DNA of 41,342 bases. Source: an uncultured Gammaproteobacteria bacterium. Lineage in GTDB: Bacteria > Patescibacteriota > Patescibacteriia > UBA9934 > UBA11717. Made by a program: the position numbers and the translations under genes. The stretch is taken from positions 1 through 41,342 of the forward strand of contig CAYIOW010000003.1 in the NCBI GenBank assembly GCA_964365275.1. Reading direction: 5' to 3'. Below the pieces are notes generated by a model. The model saw only the letters and a list, made by a program, of their open reading frames with translations, was not told the origin of the DNA and did no database searches. Position 1 is the stretch's first letter, and the number at the start of each line of letters is the position of its first letter. This document shows, piece after piece, positions 1-41,342 of the stretch.

Positions 1-1758
1 ATCCTTGATGGTTACTTCTTGCGCGGCCGTTACAGAGAAAGCGAGAAGTGAAACATCTTGGGAGTTACGAGCCACATCCGCAGTTGCAGGACCGTTGAAG
101 GCAAAGGTTACCTTGCCGCCCTGTACATCCGAGAATGAACATTCATCAGTGGTGGCTGTACAACCATTATCGCCATCGTAGTCAGTAAGCGTAACATTCA
201 TATTGAAGCCGAAGTCGCCACCCACCCCAATCAAGTCCGTTGACTTATCCAGGTAGACACGAACATCGTCTCCGTTCTGACCGCCAACATTCGCCTTCAC
301 ATAGAAAATCTTGGTGTTTCCATCAAGAACCGTGTACGGCGTTGTAAGCACAAAGTCAACATAATCGCCTGTGGCTTTTACACCATCAGCCAACTTTGTT
401 GAACCCTGATACAAAGCAAATCCACTGTGGTCAGCCGCGTTGTCAATCTTCAGACGCATACGCCTTACAGACGCATCTTCCGAAGACGCAACGAGGTTAA
501 ACTGACCAATAGTAGCGCCCTGCTGGCCAAGAGTCGGGTTTGTAATGGTTCCGCTCTCGTTGATATCAAGCGTACCCACATTTTGCGACGCCATTGAGAA
601 GGTATTCCCATTTACAGGGAAAGAACCTGATACCGTACCGGACGCTATTACTCCGGCGGCCGAAGCCAAGCCAAAGCTAAAAGTGTCCGAAGCCGTCTGT
701 GAAGATGAGGTTTCAACCACCACGCTGATATTGCGTGTCTGTCCTGCCGCAAAGGCAAGAGCAAGGTTGGAGAAGGTAGCCTGGCGTGTAGAGCTATTCA
801 CTGAACGACCTTCCGTGAGGCGCGTATTGCCTTCATAGAGGTAAGCGTTGGAAATATTACCTGTAGCTCCAATTCCGCCCATATTCACCACCAATCCGGT
901 AAGCGTCGCGGCAGCCGTTCCGGCTGTCATACGATACTTCACCGTCTCCACTCCATTCGCGCCGCCCGGAAGGGTTGCGCCGGACGGAGAGTCGGAAGCC
1001 AAGCTGATAGAAAGACCGCCGGTTGTAGGCGCTACATCCGTTGTCGCTTTCTGGGCGACATCAGACACAGACGCGCTGTAACCGGTAAGGTCGGCGCCCG
1101 CGGCAATCGCGGACACGGCAACCGTTGTTGCCATTACATGCTTGCTCTGCAAACGGTTCGTGCTCATACCGGCCGAAGAGACCGAACGGCGCTGACCGCC
1201 TGAAATCAAGTAAGTCGTTCCGCCAGAAGACACAACCGCGCCATCAAACAAAGAAGTCGCGCTCATCAGAGACGCGCCAACCGTGTAGTCGGCAAAGAAA
1301 GTGTCCGGAACATCGTGGATGAAAGTGTTCCAAGCCGCGCCGCCGTACATTGCGGAGGCAACAGCTTCGGATTCAATCCAATGCAATACTCCTTTCGGAG
1401 ATACCGCATACACTTTCGGGTCGGACTGAATTTTTACCCAGTAAGTACCCGGGCGGTACGCCACATTTCCGCCAAGGGAAATAGAGGCAAGTTGTGAATC
1501 GGAAACCGTAACGACATTGGAAAAATCAGAGTACCAAGTCATGTACGTTTTCTCGTTGGGGAAGGTGTAGCGCATGCCGTCTGTTCCGTAGTAGTACACC
1601 GTACTAAACGATGTGCCGCGGACCAGGTTACCAGCCGAAAGGGACACTTGAGCGCTGGTCGCGAGAGGCGCGAGGCCAGCGGCAACCGTCCAGAGGATGG
1701 TAAGGGCAACCACGGTGAGCGTGAGCGCACGCTTCCCGACTTTGTTCAAATCCGTCAT
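1..1758 (-). CDS. Large secreted S-layer-like/surface protein, partial (runs off the window start; absent from the ORF track)
   Basis: I read an open frame from ATG 1758 to position 1: MTDLNKVGKRALTLTVVALTILWTVAAGLAPLATSAQ (signal peptide), then STVYYYGTDGMRYTFPNEKTYMTWYSDFS...RPGTYWVKIQSDPKVYAV, a motif typical of ABY1 CPR surface proteins, followed by S/T/G/A-rich beta-sandwich-like sequence. Confidence 0.85.
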   Translation of the reverse strand, partial: MTDLNKVGKRALTLTVVALTILWTVAAGLAPLATSAQVSLSAGNLVRGTSFSTVYYYGTDGMRYTFPNEKTYMTWYSDFSNVVTVSDSQLASISLGGNVAYRPGTYWVKIQSDPKVYAVSPKGVLHWIESEAVASAMYGGAAWNTFIHDVPDTFFADYTVGASLMSATSLFDGAVVSSGGTTYLISGGQRRSVSSAGMSTNRLQSKHVMATTVAVSAIAAGADLTGYSASVSDVAQKATTDVAPTTGGLSISLASDSPSGATLPGGANGVETVKYRMTAGTAAATLTGLVVNMGGIGATGNISNAYLYEGNTRLTEGRSVNSSTRQATFSNLALAFAAGQTRNISVVVETSSSQTASDTFSFGLASAAGVIASGTVSGSFPVNGNTFSMASQNVGTLDINESGTITNPTLGQQGATIGQFNLVASSEDASVRRMRLKIDNAADHSGFALYQGSTKLADGVKATGDYVDFVLTTPYTVLDGNTKIFYVKANVGGQNGDDVRVYLDKSTDLIGVGGDFGFNMNVTLTDYDGDNGCTATTDECSFSDVQGGKVTFAFNGPATADVARNSQDVSLLAFSVTAAQEVTIKD

Positions 1759-1769
1759 ACGAGGATTTA

Positions 1770-1950
1770 TATTGTTGCTTGTTCCTCCCTGCACAAGGCG
1801 AGGGAGGACCTGAATAAATATGCGACGCAGGGCGTTTCCACCCTTCAACCTTTGGCGCGCATTGACGATTAGAAGTGAGCACGGAGGCGACTTATGTCGT
1901 CCGTCCGGCGCTCTCAATTTATTGAGAGAACTGGACGAACGGCTCATTCT
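1770..1950 (-). promoter_or_regulatory. Highly structured 5' leader of the S-layer-like gene
   Basis: Nested stems on the minus strand: TGAGC/GCTCA enclosing CTCTCAA-TAAA-TTGAGAG and CGAC-ATAA-GTCG; ATGCG/CGCAT enclosing a GAAA-capped stem; TCCTCCCT/AGGGAGGA. Confidence 0.55.
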
Positions 1951-1954
1951 GCAA

Positions 1955-1989
1955 TACCCCTCCTAACCTCCCCTATTTAGGGGAGGAAA
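1955..1989. repeat. REP-like family A copy (TACCCCWCCTAACCTCCCCT-Nx-AGGGGAGG)
   Basis: Same motif recurs near 6479, 8266, 8305, 21023, 21293, 23130, 30367, 34380 and 35007. Confidence 0.9.
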
Positions 1990-1999
1990 ACTAAGTTGC

Positions 2000-3076
2000 T
2001 TAATTTTCGCTTCTCTCTTTCTCTTCAGCATTCGTTGATTCCTTGATTCCTTGATTCGTCTCTTCCGTGAACGCAATTTCCGCCACGATTACTTTCTCGT
2101 TTACCGACTTCAACACAGCGTCCACCGCGCGGATAGAGTCAAACGCCGACCTATAGCCACCTTGCGCCGCCAAATCCATTGCGTCATTCAGCGCTTCGTT
2201 TTGCGACTTCACTTCAAACCTCTCGCGCGGAGCATTGAAGAGAATATCCGGACGATTGGAAAACGCCAGCGCGCGTTCCAAACGGTCAATTCTAACTAGA
2301 AGCACAGATGAACGAGCCATAATGGAACGCAAATCGTTTGCGAACTGACGCGACAACTCCTGCGCCGACAATTCCGAGCCGGAATCCTTCGCTTTTATAA
2401 CCAGCGCATCCACCGCTTCATTCTTCGCCGCCGAAGTGGCATTCACCGCTTCCTGAATCGTTTCCGAGCTTTCCGTGTCCTTTGCGACTTCGGACTGTTC
2501 CAGCACAATGTCCAATTCCTGCTTCTTTTGTTCAACAACGCGGGTGGTTTCCATCACTTGCGCTTCATCGGTCTCCTCTAAAATGCCATCCTTGATGCCC
2601 GCTATCTGTTTGTTGAATCCGGCAACCGCGGTCTTTACCTTTTCGTCCTTGTCCTGAATATCGTTTCTGCGAACCAAGGCGGCAACCTCGTTCAAACGGC
2701 GGCTGGCAAATTCGGCGCGAAGTTTCCGGCGGGCGCCGTCGGTCGCCAAAGACAGCTGCGCTTTCTCCGAAACCAACTTAACCGAATACAACATATCTCC
2801 CGGAACGGTTTGAAGAGACGCGTTCACGCTCGTTATCCATCCGCCCAAAACAAGTACGACCACCAAAGACGCCACCGCAAGCGGGCGAGCAAACATATCA
2901 GTGATAGCTTTCGGAGCCGCAAACACGGCCGTGAAACCGGAGACCTTTCGCGGCGTTTCCGCTTCCAAACGCGAAAAGAGCCGGCGGCGCATTTCCTCGG
3001 CTTCTTTGTCAGTTAACGCGCCAAGCTCAACATCCGAGCGCAGAGCCGACAAAAGGTTGTCGTTATTTGCTTCCAT
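2000..3076 (-). CDS. DUF5667-type membrane protein, probable anti-sigma factor
   Basis: Single TM followed by SLQTVPGDMLYSVKLVSEKAQL and EFASRRLNE motifs; overlaps the stop of the ECF sigma gene. Confidence 0.8.
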   Translation of the reverse strand: MEANNDNLLSALRSDVELGALTDKEAEEMRRRLFSRLEAETPRKVSGFTAVFAAPKAITDMFARPLAVASLVVVLVLGGWITSVNASLQTVPGDMLYSVKLVSEKAQLSLATDGARRKLRAEFASRRLNEVAALVRRNDIQDKDEKVKTAVAGFNKQIAGIKDGILEETDEAQVMETTRVVEQKKQELDIVLEQSEVAKDTESSETIQEAVNATSAAKNEAVDALVIKAKDSGSELSAQELSRQFANDLRSIMARSSVLLVRIDRLERALAFSNRPDILFNAPRERFEVKSQNEALNDAMDLAAQGGYRSAFDSIRAVDAVLKSVNEKVIVAEIAFTEETNQGIKESTNAEEKERSEN

Positions 3077-3632
3077 TTTTAGTTATACGATTTCTTATAG
3101 CGGTTTGAAGTGCCGCTTTCGCTCGGTGTATCGCCACGCTCACGGCGCCGGTACTCTTCCCAAGCACTTTCGCGATTTCAGGAATGTCCATTTCGTCAAA
3201 GTATCTAAGAGCCAGGATTTCGCGATACTCGGTGTGAAGAGTCAGAAGCGCTTCTTTCACTGTTTCCATATCTGTCTTTTCATCCAACGCGTCAGGCGCT
3301 GTAATCGTTTTTGTGTCAGCAAGCGTCTCTGCGTGTTCTTCTATATTGTCTTGCTTTTCCGCCGAACGACTCCGATAGTGATTCGCTACCTTCGCCCGAG
3401 CCACCGTGAAGAGGTAGCCGGATACATTCCCCACTACCTTCACTTGAAGATACTGCCACGCGGATAGAAACACTTCGTTTGTGAGGTCTTGCGCGTCCTG
3501 CCTTTCAGGGAGTTTGCCGAGAAGGAAGCGGAAAATCGGCTCCTGAAATTCGTCGTAGAGTTCTTCAAACGCACGCATGTCAGAATAGACGCGAATGCGC
3601 ATCAGAAGAAGTTTTTCGCGGAGTATGTTCAT
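3063..3632 (-). CDS. ECF RNA polymerase sigma factor (sigma-70 group 4)
   Basis: Region 2 DAQDLTNEVFLSAW and YLFTVAR; region 4 REILALRYFDEMDIPEIAKVLGKSTGAVSVAIHRA. Confidence 0.95.
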   Translation of the reverse strand: MNILREKLLLMRIRVYSDMRAFEELYDEFQEPIFRFLLGKLPERQDAQDLTNEVFLSAWQYLQVKVVGNVSGYLFTVARAKVANHYRSRSAEKQDNIEEHAETLADTKTITAPDALDEKTDMETVKEALLTLHTEYREILALRYFDEMDIPEIAKVLGKSTGAVSVAIHRAKAALQTAIRNRITKNGSK

Positions 3633-3710
3633 CTATGAAGTCGCAAAAATATGGATAATCTTACAGTTGTACAGTTGTGTTTGTGTGATAAAGCCCAATA
3701 ATATCGGCAA

Positions 3711-3739
3711 AATGTAGCAAAATACACCAAATTTGTCAA
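3711..3739 (-). promoter_or_regulatory. sigma70-type promoter of the ECF sigma operon
   Basis: TTGACA-N17-TACATT on the minus strand, with TG before the -10 hexamer. Confidence 0.65.
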
Positions 3740-3769
3740 CCGTTTTATACATAGGCCATACATAGAAGA

Positions 3770-3900
3770 GGGTCTGACCCCACAACCGGGGTCTGACCCC
3801 TCTATTTCGCTAAATACCAATAAAACACTGCCGTGCACTTTTGTAAACTCTCATTTTTCAGAAGAAAATGGGTCTGACCCTACGGTAGGGGTCAGACCCC
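3770..3900. repeat. Cluster of four family B palindromes GGGTCWGACCC
   Basis: Copies at about 3770, 3788, 3870 and 3888, bracketed by a 17-bp direct repeat (3732-3748 and 3909-3925). Confidence 0.85.
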
Positions 3901-4021
3901 TACTACATTTTGTCAACCGTTTTATTGCTTTTTCGGCTGTCTTTGGCTACACTGGCGTGGACAAGAAAAAGGGTATTATCTTGACATCATACCTTTATAC
4001 CCAATACTTCATACTTCCCCT

Positions 4022-4297
4022 ATGGAACCCATCCGCGTATCCGTGTCCGAAGCGTCCCGCCTTTTCGGCGTGTCTGCGCGCACAATTCGTCGCGCCATTG
4101 AAGACGGTGCAATTACTTATATCGTCGTCCAGGGACGATACAAAATTTCGTTTGAAAGTTTGGTAAAATGGTCTCAAGGTCGCGCAACCGTTCGCAACAA
4201 AACCAATCGTCTCGGCATAGGCCAGTTTGTAGACCAGTGGAAAATAAAGAATAAACTGTTCTCGCCGAACACGCCGGAGGGAGAGGAGAAGAATTAA
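4022..4297 (+). CDS. Small helix-turn-helix protein (excisionase/MerR-like HTH)
   Basis: VSVSEASRLFGVSARTIRRAIEDGAI...GRYKI motif. Confidence 0.85.
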   Translation: MEPIRVSVSEASRLFGVSARTIRRAIEDGAITYIVVQGRYKISFESLVKWSQGRATVRNKTNRLGIGQFVDQWKIKNKLFSPNTPEGEEKN

Positions 4298-4377
4298 GGA
4301 ATTAATGAATTGAGGAATTTGTGCATCCATTATTTTACAAATTCCCCAATTCCTCAATTCCTAAATTCAATTACCCG

Positions 4378-6384
4378 ATGTCCCGTTTCGCCTTAATCTT
4401 CCTCCTTTTAATTCTTCTTCCGTCTCCCGCCGACGCCGCTTTTCGCGCGGATAATTTTGTAAGAACAGGAAATCAGTTCTTGACCGCCGGAGAAGATTTG
4501 ACGCCTGAAGTTTTAGACAAATTGGCGTCTTTTGACCTCGTGGTGCTTCCGGCCGAAGCGCAAATTTTCAACCCCGATGTTTCGCAAATATTAAAACAAA
4601 AAAATCCTGATATTATTTTGCTCGCTTACCTTCCAACAGTAAGTTACAACGAACAGTATTGGACTGACGCCTTGCACCTTCGTCTGAAAGAAAAAATTTC
4701 CCGTGAGATGGAGTTATACAATCCGCACGGCGAGCAAATCACAATCTGGCCCGGAACTGTCGCGCACAATCTGGCAAACCCTGCGTGGAGAAAAGTATGG
4801 ACGGATTTTGCGGTAAACGATGTGTATGGCAGTGGATATTGGGACGGGATATTTTTAGACGAAGTGGCTTCGTCAATATCATGGGTCGGCGCAACCGACC
4901 TTGACCAAAACGGCGCGCAGGACAACTCGCATACCGCCGACCTTGCATGGAAAGCCGGTTATGCGGACTTATTCGCAACACTTCGCAGTCGTGTCGGAAA
5001 TAACGCCATTCTTATAACCAACGGCACATCGGAGTCATTGCTTCAGGAGAATGTAAACGGCAGAATGTTTGAAAGTTTTCCAACGCCATGGGAGGGAAAC
5101 GGACGATGGGAGGATACGATGCGGCTTTTGTTTCAAAACGAAAATCAAAATCAGAACCCCGATGTTTTTTTCTTAAACGGCAACACAAACAACTCCGGAC
5201 AAATTGACTTGCAAAAAATGCGATTTGGTTTAACGAGCGCTCTTTTGGGCGGAGCGTTCTTTGGCTACGATTTCGGCACGAACCGACACGCCGACACATG
5301 GACATTTGACGAATATGATGTGTTTTTGGGACGAATGGTTTCAGGAGCGAAAGATATGCTGGCGCCACTAAATGATATTATTCGTCCGAGCGTTTGGTCT
5401 CGCGACTTTCAAAACGGGAAAGTTCTCGTGAATGCCACAACGACAGAGAAGACGATACAACTGGAACAAGATTTTGAAAAAGTTCACGGCGATGACGACC
5501 CTGTTATCAACAACGGCCACATCGTTTCTGAAGTTACGATTCCGGCAAATGATGGGTTAGTGCTTCTTCGGCCGATTGAAAAATTGACCGGTGTGAGTTT
5601 TCCAAACGGTTCCTTCGTTAGAATTTTTGACCGTTCAGGCGTAAAAACAAGAAGCGGATTCTTCGCATACACCGGTGCAACGCTTGGAGGCGATACGATT
5701 GTCTATTCTGATATTAATGGGGACGAGGCGACGGAAATCATTAGCGCAAACAAAGGTATCATTACAGTACACGACCAAACCGGCATAGTTCTATACTCGT
5801 TTTCTGCGTTTGATAAATATCGTGGTTCAGTGTCGCTTGCCGTTGGAGATGTGCTGGGAGACGGGCGTCCTGAAATTGTAGTCGCGGCAGGCGCCGGAGG
5901 GGGTCCGCATATTCGCGTTTACGACGCCGAGGGACATCTTCGCGCGCAATTCTTCGCGTATACCGAAGCGTTCAGAGGCGGAGTACGATTGGCGCTTGGC
6001 GACACAGCCGGCGACAAACATTTGGAGATTGTTACTGGAGCGGGTCCAGGAGGCGGGCCGCATATCCGCATTTTCAATGGCGACGGGCGACCTGTCGCCG
6101 GCGGTTTCTTTCCATATCCTAAATCGTTTAGAGGAGGTGTGAATATAGGTGTTGGAGATTTGAACGGCGACGGCAAAGCTGAAATTATCGCAACGCCCGG
6201 AAAAGGCGCGAAACAAACGGTAACATCGTATAACGCAAACGGAACACCTACGGGAGTTTCATTCGCAGTTTCCGGAGCAACCGGAAAAACCGACACATTA
6301 GTTGCCGCATCCGATGTGGACGGCGACGGCAAAGCAGAGATTCTGACATATACTACGGATGTGTTTACAATTTCTGGAAACTGA
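4378..6384 (+). CDS. Secreted putative glycoside hydrolase with C-terminal FG-GAP/VCBS repeats
   Basis: Signal peptide MSRFALIFLLLILLPSPADA; WDGIFLDE and NGRMFESF TIM-barrel-like motifs; repeated AVGDVLGDGRPEIVVAAGAGGGPHIRVY. Start moved from 4321 because the extension is low-complexity repeat. Confidence 0.85.
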   Translation: MSRFALIFLLLILLPSPADAAFRADNFVRTGNQFLTAGEDLTPEVLDKLASFDLVVLPAEAQIFNPDVSQILKQKNPDIILLAYLPTVSYNEQYWTDALHLRLKEKISREMELYNPHGEQITIWPGTVAHNLANPAWRKVWTDFAVNDVYGSGYWDGIFLDEVASSISWVGATDLDQNGAQDNSHTADLAWKAGYADLFATLRSRVGNNAILITNGTSESLLQENVNGRMFESFPTPWEGNGRWEDTMRLLFQNENQNQNPDVFFLNGNTNNSGQIDLQKMRFGLTSALLGGAFFGYDFGTNRHADTWTFDEYDVFLGRMVSGAKDMLAPLNDIIRPSVWSRDFQNGKVLVNATTTEKTIQLEQDFEKVHGDDDPVINNGHIVSEVTIPANDGLVLLRPIEKLTGVSFPNGSFVRIFDRSGVKTRSGFFAYTGATLGGDTIVYSDINGDEATEIISANKGIITVHDQTGIVLYSFSAFDKYRGSVSLAVGDVLGDGRPEIVVAAGAGGGPHIRVYDAEGHLRAQFFAYTEAFRGGVRLALGDTAGDKHLEIVTGAGPGGGPHIRIFNGDGRPVAGGFFPYPKSFRGGVNIGVGDLNGDGKAEIIATPGKGAKQTVTSYNANGTPTGVSFAVSGATGKTDTLVAASDVDGDGKAEILTYTTDVFTISGN

Positions 6385-6478
6385 TTCTTTACCTCCTCCC
6401 CTTTATATATATCATCAACCTACCCACTCCTCGGAGAGGAGGGGAGGCAAAGACCTCACGCTTTAGTCAAAATAGTAA

Positions 6479-6514
6479 TACCCCACCTAACCTCCCCTAT
6501 TTAGGGGAGGGAAA
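6479..6514. repeat. REP-like family A copy
   Basis: TACCCCACCTAACCTCCCCTATTTAGGGGAGGGAAA; a variant CCTCCTCCCCT...AGGAGGGGAGG lies at 6392-6447. Confidence 0.9.
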
Positions 6515-6528
6515 CTAATAAGACATGT

Positions 6529-8253
6529 ATGACAAATGAGACCTATACAAAAAAACCGCATGCCTTTGCGCGAACCGGACTGTATGTTGCCAGATGGCCC
6601 GGACGGTTCGCTTCAAAAATAGTTGAGCATCGTTTGGCGCATCGTGGTTTCGGCCATCGGCTGTTTGACTTTGCGTCTATCGCAATCATAATAAGCGCAA
6701 TCGTTTTCACTGTTTCCAGCGTTGCCAACCGCGACCCCGGACGCCAAATGGAATTCACCGCCGTTGTCGCGCCGAAAGAAATTGTGTCCGGCGGAGATTC
6801 AACGCTTTCCATTTTCTACCGCAACGAAAGCAAAAAAACATTGAAGGATGCGTTACTTTCTCTTTCCTACCCGCCATACTTCGTGCTTCAGGGAGTAGAC
6901 AATCCTTCATTTGAAGTCGCCACCAACACCACTCGGCTCGGCGACCTTGTCCCGGGCGCAAACGGTATGCTAAAAATCCGCGGAGTAATGTTCGGCGCGT
7001 TCGGCGGAGAACAAACATTCTCATCCGTGCTCTCGTATTCATACGACAACAATAAAACCGGAAGCCAGACGCGCGCATATTCATTTTCTCCGTCCGCATC
7101 TACGCTTTCAACCTTTATTGACTTGCCGCCTCGCCTCGTTTCCGGACAGAAATTGAAAGGCGCGGTTGAATTTAAAAATGAAGGCAAAGTAGATTTTCCG
7201 GAAGTCGCGCTCAAGGCGGAATTTCCAAAAACATTTTCGCTCACAAACACCTCATTGAAACAACGAGGAGACGGGACATGGATAGTCCCATCTTTTAGAG
7301 CGGGGGAACAAAAAAGTTTCACATTTGAAGGACGGCTCGGCGAAGAGTCGGGAGAAAGCGCCGACTTCCGTTTTACGCCTTCGTTTACTTTTGGAAACGA
7401 ACGCTTCGCTCAAAAAACCGAGGTGCACACCGTGTCCATAATTCCATCTCCGGTTGAAGTGTCGCTTGAAGTTGACGAGAGCGTCGTTTCATCGTCCGGC
7501 GCGGACGGAAGAATCCGATGGAGCGTAAACGACGGCCCGAATATATCAGAACTGAAAATACAAATTGAAGGAGCAGAAGACGCGAAGACGCGCAAGACGC
7601 CGATATTTCTTCCTGAAACGGGACAGGTATCCGGCGAGATAACGCTTCGCCTGTTCGCTGAAAAACCAAATTCAGAAAACGCTTCAGCGACATTCACACC
7701 GGTAGCATCGTTTATATTGAACGACACGGGAGAAGAAGTATTCGTTACGGGGAATCCGGTTGAACGAAAAATCGCAACGGATTTATCGCTATTCGCGTTC
7801 GCGCGATACTTCACTCCGTCCGGCGACCAACTCGGCCGCGGTCCGCTTCCTCCGAAAGTAGGCAAAGAAACAACATACTGGGCTTTTTGGAACATCCAAG
7901 ACACGGTGAATCGCCTTTCGTCTGTTACTGTTTCTGCAACACTCGGTTCAAATGTAAGTTTTCCTAGCCGCCAAAGCGTAACGCAGGGTCAAGGCGTGAT
8001 TTACGACTCATTGTCTCGTACAATCTCATGGAAAATAGATGACCTTGCCGCAACCGAGTTTTCAAACCGCGTCGCCGGCGCCAGTTTCGCTCTGGTTCTT
8101 TCGCCAATACCGGACCAAGCCGGAAAAATCGCGACACTCCTCGCCGACATAAAAATCACCGCCACCGATTCTTCCGCAGGACTTCTAATCCAAAAATCTC
8201 TTCCTAACTTAACAACAAAAATAAAAGAAGACGCTGGCGTGATAGCGCGTTAA
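6529..8253 (+). CDS. Membrane-anchored protein with Ig-like (DUF11-like) domains
   Basis: N-terminal TM; GPLPPKVGKETTYWAFW motif common in Parcubacteria hypothetical proteins; beta-rich sequence. Confidence 0.8.
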   Translation: MTNETYTKKPHAFARTGLYVARWPGRFASKIVEHRLAHRGFGHRLFDFASIAIIISAIVFTVSSVANRDPGRQMEFTAVVAPKEIVSGGDSTLSIFYRNESKKTLKDALLSLSYPPYFVLQGVDNPSFEVATNTTRLGDLVPGANGMLKIRGVMFGAFGGEQTFSSVLSYSYDNNKTGSQTRAYSFSPSASTLSTFIDLPPRLVSGQKLKGAVEFKNEGKVDFPEVALKAEFPKTFSLTNTSLKQRGDGTWIVPSFRAGEQKSFTFEGRLGEESGESADFRFTPSFTFGNERFAQKTEVHTVSIIPSPVEVSLEVDESVVSSSGADGRIRWSVNDGPNISELKIQIEGAEDAKTRKTPIFLPETGQVSGEITLRLFAEKPNSENASATFTPVASFILNDTGEEVFVTGNPVERKIATDLSLFAFARYFTPSGDQLGRGPLPPKVGKETTYWAFWNIQDTVNRLSSVTVSATLGSNVSFPSRQSVTQGQGVIYDSLSRTISWKIDDLAATEFSNRVAGASFALVLSPIPDQAGKIATLLADIKITATDSSAGLLIQKSLPNLTTKIKEDAGVIAR

Positions 8254-8263
8254 CTAAAATCGT

Positions 8264-8344
8264 CGTACCCCACCTAACCTCCCCTTTCAGGGGAGGGAAT
8301 TAAAGTCATACCCCTCCTAGCCTCCCCTTTTCAGGGGAGGAAAA
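8264..8344. repeat. Two tandem REP-like family A copies between convergent genes
   Basis: CGTACCCCACCTAACCTCCCCTTTCAGGGGAGGGAA and GTCATACCCCTCCTAGCCTCCCCTTTTCAGGGGAGGAAAA. Confidence 0.9.
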
Positions 8345-8370
8345 TATTTCTATGGAAAATACAGGATAAA

Positions 8371-9603
8371 TCAAATTCCTGCGTATTCATGTGTATTCCT
8401 GTTTATTCTTTCCTCTTCGTACACTTCTTCCAATTTCCGCATATGTTCTTTTTCGGTGTACTGGGTGCCGAAGCGAATCTTTCCGAGCCGGCCAAGACGA
8501 GTGGCGACTTCCCGATTGTCAGCGAGATATCGCATCGCGTTCGCAAGAGCGTCTATGTCGTTTGGCGGAACTTTCAGGCCGGTTTGTTCGTGAACGACAA
8601 CTTCAGAAAGCCCGCCGGTGTCGGACGCTATAACCGCTGTGCCAAGTCCCTGCGGTTCCAAAGCGACAAGTCCGAATGGCTCCCACCAAACGGACGGCAC
8701 AACAACAGCGCGAGCGTCTCGCATCAACTCCAATGTTTCCACACGAGGTCGTGCACCAAGAAATTCAATATTCGTCATCGCTCCCGCTTGTTTTTTTAAT
8801 CGTTCGCGAGCCGGACCGTCTCCAACAATTTTTACCATCACGCCCGTCTTCCTTGCCGCCTCAATCAGAATATGCGCACCCTTCGTTTCATGCAATCGTC
8901 CTACAAACAGGAAATATCCGAGATCTCTTTTTTCGGTTATATCAACTCCCGCCAAATCAATCACATACGGAATAACAACTCCGGCATCTCCACGCCACCC
9001 TTTAGCCCGAAAAAGTTTTTTCGCGAATTCGGAAGTAAAAATGAGACGGTTTATCGTTCTCTCATGAACGCGAAGAAACGAATGAAACGAATGAACTTTC
9101 GCGGCGATTACGCTCGCAAGAAACGAATCTTTCACTCCTCGCCTTTTTATCACGCTCCACCACGAGCCGTTTCTGTCTATTCCCTCTCGGTCAAACAGCG
9201 CGTAATTAGCCGAAAGCAAATTCCAATCGTGAACCGTCATCACGGTCTGGATTTTTCGTTCGCGCAATACAGGAAGAATTGACGGCGACATCTGCGTGTA
9301 TATGTTGTGAAGATGAACAATGTCCGGCCGCCATTCCTTCACAAGCTCTTTCATCTTCCGCACCGCTTCAAACGACCACAACATTCTCATCATCGTTCTC
9401 GGAGCGTGAATCATTGAAAGACGCTCGGTTTCAACCGCCGAAACGGTTGTCATCGGAAACTTTGACGAGATGTTTCGTTTATCGTCAACCGTGAAAACCC
9501 TAACCTCGTGTCCGGCGCGATGAAGCGCATCCGCAAGCCACAACGCATAAATATCCGCCCCGCCACGGGGATACCAGTATTTGTTGACGATTAGGATTTT
9601 CAT
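8371..9603 (-). CDS. Glycosyltransferase family 4
   Basis: MKILIVNKYWYPRGGA N-terminus; FVGRLHETKG; PSVWWEPFGLVALE (EX7E motif). Confidence 0.95.
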   Translation of the reverse strand: MKILIVNKYWYPRGGADIYALWLADALHRAGHEVRVFTVDDKRNISSKFPMTTVSAVETERLSMIHAPRTMMRMLWSFEAVRKMKELVKEWRPDIVHLHNIYTQMSPSILPVLRERKIQTVMTVHDWNLLSANYALFDREGIDRNGSWWSVIKRRGVKDSFLASVIAAKVHSFHSFLRVHERTINRLIFTSEFAKKLFRAKGWRGDAGVVIPYVIDLAGVDITEKRDLGYFLFVGRLHETKGAHILIEAARKTGVMVKIVGDGPARERLKKQAGAMTNIEFLGARPRVETLELMRDARAVVVPSVWWEPFGLVALEPQGLGTAVIASDTGGLSEVVVHEQTGLKVPPNDIDALANAMRYLADNREVATRLGRLGKIRFGTQYTEKEHMRKLEEVYEEERINRNTHEYAGI

Positions 9604-9642
9604 AGGAATGGGAGAAGGGAGAAGTATGGAAGGGAAAGAGGG

Positions 9643-10008
9643 TTAAACTCGAGTGTGGCGAAGTAAACCTTTCAGCATCGCATGTATTTGTCTGACCGCC
9701 TCATTATATATCTCTGCGTCTTTTTCTTTAATATAACCGATGTCACCTGCAATGCAGAGTTGACTTTCCACTTCCATGAGTGAACCAAGCGCAATCCTGT
9801 AAAACTGCGCCTTCTCTTTTTTTGACAAGCGACTAAACCCTTCAGCTATGTTCGAGCCAATAGAAACTGTTGCGCGACGGAGCTGACTCGCTAATCCGAA
9901 CTTTTCACTCGGCGGAAATTCTGCGGTAGAACGATAGATAAGAATGGCAAGTTCGTGGCTTTTTTGCCACACAACTAGATCTTTAAAACTTTCAATCGTC
10001 TTTTTCAT
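9643..10008 (-). CDS. Four-helix-bundle protein (23S rRNA IVS protein / S23 / Avd-like)
   Basis: SFKDLVVWQKSHEL...FPPSEKFGLASQLRRATVSIGSNIAEG...IALGSLMEVESQL. Confidence 0.93.
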   Translation of the reverse strand: MKKTIESFKDLVVWQKSHELAILIYRSTAEFPPSEKFGLASQLRRATVSIGSNIAEGFSRLSKKEKAQFYRIALGSLMEVESQLCIAGDIGYIKEKDAEIYNEAVRQIHAMLKGLLRHTRV

Positions 10009-10084
10009 AGTAGAGTTTTTTTCCCCCCCTCTCCTCCCTTCCATACTTCCCCCATCCTCCCTTTCATACTTCCTCCCTTCCTCC

Positions 10085-11623
10085 CTACCATTTTACTCTC
10101 GTCTCCAATATCCTCTCTCTGCTCCCCAACACCACCGTAGCGCCCGCTAGAATCCAAACATACGGAGCCAATGTGCGAATTTCCAAGAAGGTTGCGAGTA
10201 GCGCGTTTACGGCAAAAGCGACAAATACCCCAATAGCAGCCAGAGCGACAGCGCGAGTGAATGCGATTTTTGAATGTTTCGCTACGCGCCACGCAACTCC
10301 AAAAAGCGCAAGGTATAACCAAATGAAAAATATGAAACCCAATGTGCCCGCCTCTCCCCAAACGCTAAACCAATTATTGTCTATGTACCCTTCCGTGCCA
10401 TACACGCCAAAAGGCAAACCAGTCAGGTCATACGCTCTGGTGTTGTGAAGAGCCGCCGCCGCGCCGCCGCCGAATTGCCCCGGCCCCCAGCCGAATAAAA
10501 ACGAAGTAAACGAATGCGGAACAATTTTCAAAGGTGTCTGTATAATCCAAAACACGCGCCCGAGTCCGACATATTCTCCGCGAAAACGATAATATGAAAA
10601 CGCTTCCGAAAGCCGTTCAACGACCGTTTGGTCCGGAGTATCGGTAACGGTTTTTGTAATATCGGAAACCAAAAGATAGCCGATAAAAACCGCCGCCAGT
10701 ATTCCGGCTGACATAAATACCCGTTTGTCTTTTTTGAAAAACGCAATCGCCAAAACGCCAAACGCAAGCCCGAACCACGCCGAACGGCTATAGGTGAGAA
10801 TAATTGTCGGAAGCGCGAGTAGTGAAAACGCTCCAATCCACGCCGCGTATTTTCTTTCCTTGTCTTCATACGCATACGCAACCGCAATAAGAAGCGCGAG
10901 CGCCAGAAAAGTTCCTAGACGGTCGTAACGCCCCATTGTTCCAAAAACTCGCTGACCCGGGTCCCAAAACTGCACTGTTCCTTCCGTGAGCTGAATGTCG
11001 CCAAAAGTTTTCCGTTCGCTTGGAAGAAGAAGCGAATCAAAAGAACCGCCCGCGAGCGTTTGACCAATTCCCAAAACCGCTTGAAGCGCCGCCATAACAA
11101 GCATAACCGCCAACACCCTTCTTATCCAATAACGGCGCGGATAACGAAGAACAATTACGAAAAATAAAATAACGAAACGAAGAATTTGCCGAGCGCCCAA
11201 AAAAGCAGTCCCGATTGGAAGCGCGTTCAAGATGGTTGAAACGATAAGGATGCCGACAAAGAGAAGAAAAGGTAGATCGGCGGGCGTACTTCGGCGATGA
11301 TATTTCTTCGTCCAAACGCCAAAGAGAACAACGACAACGAGCAGATATACCAACATATCGGAACCGTAGCGAGCAAAAACATAAATGTCGTCCGGAATGA
11401 ATTTCAAAATAAACGGTTCAAGCGGCCACCAAAGCGCGAGAAAAGAAACCGTCCACATTGGTTCTTTATATGTTGCCCAAATCGCAGCCGCGCCAAGAAG
11501 AATTGCGATGAGAAGCCACGGCGAAACAAACACCGCGCCGATAATCGCAAACAGCCCGACCGCGATTACGATAGCGAGCGATAAATGCTCTGACGAAAGC
11601 GATGGTGGTTTTGGGAGGAACAT
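10085..11623 (-). CDS. O-antigen ligase/polymerase family membrane protein
   Basis: Many TMs; RVFGTM, LTYSRSAW and YIDNNWFSVWGEAGTLG motifs. TATAAT lies 6 nt before the ATG, suggesting a leaderless transcript. Confidence 0.88.
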   Translation of the reverse strand: MFLPKPPSLSSEHLSLAIVIAVGLFAIIGAVFVSPWLLIAILLGAAAIWATYKEPMWTVSFLALWWPLEPFILKFIPDDIYVFARYGSDMLVYLLVVVVLFGVWTKKYHRRSTPADLPFLLFVGILIVSTILNALPIGTAFLGARQILRFVILFFVIVLRYPRRYWIRRVLAVMLVMAALQAVLGIGQTLAGGSFDSLLLPSERKTFGDIQLTEGTVQFWDPGQRVFGTMGRYDRLGTFLALALLIAVAYAYEDKERKYAAWIGAFSLLALPTIILTYSRSAWFGLAFGVLAIAFFKKDKRVFMSAGILAAVFIGYLLVSDITKTVTDTPDQTVVERLSEAFSYYRFRGEYVGLGRVFWIIQTPLKIVPHSFTSFLFGWGPGQFGGGAAAALHNTRAYDLTGLPFGVYGTEGYIDNNWFSVWGEAGTLGFIFFIWLYLALFGVAWRVAKHSKIAFTRAVALAAIGVFVAFAVNALLATFLEIRTLAPYVWILAGATVVLGSRERILETRVKW

Positions 11624-11637
11624 TAAACAATTATATC

Positions 11638-11674
11638 AGAGACATCTAAAAATGGATGCATTTTAGATGTCTCT
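11638..11674. repeat. 14-bp perfect inverted repeat (possible MITE remnant)
   Basis: AGAGACATCTAAAA-N9-TTTTAGATGTCTCT. Confidence 0.6.
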
Positions 11675-11722
11675 AAAAAAAATCGCTCCTCGGCGCGGGG
11701 ATATGACCCGCGTCCGAGGAGC
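11675..11722 (-). terminator. Intrinsic terminator of the large MopE-repeat gene
   Basis: GCTCCTCGG-CGCGGG...CCCGCG-T-CCGAGGAGC stem followed by a T tract on the minus strand. Confidence 0.75.
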
Positions 11723-11736
11723 AGAGGTTCACGCCA

Positions 11737-14700
11737 TCAGGGAGACAACGTGAAGGCGGTCTGGATGTTGCATTCGCCAACGCCGTTCGGAACGGCATCG
11801 GCGGAGACGACCGGGAAGACCGTGGTCCCAATCGTAACGACGGCGGAGGACACCGCGGAGTTCACCGCATATCCTCCGGAGCCATCGGCCACACAGTAGT
11901 AGTCCGTCGGCCCGGGGCCGAACCTGACATTCCACTGCGCGGTATAGCTCCCAGGAGTCGTCGTTCCCAGGTTTGTGGACACGCTCGTCGCCGAGGTCGC
12001 GATTACCGCGTTCGGCGGGAAGGTATTCACATAACCCGGGACCGAGATGTAAAGCTCGAGCGACGGATGAACCGCCGTCGTGCTCCACACGAAGGTGGGC
12101 GGCGCGACCGTGACGGTCGGGGGCGGAGAGGCGCAACCCTCGTCCACCGCCGTGTCACAGTCGTCGTCCACGGAGTTCCCGCACGCCTCGGGGGCGTTCG
12201 GGTAGACGGCGGGGTTCGTTGCCCCGCAGTCAACGACATCGGGGAACAAGTCCCCGTCGTCGTCCGCGTCCGTGCAGTTGGGCTGCCCGTCCGCATCCGT
12301 GTCCGTGAAGCCGTCCACCAGCGACCCGTCGCAGTCGCTGTCCACTCCATCGCACACCTCGGACGCTCCCGTGTACCGGGTTGCGTCCAAGTCGGCGCAG
12401 TCCCCCTGGCACGGGGACATGCCATCCGAGTCGGAGTCCAACTCGGAAGCAGGAACGACTCCGTCGCAGTCGTTGTCCACGCCGTTGCACCCTTCGGGCG
12501 CGCCCGGGTAGCGCGTGGCGTTGCCATCCGCGCAGTCGCCGGAGGCGGGCGTGAACCCGTCTCCGTCAACATCCGAGATAGAGAGACACTGGACCGTCTC
12601 ACCCGTCGCCGGGTTGCAGTCGGTGTCCTGCCCATCGCAGACCTCGGGCGTTCCCGGCCGTACGGCCGGGTTCGCATCGTTGCAGTCGCCGGCGCAGGAC
12701 GAAGTACCGTCCATGTCGGCATCCGCCGGATTCATCAGCGCGTTGTTGTCCGCGCAGTCGCCCTCGCACGGCATCCAGCCGTCCGAGTCGCCATCGGTCT
12801 CGCCATCCGGCGCGAGCCCGTCGCAGTCCTGGTCCACCCCATTGCACGCCTCGGAGGCGTTTGGGTGGATGGCCGGGTCGGCGTCCGCACAGTCAGCGCC
12901 AGAGGCACCTCCCGCGTATCCGTCCCAGTCCACATCGGTCAGGTCCGCACCCGAGCAGTCCTCGTCCACCCCGTTGTATGGGATGTCCGTCGCTCCGGGG
13001 TGGACGCCTGCGAAAGCGTCCGAACAATCGCCTCCCACGGTGGGAAGCGACCCGGTCCAGGGCGAGCACGGCACGAAGCCGTCGCCGTCCTGGTCCAGTT
13101 CAACGGCGGGAACCGACCCGTCGCAGTCGTTGTCCACTCCGTTGCACCCTTCGGGCGCTCCGAGGAAGACCTCCGGCTGAAGGTCGTTGCAGTCGCCCGT
13201 CATGGGCGACCAGCCGTCCCCGTCCTGGTCCAGACCGTTCAGGCAGACCACGAACTCGTCGCTCGTGGTGCCGTCGCAGTCGTCGTCCAGGCCGTTGCAC
13301 ATCTCACTCGCACCCGGATGGATGGCCGGGTTGGTGTCCGGGGAACTCGTGGCGCTGCCGCCACAGTCCCCTCCGCATGCCGTGTAGCCGTCCCCGTCCG
13401 CGTCCGCCGGATTCATCAGCGCGTTGTTGTCCGCGCAGTCGTTTCCGCCGTTCACGGTGGGGTCTCGGCCCACCCAGGACGCGCATGGCACCCAGCCATC
13501 GCCGTCCTGGTCCAGTTCTGCCACGGGCACCGCCCCGTCGCAGTCGTTGTCCGCACCATCGCACACCTCGGGAGCCGCCGGGAAGCGGGCCGAGTCCGCG
13601 TCGTCGCAGTCGCCCTCGCATGCGGACAGCCGATCGCCGTCCATGTCCAACTCCGAGCCCGGCACAGCCAGGTCGCAGTTGTCGTCCATGCCGTTGCATG
13701 TCTCCGGCGCGCCGAGGTAGATGGCGGCATCTGCGTCGTTGCAGTCGCCGGCGGCGGGCGTTTGCCCGTCTCCGTCCTGGTCGAAATACGGCAGACACGA
13801 CACGGGGTTCTCTCCCGTGCCGTCGCAGTTGTCGTCCAGGCCACCGTTGCAAATCTCGGTGGCGGCCGGGTAGATGGCGGCATTGACATCGTTGCAGTCG
13901 CCGCCGCAGAGCGTGATACCGTCCCCATCCGCATCTACCGGGCGGAGGGCGGAGTTGTTGTCGTTGCAGTCGCCCTCGCACGGCATCCAGCCGTCCGAGT
14001 CGCTGTCCTGCTCGTCGTCCGCGACGAGCCCATCGCAGTCCTGGTCCACCTCATCGCACACTTCCGTGGCTCCGGGGTAGACGGACGAGTTGAGCGACGC
14101 GCAGTCGGACGAATCCGCCGCGCCGTCCCCATCGTCGTCCGTGTCCGTGCAGTCGGGTTGGGCGTCAAGATCGTTATTGGCAAAGCCGTCAACGAAGTCG
14201 CCGTCGCAGTCCGAATCCACGAGGTCGCAGGACTCTACCGCACCCGGCCTGATTGCCGGGTCCTGGTCGTCGCAGTCCAGCGGAGAGGACACGAAGTCCC
14301 CGTCCGCATCGCTGTCGCAGGCGTCGCCAAGACCATCCAGGTCCAGGTCAACCTGCGTGGCGTTCGCAACCGCGGGGCAATTGTCACCATCGCAGTTGCG
14401 AAGTCCGTCCAGGTCAAGGTCGCCCTCGCTGGCCGGCACACCGCCGTAGCAATCATCGTTCACCCCGTTGCAGAGCTCGAGGGCGCCGAGGTAGATCGCG
14501 ATGTTGTTGTCGTTGCAGTCGGTACCGCCGACAACGAGGGCATCCTGCCCGTCGCCGTCCGTGTCCGACATGTCAGTTCCCGAACAGTCCTCGTCCACCC
14601 CGTTGTACGGGATTTCGGAGGCGCCCGGGTTGATGGCCGCGTCCGCGTCGTTGCAGTCGGGGTTCCCCCCAAGCAACGCATCCGCGAAGTACCCGTCCCC

Positions 14701-15537
14701 GTCCGCGTCCGTGCAGTTGGGGATGGTCTCGGCGCCGTCGCCGAGTCCGTCGCAGTCATCGTCCACGCCGTTGCAGAACTCCGCCGCTCCCGGGTACACG
14801 GACGAATCCGTGTCGTTGCAATCCAGAGAGATAGGGTCGCACACGGTGAATCCGTCACCGTCCGCATCCCCGGCGTCTCCGACGCCGTCGCAGTTCTCGT
14901 CAACTCCGTCGCACGACTCCACCACACCAGGATGGATGGTCGCGTCCTGGTCGTTGCAGTCGCCTGCGCAGACCATCGCGCCATCGCCGTCCGTGTCCGC
15001 CTCGTTGGACGGCACGGTCCCGTCGCAATCGTTGTCCTGCCCGTCGCACTGCTCGGCGTTCGCGGGGAAGTTCTCCGCGTCCGTGTCATCGCAGTCGCCG
15101 TCCTCGCACTCGTTCGCTCCGTCTCCGTCGTCGTCCGTTTCCACCGAGGAGAGGACGCCGTCGCAGTTGTCGTCCACACCGTCGCAGACCTCCGCGGCAC
15201 CGGGGTGCACGGAGTGGTCGGCGTCGTCGCAGTCGCCCTGCACTTCGGAGAGCCCGTCGCCGTCGTTGTCAACGGTTTCGGGCGAGGGGGTCGTGTCGTC
15301 ATCGCCGGCAGTGTCATCGTCCGCCGTGGTGTCGTCGTCCCCGGGGATGACCGCGTCCGCGCACACTGGCGCGCGGGTGCAGTTCTGGTCCACGCAGTCG
15401 GTCATCCCGTCTGCGTCGTTGTCCCGGGAGTCGTCGCACTCGCCCGGGTTTTTTCCCTCCCAGCTGTCCTGGGTGGGGGGACAGCCCGCCGACACCATGC
15501 CGGCGAGCAGGATGGCCGTGAAGAAGTGGCGGTTCAT
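11737..15537 (-). CDS. GC-rich Asp/Cys-rich lipoprotein with many MopE-related 'putative metal-binding motif' repeats
   Basis: MNRHFFTAILLAGMVSAGC lipobox; repeats of DxDGDG...DCxDxDxxxxPGAxExCxGxDxDCDG; one TSP3-like DNCPAVANATQVD unit; SD AAGGAGGT before ATG 15537. Confidence 0.92.
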   Translation of the reverse strand: MNRHFFTAILLAGMVSAGCPPTQDSWEGKNPGECDDSRDNDADGMTDCVDQNCTRAPVCADAVIPGDDDTTADDDTAGDDDTTPSPETVDNDGDGLSEVQGDCDDADHSVHPGAAEVCDGVDDNCDGVLSSVETDDDGDGANECEDGDCDDTDAENFPANAEQCDGQDNDCDGTVPSNEADTDGDGAMVCAGDCNDQDATIHPGVVESCDGVDENCDGVGDAGDADGDGFTVCDPISLDCNDTDSSVYPGAAEFCNGVDDDCDGLGDGAETIPNCTDADGDGYFADALLGGNPDCNDADAAINPGASEIPYNGVDEDCSGTDMSDTDGDGQDALVVGGTDCNDNNIAIYLGALELCNGVNDDCYGGVPASEGDLDLDGLRNCDGDNCPAVANATQVDLDLDGLGDACDSDADGDFVSSPLDCDDQDPAIRPGAVESCDLVDSDCDGDFVDGFANNDLDAQPDCTDTDDDGDGAADSSDCASLNSSVYPGATEVCDEVDQDCDGLVADDEQDSDSDGWMPCEGDCNDNNSALRPVDADGDGITLCGGDCNDVNAAIYPAATEICNGGLDDNCDGTGENPVSCLPYFDQDGDGQTPAAGDCNDADAAIYLGAPETCNGMDDNCDLAVPGSELDMDGDRLSACEGDCDDADSARFPAAPEVCDGADNDCDGAVPVAELDQDGDGWVPCASWVGRDPTVNGGNDCADNNALMNPADADGDGYTACGGDCGGSATSSPDTNPAIHPGASEMCNGLDDDCDGTTSDEFVVCLNGLDQDGDGWSPMTGDCNDLQPEVFLGAPEGCNGVDNDCDGSVPAVELDQDGDGFVPCSPWTGSLPTVGGDCSDAFAGVHPGATDIPYNGVDEDCSGADLTDVDWDGYAGGASGADCADADPAIHPNASEACNGVDQDCDGLAPDGETDGDSDGWMPCEGDCADNNALMNPADADMDGTSSCAGDCNDANPAVRPGTPEVCDGQDTDCNPATGETVQCLSISDVDGDGFTPASGDCADGNATRYPGAPEGCNGVDNDCDGVVPASELDSDSDGMSPCQGDCADLDATRYTGASEVCDGVDSDCDGSLVDGFTDTDADGQPNCTDADDDGDLFPDVVDCGATNPAVYPNAPEACGNSVDDDCDTAVDEGCASPPPTVTVAPPTFVWSTTAVHPSLELYISVPGYVNTFPPNAVIATSATSVSTNLGTTTPGSYTAQWNVRFGPGPTDYYCVADGSGGYAVNSAVSSAVVTIGTTVFPVVSADAVPNGVGECNIQTAFTLSP

Positions 15538-15721
15538 CGCACACCTCCTTTCAAAAAGTTGAACCTGCTGGCCGGCAGTGCTCAACGGTTGAAGAACGCC
15601 ACAGAAAGTGAGGCCTCCCCCTTGTGGGGCTTTCTATGGCAACCTTGTACGGTTCATAGCCTCTTTTCGGCCTCCTTTTGGCGAAAACAAGCCACGAATT
15701 CAATCTCTCCGATAACGCCCA

Positions 15722-15750
15722 ACCTTCTCAAAAAAATTGAGTTTTGTCAA
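15722..15750 (-). promoter_or_regulatory. Promoter TTGACA-N14-TGA-GAAGGT
   Basis: Same spacing and shape as the promoters at 21125, 22925, 30514 and 31702. Confidence 0.55.
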
Positions 15751-15770
15751 ATGTTTACGATTGGCTGTGG

Positions 15771-15804
15771 ATGTGGATAAAAGGGTCAGACCCCTTTATC
15801 CACA
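15771..15804. repeat. Family B palindrome bracketed by two DnaA-box 9-mers
   Basis: ATGTGGATAAAAGGGTCAGACCCCTTTATCCACA, identical to 35725-35758. Confidence 0.9.
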
Positions 15805-15814
15805 CCCTGCCTAC

Positions 15815-15863
15815 AAAAAAACCGGCGGGCGTGGGAGGAGTAGAACCTCACCACGGCCACCGG
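15815..15863 (-). terminator. Intrinsic terminator of the second MopE-repeat gene
   Basis: CCGG..CGTGG-GAGG/CCTC-CCACG..CCGG imperfect stem followed by T7 on the minus strand. Confidence 0.7.
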
Positions 15864-15868
15864 AAGAG

Positions 15869-18175
15869 TTACGGGTCCAGGCGTTCAACCAGAAACTGGT
15901 CGTAGAGCGTGATACTCATCGGCTGTTGCCATTCGCTTGTCACGAACAGCCAGTCCCTTACACCCGTGTTTCGTGCCTCCAAATATAACTCATAGTCCAT
16001 CTGCGTCTGCACCGCTCGCCTCAAGGACGGGTATGAAGTGTCCAAGAAGGTCGCGATGAACGCCGCAGACGAGACCGTGCTCGTTGGCGTTGGCACGAAG
16101 GTCAGGAACATCGCGACATTCGGGTTCCCGGTCCAGCTCATCGTGAAGCTGAAGAGGAGGCATTGCCCGGCAGTGGTAGACCATTGCGCCCAGTTCGTGG
16201 TGAGCGCATTGGACCCGAAGGTCGCGGGCGAGTTGTCCACGAAGGTCATGGTGTGCGCCACGGTATCCACCGTGATGCTCGTATCCACCGTTGGGGTACC
16301 GAGCCACCTTCCAACCTGCGTGAAGTCGTCCACCCACAACGACACCGCCGTAGTGCTCCTGAACGCCGCACCCATATCCGAGCAACCCTGAAGACAGTAC
16401 GACCCGCTTCCCGGAAAGTTCGCCGGGTCATTGTCGTCGCAGTCCCCATACGAGTCGCAGGTGTACGGGTCGGCTTCCTGCCCGCCGCCGTCGCAGAACC
16501 CGTCTCCGTCGTCGTCCGTATTGCAGGACGAACCGCCGGACGGAATGTTTGCGACATTGGTGCAGTTGTTCACTGCGCCGTCTCCACACACCTCAACGGC
16601 GCCCGGATAGCGGTCTTCGTTCGTGTCGTCGCAGTCGCCTTCGCACAGCATCCAGCCGTCCGCATCCGCGTCCGCTTCGTTCGCGGCAGGGCTTCCCGAA
16701 CAGTCGTCGTCAAGGGCGTTGCACACCTCAACGGCACCCGGGTGAACTGCCGAATCCGTGTCGGCGCAGTCGCCCTCGCAGACCATCCAGTTGTCTGAGT
16801 CCGCATCAACTTCGGTCACCAAAGGCGAACCGGAGCAGTCGTCGTCCACGGCGTTGCAGAGTTCGGTGGCTCCTGGGTAAATGGACAAGTCCGCGTCTGC
16901 GCAGTCGCCTTCGCAGACCATCCAGCCGTCCGTGTCCGCATCCACTTCATTCGCGGCAGGGCTTCCCGAACAGTCGTCGTCAAGGGCGTTGCACACCTCA
17001 ACGGCACCCGGGTGAACTGCCGAATCCGTGTCGGCGCAGTCGCCCTCGCAGACCATCCAGTTGTCTGAGTCCGCATCAACTTCGGTCACCAAAGGCGAAC
17101 CGGAGCAGTCGTCGTCCACGGCGTTGCAGAGTTCGGTGGCTCCTGGGTAAATGGACAAGTCCGCGTCTGCGCAGTCGCCTTCGCAGACCATCCAGCCGTC
17201 CGTGTCCGCATCCACTTCATCAATGCCCGAAGCGCCTGAACAGTCATTGTCCTGTCCATCGCATGACTCTGCGTTCCCCGGGAAGTTCCAAGGGTCGGCA
17301 TCATCACACTCCGAACAGGCGAGAACTCCATCCGTGTCCGCATCAACTTCGGTCACCAAAGGCGAACCGGAGCAGTCGTCGTCAAGGGCGTTGCAGAGTT
17401 CGGTTGCGCCCGGGTAGGCCGTAGCGTTCGCGTCATTGCAGTCAACGCAAGCGAGCGAACCGTCTCCGTCCACATCCGACTCGTTTCCGAGTCCATCGCA
17501 TGCGGAATCCACTCCGTCGCAGAACTCGGGAGCCGCCGGAAAGCGACTCGCGTTTCCGTCGTCACAGTCGCCGGCGTTTTCGGAGAACCCATCTCCGTCG
17601 TCGTCCACATCCAACGGGTCAGTCGGCGTTACGGTGTCGTCGTCTCCGATTGGGGTTGTGTCGTCGTCCCCTGGCGGAGTCGTTGCGTCGTCATCGCCCG
17701 GAAGCGAAGAGTCGTCGTCCCCAGGAATGGCGCTGTCGTCGTCGCCCGGAGTCGCCGAGTCATCATCTCCCGAATCGTCGTCGCCACTGTCGTCGTCCGC
17801 CACCGTGATGTCATCGTCCCCCGAAGGAGTCGTGGCATCATCATCTCCGGAATCATCGTCCGCGACCGTAGTGTCGTCGTCATCAACGGGCGTCGTGTCG
17901 TCGTCACCACTGTCATCATCGTCTGGAATCACCGTGTCGTCGTCAGACGAGTCATCGTCATTCGGTGTTACGCTGTCATCATCTCCGGAGTCATCGTCCG
18001 GAGTGATTGCGTCATCATCGCCACTGTCGTCATCCGCCGTAGTATCGTCGTCAACGACATTAGTGTCGTCATCACCAACAATACGGTTCCACCACCCGGA
18101 GAAGCCGTACGGAATCTCCGCACAACCACAGAAGAAAACCATCAGGCCAACAAAGGCCAACCAGAACTTGTTCAT
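15869..18175 (-). CDS. GC-rich lipoprotein with poly-Asp (DDDSGDDD) linker, MopE-related repeats and a C-terminal beta-rich domain
   Basis: MNKFWLAFVGLMVFFCGC lipobox; DDD-S/T tracts; DCADxDxxxxPGAxExCNxxDDDC repeats; SD GGAGG. Confidence 0.92.
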   Translation of the reverse strand: MNKFWLAFVGLMVFFCGCAEIPYGFSGWWNRIVGDDDTNVVDDDTTADDDSGDDDAITPDDDSGDDDSVTPNDDDSSDDDTVIPDDDDSGDDDTTPVDDDDTTVADDDSGDDDATTPSGDDDITVADDDSGDDDSGDDDSATPGDDDSAIPGDDDSSLPGDDDATTPPGDDDTTPIGDDDTVTPTDPLDVDDDGDGFSENAGDCDDGNASRFPAAPEFCDGVDSACDGLGNESDVDGDGSLACVDCNDANATAYPGATELCNALDDDCSGSPLVTEVDADTDGVLACSECDDADPWNFPGNAESCDGQDNDCSGASGIDEVDADTDGWMVCEGDCADADLSIYPGATELCNAVDDDCSGSPLVTEVDADSDNWMVCEGDCADTDSAVHPGAVEVCNALDDDCSGSPAANEVDADTDGWMVCEGDCADADLSIYPGATELCNAVDDDCSGSPLVTEVDADSDNWMVCEGDCADTDSAVHPGAVEVCNALDDDCSGSPAANEADADADGWMLCEGDCDDTNEDRYPGAVEVCGDGAVNNCTNVANIPSGGSSCNTDDDGDGFCDGGGQEADPYTCDSYGDCDDNDPANFPGSGSYCLQGCSDMGAAFRSTTAVSLWVDDFTQVGRWLGTPTVDTSITVDTVAHTMTFVDNSPATFGSNALTTNWAQWSTTAGQCLLFSFTMSWTGNPNVAMFLTFVPTPTSTVSSAAFIATFLDTSYPSLRRAVQTQMDYELYLEARNTGVRDWLFVTSEWQQPMSITLYDQFLVERLDP
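16680..17220. repeat. 270-bp tandem duplication (two identical 90-aa units)
   Basis: 16681-16950 is repeated at 16951-17220. Confidence 0.9.
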
Positions 18176-18224
18176 CGCGTCCTCCGAGGGGCTCTGCCCC
18201 GTATTCTGTTATGTGTTGAGTTCA

Positions 18225-18254
18225 GTAACTTTTTCGTACCTACGAAAAAGTTAC
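18225..18254. promoter_or_regulatory. 30-bp palindrome of family C in the leader of the 768-aa gene
   Basis: GTAACTTTTTCGTA-CC-TACGAAAAAGTTAC, with perfect 14-bp arms. Confidence 0.75.
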
Positions 18255-18574
18255 ACAGTGTTAGGTCGCCTTAAGTTTCGGCGGACACCACGTCTCGCCT
18301 AGCGCTTACGCGACCAATCTTGTTTGAGTTGTAATGAACTTTACAGACGCGAAAGCCGCGCTGAAGACAGTCCCCTTCGTCTTCAATTCGCCTTTCACAA
18401 TGACAATACCTTTTTTCTGTTATTTTGCAATACCATATAACTAATAATAAAATTTTCTCAAACGATTGGGCCTAGAGTTATTACACCATTTATGCGCGTA
18501 AACAATTTGTAATTAGTGCATTGCGAGCCACAAGATATTTAAGTAATTTTACAGAACAAAGACACAATGACAAA

Positions 18575-18619
18575 AATATAACTGACCACTTTTTTCGTAG
18601 GTACGGAAAAAGTGGTCAA
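18575..18619. repeat. 45-bp direct repeat, left copy (family C palindrome)
   Basis: 44/45 identical to 19399-19443; contains the stop codon of the PaaX-like gene. Confidence 0.92.
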
Positions 18620-19194
18620 AACGGTTTTGCTGAAAAAACCGAAATTAATGCTCCGAGTTTATTTTTTATTATCCATTTATTGAACAGAATGCCAACATCG
18701 GTTTTTGTATACCATACACTTTGTTGTAATCGCAAAAATCCGCTTCCCTTTAATAGGTGTCTTATTTTGTCTCTGAGATGATTGTTCACGGTTGGTATGT
18801 CAAAAACCACCACGCATATCATGCCATTGGGTAATAGTGTTTTCGTAGCACGAATCCGCTCCCGCAGAGCTCTTAATCTTCCTTCGTCTGTAAGCGCGAT
18901 CCGCAGTTGATTTCCATTTTTCTCTATTCTAATCAGGCGTTTTCTCTTCAAATAACTAATCGTACGAATATGCTCAAAATATAAATCCCAATATTGACCA
19001 TCCTCCGTATACGGACGCAGTAAGGATTTCCGTGGGCTATAAAACGGCAAACCGTCTCTTCGTTCTTCTACCATCTCAACAATCTCTAATAACACCTGAC
19101 CAACCTTTGTTTTTGGTTTTCTTATATTCCTCCAAGCAAACATATGTGCGCGCGTCAGTTCCCTCCTCGTGAGCCGTATCTTTGTTGTTGACAT
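18616..19194 (-). CDS. PaaX-family protein (wHTH plus Cas2-like domain), CPR type
   Basis: YLKRKRLI...LTDEGR wHTH end; VVVFDIP...RDKIRHLLKGSGFLRLQQSVW Cas2-like motif; lower GC than its neighbours. Confidence 0.88.
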   Translation of the reverse strand: MSTTKIRLTRRELTRAHMFAWRNIRKPKTKVGQVLLEIVEMVEERRDGLPFYSPRKSLLRPYTEDGQYWDLYFEHIRTISYLKRKRLIRIEKNGNQLRIALTDEGRLRALRERIRATKTLLPNGMICVVVFDIPTVNNHLRDKIRHLLKGSGFLRLQQSVWYTKTDVGILFNKWIIKNKLGALISVFSAKPF

Positions 19195-19267
19195 AACAAA
19201 AACAAAATCGCGAATAAGAACGATTTTGTCCGGTGGGGACGGGACGAAAATTGTAATAAGCATTGTA

Positions 19268-19299
19268 ACACTTTTTTCTCACCTACGAAAAAAGTGGTC
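19268..19299. promoter_or_regulatory. Family C palindrome overlapping the promoter region of the PaaX-like gene
   Basis: CACTTTTTTCTCACCTACGAAAAAAGTG lies between TTGACA (19300-19305, minus) and TGT-TACAAT (19262-19270, minus). Confidence 0.65.
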
Positions 19300-19398
19300 T
19301 GTCAAGAGTATGGTGGGGATAAGTGAAGAGTAAGGTAGAGAAAAGTTTTTTGCATGAGTGATAAGACGCAGCGATGAGACGCGAAGAGCAATGCCAAT

Positions 19399-19443
19399 AA
19401 TATAACTGACCACTTTTTCCGTAGGTACGGAAAAAGTGGTCAA
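19399..19443. repeat. 45-bp direct repeat, right copy (family C palindrome)
   Basis: AATATAACTGACCACTTTTTCCGTAGGTACGGAAAAAGTGGTCAA. Confidence 0.92.
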
Positions 19444-19578
19444 CTTTAAAGTAATCAACTTTGAAGAATATTCAAGTGGTTTTTGTAGAGTGTGAAATGC
19501 GTTATCTAATTTGAAGAATATTCAAGTGGTTTTTGTGAAATATGAAAGTAGAGTGAAAAGTGTGAGATGCGTTGTCTG

Positions 19579-19623
19579 AAAACGAACGAGACCCCCACGC
19601 ATAGACGATGCGTGGGGGTCTCG
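19579..19623 (-). terminator. Probable terminator of the 396-aa gene
   Basis: Perfect 16-bp stem CGAGACCCCCACGCAT/ATGCGTGGGGGTCTCG followed by TTCGTTTT on the minus strand. Confidence 0.7.
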
Positions 19624-19751
19624 AAGAAAGTGTGGGCCTGTGGCCGCGGAGCGGAGAAGTCCCGAAGGACTCCCCCGCTCGCGACCGGTTGTTCTTGTCG
19701 TTGTGCCACCCGGGCGACGAACCCGAGTGGCGGAATCGTGGGGGGAGACGA

Positions 19752-20942
19752 CTACTGGCGCTTGCACCAGAAGTCGTTGTTCCCGACGGCTCCCCACCGG
19801 CATGTGCCGGGGGAGACATCGGGCCACGAACTCGTTGCCGAGCTCGTGGAGCGGGAACGGGTGAGCGGGTAGCTCACCCCGCCGACGGTGAGCGAACTCA
19901 CCCTGTCGGCGGTCCCGGTCACGAGGAATCCCCCCGCGACCGTGCCGTTGACGCTGAACCTGTCCCCCGACGACAGGGGGACCGACCCGCAGGAAAGGGT
20001 CGTCCCCCCGGTACCGCTTGCGCAGTACTCGGGGGATGACAACCCCCACCAGGACCCGGACCACTGCGTCCAGTTGAAGACCCGGAGGTCCCAACTGCCA
20101 GATGACGAGGAATCTCTCGTCACCTGGACGGTGTTCCCGGTGGGGGGGCTGCACCCCTCATCCACGGTCCCGTCGCAGTCGTCGTCCACGCTGTTGCAGG
20201 TCTCGGTTGCCCCCGGGTAGACGGCGCTGTTGCCGTCGTTGCAGTCGGCGGAGTCCGGCGAACCGTCTCCGTCGCTGTCCACCGCGGGGGCGGTGGTGTC
20301 GTCATCGTCGTCCGCGGGGGTCGTGTCATCGTCGTCCGCCGTTGCGTCGTCGTCATCCCCTTCGCCGGGGAGGACTCCGTCGCAGTCGTTGTCCACTCCG
20401 TCGCCCCAGATGTCGGGGGCGCCGGGGTGAACCGACGGGTTCGTCTCGTCGCAGTCCCCGGCGTAGCCGGGGGACGAACCGTCCCAGCAGACGAGACGGC
20501 AGTAGCCGTCCCCGTCGTGGTCCACCCGGCCGTCGCAGGCCGGGGACCACTCGCAGTCGGAGTCGGCGCAGTCGTAGTCGCCGTCTCCGTCGTTGTCCGC
20601 CTCGTCCGAGCAGCCGAACTGCTGCTCGTTCTCGTCGTCCACCGGGGGGGCGGTGGTGTCGTCGTCATCGTCCGCGGGGGTCGTGTCGTCATCCGCGGTG
20701 TCATCGTCGGTCGTGTCGTCGTCGGCGGGGTTGCACCCGCCGAACCCGGCGCAGTCCGGGTCGTCGCAGTCGAACCAGCCGTCGCCGTCGTTGTCGGCGG
20801 CATCCGCGCAGTTCTCGCCGACGACGACATCGTCGGGAGGGCCCTGGTCGCACGATGCGACCAGGAGAAAACAAACTGCCGTGAACCACACAGCGAGGCC
20901 ACCCCGGAGGGCGGAGGTGAGAAGGGGGCGGGGATCGCCCAT
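19752..20942 (-). CDS. GC-rich lipoprotein with poly-Asp linkers and MopE-related repeats
   Basis: CFLLVASC lipobox; CADAADNDGDGWFDCDDPDC and DCNDGNSAVYPGATETCNSVDDDCDG repeats; SD-like GGAG. Confidence 0.9.
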   Translation of the reverse strand: MGDPRPLLTSALRGGLAVWFTAVCFLLVASCDQGPPDDVVVGENCADAADNDGDGWFDCDDPDCAGFGGCNPADDDTTDDDTADDDTTPADDDDDTTAPPVDDENEQQFGCSDEADNDGDGDYDCADSDCEWSPACDGRVDHDGDGYCRLVCWDGSSPGYAGDCDETNPSVHPGAPDIWGDGVDNDCDGVLPGEGDDDDATADDDDTTPADDDDDTTAPAVDSDGDGSPDSADCNDGNSAVYPGATETCNSVDDDCDGTVDEGCSPPTGNTVQVTRDSSSSGSWDLRVFNWTQWSGSWWGLSSPEYCASGTGGTTLSCGSVPLSSGDRFSVNGTVAGGFLVTGTADRVSSLTVGGVSYPLTRSRSTSSATSSWPDVSPGTCRWGAVGNNDFWCKRQ

Positions 20943-21022
20943 TTTTCGTCTCCACCGGCAATACCCTGCCGGAGCGGGACCTTGGCGGAAATGCCTCGGA
21001 AATCTGTTTTCTTCTACTTATT

Positions 21023-21062
21023 GTCATACCCCTCCTATCCTCCCCTGTTTAGGGGAGGGAAA
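21023..21062. repeat. REP-like family A copy inside the leader of the 396-aa gene
   Basis: GTCATACCCCTCCTATCCTCCCCTGTTTAGGGGAGGGAAA. Confidence 0.9.
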
Positions 21063-21124
21063 CATAGAAAAAAGCATATTTCCGGGCACTTCGCCGAGGT
21101 TTTGCACCTTGTAAAGGACTTACG

Positions 21125-21153
21125 AACTTATCAGAAAAATGAAAAAGTGTCAA
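21125..21153 (-). promoter_or_regulatory. Promoter TTGACA-N14-TGA-TAAGTT
   Basis: The -35 and the extended -10 (TGATAAGTTCG) are identical to those at 22925-22953. Confidence 0.75.
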
Positions 21154-21183
21154 GCGGCGAATGGCTTAATATCGCCTTTGCTC

Positions 21184-21251
21184 GTCATTGCGAACGCAGT
21201 GAAGCAATCTCAGAGACAATTAAGAGATTGCCGCGCTTCGCTCGCAATGAC
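21184..21251. repeat. RPE-like palindromic element (GTCATTGCGA...GCAATCTC / GAGATTGC...TCGCAATGAC)
   Basis: Nested inverted repeats matching the widespread GTCATTGCGAG-type palindromic element. Confidence 0.8.
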
Positions 21252-21292
21252 AAGCAAAAATGACTAAAACTATGGATATAACGGTAGGAATC

Positions 21293-21332
21293 GTCATACC
21301 CCACCTAACCTCCCCTATATAGGGGAGGAAAA
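21293..21332. repeat. REP-like family A copy
   Basis: GTCATACCCCACCTAACCTCCCCTATATAGGGGAGGAAAA. Confidence 0.9.
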
Positions 21333-21346
21333 TAGTGAAGTGAATT

Positions 21347-21390
21347 AAAAAAAGGAAGAGCGCGGCCCGGGAGAAACCCAGACCGCGCTC
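21347..21390 (-). terminator. Intrinsic terminator of the collagen-like gene
   Basis: GAGCGCGG/CCGCGCTC stem followed by TTCCTTTTTTT on the minus strand. Confidence 0.7.
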
Positions 21391-21450
21391 ATTGCTGAAC
21401 CTCACCTCTCCGAAGTCCCACAGTGCGTGGGGTGGAGAGGTGGGGAAAAC

Positions 21451-22680
21451 CTACCACTTCGCGGCGACGAGTACGCCGACCACCGGGTCGGCGTAGGGCG
21501 CGATCGCCAGCCCGCCGAAGGGACGGCGACCGGAGGCCTTCACGCCCACCGTCCCCGCAAGGAGAAAGTGGTCGTAGTCAACCACGACCACCAGCTCCCC
21601 TGTACCGCCGAGACCTGGGTACTTGCCCCAAGTCGCGACGCGCGGGGAGAAGTAGTCGTAGACATCCCCTCCGAACCCCACACGGGGTCCGAAGGAGAGC
21701 CACGGCGCCTTCCCCAAAAACGGGGGGTGGAAGAGGACAGCTCCGTTGACGGAGAACTGCCCTCCGACTGAGGCCTCCTCATCGCTGTCTCGCCCGAAGT
21801 TCAACCCCGCTTGGAGGTTGAACATCAGGCGGACACGGTCGCCTTTCGTGAGGAGACCGGCGGCGAGCTCAACGCTCACCGTTACCGGCTTCTCCACGAA
21901 GGTGAGGTGGTGGCTCCGGGACTTGTAGGTCCCGGAGTAGGAACCGAGGTTCCCACCAACCACACCCCCGACGAAAACGAAGGGCCTTGCCTCCAGGGCG
22001 ACCAGACGGCTTGCACCGTCAAAGTCGTCGCCCTTGTCCCCCTTGTCGCCCTTCTCTCCCGCCTGACCCTGCGGCCCGGCGGCGCCGTCCTTCCCGTCCT
22101 TGCCCACCGGACCCTGCGGTCCGGCGGAGCCCGCAACACCGTTTGCTCCGGCGGGACCACGCGAACCCCGCCTCCCGTCCGCTCCCGCCTCACTCTTCGG
22201 CGGATTCAACACCGCCGAATTCTCGGCGATGCAAATCACCGGCGGGGTGTTTCGGGCGAACAACTCATCGTGGTCTCCCACAAATGTGTTGCCCGGATCA
22301 CAGATACCCCTCCCCTGCTCGCTCTCCCACACCAGGCGATTGTCCACCTGGGTGAAGCCCCCATCCGCCTGAATCACCCAGAGGCGGGGAAGAGTTACCA
22401 GCCAGTGAGCAGCCCGCTGATTTGTCCAGAGTACCCAGCTATCCCTGGCGGACAGCTCCGGGCACTCGTCGTACCGGACCTGTCCGGTCGGCGTAGTGCC
22501 AACCTTGTCGTGTCCGATGCTCTGGAGCGCGGTAAAACGCTCCAGAATGCAGTTCTCTGGCGTGCCATTCACAAGCCACGCCGAAATCTCGGTCTGCACC
22601 GGCTGTTGTGCCGACGCGTTCGTTGCCATGATGAGCCCCATGGCGAGGGTGGCCGCGATGGCCAGGATGTGGTGGCGCAT
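21451..22680 (-). CDS. GC-rich secreted protein with a Gly-X-Y collagen-like tract and a C-terminal putative 8-stranded beta-barrel
   Basis: Signal peptide ending ASA|QQ; GADGRRGSRGPAG...GDKGDKGDD tract; amphipathic Gly/aromatic strands ending VVGVLVAAKW; SD GGAGG. Confidence 0.85.
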   Translation of the reverse strand: MRHHILAIAATLAMGLIMATNASAQQPVQTEISAWLVNGTPENCILERFTALQSIGHDKVGTTPTGQVRYDECPELSARDSWVLWTNQRAAHWLVTLPRLWVIQADGGFTQVDNRLVWESEQGRGICDPGNTFVGDHDELFARNTPPVICIAENSAVLNPPKSEAGADGRRGSRGPAGANGVAGSAGPQGPVGKDGKDGAAGPQGQAGEKGDKGDKGDDFDGASRLVALEARPFVFVGGVVGGNLGSYSGTYKSRSHHLTFVEKPVTVSVELAAGLLTKGDRVRLMFNLQAGLNFGRDSDEEASVGGQFSVNGAVLFHPPFLGKAPWLSFGPRVGFGGDVYDYFSPRVATWGKYPGLGGTGELVVVVDYDHFLLAGTVGVKASGRRPFGGLAIAPYADPVVGVLVAAKW

Positions 22681-22924
22681 TTCTGCGTCCTCCAGTTCCC
22701 CGCCGGAGGCGGGGCGACGCTTTTTTCAGCGTCCTTTTGAATTCCCGGCCGGATAGAACGGCCATTGTTTCGCGCGCCGGCACAATACCGGCGCAACGAG
22801 ATTGTACAGAGCAGAGGCCTTTCGGCTATGCCCTTCCAAGGCACGATTGCCAATGAACACAAGGAGGGTGTGTTCCGGCTATCGCGCCATGCAAGGGCAC
22901 AATTTCAGACCTTTCCGACCCGCG

Positions 22925-22953
22925 AACTTATCAAATTTTGTGAAAAATGTCAA
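22925..22953 (-). promoter_or_regulatory. Promoter TTGACA-N14-TGA-TAAGTT
   Basis: Matches 21125-21153. Confidence 0.75.
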
Positions 22954-23129
22954 CAATGGAGAGAATAACTTGCGTATATTCAGTTTATTCCATCCTTCCA
23001 ACAAAAAACTCCTATGTAGGCAGAGCTTGCGACGAGGAGGAGGCGTCGTAAACTACTGCCAACACAGGAGTCGGCAAAATCTTATCAGGCGGGATTTGGG
23101 GAGTCAAGAAGAGTAGGATTAGAAATTAT

Positions 23130-23222
23130 CGTACCCTACCTCACCTCCCCTGCGAGGGGAGGGAAACCAGGTAACTTAAGAAATTTAATTTCCTCCCCTG
23201 TAAGGGGAGGCTAGGTGGGGTA
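23130..23222. repeat. Inverted doublet of family A (REPIN-like)
   Basis: CGTACCCTACCTCACCTCCCCTGCGAGGGGAGGGAA...TTCCTCCCCTGTAAGGGGAGGCTAGGTGGGGTA. Confidence 0.88.
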
Positions 23223-23242
23223 AAGCGTTTAACAAATAATTA

Positions 23243-23887
23243 TTATGCGTGCAAAAAGCGGTGGCGTTCCGCTTCAATGTGTGAGCGAAGGAGTACGAAC
23301 GCGCCGCCCGCCAAAGCGCCAATCACTAAACCGACAAAAGCATTCGCCGGAATGTTCGGGCGAACCGGATAACGCGACACCAGCGGGTTGTCAACCAAGC
23401 GAACTGAAATGTTTCCGCCGGAAGTGTAGCGCCAACCCTGTTGAGTCAGCACAAACGCAATCGCTTCAGAAATCAGTTTTGCCTGTTCCGGACTATGGTT
23501 GTAAACACTCACGGACAAAAGCCCGGTGCCGCGCGCAACGCTTGTGCCTATCATTTTATTCCAAATCTTTCTTCGCTTCGCCGGCTTCGCGTCCGCGGAC
23601 GGAAATTGCGCTTCGTTCACCCCGAAACGGGATTGAAGCACCTGGTCAAAAAAAGTGGTGGTGTAAACAATTTGCGCCAAATCATCCGCAACCCGTTCCG
23701 CGCTACGACTCGCCGAATATGCGTCGGACGATATGGATTCCTGCGTAATCAGCAGACGGATGGACGAGCTGTATTCAAGGGGTCTGATAAAACTCAAAGC
23801 AACGCCAAGTAAAAGTCCGCACACGGCAAAAACACCAACCATGCCGACATGTCGGACCAATAACGCCATTGCTCTTTGAGAGGTCAT
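23243..23887 (-). CDS. Wzz/CpsC-like polysaccharide chain-length determinant
   Basis: Two terminal TMs; PLEYSSSIRLLI and PVRPNIPANAFVGLVIG motifs. Confidence 0.85.
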   Translation of the reverse strand: MTSQRAMALLVRHVGMVGVFAVCGLLLGVALSFIRPLEYSSSIRLLITQESISSDAYSASRSAERVADDLAQIVYTTTFFDQVLQSRFGVNEAQFPSADAKPAKRRKIWNKMIGTSVARGTGLLSVSVYNHSPEQAKLISEAIAFVLTQQGWRYTSGGNISVRLVDNPLVSRYPVRPNIPANAFVGLVIGALAGGAFVLLRSHIEAERHRFLHA

Positions 23888-24001
23888 TGGGAAGTATTGT
23901 GAAGTATGAAGTATTTGGTATTCCGCCAGAGGCGGACAACGGTTGGTATTTTGGGAGTGCTTACAGATGACGACAACTACCACCCTTACACAAAATACAT
24001 C

Positions 24002-25036
24002 TCACAGTGTAACAGAAATTGTTTCTTCAGTGTATGTTTGTGTTGATATGTTGAAACGACGAACCGTAAAAATAAGTTCGTCTCCAGCTTTTGCTCTCGC
24101 AACAAATTCCGCAAGCGACCTTATGAGCGCGGGCTCATTTCCAATTCGCAAAATCACATCGCCGACATTTATCCCCGCTTTCGCCGCCGGCAAACCTGCC
24201 GACACGCCGCGCACAATAAGGCCGTCGGACACGCCTTCATTCGCCGTTTCAACGCGAATCGTATTGGTCGCCCTGATTCCGAGTTCCGGCCGCCGCGCGC
24301 TCCCTTCTTTGAATACGCCCCCGAGAGCGGAAGTAAATTGCTCTATCGGCCGCGCGACATCTTCATCGGCCATCACCCCAATCAATGAACCGTCGGCGGA
24401 AAGCACCGCCGCTCCAAGCCCGTCTTCAATCGGCAAATCAAGCTTCCAAAGCCGTTCAAAATCGTCAGAACTTTCAAACGGCTTTTCGTTCTTACGAAAA
24501 TCCGCGACCGCAATTCGCCTGGCGAACATTCCATCCGCGGTTTGAACGAAAATTCGTTCGCCAATCTCCAAATCGGCATTGCCGAACGAAACGACTTTCA
24601 ATTCGTCGGCGTCAAATTTCGCGAAAACAAATTCCGTTTCCGCATCCGAAACCGTTTTTAAGAGCGGAGATGATGTTACGGGACGAGGTATCAAATGAAT
24701 GCGCGAACCGAAACGCAAAAAGACATCTTTCGCGACGAGAGTCCAACCGTCGGAGGTAAGCGCAACCGCCATGCCGACTTGCTTTGACTTCGCCTGGTCG
24801 TTCACGCTATCCGACATAATCGGCAGAACGAGTCCTTCGGCGCGTTCTCTTAAAAAAGAAATCGCGTCAGTGTCAGCGTCAATGCCCTTTGTCTTCACTC
24901 TTCTGACATCTTCAATCAAACCTCCGACATCCGGAATTTTGTTTTGAATAACTTGCGCCGCAATGAAGCCCGCGAGAACAACCGACAGCACCCATAAAAC
25001 GATACCGACGATGATAAAAAAAGTTTTGCGTGTCAT
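24002..25036 (-). CDS. HtrA/S1C-like membrane protein with PDZ domain, degenerate catalytic motifs
   Basis: GMAVALTSDGW trypsin-like motif; PAAKAGINVGDVILRI PDZ motif; ATGA overlap with the upstream gene at 25033-25036. Confidence 0.82.
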   Translation of the reverse strand: MTRKTFFIIVGIVLWVLSVVLAGFIAAQVIQNKIPDVGGLIEDVRRVKTKGIDADTDAISFLRERAEGLVLPIMSDSVNDQAKSKQVGMAVALTSDGWTLVAKDVFLRFGSRIHLIPRPVTSSPLLKTVSDAETEFVFAKFDADELKVVSFGNADLEIGERIFVQTADGMFARRIAVADFRKNEKPFESSDDFERLWKLDLPIEDGLGAAVLSADGSLIGVMADEDVARPIEQFTSALGGVFKEGSARRPELGIRATNTIRVETANEGVSDGLIVRGVSAGLPAAKAGINVGDVILRIGNEPALIRSLAEFVARAKAGDELIFTVRRFNISTQTYTEETISVTL

Positions 25037-25803
25037 ATCCATCTCGCGGTTATAAGAAGAATGAACATTGCCGCCGCGCCAAAAGCCAAATAACGGACAA
25101 GGACCGGCTTTGAAAGTTTTTGAAGAAGAACCGAGCGCCAAAGCCCAAGCAGTAAATACATCCACACCGCGAGCAAGGCGCCGAGAACCGTATACGCCGC
25201 CGGAAGCCAGGCATGCGCCACAAAAAGAGCGGCCAGTGCCCAACCGCCGATCAGAGAAAGCCGCAGCGCCTCGCTGTCTCTAACCTTCCCCATCCAAAGC
25301 GCGGAATATGCCAAAAATGCGGCCGAGACACCTTCAATAATTCCAAGCGCCCAAAGCGGAATGGCATCGCGAACGAAAGTTCGCAATCCGAATAAACTCG
25401 CCGATACAAAATAGAACGCCGAGATTTGCATAACGAGTCCGGTGTATTCCAAAGCGTATGGGCGATAAAGCGACGGCCGCTCAATAAAACGAAAGAGATG
25501 TTCCAGAAACAACGCCGAAAACACCGCAATATACAGAGACAGGGCGTAAGACAGAAGCGGTGTCTCAATAAAGGTTATAAAAAAACTGCCGCCGGCCGCA
25601 AAAAACGAAACCGTGAAAGCGATATGCCGCCATTCGTTAAGCCGCTTGCCCCAGCCGGCGATTATGCCAACGCCGATGAACATAACAACCGCTTCGGCTA
25701 TAACAACCCATGGAGTGAGCCGCGGACGCGTCAAAATAACCCAAATCTCAACCGGAACGGTCGCGCCGATTATATATGGAAGTATTCGCCTGAAGAAAAA
25801 CAT
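25033..25803 (-). CDS. Polytopic membrane protein of unknown function
   Basis: Many hydrophobic segments; translationally coupled to the downstream gene. Confidence 0.8.
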   Translation of the reverse strand: MFFFRRILPYIIGATVPVEIWVILTRPRLTPWVVIAEAVVMFIGVGIIAGWGKRLNEWRHIAFTVSFFAAGGSFFITFIETPLLSYALSLYIAVFSALFLEHLFRFIERPSLYRPYALEYTGLVMQISAFYFVSASLFGLRTFVRDAIPLWALGIIEGVSAAFLAYSALWMGKVRDSEALRLSLIGGWALAALFVAHAWLPAAYTVLGALLAVWMYLLLGLWRSVLLQKLSKPVLVRYLAFGAAAMFILLITARWI

Positions 25804-25849
25804 ATATACGAGGTCAGACCCAACATAGTTGCAATATCGGAATCATCCG

Positions 25850-26266
25850 TCAATACGCAGAAACGAAAAGCGCCTGCAGTGAGGTCGCCGCGTCAGCAAA
25901 AGACCCTTCGCCTTTTGCGGCTTTTGCCAGCGCTCCCAAAGCCAAAACCAATTTCAAATGCCACTCTTTGTCGGCGGCGGGAACCTTCAATTCCAAAATT
26001 GACTTTTGAACACGAGCGAAAAGTTCATCCGTGCCTGCGCCGGAATTCAAAGCGCTCCACAAATCCGCGAGCGCGGTATCAACATTCTTTTTATACGCTT
26101 CATCGGTTATTGCCGGCGACACAATCGTTTTCTCATTCAACCGAAAAGAAGCGGTTTCTGAAAATAAAGGTATTGCCGGCTCGCCGGTGGCCTTCGTTAA
26201 AACCAATGCAATCGCCGCAACCGCGCCGAGAACGAGAATCGCATGCCATGTCATCGGTCTTCGCAT
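25850..26266 (-). CDS. Hypothetical membrane-anchored protein
   Basis: N-terminal TM; ILELKVPAADKEWHLKLVLAL motif; in operon position. Confidence 0.7.
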   Translation of the reverse strand: MRRPMTWHAILVLGAVAAIALVLTKATGEPAIPLFSETASFRLNEKTIVSPAITDEAYKKNVDTALADLWSALNSGAGTDELFARVQKSILELKVPAADKEWHLKLVLALGALAKAAKGEGSFADAATSLQALFVSAY

Positions 26267-26267
26267 A

Positions 26268-27296
26268 TTATTGGTCACCCCATATATCGTTTAAGAAAAC
26301 GAGCAGAGCGGCCGTAAACGGAATTGCCAAAATCGCTCCGCCGATTCCTCCCAAAGTGTAGCCGACCATAAGCGCGAATAAACTCACTACGGGATTTAAA
26401 CCGGTTTCTCTCTGCATTATTTTAGGAACCAAAACGGCGTTTTCAATTTGCTGAATCACGAAACACAAAATCAGAGCGAAAAGCGCTTTTTCCGGCGACA
26501 CTGAAAACGCCACCAGAACCGCCGGCACGGCCGCAAGAATCGGTCCGGCGTATGGAACGAATTCCAGGAGGCCGGCAAGAACCGCAAGCGCGAGAGCGAA
26601 AGGCACGCCAAGCGCAGTGAGGCCGATATAAGAAACTGCTCCGACGACAAGCATCAGGATAAGCTGACCGCGCAACCAATAACCGAGCCGCTCCTGCATC
26701 CGTCCGGACAATCCCAAAATATAAGCATGGTAACGACGCGGGGTGATATGCCGCAAAAACTTTTTGCCTTCTTTTTCCTCAACAACCATATAATACGCCA
26801 GCACCAGCACAATAATCGCTGACAGCGCGCTACTCAAAACCGAAGTTACGGTTTTAACGAAATTCGCCAACAGCGATGAAACTTGCTCCTGAATAACGGA
26901 TGCGAACGAAGAAACATCGGCCGGAAGCCCGATGCGATTTATGAAATCCTGAATCGCGGCAACGCCATCTTTAGCCCTCGCCGTGTTCAGCGCGAACTCT
27001 TCGGCAACTGCGGCGAGTTCGAAAAATAAAGACGGAACGAAGAGCACGAAGACGGAAAATGCCGCCGCCGCCAAAAAAAGATAGATAAGAAGCACAGCCG
27101 CGCCGCGCGGTATGTGTTTCTTCTCAAACCAATGCGCCGCCGGGTCAATCAGGGCGGCGAGAAGAAGTGCGACGAAAAATAAAATCAAGATGTCGCGAAT
27201 CAACCACAGAAAAACAGCGAGCGCGACAAGCAAAACAACCTTCGCGACCGTGGACGCTGGCAGATGAATTTGATGCGTTGTAGTTTGTCGCTTCAT
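26268..27296 (-). CDS. AI-2E family transporter (PerM-like)
   Basis: WLRGQLILM, LEFVPYAGP and QQIENAVLVPKIM motifs. Confidence 0.93.
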   Translation of the reverse strand: MKRQTTTHQIHLPASTVAKVVLLVALAVFLWLIRDILILFFVALLLAALIDPAAHWFEKKHIPRGAAVLLIYLFLAAAAFSVFVLFVPSLFFELAAVAEEFALNTARAKDGVAAIQDFINRIGLPADVSSFASVIQEQVSSLLANFVKTVTSVLSSALSAIIVLVLAYYMVVEEKEGKKFLRHITPRRYHAYILGLSGRMQERLGYWLRGQLILMLVVGAVSYIGLTALGVPFALALAVLAGLLEFVPYAGPILAAVPAVLVAFSVSPEKALFALILCFVIQQIENAVLVPKIMQRETGLNPVVSLFALMVGYTLGGIGGAILAIPFTAALLVFLNDIWGDQ

Positions 27297-27406
27297 TTCC
27301 TCCGTTTATGACGCAAGTATAACATAATGAATGACAAAAGTGTTCGCGCGCGATATTATGTCAATAATAATCGTCATACCCCTTCCTCAATTCTTCAATT
27401 CCCTCC

Positions 27407-27853
27407 ATGCCTACCCTTTGTTCCAACAAACGCGCGAGACATGATTATGAAATTCTGGAAACATTTGAAGCCGGTTTGGTTTTGACTGGACAAGAAACAA
27501 AAGCCGTAAAAAACGGGCAGATGTCTCTCGCAGGTTCTTTCGTTCATATACGAAACGGCCGCGCGCAACTTCAAAACGCGCAAATTATGCCGTACAAGTT
27601 CGCAGGAAATATTGAAGGGTATGACCCAATACGAAATCGCGCGTTACTTTTGCACAAGCGAGAATTGACGCGGCTTCAAAAAAAACTGGACGCAGAGCGA
27701 TTGACATTAGTGCCGCTTTCCGCCTATACTGCTCACGGTTTGGTAAAACTCGAGCTTGCTCTCGCTCGTGGCAAACAGGCGCACGACAAGCGCCGCGCCC
27801 TCAAGAAAAAAGAACTGGACCGCGAGATACGCACTCGTCAATACCACAGCTGA
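27407..27853 (+). CDS. smpB: SsrA-binding protein
   Basis: NKRARHDYEILETFEAGLVLTGQE, RALLLHKREL and ARGKQAHDKR motifs. Confidence 0.98.
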   Translation: MPTLCSNKRARHDYEILETFEAGLVLTGQETKAVKNGQMSLAGSFVHIRNGRAQLQNAQIMPYKFAGNIEGYDPIRNRALLLHKRELTRLQKKLDAERLTLVPLSAYTAHGLVKLELALARGKQAHDKRRALKKKELDREIRTRQYHS

Positions 27854-27864
27854 TAGTCGCATGT

Positions 27865-27941
27865 GAGGTCTCGTTAAAATGAGTGGATTTTTGGTGCGCG
27901 GGCGCCCGCAAGCCAAAAAGCCGCCATTTTAACGAGACCTC
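27865..27941. repeat. 77-bp hairpin with 17-bp perfect terminal inverted repeats between smpB and ssrA
   Basis: GAGGTCTCGTTAAAATG...CATTTTAACGAGACCTC. Confidence 0.8.
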
Positions 27942-27945
27942 CCGT

Positions 27946-28494
27946 GGGGACGATCGGCTTCGACGTGAAGTAAGTGATCTGTCTGCGCGAGCCGGGGGCG
28001 CACAAAACCCCGTACATCCTTTGTGCAAGAAATAACTGCCAATTTCATTTCAAAGCTCAAGGACGCTTTCCGCGTTCCAGCTTTCGCCCTCGCCTAAGCG
28101 CGACGGCGCGTTCCACCGTCTGACGCCTTCTGGGGCGGATGGGGCGTTATAAAGAAGGCCGACATCCCTTCAGCATTCGCAGTGCGGGGACTGCCGATTG
28201 GCTCTGCGAGTCATCGTCAATTCGTTTTGACCGCTTTAAAGAATTGATGATGTTAGGAACCTCTCCGAAAGTCGCTTCCGTCCTGAAAGCGAATATTTTT
28301 CCAGGCTGCTTCGTCAGTATTCCTCAATGATATAACCATATCATTTCCGGAATCCTTCCTCGCATCCTGAAAAAATCTTTCGCTTTCATACTGGAACGGA
28401 CCTTCAGAGAGGTTCCTAAATAAAAACGGCTACGCTCGTACACGCTTCAGACATTGCATTACGGACCCGGGTTCAATTCCCGGCGTCTCCACCA
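27946..28494 (+). ncRNA. ssrA: tmRNA (549 nt); tag peptide ANFISKLKDAFRVPAFALA at 28038-28097
   Basis: GGGGACG/CGTCTCC-ACCA acceptor stem with G3-U; T-arm CCGGG-TTCAATT-CCCGG; ATAACT-GCC resume context; tag ends FALA; adjacent to smpB. Confidence 0.95.
28256..28416. mobile_element. 161-bp MITE-like hairpin inserted inside ssrA
   Basis: Ends GGAACCTCTC/GAGAGGTTCC, TA on both sides, internal TGAAAGCGAA/TTCGCTTTCA pairing. Confidence 0.7.
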
Positions 28495-28497
28495 TCC

Positions 28498-28676
28498 TTC
28501 GCCTCCCTAGCGAAGGATGTCCTCCGTAGCGCTCCATGCGCGTAGGAGGATACAACCGTTACCTCTTACATCTTGGGGCTACGGATGGCAGGCCATATTC
28601 GCCTCCCTAGCGAAGGATGTCCAACCCAGGGCTTATTCATTCACAACCTGCTTGCGACTACGAATGGCGGGCCATG
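28498..28676. repeat. Repeat cassette between ssrA and the GIY-YIG gene
   Basis: 25-bp TTCGCCTCCCTAGCGAAGGATGTCC at 28498 and 28598; CTACGRATGGCRGGCCAT twice. Confidence 0.82.
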
Positions 28677-28698
28677 TCTTATTTGCGATTCTAGTAAC

Positions 28699-28965
28699 AT
28701 GTTTACCGTCTACATTATACGGAGCCAAAAAAATTTGTCTTACTATCGTGGATTGACAGAGCTCACCGTGCAGGCCCGACTCAAATTTCACAATAACGGT
28801 TCGGTTCCTTCAACAAAGAGCGCTCGTCCGTGGCAACTGGTATGGTATGGTGCATTTGAAACCGAGCTGCTCGCACGAGCATTTGAAAAATATCTGAAGT
28901 CGGGTTCTGGCCACGAATTCACACGAAGACACCTCACAGTATCTCGCCAAATACCAAATACTTAA
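28699..28965 (+). CDS. Small stand-alone GIY-YIG nuclease
   Basis: MFTVYIIRS...YYRGLT...RLKFHNNG...STKSARPWQLVWY...ARAFEKYLKSGSG. Confidence 0.92.
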   Translation: MFTVYIIRSQKNLSYYRGLTELTVQARLKFHNNGSVPSTKSARPWQLVWYGAFETELLARAFEKYLKSGSGHEFTRRHLTVSRQIPNT

Positions 28966-28988
28966 TACTAAATACTTTTCTCTCAACA

Positions 28989-29552
28989 ATGCGCATACAC
29001 AGAAAACGATATCACGGACAACAGGCAAAAGAGCCGGAACTTGCGTTTGAAGCAAACGCGAAGATTCGCGCCGACGAATTGCGTGTAATTGGAGAGACAG
29101 GCGAAATGCTCGGAGTAATGTCAAGAGCGACAGCGCTTCAACTCGCCGAAGAGCGCGAAAGCGACCTCGTCGTCGTTTCGCCGAAAGCCGTGCCGCCTGT
29201 AGCCAAACTCGTAAACCTCGGGCAATTTAAGTATCAGAAAGAGAAAGAGGCGCGAAAACAGAAAGCGCAAAGCAAGCAAACCGAAACAAAGGTGATTCGC
29301 CTGACTCTTCGCATCGGCGAGCATGACCAAAATGTTCGTATGAAGCGCGCGCTTGAGTTTTTGGGGCGCAGAGACAAGGTAAAGGGTGAGATTGTTTTAC
29401 GCGGCCGCGAAAAGGCGCATGTTGAACTGGCAAAAAAAATCCTTCAGACATTTATGGACAAGCTTACTGTCGCCGCCGGCAAACCGATTCAAGTTGAACA
29501 ACCAATCAGTTACATAGCTGGACGCTTGACAATCGTGGTTGGTTTGAAGTAA
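28989..29552 (+). CDS. infC: Translation initiation factor IF-3
   Basis: NAKIRADELRVI, DLVVVSPKAVPPVAK and LRGRE motifs. Confidence 0.97.
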   Translation: MRIHRKRYHGQQAKEPELAFEANAKIRADELRVIGETGEMLGVMSRATALQLAEERESDLVVVSPKAVPPVAKLVNLGQFKYQKEKEARKQKAQSKQTETKVIRLTLRIGEHDQNVRMKRALEFLGRRDKVKGEIVLRGREKAHVELAKKILQTFMDKLTVAAGKPIQVEQPISYIAGRLTIVVGLK

Positions 29553-29619
29553 TCTCCGTCCGAATTAATATTTTCTAACCCTTCCTCCCTTCCATACTTC
29601 CCACCTCTTTCCCTTCCAT

Positions 29620-29820
29620 ATGAAACTCCGCACGAACAAATCCATCGCAAAACGGTTCCGCGTCACAAAAAACGGCAAGATTTTGAAGCGGCATGAAGGC
29701 CAAGACCATTTCAATGCCCGAAACACCGGCAAACAAACCCGCCGTAAGCGCCGCGACCACGCGCTGTCTGAAACAAACCGCCGTGCGGTTCGCCACGGCA
29801 TGCCGTACGAAAACGCGTAA
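29620..29820 (+). CDS. rpmI: 50S ribosomal protein L35
   Basis: MKLRTNKSIAKRFRVTKNGK; infC-rpmI-rplT gene order. Confidence 0.97.
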   Translation: MKLRTNKSIAKRFRVTKNGKILKRHEGQDHFNARNTGKQTRRKRRDHALSETNRRAVRHGMPYENA

Positions 29821-29915
29821 GCATAAATAAAGAATCAAGGAATCAACGAATTTGCGACACATTAATTTCCATTCCCTGATTCCTTGATTCCCTGATTCCC
29901 TATTCCTCGTTCCAT

Positions 29916-30260
29916 ATGCCTAGAGTAAAAAGAGCGGTACAACATGTTAAACGCAGAAAAACGCTCCTTTCAAAAACGAAAGGAATGCGTTGGGGACGAA
30001 AAAATCGGATTCGCCTGGCCAGACCGGCCGCTTTGAAAGCCGGAAGTTACGCCTATCGCGACCGCAGAGCGAAGAAGCGCTCTTTCAGAAATTTGTGGGC
30101 AATAAAAATAAATGCCGCCGTCCGACCGGTGGGACTCTCATACAGCCGATTCATCCACGCGCTGAAATTGAAGAGTGTTTCGTTGGACAGAAAGTCCCTG
30201 GCCTATCTCGCTGAATTCAAACCCGCGGTGTTCCGGAAAGTGGTGGACGCCGTGAAGTAA
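29916..30260 (+). CDS. rplT: 50S ribosomal protein L20
   Basis: MPRVKR...YAYRDRRAKKRSFRNLWAIKINAA. Confidence 0.98.
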   Translation: MPRVKRAVQHVKRRKTLLSKTKGMRWGRKNRIRLARPAALKAGSYAYRDRRAKKRSFRNLWAIKINAAVRPVGLSYSRFIHALKLKSVSLDRKSLAYLAEFKPAVFRKVVDAVK

Positions 30261-30280
30261 CTGAATCCTGATACTGTACA

Positions 30281-30335
30281 GACGCCCAACATGTCCCGCT
30301 TCTCGCGAGAGGCGGGATGGGGGCATCTTTGTTTT
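30281..30335 (+). terminator. Terminator of infC-rpmI-rplT
   Basis: GACGCCC...TCCCGCTTCTC-GC-GAGAGGCGGGA...GGGCATC stem followed by TTTGTTTT. Confidence 0.7.
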
Positions 30336-30366
30336 GACCAGCAAAATATAATCCGGAAATGCACTT

Positions 30367-30488
30367 CACCCCACCTTCCGCCAAAGGCGGATCCGCCTCG
30401 GGAGGAAACCTCCCCTGCGAGGGGAGGGAATTAATAAAGCGACATGGTTCATAGTTCCCTCCCCTGTAAGGGGAGGATGGGAGGGGTA
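30367..30488. repeat. Inverted doublet of family A with a nested 30-bp family D insertion
   Basis: CCCCACCT[TCCGCCAAAGGCGGA TCCGCCTCGGGAGGA]AACCTCCCCTGCGAGGGGAGG, then an inverted copy at 30455-30488. Confidence 0.85.
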
Positions 30489-30513
30489 AAGCCCATTAAC
30501 ACATCATCATGCG

Positions 30514-30542
30514 TTGACGAAAGCGCAAATGAGCGATAATGT
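30514..30542 (+). promoter_or_regulatory. Promoter TTGACG-N17-TAATGT
   Basis: sigma70 spacing, upstream of 30601. Confidence 0.6.
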
Positions 30543-30600
30543 TTCGGCGGACGGGGACAATGTATCCACAGCCCGTTAAAGACAACGGGAGGAGAATGAG

Positions 30601-31554
30601 ATGAGTAACGACACGAGTACGCCCGGACTGCCGGGACTGGGAGCGCGACCGACAGTAACGCTCTCAAGAGGTGATATTGACGCAATCGCCGCCGCGCTGT
30701 TGAAGACAACTCGCTTCGGCGGAATGATTGGCTCCGCTATCGCAGAACGAACAGACGCCGGCGTAGACGCTCTAGTTGAGCAGGCGGGACAACGAGTGCT
30801 CGCCGCGGCTCAAGGAGTCGCGGATGCGACAGCAAGGGACGCGGCAACGAGGGCTCGAGTAGAGTTTAACCGCGAGGCGGTCAAGCTGAACAACGACGCC
30901 GAGAAGCGCGTGAACGCGCTTGGCGGACTCGTTGCAAGCAAAATGCTGGAAGGACGAAAGGAAGCACGACGACGGTTCTGGCTGTTCTGCGCGAGCTTCG
31001 CCGGAATCTTCGCAGTCGCTGCGGCAATCTTCATCGCCTGGACTTTCGCCATGAATGGCAGGGTTCAGAAGAGCGAAGAGAAGCTCGCAAACGCCGAAGA
31101 ACGAATGAGTACGATTGCAGACGGCGCGGCGCGAATCGCTGTGGACGCAAAGATGCAACCGCTCACCGAGCGCGTTGACGCAATCGCGAGGAACGTGAAC
31201 GAACAGCGCGAGTTGCTGAACACGCACACCGGCGAGATTGCCGAACTTCAAGACGAAGACGCTTCGCTCGCGAAAAAGCTCGGTGCCATTCTGAACCGGC
31301 TTGACGCGTTCGGCCAACGGCTTTTCACGGAAGAAAGCGTAACCGCCGCCATCTCCTCGGACTTCGTCCCGAGCGGAATGGACAACGCGGCGAACTCACG
31401 ACTCTGCCGTGAACAGGAGCCGAAGAGGAAGACGGACGACGGCGCGGACATCCTGAAGTGCAGAGATGGCATCAACGGCAAAGGGTATACACTCGCTTGC
31501 CGTCCGTCGCCTGCTGGCTGGACAAACTGCCGCGCGCATCTAACCACCCAATAG
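30601..31554 (+). CDS. Bitopic coiled-coil membrane protein with a C-terminal four-Cys domain
   Basis: RRRFW followed by a TM; heptad-rich segments; SD GGAGGAG; higher GC than the backbone. Confidence 0.85.
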   Translation: MSNDTSTPGLPGLGARPTVTLSRGDIDAIAAALLKTTRFGGMIGSAIAERTDAGVDALVEQAGQRVLAAAQGVADATARDAATRARVEFNREAVKLNNDAEKRVNALGGLVASKMLEGRKEARRRFWLFCASFAGIFAVAAAIFIAWTFAMNGRVQKSEEKLANAEERMSTIADGAARIAVDAKMQPLTERVDAIARNVNEQRELLNTHTGEIAELQDEDASLAKKLGAILNRLDAFGQRLFTEESVTAAISSDFVPSGMDNAANSRLCREQEPKRKTDDGADILKCRDGINGKGYTLACRPSPAGWTNCRAHLTTQ

Positions 31555-31597
31555 GGAACTCCCGAAGGGTGTGTTTTTTATATACGAATAACATTAA

Positions 31598-31686
31598 ATT
31601 ACACAGGGAATACGCAGGAATACACAAGAATTAAAAGCAATTAACTTCAATGCTACACATATATTTCTGCGTATTCCCTGTGTAAT
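31598..31686. repeat. Inverted-repeat element with 20-bp perfect arms (family E)
   Basis: ATTACACAGGGAATACGCAG / CTGCGTATTCCCTGTGTAAT; related sequence at 8375-8408. Confidence 0.8.
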
Positions 31687-31701
31687 CCTTTTCCCATCCG
31701 T

Positions 31702-31730
31702 TTGACAAATAGACAATTTTTTGATAAAAA
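31702..31730 (+). promoter_or_regulatory. Promoter TTGACA-N14-TGA-TAAAAA
   Basis: Same layout as the promoters of the other GC-rich genes. Confidence 0.65.
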
Positions 31731-31816
31731 TCCCAGTCCTGCACATTTGCAGGCAAGTTCCCCGGCAACACCGGAAAGCCCCGCATTCCGCGGGCAAAAA
31801 GCGCCTTTGGCGCAGT

Positions 31817-31873
31817 ATTCCGCCTCTGGCGGAAACATTCCGCCTCTGGCGGAAACATTCCGCCTCTGGCGGA
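31817..31873. repeat. Three tandem 20-bp units containing palindrome TCCGCCTCTGGCGGA (family D)
   Basis: Palindromes at 31819, 31839 and 31859, directly before the SD. Confidence 0.9.
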
Positions 31874-31887
31874 GAAAGGAGGCGGCA

Positions 31888-34284
31888 ATGTCCGCCAAGA
31901 AGAACAGGGGCGCCAAGCGCCCCAACCACACCGCCACCGGCAGAGCAATGCCGGCGGCTCCCCCACCCTCCCCCGACAACACCGACGCCCCGTTGGCAGG
32001 GTCGTCGGAGAGCATCGCGCCCGTCGCCGGCCCCGAGCCGAAGACGGACGAGACCGGTGGCGGGATGCCCGACTCCGGTCCCGTCGCCAATCAGGGCGAC
32101 GAGGCCGAGAAGCCCGAGGACAAGTTCTTCGGAGCCGGAAGCGGTCTCGCTTCTACCGACCCCCTCCCGACCATCGGGTCAGAGGGAGCGGAGAAGAAGA
32201 CAGCGGACGAGCCCGAGGATAAGAAGTCGGGAGAACCCGGCTCCTCGTCCGCAACTGACGACCCCGAGACGGAGTGCTGTCTCTGCGGACACAAAGCCCC
32301 GCGGAGCCAGATGAAGCCGAGCCCCAGTGGCATGTTCTGGTGGTGCAAGGAGACAGAGCAGTGCTTCTCCCGGCAGCGGCACAGCAGGAACATGAGGACC
32401 GCGAACGCGGCGGCGGCTCCCCCACCCTCCTCCGACAACACCGACGCCCCGTTGGCAGGGTCGTCGGAGAGCATCGCGCCCGTCGCCGGCCCCGAGCCGA
32501 AGACGGACGAGACCGGTGGCGGGATGCCCGACTCCGGTCCCGTCGCCAATCAGGGCGACGAGGACAAGAAGTCGGGCGAGGCCACGGCCGAAACGCCGAA
32601 GGGCGCCGAGATCGTGGAGACGAAGTCGGGAGAACCCGGCTCCTCGTCCGCCACGCCGGACCCCATCGGGACCGGCGTCAAAGACGGACAGATGCGGGAC
32701 ACCCCCGCTTCCGAACCGTCCTCGGTTGCCGGCGAGGGTGAACAGCCCAAGCCCAACGCCGAGACGCCGTCCACTGTGGATGACCCGGAGGAAGAGTGTT
32801 TACATTGCCGGATGAAAGCCAAACGAAGCAGCATGGTACCCATCGCGCCTTCGTCTGCCATCATCAAGTGTGCCGACAGCGAGGCATGCGATATGAGGAG
32901 TCAGGCGCAGCGTAAAGCTGGGATGGAGTGGACCACCACCGGGTGGCAGAAGAAGCCGCCGGCAGTTCCACCTCCCCCCGCGGACGCGACGGCTTCCCAG
33001 CCACCCACGCAGAGGATGGCACCTTCGGTCGTTCCGGAACCCACCCCGGGTCCAGCGCCGAAGACGGACACGGTTCCTTCTCCCGCCATCCCATTGGGAG
33101 ACGAGAGCGGGAAGCCGGGCGAGGCCACGGCCGAAGCGCCGAAGGGCGACAAGACCGTGGAGACGAAGCCGGAAGAACCCGGCATCTCGTCGGAGACACC
33201 GGACCCCATCGGGACCGGCGTCAAAGACGGACAGATGCGGGACACCCCCGCTTCCGAACCGTCCTCGGTTGCTGGCGAGGGCAAACAGCCCAAGCCCAAC
33301 GCCGAGGCGCCGCCCACCGCGGATGACCCGGAGGTGGAGTGCTTCAACTGCTGGGTGAAAGCCAAACGAAGCAGCATGGTACCCTTTTTGACCTCGTCTA
33401 CCCGCCTCATCTGTGCCTACAGCGAGGCATGCAATGAGAGGTATCACGCGCAAAGTGAAGCTGGGATGAAATGGACCGACACCGGGTGGAAGAAGAAGCC
33501 GCCGGCAGTTCTCCCTTCCCTCGCGGACGCGGCGGCTTCCCAGCCGTCCCCGCAGAAGACGGCACCTCCGGCCGTTCCGGAACCCGTCCAAGGCCCCGAG
33601 CCGAAGACGGACACGGTTCCTTCTCCCGCCATCCCATTGGGAGACGAGAGCGGGAAGCCTGGCAAGACCGAGATCGTGAAGACGAAGTCGCAGGCAGTTC
33701 TCCCTCCCCCCGCGGCCGCGGCGGCTTCCCAGCCGTCCCCGCCAGCGCAGAGGACGACGCCTCCTCCGGCGGTCGTTCCCGCCCCCGCTCCTCGTCCGGC
33801 GCCCGCTCCACAGCGGAGCGAGCCCAAGCCGGAGGAGAAGAGCGACGGTCCGCTCCTCTCCAAGAGCGAGGTCACCGCCCTGTCCAAGGCGGTGGAGAAT
33901 GACAAGAGAATGGCGCCTCCGGCCACTCTCGCTCCCAACTGGAAGCGGGTGGCACTCGTGGCGGCTGCGCTGCTCGCCCTCGTCCTCCTGACGGTGGTGA
34001 TGTCCATCGCAGTGGACGAGTGGTCCACCACGAAGACCGCGAGCCCCTCGGGGCCGTGCGTTGTTCTCGCCATCACCGATGTGGTGGTGGAGAAGAACGA
34101 GGTGCGGTGGCGGTGCCACCAGCAGGCGGAGGGTGGCAAACTGCAGGCCACAATGACCTGCAGCGAGCTCGGGCCATACATCTGGCCCGACCGCGCTCCC
34201 TTCACGGGAGACGGGGGCTTTGCCTCCGTGCCGGACCTCAAGTCCTGCCGTCCCCTCCAGAAGAAGACCGCCTCCAACAAGTAG
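31888..34284 (+). CDS. GC-rich Pro/Ser/Glu-rich bitopic protein with three CxxC...C-x5-C modules, internal duplications and a C-terminal four-Cys domain
   Basis: SD AAGGAGG before ATG 31888; duplications with periods of 459 and 543 bp; TM WKRVALVAAALLALVLLTVVMSIAV. Confidence 0.85.
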   Translation: MSAKKNRGAKRPNHTATGRAMPAAPPPSPDNTDAPLAGSSESIAPVAGPEPKTDETGGGMPDSGPVANQGDEAEKPEDKFFGAGSGLASTDPLPTIGSEGAEKKTADEPEDKKSGEPGSSSATDDPETECCLCGHKAPRSQMKPSPSGMFWWCKETEQCFSRQRHSRNMRTANAAAAPPPSSDNTDAPLAGSSESIAPVAGPEPKTDETGGGMPDSGPVANQGDEDKKSGEATAETPKGAEIVETKSGEPGSSSATPDPIGTGVKDGQMRDTPASEPSSVAGEGEQPKPNAETPSTVDDPEEECLHCRMKAKRSSMVPIAPSSAIIKCADSEACDMRSQAQRKAGMEWTTTGWQKKPPAVPPPPADATASQPPTQRMAPSVVPEPTPGPAPKTDTVPSPAIPLGDESGKPGEATAEAPKGDKTVETKPEEPGISSETPDPIGTGVKDGQMRDTPASEPSSVAGEGKQPKPNAEAPPTADDPEVECFNCWVKAKRSSMVPFLTSSTRLICAYSEACNERYHAQSEAGMKWTDTGWKKKPPAVLPSLADAAASQPSPQKTAPPAVPEPVQGPEPKTDTVPSPAIPLGDESGKPGKTEIVKTKSQAVLPPPAAAAASQPSPPAQRTTPPPAVVPAPAPRPAPAPQRSEPKPEEKSDGPLLSKSEVTALSKAVENDKRMAPPATLAPNWKRVALVAAALLALVLLTVVMSIAVDEWSTTKTASPSGPCVVLAITDVVVEKNEVRWRCHQQAEGGKLQATMTCSELGPYIWPDRAPFTGDGGFASVPDLKSCRPLQKKTASNK

Positions 34285-34330
34285 AGGAGACGGCAAGCGT
34301 GTAGCGGCGCGTCTTCCGCTACGAAAACAA

Positions 34331-34366
34331 GACCCCGGCATCCTATCTGGAGCGGGGTCGTTTTTT
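34331..34366 (+). terminator. Intrinsic terminator
   Basis: GACCCCG...CGGGGTC stem followed by GTTTTTT. Confidence 0.72.
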
Positions 34367-34379
34367 AACTCTTACTATT

Positions 34380-34636
34380 GTCATACCCCTCCTAACCTCC
34401 CCTACATAGGGGAGGAAGTTAAAGTACATAACTCGCTGGTATTTTCTTCTCCCATATGTAGAGGAAGAAATTAAGGAACATGACTCACTAATGTTCTCTC
34501 CTCCCCTACATAGGGGAGGAAGTTAAAGTACATAACTCGCTGGTATTTTCTTCTCCCATATTTAGGGGAGGAAATTAAGGAACATGACTCACTAATGTTC
34601 TCTCCTCCCCTACATAGGGGAGGTCGGGTAGGGTAT
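34380..34636. repeat. BIME-like array of five family A palindromes with a 104-bp tandem duplication
   Basis: CCTCCCCTACATAGGGGAGG at 34396, 34500 and 34604, with degenerate copies between; linkers alternate A-B-A-B. Confidence 0.92.
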
Positions 34637-34646
34637 AGTTTCGCAT

Positions 34647-35021
34647 ATGCGTTCCCCATATAATCCCCATTTTCAAAAATCTCGTCGTCAGCATCTACGA
34701 AACGAGTCAACCTCGGCCGAGCAAATACTGTGGAAACATATTTCTCACAAGCAATTGGAAGGAAAAAAGTTTCGGCGACAATATGGAATCGATAACTTTA
34801 TTGTTGATTTCTATTCTACTGAACTTCGTCTTGCGATTGAAATAGACGGAGATTCACATTTTGAAAGCGAAGAAGCAGAAAAGAACGACAAAGAAAGAGA
34901 AGAATATATTTCCAAATCTCACAACATCAAGTTTTTACGATTCACAAACGCAGATGTTATGCATAATATATCCGGAGTAGTTGGTACGATTCTTGATTAT
35001 ATTAAGTCATACCCCTCCTAA
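34647..35021 (+). CDS. DUF559 (Vsr-like PD-(D/E)xK) endonuclease domain protein
   Basis: LRNESTSAEQILW, KFRRQYGIDNFIVDFY, LAIEIDGDSH and LRFTN motifs. Confidence 0.95.
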   Translation: MRSPYNPHFQKSRRQHLRNESTSAEQILWKHISHKQLEGKKFRRQYGIDNFIVDFYSTELRLAIEIDGDSHFESEEAEKNDKEREEYISKSHNIKFLRFTNADVMHNISGVVGTILDYIKSYPS

Positions 35022-35044
35022 CCTCCCCTTTTCAGGGGAGGAAT
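35007..35044. repeat. REP-like family A copy holding the stop codons of both DUF559 and udk
   Basis: GTCATACCCCTCCTAACCTCCCCTTTTCAGGGGAGGAA; TAA at 35019-35021 (+) and TAG at 35018-35020 (-). Confidence 0.9.
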
Positions 35045-35623
35045 ACCAAGTTGCCAAAGCGCTCTCACTCCATTTTCAAATACTTCCTCCGGCGTGCCGT
35101 TAGCGTCTATGACGAAATCCGCGTACCGCTTCGTGGGATACAAAAACGCCCGCGCCGCCGGAATCATCACATGATATAAATATCCGCGGTCAACATCCGG
35201 CTGGCGCATAATCCTGCGGTCAACTTGAATGTCTTCTTCAAGGTCAAAATACAGTTTCAGGTCTAACAAGTCGCGCAGGTCCGGATGATAAAGCACCTGA
35301 TAGCCGTCAACAAGAATATAATCGGACGGTTCAACAATCTTCGTGCCGACCATTTTGTTTATCGCCCGCTCATAATTCGGCACTACGGCGCTTCTTCCCT
35401 GCTTCAAACTTTGCGCCGCCTCTACAAGTCCATCCCATTTTATGCTTGCGGGATGGTCCCAATACGCATATCCCATCGGGTGGTGGTCCACTTCGGTGTC
35501 GTCCACGAAATAATCATCCAACTTCAGCCGAGACATTCCGGGTACGGTGTCCAAAACCCTTCGGCAAAATGTGCTCTTCCCAGCTCCCGAAGGTCCCGCG
35601 ACACCAATCAGAACCGGAGTCAT
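35018..35623 (-). CDS. udk: Uridine kinase
   Basis: IGVAGPSGAGKST P-loop; DHPASI and PTKRYAD motifs. Confidence 0.85.
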   Translation of the reverse strand: MTPVLIGVAGPSGAGKSTFCRRVLDTVPGMSRLKLDDYFVDDTEVDHHPMGYAYWDHPASIKWDGLVEAAQSLKQGRSAVVPNYERAINKMVGTKIVEPSDYILVDGYQVLYHPDLRDLLDLKLYFDLEEDIQVDRRIMRQPDVDRGYLYHVMIPAARAFLYPTKRYADFVIDANGTPEEVFENGVRALWQLGIPPLKRGG

Positions 35624-35706
35624 ATTACGAGTTCAAATATTCCAAGCTCTCTTGATTTCATACCGCGGTATTTTATCACGATGCGCCAACTAAGGTCGCG
35701 AAGGGC

Positions 35707-35770
35707 GGGGTCTGACCCGTAGATATGTGGATAAAAGGGTCAGACCCCTTTATCCACAGGGTCTTACCCC
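35707..35770. repeat. Family B cluster including the DnaA-box-flanked 34-mer
   Basis: GGGGTCTGACCC, the 34-mer at 35725-35758 and GGGTCTTACCCC; a further copy at 36005-36016. Confidence 0.85.
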
Positions 35771-35801
35771 TTTCAATAAAATTAAGTGTTGTCTCACACT
35801 A

Positions 35802-35830
35802 TTGCGTGCGGTTTATTTGCATGATACTAT
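35802..35830 (+). promoter_or_regulatory. Promoter of tRNA-Asp
   Basis: TTGCGT-N17-TACTAT with a TG extension. Confidence 0.65.
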
Positions 35831-35848
35831 TCTGCCGCTCTCAAAAAT

Positions 35849-35926
35849 GGGCCGGTGGTGTAGCCCGGTTAACACGTCTCCCTGTCACGGAGAAGACCGA
35901 GGGTTCGAATCCCTTCCGGCCCGCCA
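35849..35926 (+). tRNA. tRNA-Asp(GTC)
   Basis: Acceptor stem GGGCCGG/CCGGCCC, anticodon arm TCTCC-CTGTCAC-GGAGA, T-loop TTCGAAT, encoded G-CCA end. Confidence 0.97.
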
Positions 35927-35963
35927 AATAAAAATCCTAGCACGAGTGCTAGGATTTTTATTT
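35926..35963. terminator. Bidirectional-type terminator after tRNA-Asp
   Basis: AAATAAAAATCCTAGCAC-GA-GTGCTAGGATTTTTATTT. Confidence 0.8.
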
Positions 35964-36081
35964 GGCGATGTTTAAGCCACCTGTATGGCTTAAAGATATC
36001 CACCGGGGTCTGACCCACTTGTCACAAAAGTTAATAGTTAAGACCTGACCCCATTTATATGAAATGATGTATACTCGCTCT

Positions 36082-36855
36082 ATGAAAGAGACCGTTCAAT
36101 TTGCTCTGCGGGCAAAAAAAGACCCGATAAAAGCCAAAAACCTAAAGTGGTTTTTTAAAACCGGCAGAGGCGAATATGGCGAAGGAGACAAGTTTTTAGG
36201 GGTATCGGTTCCGGATGTACGGGCAATCGCAAAACGATTTCGCGGATTATCGTTACAAGAACTGAAAACACTCCTCCGTTCGCCGTTTCACGAGGAAAGA
36301 CAGGCGGCGCTATTTATTTTGATCAGTCAATTTCAAAAAGGAAACGAGGCGTTGCGGAAAAAGATTTTCAAAATGTATCTTGCCCATACTTCATTTATCA
36401 ATAACTGGGACCTCGTTGACTGCTCCGCGGAACACATAGTCGGCGCGTATCTGGAACAGAAATCAAAAACGCTTCTTTTGAAACTTGCGCGGTCGCGCTT
36501 GCTATGGAATCGTCGCGTGGCGATGATTGCGACATTCCGCTTTATAAAAAACGGCTCATCCGATGCCGCTCTTAAAATCGCAAAACTTCTCGTTCACGAC
36601 AAACACGACCTGATTCATAAAGCTGTCGGCTGGATGTTGCGCGAGGTCGGTTCAAGATGTTTAATGCGCGACCTCAAGACATTTCTGCGACAACATTCGC
36701 GCGCTATGCCACGGACGATGTTACGCTATGCGATTGAAAAGTTTCCGGAGCAGAAGAGAAAAATTCATTTAAAGAAACGGTCAGATTTATATCCCGCAAG
36801 CAAGCATGAAAATGAGATAAATCAGTTATCCACATCCGTTATAGACACAAAATAA
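36082..36855 (+). CDS. DNA alkylation repair protein (AlkD-like)
   Basis: FFKTGRGEYGEGDKFLGV, INNWDLVD, LIHKAVGWMLREVG and MPRTMLRYAIEKF motifs; TATACT 6 nt before the ATG. Confidence 0.93.
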   Translation: MKETVQFALRAKKDPIKAKNLKWFFKTGRGEYGEGDKFLGVSVPDVRAIAKRFRGLSLQELKTLLRSPFHEERQAALFILISQFQKGNEALRKKIFKMYLAHTSFINNWDLVDCSAEHIVGAYLEQKSKTLLLKLARSRLLWNRRVAMIATFRFIKNGSSDAALKIAKLLVHDKHDLIHKAVGWMLREVGSRCLMRDLKTFLRQHSRAMPRTMLRYAIEKFPEQKRKIHLKKRSDLYPASKHENEINQLSTSVIDTK

Positions 36856-36902
36856 CCTTGAACGCATAATGTGTTCATCTAACTATTCACACAAAAACAA
36901 AT

Positions 36903-37121
36903 ATGCTGTGCGGCGAAAAAAGGTGCGGCGGCCACAAGGCCGCGTGCGTCCTCTTATTTATCGGAGGAATCAACTGGGGACTTATCGGTCTCTTTGGCTG
37001 GAATTTCGTAAGTGAAATCTTCGGGAGCGTCAGCTGGCTTGAACGGGCGATTTACATTCTCGTCGGGCTTGCCGCGTTGATGATGCTTGGATGTGGAAGA
37101 TGCAAAATGTGCAAAAGGTAA
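36903..37121 (+). CDS. DUF378 small membrane protein
   Basis: LLFIGGINWGLIGLFGWNFV...IYILVGLAAL. Confidence 0.9.
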   Translation: MLCGEKRCGGHKAACVLLFIGGINWGLIGLFGWNFVSEIFGSVSWLERAIYILVGLAALMMLGCGRCKMCKR

Positions 37122-37207
37122 AACTTGCGCGACGGCGCATCTCATTCAAACGCGCAAGTTTTATGTAGTTAAATGGCGAGATTCAAAAGGGAGGAATGCC
37201 AAAATTA

Positions 37208-38590
37208 TTAATCTTTGGTCAGAAACAGGAGGCGCGATTTTTTGTTCAAATATCCAAACTCTTCAAGCGCTTCGCGAGCAGAGCGTTCAAAAACATCGGC
37301 GCCCCGCGCTTTCTTCATTGAAAAAGGCACCACACCCCACCGCAAAACCAGCTGTGCAAGTTCGCGCGGTTCGCTCGCCGCAACAAACATCGGCGTTTCC
37401 GGACGATGTCGCGATATCGCGGAAGCAAGATTGCCGTATTGCAATCCGGTAACAATTCCGTCAAGCCCATTTCCCTTTCCGGCAAGCCGTATTTGTTTCG
37501 CAAACTCTTTGTCGGTTTTGTCAAAACAAAGCTCGTCCGGACGCAAATCGTCAAAGACGCTCTCTTCGGTTTTTTCCGCAACCCTTGCAAGCGTTTCAAC
37601 CGCCTTGACCGGATACTTTCCGGTCGCCGACTCCGCGGAAAGCATTACCGCGTCCGCGTGGTCTATTACGGCGTTCGCCACATCCGACACCTCGGCTCGC
37701 GTCGCTCGCGGATTTTCCTTCATACTCTCAAGCATCTGCGTCGCCACAATCACCGGCTTTCCGGCGCACCGGGCCGCTCGCGCGATTTCCTTCTGTCTAA
37801 GCGGTACTTCCTCCTCCGGAATTTCAACACCCAAATCGCCGCGTCCAACCATAACGGCATCCGCTTCTTTTATTATTTCATCCATTCGGCGAATCGCGTC
37901 CGCTCGCTCTATCTTCGCAACGATTTGAATCGGCACGCCGCGCTTTTCCTGCCTGTGTTCCTCGCGCTCAACCAAGTCGCGCAGTTTTTTTATGTCGTCG
38001 GCGGCCGACACGAAAGACAGCACCATAAAATCAACTTCCTCGCGCACGCCGAACGCAACATCCTTCTGGTCCTTTGCAGTCAATGTTGATAAACGCACGG
38101 ACGAATCCGGCAGATTAACTCCTTTATGTGAAGTCATCAGCCCGCCAACCTTCACAGTCGCGCTAACCACCTGATTCAGAACGCGGTCAACAACGCATAC
38201 CAATAAACCATCGTCAATCAAAATCCTGTCTCCCGCTTTAACATCGCGTGAAAATCCGCCATAGCTTACTGGAATCAATCGTTCGGTTTCGTCATATTCT
38301 TTCGCTCGCGGAGAGAAATGAATCGTCTGTCCGTTTTTTAAAACGAGCCCGGTCGTCGGAAGCGCGCCAACCCTTATTTTCGGCCCCTGCAAGTCCTGCA
38401 AAATGGCAACGGTTTTTCCCAGTTCGGCGGCAATTTCGCGAATCATTTTTATGTATCCCGCATGTTCTTCATGCGTGCCGTGCGAGAAATTCAACCGCGC
38501 CACATTCATTCCCGCCTTAATCATCTGTTTCAAAACCGCCGGCTTTGAAGAAGCCGGACCTATCGTGCAAATGATTTTAGTTCTGCGCAT
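37208..38590 (-). CDS. pyk: Pyruvate kinase
   Basis: RTKIICTIGPAS, ARLNFSHG, DLQGPKIR and ATQMLESM motifs. Confidence 0.98.
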   Translation of the reverse strand: MRRTKIICTIGPASSKPAVLKQMIKAGMNVARLNFSHGTHEEHAGYIKMIREIAAELGKTVAILQDLQGPKIRVGALPTTGLVLKNGQTIHFSPRAKEYDETERLIPVSYGGFSRDVKAGDRILIDDGLLVCVVDRVLNQVVSATVKVGGLMTSHKGVNLPDSSVRLSTLTAKDQKDVAFGVREEVDFMVLSFVSAADDIKKLRDLVEREEHRQEKRGVPIQIVAKIERADAIRRMDEIIKEADAVMVGRGDLGVEIPEEEVPLRQKEIARAARCAGKPVIVATQMLESMKENPRATRAEVSDVANAVIDHADAVMLSAESATGKYPVKAVETLARVAEKTEESVFDDLRPDELCFDKTDKEFAKQIRLAGKGNGLDGIVTGLQYGNLASAISRHRPETPMFVAASEPRELAQLVLRWGVVPFSMKKARGADVFERSAREALEEFGYLNKKSRLLFLTKD

Positions 38591-38600
38591 AGGGACAGAA

Positions 38601-39071
38601 TTAATTCTTTTTCCTCCTCCGTTTTTTGCGTTCCAATTCTGCAAGTTCTTTCTTGAACATACCGACATCTTCAAATTGCCGATACACGCTTGCGAAACGG
38701 ATATACGCAACCTTGTCAAAACCGCGGAGACGCCGCATCGCTATGTTTCCGATTTCCAAACTGGTGATTTCATCCTCTTCGCGACATTGAAGGTCATGCT
38801 CTATTTCACGGATAAGTTGTTTCAGACGATTCGCCGTGTGCGGCCGTTTCTCAAGAGCGCGAATTATGCCGCGGGATAATTTGTCTCTTGAATAACTCTC
38901 GCGCCTTCCGTCTCGTTTCACAACCACCAAATCCAGAAGCGCGATTTCCTCAACCGTGGTAAAGCGGTGCTTGCACTTCAAACATTCGCGCCGGCGCCTT
39001 ATCTCTTCGCCGAGAGTAGAGCCGCGCGTATCCGCAACTTTCGTATCGTGAGCGCAAATCGGACACCGCAT
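38601..39071 (-). CDS. nrdR: Transcriptional repressor NrdR
   Basis: MRCPIC...IRRRRECLKCKHRFTT...VAYIRFASVY. Confidence 0.97.
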   Translation of the reverse strand: MRCPICAHDTKVADTRGSTLGEEIRRRRECLKCKHRFTTVEEIALLDLVVVKRDGRRESYSRDKLSRGIIRALEKRPHTANRLKQLIREIEHDLQCREEDEITSLEIGNIAMRRLRGFDKVAYIRFASVYRQFEDVGMFKKELAELERKKRRRKKN

Positions 39072-39127
39072 TTATTTATATTATACTCTTTGAACACAAA
39101 TCTAACCAGCAATCCGGATATCTCGTC

Positions 39128-40381
39128 CTACATCATTTTCTTTCTTATGAAGGCGGGGATATCCATAACATCCTCATCCGATTGTTCTTGCGATTTTGCC
39201 GATTGCGCGGATTCTTCCTGCTCGTCCACCGGAGTTGTCGCGGAAGCGGTGCGCTGTTTCGGCTCGTCTTTCAAAACGCGTTTTGAAAAAACCGGCTCTT
39301 CCTGTTTCTCTCTCATCTTAGCCGCGAAATCAGAAAGAGGTGCGGCTTGCGGAACTCGTGTAACCGGCGGCGCCCAAGTCGCCGAAGCGGACACAACGCT
39401 TGTGCCGTAAACCATCGCCGGCCTTTCGCGCCCCTCAAAACCGGTCGCGACGACCGTGATGGCGACAGCGTCTCCCATACCTTCCGAAATGTTCGCGCCA
39501 AAAATAACGCGGGCATCATCGTCCGCCGAGCCGGTAATTACCTTCGCCGCCTCCGCCACTTCCTGCATCCCCAAATCAAGCCCTCCGGTGATGGTGAACA
39601 GAATGCCCTTGGCGCCTTCAATTGAAATTTCAAGAAGCGGACTTGCTATCGCCTGTTTCGCCGCTTCAACGGCGCGGTTTTCTCCGGATGCGTGTCCGAT
39701 TCCCATCAACGCCGAACCGGAGCGACTCATAATGGCGCGAACATCGGCAAAATCAACATTGATAAGTCCCGGAATCGTAATAAGTTCCGAAATTCCCTGC
39801 ACGCCCTGTCGCAAGACCTCATCAACGGTTCTGAACGCTTCAACAAGCGCGGTTTTCTTGTCTATTATTTGAAGCACTCGGTCATTCGGAATCGTTATTA
39901 TCGTGTCAACATTCGCCGCGAGCTTGTCCAACGCTTCATCCGCAATGCGCTTTCTCTGCGCTCCTTCAAATGTGAACGGCTTGGTAACCACGGCAACCGT
40001 GAGCGCACCAACATCGCGCGCCAGTTTCGCAATATGGTGCGCCGCTCCGCTTCCGGTTCCGCCGCCAAGCCCGCAGGTGATAAACACCATGTCGGCGCCA
40101 TTAATCACATTGCGAATTTCGTTCTGGCTTTCTTCCGCCGCGCGAAAACCGATTTCGGGATTCATTCCCGCTCCAAGCCCGCGAGTTACCGATTTCCCAA
40201 TCGGTATTTTCACATGGGCCATTGAATGATGAAGCGCCTGAACATCGGTGTTCAGTGCTATAAATTCAACCCCCTTTATTTTCGCTTCAACCATACGGTT
40301 AATAGCGCTTCCTCCTCCGCCTCCGACACCCACGACCTTAATTTTCGCGAATGTCTCAATGTCTGGTTTGATCTGTGCCAT
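39128..40381 (-). CDS. ftsZ: Cell division protein FtsZ
   Basis: GLGGGTGSG tubulin signature; NVDFAD; C-terminal DIPAFIRK. Confidence 0.99.
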
Positions 40382-40570
40382 ATAGTTTGAGCACAATATT
40401 TATTCACCCCCTTGCCCCCTGAATACTTTTCGTACGCGGGAATTATACCACTAGCATAACTGGAAGCAAGGCCGGGACTGTGGAGAGTATGAGGTATTGG
40501 GTAAGGGGTATGATGTGGAGATATTATTCTCTTCAAACCACTCCCTAAATAATGATACAATGACATATGT

Positions 40571-41342
40571 ATGAATGACGCAAATCTGAAGTTAGCTATC
40601 ATAGAAGCGCTGTGCAAATGCGGCGCGATGAAATACCCGGTCTATGATGGTTCCGCGGAATACAACAACGAACCGCTGACGAAGATTCGCGAGCAGTTAT
40701 TGTCGTCCGATGTTGAGAAACACATTGATAAAATTAAAACGGTTCGCTGGGCGGCAGATTCCGGACTAATCGGGATAATTTGGCCGAATTGGGACGGCGA
40801 GGACGATTATTTTGATATTGAGAACCTTTCGGGAATTGAGAAATTGCAAAACCTGAAATCGCTGAAAATTGAGAGTTTAATTTCAGACACTGATGAAAAC
40901 AGAAAAATCGTCGCCAATTTAATCGCGAAAGGCGTTGCCGTTTCCATCAACGGACATGAGGGTTGGCCTTCAAAAAGGCCGTTTACGCCAGTTGAGCCGG
41001 CTGTTCCCAGTTTTGAAATGCCTAAGATTCATCCGGCAATACAAAGAGAAATTCAAATTGCGGGCATTGCCGTTGATGATTTACAAAATAGAATTGACAA
41101 AACGGTTTCAAAAATATTCAGCATAACCGAATTAAAAACTGTGGAAAAACAGGAACCGACATCGGTGGGCGGGTATCGGACAATTCGCGACGTTAGCGCG
41201 AATGAAAAAGATGCGACCTACAATTCAATCCTGACAAAAGTGTTCTGGAATGAAAAAGAAATGGACAATGTTTCGCTGTACGCGCGCTATCTTAATGGCT
41301 TGCGAAATGTAACGATAAACGGTTCCGCCGGAAAAGACGGAG
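40571..41342 (+). CDS. Hypothetical protein with an N-terminal DUF6892-like domain, partial (absent from the ORF track)
   Basis: Open frame MNDANLKLAIIEAL...IWPNWDGEDDYFDIENLSGIEKLQNLKSL to the window end; TACAAT just upstream. Confidence 0.75.
   Translation, partial: MNDANLKLAIIEALCKCGAMKYPVYDGSAEYNNEPLTKIREQLLSSDVEKHIDKIKTVRWAADSGLIGIIWPNWDGEDDYFDIENLSGIEKLQNLKSLKIESLISDTDENRKIVANLIAKGVAVSINGHEGWPSKRPFTPVEPAVPSFEMPKIHPAIQREIQIAGIAVDDLQNRIDKTVSKIFSITELKTVEKQEPTSVGGYRTIRDVSANEKDATYNSILTKVFWNEKEMDNVSLYARYLNGLRNVTINGSAGKDG

Follow-up and report, generated by a model that had tools for sequence, protein, structure and literature searches.

A probable inherited class of GC-rich, Shine-Dalgarno-led envelope genes in a Candidatus Uhrbacteria genome that otherwise shows little use of Shine-Dalgarno signals

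Why should six genes on a single stretch of a CPR chromosome be written in GC-rich codons and led by Shine-Dalgarno (SD) sequences, in a genome whose core genes appear to do without both? The stretch (the window, 41,342 nucleotides) belongs to a groundwater CPR bacterium, Candidatus Uhrbacteria, represented by a metagenome bin of 59 contigs that is 98.6% complete (G000). CPR account for a large share of bacterial diversity, and to our knowledge their gene expression is almost unstudied. An earlier note on this DNA had proposed either repeated capture of the six genes from a GC-rich diderm host, or a gene class kept in the codon and SD dialect of the host, its RNA or product acting there. The evidence presented below favors one part of this proposal, a gene class keeping a codon and SD dialect of its own, and supports neither the capture from a diderm host nor the attribution of the dialect to the host. 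We consider it somewhat better than an even chance (a probability of about 0.55) that the six genes represent a lineage-wide, inherited, SD-dependent, GC-rich envelope class within an SD-independent Uhrbacteria genome, an arrangement suggestive of a second route, under separate control, for making the outer coat of the cell.

As to the composition, the six genes have a GC content of 0.60-0.69 and GC3 values of 0.66-0.88, each above the genome backbone (GC3 about 0.50), as had been claimed, while the other ORFs of the window range from 0.32 to 0.63. The SD strings quoted in the earlier note are all present exactly as given, 5-8 nt from the ATG (Table 1), with predicted anti-SD pairing of -15.8, -9.5, -7.1, -9.3, -11.0, and -12.7 kcal/mol for MopE1, MopE2, MopE3, P0004, P0005, and P0006, respectively. 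Genome-wide, with genes and starts called by a simple purpose-made ORF caller (837 ORFs in G000) and an SD scored as GGAG, GAGG, or AGGA at positions -17 to -4 against a control window, two dialects are apparent. Low-GC3 ORFs show no enrichment (SD in 8.1% of 606, versus 8.9% in the control), so that SDs are not common before core genes, while 64.7% of the 34 high-GC3 ORFs are SD-led, versus 11.8% in the control, the third or so of high-GC3 ORFs without an SD being possibly spurious calls. Anti-SD duplexes of -8 kcal/mol or better are predicted for 7% of low-GC3 and 53% of high-GC3 ORFs. The split recurs in 420 kb of G014, a single-contig genome from another family (7.5% of 253 low-GC3 ORFs, control 5.9%, versus 73% of 30 high-GC3 ORFs). 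It is seen again at 16 further Uhrbacteria loci, where an SD leads 8.5% of 164 low-GC3 ORFs (control 3.0%) and 66.7% of 30 high-GC3 ORFs. Among the core genes listed in the note as lacking an SD, rplT, infC, smpB, and ftsZ are preceded by the strings quoted, the start of pyk being called differently here. In total, the SD-led class amounts to about 20 of the 627 longer ORFs of G000, and its members are scattered singly along the chromosome. The coding sequences of the class have a GC content of 0.62, versus 0.477 for the backbone, and the adjoining intergenic regions 0.487 versus 0.443, the GC excess thus ending at the coding-sequence borders. The shift extends over all amino acids and over G- and C-ending codons alike, and amino-acid usage is GC-shifted as well. 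The usual codon bias of highly expressed genes is rejected as the source of the GC richness, as the genes for EF-Tu, EF-G, and seven ribosomal proteins have GC3 values of 0.37-0.56; eight of these nine lack an SD.

The backbone genes begin in a different manner. Their start regions are A/T-rich and unstructured, with U at position -1 (T in 343 of 548 cases in G000, 181 of 253 in G014, and 98 of 164 in the other loci). The hexamer TANNNT begins at positions -15 to -12 in 46, 35, 28, and 49 cases (158 among the 606 G000 ORFs), against 5-19 per position elsewhere, with peaks at the same positions in G014, and, because such a -10-like box so often lies 12-15 nt before the ATG, the sequences suggest that backbone mRNAs are leaderless or near-leaderless. 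The canonical anti-SD is nevertheless maintained in the lineage, in answer to a check proposed in the note: the 16S 3' end reads GATCACCTCCTTT in all six full-length 16S genes available from relatives, the G000 assembly holding no 16S gene of its own. The putative gene for bS21 (rpsU) in G000, whose product, at 22.3 bits, does not reach the PF01165 cut-off of 27 bits, carries GAGGTGA with a spacing of 5 nt to the ATG (-11.8 kcal/mol). Among the rpsU genes of relatives, 14 of 30 have an SD in the upstream region scored, several with extended matches (e.g., AAAGGAGGGTGA), the others being without.

The closest parallel to such a system is found in the Bacteroidia, for which two reports describe "SD-blind" ribosomes with genome-wide absence of SDs, a canonical anti-SD that is kept but sequestered by bS21, bS18, and bS6, and an SD-led rpsU, its extended SD typically stronger than -13 kcal/mol, ribosomes without bS21 reading SD-led mRNAs (PMC7797042, PMC9976891). 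Uhrbacteria share with the Bacteroidia the lack of genome-wide SD enrichment, the retained anti-SD (in the 16S of relatives), the A/T-rich unstructured starts, and a small minority of genes with strong SDs, to which the putative bS21 gene would belong. The differences are that the phylum is a CPR one, that the SD-led set is an entire GC-rich envelope class rather than essentially one gene, that upstream adenines are replaced by U at -1 together with -10-like boxes a short distance from the ATG, and that the G000 rpsU duplex falls short of the energies described.

Further features separate the class from the backbone. The 150-nt leaders of all six genes fold better than shuffled sequences (z -2.0 to -5.3), in agreement with the structured leaders noted earlier, and across the genome the start regions of the class fold more strongly than those of the backbone (-14.8 versus -8.4 kcal/mol, p 5e-8). 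The stand-alone layout noted for the six genes also extends to the class, 24 of 28 high-GC3 ORFs being preceded by 80 nt or more of intergenic DNA, versus 37% of 563 low-GC3 ORFs. A hairpin stands immediately 5' of the SD in five of the six genes of the window and, over the class, in 30-45% of members: 9 of 20 in G000, versus 60 of 597 backbone ORFs and a shuffle expectation of 2.7 +/- 1.5, 9 of 22 in G014, and 6 of 20 in the other loci. This arrangement is reminiscent of Bacillus mRNA stabilizers (e.g., STAB-SD), which combine a 5' stem-loop with a strong SD; in Uhrbacteria it is known from sequence, and its 5'-terminal position is putative. The flanking signals were recovered in part. Promoter-like sites precede two of the six genes (MopE2 and P0006) rather than each, and strong terminator-like hairpins follow MopE3 and P0004 but not the other four genes, the total count of terminator-like sites not exceeding shuffles (32 versus 27.4 +/- 5). 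The six genes are probably transcribed as monocistronic units.

Table 1. Features of the window discussed in the text.
Feature	Coordinates	Strand	Remarks
Wzy_C-like membrane protein	10085..11623	-	backbone, GC3 0.49; conserved anchor beside GC-rich MopE genes
MopE1 (P0001)	11737..15537	-	1266-aa lipoprotein, 19 PF11617 repeats, GC3 0.84; adjoins Wzy-like gene
MopE1 leader/intergenic	15538..15868	-	SD AAGGAGGT 15543-15550, spacer 5; fold z -2.0; GC 0.51
MopE2 (P0002)	15869..18175	-	768-aa lipoprotein, poly-Asp region, 8 PF11617 repeats, GC3 0.71
MopE2 leader	18176..18615	-	SD GGAGG 18181-18185; fold z -3.3
GC hairpin, MopE2 leader	18188-18200	-	immediately 5' of SD
Promoter-like site, MopE2 leader	18573-18546	-	
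Terminator-like hairpin after MopE3	19587..19623	-	16 pairs, 11 GC, T tail
MopE3 (P0003)	19752..20942	-	396-aa, lipoprotein-like, 2 PF11617 repeats, GC3 0.88
MopE3 leader	20943..21450	-	SD GGAG 20950-20953 with hairpin before SD; fold z -5.3
Native palindromes, MopE3 leader region	21039, 21309		
P0004 terminator-like hairpin	21390-21358	-	inside MopE3 leader region
P0004	21451..22680	-	409 aa; signal-peptide-like N-terminus, collagen repeat; GC3 0.79
P0004 leader	22681..22852	-	SD GGAGG 22689-22693 after hairpin CCCCGCC-TCC-GGCGGGG; fold z -4.7
GNVR-domain protein	23243..23983	-	backbone; conserved far border of first GC-rich cluster; 69% identical in G002
P0005 leader	30261..30600	+	palindromes 30409, 30458 (native), hairpin, then SD GGAGGAG 30588-30594; fold z -2.2
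P0005	30601..31554	+	317 aa, one hydrophobic segment, GC3 0.66, strict ORFan
P0006 leader	31555..31887	+	three hairpin units (CCGCCTCTGGCGG), then SD AAGGAGG 31876-31882; fold z -4.5
Inverted repeat, P0006 leader	31598-31686	+	25 nt
Promoter-like site, P0006 leader	31702-31731	+	
P0006	31888..34284	+	798 aa, Pro/Ala-rich, repeated CxxC modules, GC3 0.79, ORFan

The products of the class are, in large part, lipoproteins. MopE1, MopE2, and MopE3 match PF11617, a "putative metal-binding motif" (487 bits over 19 stretches, E 6.5e-150; 228 over 8, E 9e-69; and 72 over 2, E 4.6e-20; the Pfam gathering score is 27 bits), and their N-termini carry a lipobox (...AGMVSAGC, ...VFFCGC, and ...LLVASC, respectively), as in MopE-type repeat lipoproteins, metal binding being putative here too. 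What sets them apart from other PF11617 proteins is that poly-Asp linkers accompany the repeats, along with end domains that evolve fast and are lineage-specific. The Pfam scan detected no PF11617 match in P0004, P0005, or P0006. The earlier assertion that all six encode envelope proteins agrees with these features, with the signal-peptide-like N-terminus of P0004 and, as judged by eye, with the single hydrophobic segment in each of P0005 and P0006, in P0006 close to the C-terminus. Over the genome, a scan by regular expression and hydropathy identified a lipobox in 8 of 30 high-GC3 ORFs, MopE1 and MopE2 among them, versus 11 of 597 others (p 5e-7). The genome encodes its own Lgt (PF01790, 153 bits, C46:1060-1755) and signal peptidase II (LspA; PF01252, 54.5 bits, C4:18448-18843). 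The idea of a host's dialect serving an RNA or product that acts in the host finds no support.

Evidence for inheritance comes from gene order, at least two families of the class being inherited vertically and in synteny. One is the MopE locus: the order GHL15 - DUF11 - GT4 - Wzy - GC-rich MopE gene(s) is maintained in four relatives from two families (G001, G002, and G006 of the same family, and G014 of the other), and of 16 Uhrbacteria loci with moderate GC, 13 have a GC-rich MopE ORF immediately upstream of Wzy. Another is an M23 lipoprotein gene, with GC3 of 0.73 in G000 and 0.75 in G014, found in both directly upstream of one five-gene block with GC3 of 0.41-0.54. Conservation is order-wide, as 36 of the 40 relatives from this CPR order encode PF11617 lipoproteins, and GC3 values of G014-G000 best-hit pairs are correlated (r = 0.52 over 154 pairs). 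Such a deep CPR clade that stays GC-rich is what the earlier note had named as favoring selection over recent transfer, and it supports a class with a dialect of its own. The MopE "orthologs" are 35-45% identical and repetitive, and because of this replacement at the conserved site could have occurred; the C-terminal domain of MopE1 is weakly conserved in the syntenic gene of G001 (32% identity, 132 aa, E 1e-4), and MopE terminal domains mostly find no match in relatives.

An alternative to which we assign a modest share of the probability is that GC-rich genes circulate among Uhrbacteria and related CPR and are swapped into conserved surface loci, their composition being that of the CPR donor, likely a lineage with a GC-rich backbone. 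Relatives with such backbones do exist, Wzy having GC3 of 0.70-0.97 in 17 of 33 loci, and their codon usage resembles that of the class (CTC over CTG; r 0.94-0.95). Class content turns over rapidly, only 7 of 30 high-GC3 ORFs of G014 matching G000, versus 167 of 253 low-GC3 ORFs; most class members are lineage-specific, which fits gene flux too, and G002 carries different GC-rich ORFs within the same borders. The GC-rich, SD-led phosphorylase gene (PNP_UDP), with 62-92% identity among the matches listed, is 83-85% identical to proteins named Magasanikbacteria, versus about 50-60% for backbone neighbors between families, a similarity that may reflect exchange among CPR. However, SD-led genes are not the rule in the relatives with GC-rich backbones (15.9% of 220 ORFs versus 10% in the control), and in them too the SD marks lipoproteins (a lipobox in 10 of 35 SD-led ORFs versus 4 of 185 without SD); the SD is therefore a property of the class, following it rather than a donor or a donor genome, and this lends no support to a host's dialect either. 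The cassette flanks are native, near the backbone in GC and carrying the genome's own palindromic repeat, syntenic orthologs are GC-rich in both families, and not even CPR provide relatives of P0004, P0005, or P0006.

A rather improbable explanation is a local mutational process in place of selection: surface genes rich in repeats and recombining at a high rate would gain GC through GC-biased gene conversion, and the SD would have followed secondarily, as an adaptation to structured mRNA. Such genes may plausibly be hot spots of recombination, and internal repeats are present in four of the six genes: the MopE arrays hold 16 copies of a 120-nt unit, MopE2 has internal 270-nt repeats that are 96% identical, P0006 has a 543-nt repeat of 87% identity, and P0004 has its collagen repeat. 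But conversion tracts should ignore the coding-sequence borders at which the GC excess ends, the non-repetitive M23 lipoprotein, PNP_UDP, and P0005 are equally among the GC-rich members, and MopE2, with the most recent repeats, has a lower GC3 than MopE1 and MopE3.

That the genes were captured repeatedly from a GC-rich host or neighbor outside the CPR, e.g., a diderm such as Myxococcota, with donor SD and codon usage still visible because the transfers were recent, is already disfavored, and we regard it as very unlikely. It would account for the shift over all amino acids and codon types, for an outer-membrane-like P0004 in a genome in which no Omp85/BamA was detected, and for PF11617, which is common in Myxococcota. 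No outside donor has been sampled, however. Searches of 5.8 and 1.8 billion proteins returned no near-identical donor copies, which the note had named as a sign of simple recent transfer; for three of the six genes they yielded nothing donor-like, with no real homologs of P0005 or P0006 and, for P0004, collagen-repeat matches alone, covering 11-20% of the protein, which was likewise not found in 40 relatives. The organism-named PNP_UDP matches, among at least 120 listed, are ten CPR and one plain "bacterium." PF11617 genes are present in 36 of the 40 relatives and lie at a syntenic site, the GC excess stops at coding-sequence borders, and CTC exceeds CTG in the class, as in GC-rich CPR and unlike two small bin contigs, C52 and C53, that are wholly GC-rich and may be contaminants (CTG over CTC). 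No integrase or transposase was found among the 26 window ORFs scanned. An assembly or binning chimera, with GC-rich pieces of another organism joined into the CPR contig, to which those two contigs in a bin of 59 might point, deserves next to no credence and is refuted for the window as far as contigs can show: in four runs from three studies, contig depth is even over 14700-34699, single contigs bridge the junctions that the note had wanted checked (e.g., 21411-23806, 18589-19857, and 30513-31846), the same arrangement recurs in the one-contig genome and across dozens of assemblies made independently, and at least nine composition switches would be needed within one contig.

The inherited, SD-dependent envelope class could work as follows. 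Its stand-alone genes, mostly for lipoproteins and many with poly-Asp and MopE repeats, share a second dialect: their codons are GC-rich, their leaders long and structured, and an SD lies 5-8 nt from the ATG, in many cases just after a short GC hairpin. The rest of the genome would start translation independently of the SD on ribosomes that retain the canonical anti-SD. GC-rich structured mRNAs would be excluded from the structure-free entry used by the backbone, would therefore depend on SD:anti-SD pairing, and the class would therefore be separately controllable at translation; the hairpin-SD module at the 5' end may also set mRNA lifetime. The SD would thus be functionally needed in class genes, and the composition of the class is presumably maintained by selection on the coding sequence or the mRNA.

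Examples of atypical genes in other genomes are only partially similar. The GeneMarkS-2 report describes leaderless and non-SD genome classes, along with "atypical genes" needing a separate model (PMC6028130), and Uhrbacteria resemble such genomes in native genes that lack SDs and look partly leaderless and in a minority of atypical composition. Another example is lgr of Protochlamydia amoebophila, large repeat-protein genes whose GC content far exceeds that of the chromosome and for which full-length homologs are lacking elsewhere (PMC2216083). These are likewise GC-rich repeat-protein genes of a symbiont, but, in the abstract of that account, they form a single LRR family, duplicated recently and confined to one species, with neither a separate initiation signal nor order-wide conservation described. 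Genomic islands are similar in atypical GC, accessory content that turns over, and surface functions, and dissimilar in that the class has no mobility genes in the scanned ORFs, no donor, native flanks, and conserved sites, is atypical over deep divergence, and is scattered singly. Atypical genes are usually interpreted as recent horizontal imports; the Uhrbacteria class, in contrast, keeps position and composition across families, with its own initiation signal and a coherent function (lipoproteins).

If the class is as proposed, one whole CPR lineage would begin some 95% of its genes independently of the SD and at the same time keep a conserved set of surface proteins that depend on it, which would explain why the anti-SD is retained in a genome that scarcely uses SDs, and it would provide a second, independent lineage for testing the specialized-ribosome idea from Bacteroidia. 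The class would also show which proteins of these symbionts are likely to contact the host, namely the poly-Asp/MopE lipoproteins and the ORFans that evolve fast. In practical terms, composition-based calls of horizontal transfer and contamination filters would wrongly remove native genes from such bins, and gene finders with a single start model would miscall one of the two classes.

As to P0004, its barrel-like appearance, so far unconfirmed, is the sole hint of a host-directed product. A more speculative scheme, which we think unlikely, would have two tiers of translation, ordinary ribosomes being SD-blind or indifferent and serving the leaderless backbone with its U at -1, and a sub-population (e.g., without bS21, itself encoded by an SD-led gene) reading the regulon of GC-rich surface lipoprotein mRNAs that begin with a hairpin and SD, with P0004 as a collagen-stalked barrel inserted into the outer membrane of a diderm host by a cell lacking BAM; if true, the host-contact surface would be remodeled via ribosome composition and not transcription. 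The search for Omp85/BamA (PF01103) gave no match in G000, while the control search found it in seven well-known genomes (E. coli, Caulobacter, Synechococcus, Thermus, Deinococcus, Bacteroides, and Thermotoga); PF13505 was not found in G000 either. The collagen repeat (PF01391) spans residues 164-218 (36 bits, cut-off 27.2), and the following 188 residues (222-409) have no Pfam match even at E 10 and no relevant PDB match. An AlphaFold model (pLDDT 35.6) is of too low confidence to give a fold. The resemblance of this C-terminal part to an eight-stranded beta-barrel, a lead only, comes from an ESM Atlas feature score of 0.91 and TM values of 0.63-0.79 to OMP barrel clusters, for a low-confidence model (pLDDT 0.47). 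Its beta-amphipathic periodicity has a z of 2.3, matched by 8 of 500 shuffles, and the terminal residue of the protein is W.

The GC-rich genes of the window belong to a class of high-GC3, SD-led ORFs found throughout the genome and across its order, and the best reading of them is a conserved second expression class. The window corresponds to the entire contig C3 of its genome, which is of Candidatus Uhrbacteria, comprises 828 kb in 59 contigs and is 98.6% complete by marker genes, and 40 same-order relatives range from 0.6 to 1.2 Mb. The backbone genes of the window encode SmpB, IF3, pyruvate kinase, FtsZ, an ECF sigma factor, glycosyltransferases and a Wzy_C-like protein, the closest loci of the latter being named Candidatus Uhrbacteria, Patescibacteria or Parcubacteria, along with a 23S-IVS protein and a DUF559 protein, typical CPR oddities. 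The title 'uncultured Gammaproteobacteria bacterium' is carried by many contigs with a CPR-type locus, in one third-party assembly series, and looks like a labelling default, not a taxonomic finding. Six genes, MopE1, MopE2, MopE3, P0004, P0005 and P0006, are GC-richer than the backbone, as the earlier note had observed, with GC3 of 0.84, 0.71, 0.88, 0.79, 0.66 and 0.79, respectively, versus 0.32-0.63 in the window's other ORFs, and with GC1 and GC2 also raised. The codon shift extends to all amino acids and to G-ending and C-ending codons alike, with the ATA codon at 0% versus 27% in the backbone. MopE1-MopE3 (P0001-P0003) possess PF11617 (MopE-type) repeats, lipobox N-termini and poly-Asp linkers, a family scan recognizes a collagen repeat in P0004, and no family matched P0005 or P0006.

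The SD strings of all six genes lie where that note had placed them, 5-8 nt before ATG, with predicted anti-SD pairing of -7.1 to -15.8 kcal/mol, and the split between the two kinds of genes proves real, robust and wider than was reported. Among the 837 ORFs recognized by our own simple ORF caller, GC3 values are concentrated at 0.45-0.55, and 42 ORFs form a tail at 0.65 or above. If only ORFs of 120 or more codons are compared, 8.1% of low-GC3 ORFs (n=606; 8.9% in the control window) carry an SD tetramer at -17..-4, versus 64.7% of high-GC3 ORFs (n=34; 11.8% in the control window), and an anti-SD duplex of -8 kcal/mol or better is found in 7% versus 53%. The genome's own 16S was not found in the assembly, and the anti-SD is therefore read from relatives only, the 3' ends of six relatives' genes all being GATCACCTCCTTT, the canonical anti-SD, unlike some Parcubacteria reported to be without one (PMC9297842).

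As to the backbone, G is depleted 5' of its starts, and T is found at -1 of 343 of its 548 ATG starts (62%; 72% in G014, a single-contig genome of another family, and 60% in other loci), commonly also in operon-internal genes (152/223). In G014, this T precedes 181 of 253 low-GC3 versus 4 of 30 high-GC3 ORFs, and it precedes 3 of the 30 GC-rich class ORFs of other loci. TANNNT boxes, often TG-preceded, are concentrated with their start at -15..-12 before backbone ATGs. Together, these three features make up the pattern expected of leaderless or very short-leader mRNAs, and the position of the boxes suggests that leaderless or near-leaderless mRNAs may be widespread in Uhrbacteria. According to PMC10018350, U at -1 favours initiation via pairing with initiator tRNA A37, and the backbone T is consistent with such quadruplet pairing. 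The tRNA set of the genome (47 genes, many with G34 and C34 anticodons) is compatible with both dialects; it includes none for Ala-UGC or Pro-UGG, though GCA and CCA codons are used, and these genes may reside in the unassembled rRNA region.

We now have multiple examples of conservation of the class. PF11617 repeats are found in 36 of the 40 relatives, in all seven families sampled, and the PF11617 ORFs of eleven fetched loci have GC3 of 0.77-0.95, several with AAGGAGG-type SDs before lipoprotein N-termini. A phylum-wide search at 1e-13, a threshold that is too strict, matched 7 of 301 genomes, at least five of them outside the order. G014 and three same-family relatives (G001, G002 and G006) share the order GHL15/FG-GAP - DUF11 - GT4 - Wzy-like - GC-rich MopE gene(s), with 46-60% identity for backbone neighbours and 35-45% for MopE genes. 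Sufficient flank was available for 33 further Wzy-linked loci; moderately-GC genomes account for 16, and in 13 of these a GC-rich MopE ORF is directly upstream of Wzy. SD frequencies repeat the split: 7.5% of 253 low-GC3 versus 73% of 30 high-GC3 ORFs in G014 (420 kb), and 8.5% of 164 versus 66.7% of 30 in 16 other loci. Another example, from outside the repeat proteins, is an M23-peptidase lipoprotein gene (GC3 0.73 here, 0.75 in G014), which in both genomes immediately precedes one shared set of five backbone genes (GC3 0.41-0.54). Individual members are more lineage-specific, 7 of 30 class ORFs of G014 versus 167 of 253 backbone ORFs matching this genome, a pattern compatible with rapidly evolving surface proteins and with gene flux as well. 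No Pfam family could be assigned to most other class members, P0004 was found in this genome only when the 40 relatives were searched, and the terminal domains of MopE1-MopE3 gave two marginal matches and one at 1e-4 against 65 related loci.

As to the origin of the GC-richness, three candidates are selection on mRNA or codons, exchange among CPR, and biased conversion. If the proteins have diverged past recognition, or to 35-45% identity between families, their synonymous sites would have been replaced repeatedly; GC3 values of 0.7-0.9 would then lie close to a local equilibrium, not present an import remnant. The GC excess is confined to coding sequence (0.62 for class CDS versus 0.477; intergenic GC 0.487 beside class genes versus 0.443 elsewhere), which argues against both unameliorated imports and regional mutational bias. 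The proposal in the earlier note, of repeated capture from a GC-rich host, is rejected for recent events, given conserved loci, the lack of donor homologs among the proteins searched and the GC excess that ends at the CDS. P0004, compared with 5.8 billion proteins, had collagen-repeat matches only, covering 11-20% of its length; a protein database search with P0005 matched itself only, and P0006, against 1.84 billion representatives, itself and one marginal match. A class member of a conserved enzyme family, the SD-led PNP_UDP phosphorylase gene of contig C43 (GC3 0.79), has 511 homologs, and the 11 matches listed with an organism name belong to Magasanikbacteria, Uhrbacteria, Vogelbacteria, Patescibacteria, Parcubacteria and one plain 'bacterium'. 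Classical translational selection is rejected because the genes for EF-Tu, EF-G and ribosomal proteins are ordinary backbone (GC3 0.37-0.56, 8 of 9 without SD). An integron-like cassette array is rejected, as the genes lie dispersed instead of closely packed and the 26 window ORFs scanned include no integrase. An assembly chimera, a concern of the earlier note, is rejected, as contigs from three studies bridge the GC-rich/backbone borders at even depth (Table).

A REP-like palindrome, CCTCCCCT-N3-4-AGGGGAGG, is present in 51 genome copies (44 intergenic, 14 in the window), one arm being SD-like and its partner anti-SD-like. Depth spikes and false 'joints' in public contigs are traced to it. 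It adjoins backbone and GC-rich genes alike, which places the cassettes within native intergenic DNA. Two short contigs of the genome, C52 and C53, are GC-rich throughout (0.64 and 0.58), with ORFs judged by eye to be Fe-S/oxidoreductase-like and IS21-like and with CTG used over CTC, unlike the class; these may be bin contaminants.

Features and their coordinates (window positions unless a contig or locus is named)
Feature	Position	Remark
Blocks of 60-70% GC	11.7-18.2, 19.7-21.0, 21.4-22.7, 30.6-31.5, 31.9-34.3 kb	sliding profile; GC 40-53% outside
Even depth	14700-34699	contigs of four runs, three studies
Borders spanned by single contigs	21411-23806, 18589-19857, 30513-31846, 17354-18612	GC-rich/backbone
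REP-like palindrome	1967, 6491, 8278, 8321, 21039, 21309, 23144, 23192, 30409, 30458, 34396, 34500, 34604, 35022	
Palindrome in tandem	34396-34655	five 52-nt units
Backbone starts with T at -1, examples	27407, 29916, 39128-40381	
PaaX_M/Cas2-like ORF	18616-19263	AT-rich, GC3 0.38
Palindromes framing this ORF	18581-18618, 19269-19302, 19405-19442	34-36 nt
Its homolog in G014	L039:656-1198	2.6 kb from GC-rich lipoprotein gene
P0004, last 188 residues	21451-22017	barrel-like
P0006 leader	31738-31887	three copies of 20-nt hairpin unit CCGCCTCTGGCGG
P0006 internal repeat	32553-33395	543 nt, with CxxC modules
GC-rich ORF unrelated to P0006	C13:12856	hairpin-SD junction near-identical to that of P0006
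GC-rich lipoprotein paralogs	C1:15684-16586; C7:5085-6404	
bS21-like gene	C14:17612-17857 (-)	locus L123/L124

What marks the class is, in the first place, lipoproteins. Lipobox N-termini are present in 8 of 30 high-GC3 versus 11 of 597 low-GC3 ORFs (p 5e-7), in 4 of 30 versus 2 of 253 in G014, and in 9 of 30 versus 4 of 164 in other loci, and every high-GC3 ORF with a lipobox is SD-led. The remaining 17 of the 33 Wzy-linked loci are from genomes with GC-rich backbones (Wzy GC3 0.70-0.97), indicating that backbone GC varies widely in the group while the SD-lipoprotein link persists: SD is found in 15.9% of their 220 ORFs versus 10% in the control, and 10 of the 35 SD-led ORFs encode lipoproteins, versus 4 of the 185 without SD. 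SD thus appears to belong to the gene class, not to the habits of a GC-rich donor.

Class genes mostly stand alone, with an upstream spacer of at least 80 nt in 24 of 28 (37% of 563 others). The structured leaders described in the earlier note are borne out for all six genes, each leader folding better than shuffles (z -2.0 to -5.3). In 9 of 20 class members, versus 60 of 597 backbone ORFs, the SD is immediately preceded by a GC hairpin (shuffle expectation for the class 2.7 +/- 1.5); the corresponding counts are 9 of 22 for G014 and 6 of 20 for other loci. Start-region folding is -14.8 kcal/mol in the class versus -8.4 in the backbone, providing a simple reason why the class would need an SD and the backbone would not. 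No shared promoter motif is claimed upstream of class members, weak k-mers only being found (GAACCTC, 4/24 versus 5/211; CCTCTGG, 4/24 versus 0/211). The signal peptides of the lipoprotein paralogs on C1 and C7 are identical, and their 90-nt leaders, SD included, are nearly so, indicating that leader and gene were duplicated together.

We found no account in the CPR literature of a gene class that is both GC-rich and SD-led, though per-genome RBS statistics may be present in supplementary files (e.g., those of PMC9297842). The nearest precedents are the gene-finder 'atypical genes' (PMC6028130), the lgr genes of Protochlamydia (PMC2216083) and the Bacteroidia system (PMC9976891, PMC7797042). 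In Bacteroidia, according to the latter two papers, the anti-SD is retained but hidden by bS21, bS18 and bS6, and rpsU, the bS21 gene, keeps a strong SD that is read by bS21-less ribosomes. The genome in question encodes a divergent bS21-like protein (22 bits, below the Pfam cut-off) with a promoter-like TTGACG-17-TACAAT and with GAGGTGA 5 nt before ATG. Homologs are found in 38 of the 40 relatives, and the gene has an SD in the scoring window in 14 of the 30 relatives inspected (versus approximately 8% of backbone genes), several being extended matches, such as AAAGGAGGGTGA. By analogy, this suggests that SD-led genes may be read by a special ribosome state.

As to the earlier proposal of a host-directed product, one item leans toward it, an unconfirmed likeness of P0004 to an outer-membrane beta-barrel. 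Lgt and LspA are both encoded in the genome, and lipoproteins can therefore be processed at home. The P0004 C-terminal part resembles 8-stranded outer-membrane barrels in ESM Atlas (feature score 0.91; TM 0.63-0.79, on a low-confidence model) and ends in W, with modest beta-amphipathic periodicity (z 2.3). Its AlphaFold model, built without alignment, is unusable (pLDDT 35.6), neither Pfam at E 10 nor a PDB sequence search gave a barrel-family match, and no Omp85/BamA was found in the genome. The class shows no clear excess of terminal aromatic residues (4/20 versus 48/597), and an ESM Atlas search with P0005 returned sub-threshold rows only (0.81; TM ~0.2). One further observation concerns the PaaX_M/Cas2-like ORF, which is wedged between two GC-rich genes of the window.

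Follow-up and report, generated by a model that had tools for sequence, protein, structure and literature searches.

A collagen-stalked protein with a candidate C-terminal beta-barrel in a glycan locus of Patescibacteria

The gene and the layout of its product

The window analyzed here is a 41,342-nucleotide stretch of a Patescibacteria genome, G000 (828 kb, 98.6% complete). By translation, the open reading frame at 21451-22680 on its minus strand gives a 409-aa product, P0001. The gene sits among exported genes between the Wzy-like and Wzz-like genes of a glycan locus, where the following features were found.

10085..11623, minus strand: Wzy/O-antigen-ligase-like gene that closes the block at its opposite end (Pfam Wzy_C, sub-threshold at 20.8 bits)
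11737-15585, 15869-18175 and 19752-20942, minus strand: three high-GC3 exported MopE-repeat (PF11617) genes
18616-19263: low-GC Cas2/PaaX-like insert among the MopE-repeat genes
21026-21071 and about 23130-23215: further REP-like copies
21296..21341, no strand assigned: REP-like palindrome (ATACCCC.CCTAACCTCCCCT-N-AGGGGAGG), a host-genome repeat
21358..21390, minus strand: terminator-like hairpin (14 pairs (14 bp), 11 G-C), then a T-run
21454..22023, minus strand: linker DGASRLVALEAR and C-terminal beta domain, residues 220-409, ending in AAKW
22024..22185, minus strand: collagen-like stalk, residues 166-219, with 18 unbroken Gly-X-Y triplets (regular expression) and Pfam PF01391
22186..22608, minus strand: orphan globular head, residues 25-165, with Cys 44, 73, 127 and 150
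22609..22680, minus strand: putative signal peptide, residues 1-24 (ending ..ATNASA, before QQ), read from the translation
22688..22693, minus strand: Shine-Dalgarno sequence GGAGGA, 7 nt 5′ of the P0001 ATG, read from the sequence
23243..23983, minus strand: Wzz/GNVR-like, chain-length-determinant-like gene directly upstream of P0001, used as the synteny anchor
24002..25243, minus strand: PDZ-domain protein (Pfam PDZ_6), a conserved neighbor syntenic in G046, G360 and G095

The preliminary description had reported a frame of this kind with a signal peptide, a Cys-containing domain and a Gly-X-Y tract in that order, and such a frame is indeed there, 409 aa long. All eight strand strings that it quoted are present in the translation, which ends in ...VVGVLVAAKW. 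GC contents at the three codon positions (0.68/0.50/0.79) support that the frame is coding. The hairpin with its T-run lies 60 nt 3′ of the stop codon, and Rfam gave no match near the gene. A 1874-letter contig assembled from a run of a second study spans 21411-23284, bridging the P0001 gene to the Wzz-like gene, and shows 0 differences over the gene and its 5′ flank. No variants inside the gene were seen in four sequencing runs.

The N-terminus, MRHHILAIAATLAMGLIMATNASA followed by QQ, reads as a probable type I signal peptide. The four Cys residues of the head are the only ones in the protein, none being C-terminal of residue 150. The head has no Pfam match at E ≤ 10, and in particular no SLH and no LysM domain, and none in PHROGs or NCBIfam; its homologue search found only itself among 59 candidates, and its structural neighbors in the ESM Atlas reach TM values of 0.35 at most. 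No LPXTG motif can be read from the translation of P0001.

The stalk matches the Pfam Collagen family with an E-value of 5.9e-9 and 36 bits, the cut-off being 27.2, and it dominates the searches made with the whole protein. Of 7,998 candidates scored in these searches, 160 reached E ≤ 0.001, and only collagen-tract relatives were among them; all 120 of 120 among the relatives listed match the tract and carry PF01391, and three (P0037, P0042 and P0049) look by eye like phage-fiber collagen proteins. Likewise, for all 25 PHROGs families listed among the 29 matched and for 3/3 NCBIfam matches, the aligned part lies wholly inside residues 130-242, in the region surrounding the collagen tract; these are mostly tail fibers and Scl/Lcl adhesins.

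The C-terminal domain, hereafter the tail, was searched against 1.84 billion representative proteins, which returned itself and one repetitive 2380-aa protein (E 1.6e-5), the latter judged spurious. A single match in 400 other genomes of the phylum (E 0.003) was also rejected, as it is an antisense frame of a macroglobulin-like gene. Five diderm genomes of 5-10 Mb contained no homologue of the tail (best E 0.05), and tblastn of head and tail against G000 revealed no paralogue. By these sequence comparisons, both head and tail are orphans with no database homologue of either.

Neighborhood, same-position genes and missing machinery

The Wzz-like gene scores 26.1 bits with Pfam GNVR and 19.5 bits with Wzz, both below the cut-offs, and is present in 74 of 151 genomes of the class. 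According to blastp, synteny with G046 and G360 covers the Wzy-like, MopE, Wzz-like, PDZ and further genes, the Wzy-like gene being 61% identical in G046 and 48% in G360. The MopE-repeat genes occupy the same position in these two genomes with GC3 of 0.91-0.94. Altogether, the block is syntenic in one same-family, one same-order and several same-class genomes. The REP-like elements belong to a family (D16) of 9 copies that lie beside native and high-GC genes alike.

Genes directly downstream of the Wzz-like gene in the relatives were taken as counterparts of P0001.

G046: 466 aa, ending ..TAGIRF
G360: 484 aa
G095: ending ..LRFGIRF
G138 and G018: directly downstream of the Wzz-like gene
G208: 261 aa, Pfam Collagen above cut-off, with a beta tail ending ..SLSVKF
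G454: long coiled coil, ending ..EIILFF
G416: 22.5 bits with Pfam OmpA_membrane (PF01389), whose cut-off is 21

The counterparts are built from a signal peptide, a Cys or LysM head, a stalk that is a coiled coil (in G208, collagen) and a beta tail whose last residue is Phe or Trp. LysM is found in the counterpart of G419 and in those of the G481 type, which combine LysM with about 300 aa and occur in 6/7 genomes of their order. An AlphaFold2 model of the G481 type, made from 8 sequences, has pLDDT 79.8 and pTM 0.74 and consists entirely of long antiparallel strands, about 14-16 of them. Foldseek against PDB gave 197 matches at E ≤ 0.001 for this model, and all among the matches listed are outer-membrane barrels, including OmpG (TM 0.52/0.55), porins, FadL, Veillonella OmpM1 and autotransporter beta domains. 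The genome of G416, whose counterpart passes the OmpA_membrane cut-off, is one contig of 1.2 Mb with no Omp85 match.

Family models recognize few of these proteins: when 20 barrel-candidate counterparts were compared with Pfam, one passes the cut-off of an OMP family, three have sub-threshold OMP or porin matches, and 16 have none. A crude filter for a signal-like N-terminus together with an aromatic OMP-like end was passed by 15/63 downstream stretches and failed by 48, as against 11 passing out of 602 ORFs in G000. The other G000 ORFs passing the filter either are not barrels (SpoIID, DUF4012, Wzy-like) or are unassigned, as with two that match no family.

The P0001 tail shares no sequence similarity with the counterparts, the best match of P0001 being G046 at E 0.09, and with the G208 counterpart the collagen tract alone matches. 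Orthology between P0001 and the counterparts is therefore proposed from position and build alone. The tail of G046 had one match (E 0.0025) in 150 other class genomes. An HMM of the G481-type barrel found no match at E ≤ 10 among G000 ORFs, and hhalign of the P0001 tail against the alignment of that barrel gave nothing. Single tails aligned by hhalign with PF13505 and with the G481-type barrel showed no signal above shuffles, and a MAFFT alignment of seven tails is not trustworthy.

The lineage itself had been taken for CPR in the preliminary description, which agrees with a protein of the same-class genome G481 labeled ‘Patescibacteria group bacterium’. The further expectation of a cell lacking BamA and LPS machinery holds as well: G000, at 98.6% completeness, has no match to Omp85, POTRA, LptD or LpxC, and none at E ≤ 1 to OMP_b-brl or OmpA_membrane. 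Omp85 is above cut-off in 0/301 genomes of the phylum and in 1/151 of the class. For OmpH/Skp, there were sub-threshold, coiled-coil-like matches only, which monoderm and archaeal controls gave too, and they were discarded. The available text of three sources describes CPR/Patescibacteria as single-membrane bacteria that have lost porins and tethers (PMC8871954, PMC13278184, bioRxiv 10.1101/2021.05.31.446380), and that of the last places a loss of porins and SLH domains in the Chloroflexi/CPR/Dormibacteraeota clade.

The C-terminal beta domain

The tail is a Gly/Val-rich all-beta domain of ~185 aa ending in Trp. About eight long amphipathic strands of 10-14 residues each can be read from the translation, with short turns (TKGDR, DYDH) alternating with longer loops. 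In the last strand, ..VVGVLVAAKW, positions 1, 3, 5, 7 and 9 from the C-terminus are W, A, V, V and V; the terminal aromatic residue and the alternating hydrophobic residues make this strand beta-signal-like. The domain has 15.7% Gly and no Cys, and charged residues are few on its polar face, which is made up of Gly, Ser, Asn and Gln. In several strands both faces are hydrophobic, with Val at 14% and Leu at 10% of the domain, a content exceeding that of typical OMPs.

For residues 225-409, the hydrophobic moment at period 2 stands at z = 2.15, a value reached by 36 of 2000 shuffles. Sixteen genuine PF13505 barrel domains give the same periodicity on average (z 2.35 ± 0.75), while 19 pieces taken from native proteins of the window score −0.14 ± 1.26, one of them being at or above 2.15, and the P0001 head gives −2.0. 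This periodicity shows a beta-rich amphipathic domain, and alone it cannot separate a membrane barrel from a soluble sandwich.

Structure comparison with the ESM Atlas points to outer-membrane barrels. For residues ~226-409, all ten structure rows have TM by query of 0.63-0.78, although the model is weak (whole-protein pLDDT 0.47, pTM 0.38), and 8/10 are named as or carry outer membrane protein, OMP_b-brl, OmpA_membrane, OMP_b-brl_2 or HP_OMP. In the feature search, a cluster named ‘Outer membrane protein beta-barrel’ scored 0.89, which falls below the 0.9 mark of the tool. AlphaFold2 on residues 219-409 without an alignment was unusable (pLDDT 32.4), and a three-copy complex prediction of the tail scored 0.00 against a mark of 0.32, which is evidence neither way. 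The tail has no Pfam match at E ≤ 10, including PF13505, PF01389 and the autotransporter families, and no PDB sequence match of note. With hhalign against the 16 PF13505 domains, the probability was 0.9%, and the global score of 10.65 gave no signal above shuffles (4.0 ± 2.4, maximum 11.6).

The preliminary description had proposed an outer-membrane-type barrel. It stands as the best available reading with respect to the ESM Atlas neighbors and the counterparts, but neither a family match nor a usable AlphaFold2 model bears it out. A barrel fold for P0001 is thus suggested by leads, namely the ESM Atlas neighbors, the strand pattern and synteny.

A proposed stalked-barrel module and its alternatives

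We favor, with moderate confidence, the reading that P0001 belongs to an OmpM-like module of stalked-barrel envelope proteins in Patescibacteria, of which it is an inherited version with a collagen stalk. P0001 would be exported by Sec and built as a stalked tether from the 4-Cys head, a collagen triple helix and the C-terminal domain of ~180 residues. The tail would most likely be a small beta-barrel of the OmpA/OmpX class, probably 8-stranded, with a terminal aromatic strand. The 18 collagen triplets would gather three chains into a trimer. At the collagen rise of 0.286 nm per residue they would span about 15 nm, and the stalk would set a fixed distance between anchor and head. The barrel may serve as a lipid- or lattice-embedded anchor that folds without BAM. 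The module appears to be fast-evolving and to adjoin the Wzz-like gene inside the surface-polysaccharide locus of the class, where relatives would carry it with a Cys-rich or LysM head, a coiled-coil stalk and an outer-membrane-type barrel tail.

The closest parallel is found in the OmpM/SlpA-type porins of diderm Terrabacteria (Veillonella OmpM1, PDB 8BYS), which, in the available text of PMC10628300, have a wall-binding head, a trimeric stalk and a barrel. OmpM and P0001 have in common the part order of signal peptide, N-terminal head, rod-like stalk and C-terminal beta-barrel (predicted in P0001), and OmpM1 turned up when the G481-type model was compared with the PDB. They differ in the head, with an SLH domain in OmpM and no SLH match in P0001, in the stalk, which is a coiled coil in OmpM and collagen in P0001, and in the barrel. 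OmpM has 16 strands, whereas the P0001 tail, being about 180 aa, allows roughly 8 at most. The hosts differ too, OmpM being found in diderms and P0001 in a genome without Omp85, in a phylum without a known outer membrane. The tail itself resembles the N-terminal domain of OmpA (PF01389) and OMP_b-brl (PF13505) in size, strand number and length, alternation of turns and loops, beta periodicity, terminal aromatic residue and ESM Atlas neighbors, but P0001 matches neither family. Relative to OmpA its order is reversed, with the putative barrel C-terminal to stalk and head, and BAM is lacking.

Collagen-like surface proteins offer another comparison. Scl1/Scl2 of Streptococcus, Lcl of Legionella and BclA of Bacillus are arranged, as P0001 is, as signal peptide, variable head, Gly-X-Y stalk and C-terminal anchoring part. 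The NCBIfam models of Scl and Lcl match the P0001 collagen tract at 36 bits against family cut-offs of 325-500 (325 and 400 for Scl1/Scl2), and P0001 differs from the Scl type in having no LPXTG and a beta-rich tail domain rather than a wall-sorting signal. Trimeric autotransporter adhesins also have a head, a trimeric stalk (predicted to be so in P0001) and a C-terminal beta anchor. In their anchor, 4 strands per chain form one 12-stranded, BamA-dependent barrel, in contrast to about 8 strands per chain, a collagen stalk, no BamA and no autotransporter match for P0001. Finally, Bucl8 of Burkholderia, as the available text of PMC7682875 presents it, joins a collagen-like tract to an outer-membrane efflux protein, and so has tract and outer-membrane component in one chain; its tandem outer-membrane efflux domains and its diderm host with BAM set it apart from P0001 in part order, barrel type and organism. 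What is new here is the collagen stalk on the Patescibacteria stalked-barrel module. In the open-access literature, we found no paper describing such stalked-barrel proteins in CPR.

Alternatives to this reading concern either the gene or the fold and location of its tail. It is hardly credible that the feature is an artefact, whether of chimeric assembly or of an ORF arising by chance where GC is high. Long ORFs do occur in several frames of the GC-rich DNA here, the GC content shifts abruptly at the borders of the gene, and two contigs of the bin (C52 and C53) look mis-binned; against these stand the codon-position GC, the in-frame Collagen match and the signal peptide, the identical second-study contig over 21411-23284, native repeats on both flanks, and synteny with relatives. 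It is also very improbable that the gene is a functionless relic recently captured from a high-GC diderm donor. A GC3 of 0.79, compared with about 0.50 in neighboring housekeeping genes, two orphan domains, and MopE-repeat neighbors whose relatives are mostly in Myxococcota and Proteobacteria MAGs would fit such a capture, which the preliminary description had raised. However, high GC3 is common to the exported block, with syntenic exported genes of G046, G360, G095, G138, G208 and G454 having the same, and the block is syntenic in relatives; the gene is therefore taken as inherited and intact, and the idea of a foreign high-GC island was dropped. The intact frame with its Shine-Dalgarno site, signal peptide and terminator, the host REP elements on both sides, and the failure to find a homologue in the five diderm genomes (best E 0.05) or the 1.84 billion representative proteins also speak against a relic, and MopE repeats occur in Peribacteria, Uhrbacteria and DPANN MAGs as well.

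The fold and location of the tail leave more room. Bacterial and phage collagen-like proteins usually have a globular trimerization or binding domain beside the triple helix, so the tail could be a soluble beta-sandwich or jelly roll that nucleates and caps the collagen trimer or binds a ligand, like BclA/C1q-type heads and phage fiber tips, and P0001 a secreted or wall-associated collagen fiber with no membrane part. Consistent with this, the matches around residues 130-242 are mostly tail fibers and Scl/Lcl adhesins, the alternating hydrophobicity is equally compatible with a sandwich and a barrel, and no OMP family matches the tail. We nevertheless consider it unlikely, as the ESM Atlas neighbors are outer-membrane barrels rather than sandwiches, Pfam or AlphaFold2 identifies same-position genes of relatives as OMP-type barrels, no phage genes are nearby, and strands of 10-14 residues, 15.7% Gly, no Cys and a Gly/Ser/Asn/Gln polar face with few charges argue against a sandwich. 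In a further scenario, which takes up the host outer membrane suggested by the preliminary description, the head stays on the symbiont, and the 15-nm stalk carries at its end a self-inserting barrel that would lodge in a diderm host's outer membrane as a harpoon for attachment. G000 has no BAM, LPS or OMP genes and the class almost none. In vitro, bilayer folding of small barrels, OmpA and OmpX among them, does not need BAM. The topology would fit, because both termini of a barrel are on the side of insertion, and the fast divergence of head and tail would suit a host-interaction protein. CPR bacteria are commonly episymbionts, for instance on Gordonia, according to the available text of PMC13278184. 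The LysM heads of the counterparts, on the other hand, point to a wall, without saying whose. Moreover, we know of no case of spontaneous barrel insertion into the LPS leaflet from outside, and this scenario appears quite improbable to us.

If P0001 is indeed a collagen-stalked variant of the module, coiled coil and collagen are interchangeable as its stalk, and the collagen version provides a short, rigid, sequence-simple stalk of defined length that is convenient for tests. A conserved, exported head-stalk-barrel protein in genomes lacking BamA would make a second lipid layer, in the cells or in the zone of host contact, directly testable. It would also bear on BAM-independent barrel folding and on how two-membrane cells became single-membrane ones. 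We put forward, as a speculation with the odds against it, that this class of Patescibacteria keeps working, Omp85-independent barrels, in either an unrecognized outer layer or the outer membrane of a host, with the stalk fixing the gap between envelopes. If there is such an unrecognized layer, these ‘monoderm’ cells would have an outer lipid or protein layer. The proteins would then be surviving relatives of ancestral OmpM-type tethers after loss of the outer membrane, or new, self-inserting attachment anchors.

Architecture and fold of P0001

P0001, the product of the collagen-linked gene, is laid out as follows.

21451-22680, minus strand: P0001 gene, an ORF of 409 residues
N-terminal part: putative type I signal peptide (..ATNASA/QQ)
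140 residues: head, with Cys 44, 73, 127 and 150
Residues 166-219: collagen tract, 18 Gly-X-Y triplets with no break
Between the Gly-X-Y tract and the tail: short linker
185 residues: tail, 15.7% Gly and 14.1% Val, Cys absent, ending in VVGVLVAAKW

The tract scores 36 bits against the Pfam Collagen profile (cut-off 27.2). GGAGGA lies 7 nt 5′ of the ATG, and a 14-bp hairpin with a T-run lies 3′ of the stop. The GC contents at the three codon positions are 0.68, 0.50 and 0.79.

The domains on both sides of the collagen tract are orphans. With whole P0001 as query, relatives match collagen tracts only, and no paralogue was found in the source genome, G000. The head retrieves only itself, and the tail has no real match among 1.84 billion representative proteins and none in 400 other genomes of the phylum or in five large diderm genomes. 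Neither domain has a match in Pfam (E ≤ 10), PHROGs, NCBIfam or PDB sequences.

All eight amphipathic strands listed in the preliminary description were found in the translation. Visual reading of the tail gives eight strands, each 10-14 residues long and most of them with one hydrophobic face and the other of Gly, Ser, Asn and Gln. The connections between strands are short turns and longer loops in alternation, an arrangement that would fit barrels of the OmpX/OmpA type. For its period-2 hydrophobic moment the tail has z = 2.15, a value reached by 36 of 2000 shuffles. The same z is 2.35 ± 0.75 in true PF13505 domains (n = 16), -0.14 ± 1.26 in fragments of native window proteins (n = 19, one of them reaching 2.15), and -2.0 in the P0001 head.

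Structure prediction yielded leads. AlphaFold2 without an alignment gave an unusable model of the tail (pLDDT 32.4), and the ESM Atlas model of P0001 is weak (pLDDT 0.47, pTM 0.38). Residues ~226-409 of that weak model align at TM 0.63-0.78 with ten cluster representatives, eight of which are outer-membrane proteins by name or family (OMP_b-brl, OmpA_membrane, OMP_b-brl_2, HP_OMP). In the ESM Atlas feature search, the tail scores 0.89 against an 'Outer membrane protein beta-barrel' cluster, slightly below the tool's mark of 0.9. These neighbours may be taken as pointers to an outer-membrane barrel, short of proof; profile comparison of the tail with genuine OMP domains gave no significant score.

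Origin of the gene and its GC-rich surroundings

The GC3 of the P0001 gene is 0.79 versus ~0.50 in its neighbours, from which a foreign origin was first inferred, only to be overturned by synteny; three neighbouring MopE-repeat genes have GC3 of 0.71-0.88. Window proteins (Wzy-like, MopE-repeat, Wzz-like, PDZ and others) have blastp matches in G046, of the same family, where the genes are divided over two contigs, and in G360, of the same order, where the window gene order is kept on one contig. The exported genes of the block have GC3 of 0.91-0.98 in these two genomes. At least nine copies were found of an intergenic, REP-like palindrome, CCTCCCCT-N4-AGGGGAGG, whose 5′ arm is conserved:

1954-1999, 6478-6523, 8265-8353, 21026-21071, 21296-21341, 34383-34655, 35009-35054: REP-like palindrome
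34396-34655: the palindrome as a 52-nt tandem array

Its copies lie beside GC-rich genes as well as native ones. In the data of a second study, one run yields a contig that spans 21411-23284 with 0 differences. Synteny, the genome's own palindromes and the identical contig thus indicate that the P0001 gene is inherited and correctly assembled, and the proposal that it is a captured relic is not supported. Over 21227-21383, contig depth is above 1000 in three of the four runs and 871 in X6; a repeat there is thus very abundant in the sampled material.

Raised GC3 is shared by the exported genes bordered by the Wzy-like gene and the Wzz-like gene (0.7-0.98 at window positions 11737-22680 and in the relatives' stretches L132, L133, L134, L141, L144, L145 and L153), with about 0.5 or less in the flanking genes, and synteny of the block extends over family, order and class. 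The cause may be a recombination hot spot with GC-biased gene conversion, or cassettes that were replaced repeatedly. In the same block of a class relative, G192, an exported protein of 411 aa (L143:7297-8532) has 44 Cys and a Pfam Disintegrin score of 29.2 bits, below the cut-off of 35.1.

Other features of the window were recorded.

18581-19442: PaaX_M/Cas2-like ORF of 215 aa, GC3 0.38, within the GC-rich block
27946-28494: tmRNA match, 549 nt versus a 374-position model
31702-34284: orphan ORF of 860 aa, GC3 0.79, no Pfam family

The first is bracketed by near-perfect palindromic repeats I2 and I5 (34-36 nt) and looks like a small insertion. The length of the second suggests a tmRNA with a large insertion. 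The third has an internal 300-nt repeat with copies 543 nt apart.

Barrel candidates in a lineage without Omp85

The window is complete contig C3 of G000 (827,691 bases, 59 contigs, GC 0.486, completeness 98.64%, contamination 0.19%). As had been supposed, outer-membrane genes are absent: Omp85, POTRA, LptD and LpxC are unmatched in G000, as are OMP_b-brl and OmpA_membrane, with the positive controls matched in the expected diderm genomes. The supposed CPR lineage also stands, a protein of same-class G481 bearing the source label 'Patescibacteria group bacterium'. Two 3-kb contigs of G000, C52 and C53 (GC 0.61-0.67 in 1-kb windows; by eye, 4Fe-4S/molybdopterin-oxidoreductase-like and IS21-like ORFs), look mis-binned.

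Among 301 sampled genomes of the phylum (phylum genome sizes 0.7-1.7 Mb), Omp85 is above cut-off in none, with one sub-threshold match, and OMP_b-brl in one, the 120-contig, 1.7-Mb bin G169 (C48:6142-6798, L124; E 3.4e-13). Among 151 class genomes, Omp85 is above cut-off in one, G530, at a contig start (C25:156-1046, L214; E 8.6e-11). The G169 and G530 matches may be contamination or genuine exceptions.

The Wzz-like gene was found in 74 of the 151 class genomes, and relatives' proteins encoded directly downstream of it have the same build as P0001.

Counterparts of P0001 downstream of the Wzz-like gene
G046: 466 aa; Cys head, Ala-rich helical stalk; end ..TAGIRF
G360: 484 aa; same build; ..ALIVYRF, then Pro-rich end
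G095: 582 aa; coiled coil; end ..LRFGIRF
G138: 461 aa; same build; end ..PILDRF
G018: 209 aa; without stalk; end ..LSYLF
G454: 510 aa; long coiled coil; end ..EIILFF
G539: 392 aa; N-terminal part with Cys, no stalk noted; end ..FNLTF
G208 (L145:412-1197): 261 aa; 12 Gly-X-Y triplets, 145-residue beta tail; end ..SLSVKF
G416 (L149:1916-3346): 476 aa; 5 Gly-X-Y triplets, OmpA_membrane match; beta tail, then acidic end

P0001 has no detectable sequence similarity to the counterparts (best pair with G046, E 0.09), and we infer orthology from position and build only. Gly-X-Y triplets are joined to a beta tail in two further Patescibacteria proteins at this locus, those of G208 (Pfam Collagen 27.6 bits, cut-off 27.2) and G416 (Pfam OmpA_membrane 22.5 bits, cut-off 21, E 1e-4); no Omp85 was found in the closed, single-contig 1.2-Mb G416. 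Across 20 barrel-candidate counterparts, an OMP cut-off in Pfam is passed in one, three (G095, G528, G481) have sub-threshold OMP_b-brl or Porin_4 matches, and 16 have no OMP match.

Downstream stretches were taken from 64 of the 74 Wzz-like loci and 63 counted, a 57-base stretch being dropped and several being cut short at contig ends. A crude filter (same-strand ORF of ≥140 aa, signal-like start, F/W/Y last, odd positions hydrophobic) passes 15 of 63 stretches versus 11 of 602 ORFs across G000, where the passes checked are non-barrel or unassigned proteins. It misses the G440 and G528 candidates recognised by eye.

The G481-type counterpart (~610 aa), found in 6 of the 7 genomes of its order, has a LysM score of 20.6 bits, slightly below the cut-off of 20.9, and a database relative annotated as LysM. 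AlphaFold2, given its last 291 residues and an 8-sequence alignment, produced a model with ~15 long antiparallel strands (pLDDT 79.8, pTM 0.74). A Foldseek search of the PDB returned 197 matches at E ≤ 0.001, and among the matches listed all are outer-membrane barrels (OmpG, OmpT/OmpU/OmpF porins, FadL, PorB, Veillonella OmpM1 and autotransporter beta domains). The model and its matches indicate that outer-membrane-type barrels are present at this locus in Patescibacteria without Omp85.

Relation to known tethers and placement of the putative barrel

OmpM/SlpA tethers consist of an SLH domain, a triple coiled coil and a 16-stranded barrel, as described in PMC10628300, and porins of this type were lost in the Chloroflexi/CPR clade, according to a preprint on tethering systems (bioRxiv 10.1101/2021.05.31.446380). 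P0001 is built alike, with a head, a predicted trimeric stalk and a putative C-terminal barrel, but it lacks the SLH domain and the coiled coil, its tail is too small for the 16 strands of OmpM, and it has no profile match to PF13505 or PF01389. It is therefore assigned to neither OmpM nor these two families.

The preliminary description had named a host outer membrane as the alternative to a relic. Placement of the putative barrel in the outer membrane of a host is conceivable, as is placement in some outer layer of the bacterium that has gone unrecognised, or in the cell's own cytoplasmic membrane with insertion from outside. For the cytoplasmic-membrane site, topology would allow an 8-stranded barrel without a pore, but the larger counterpart barrels are unlikely there. 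By analogy with the tethers, P0001 would act as a stalked anchor with a putative barrel, the collagen tract serving as the stalk.
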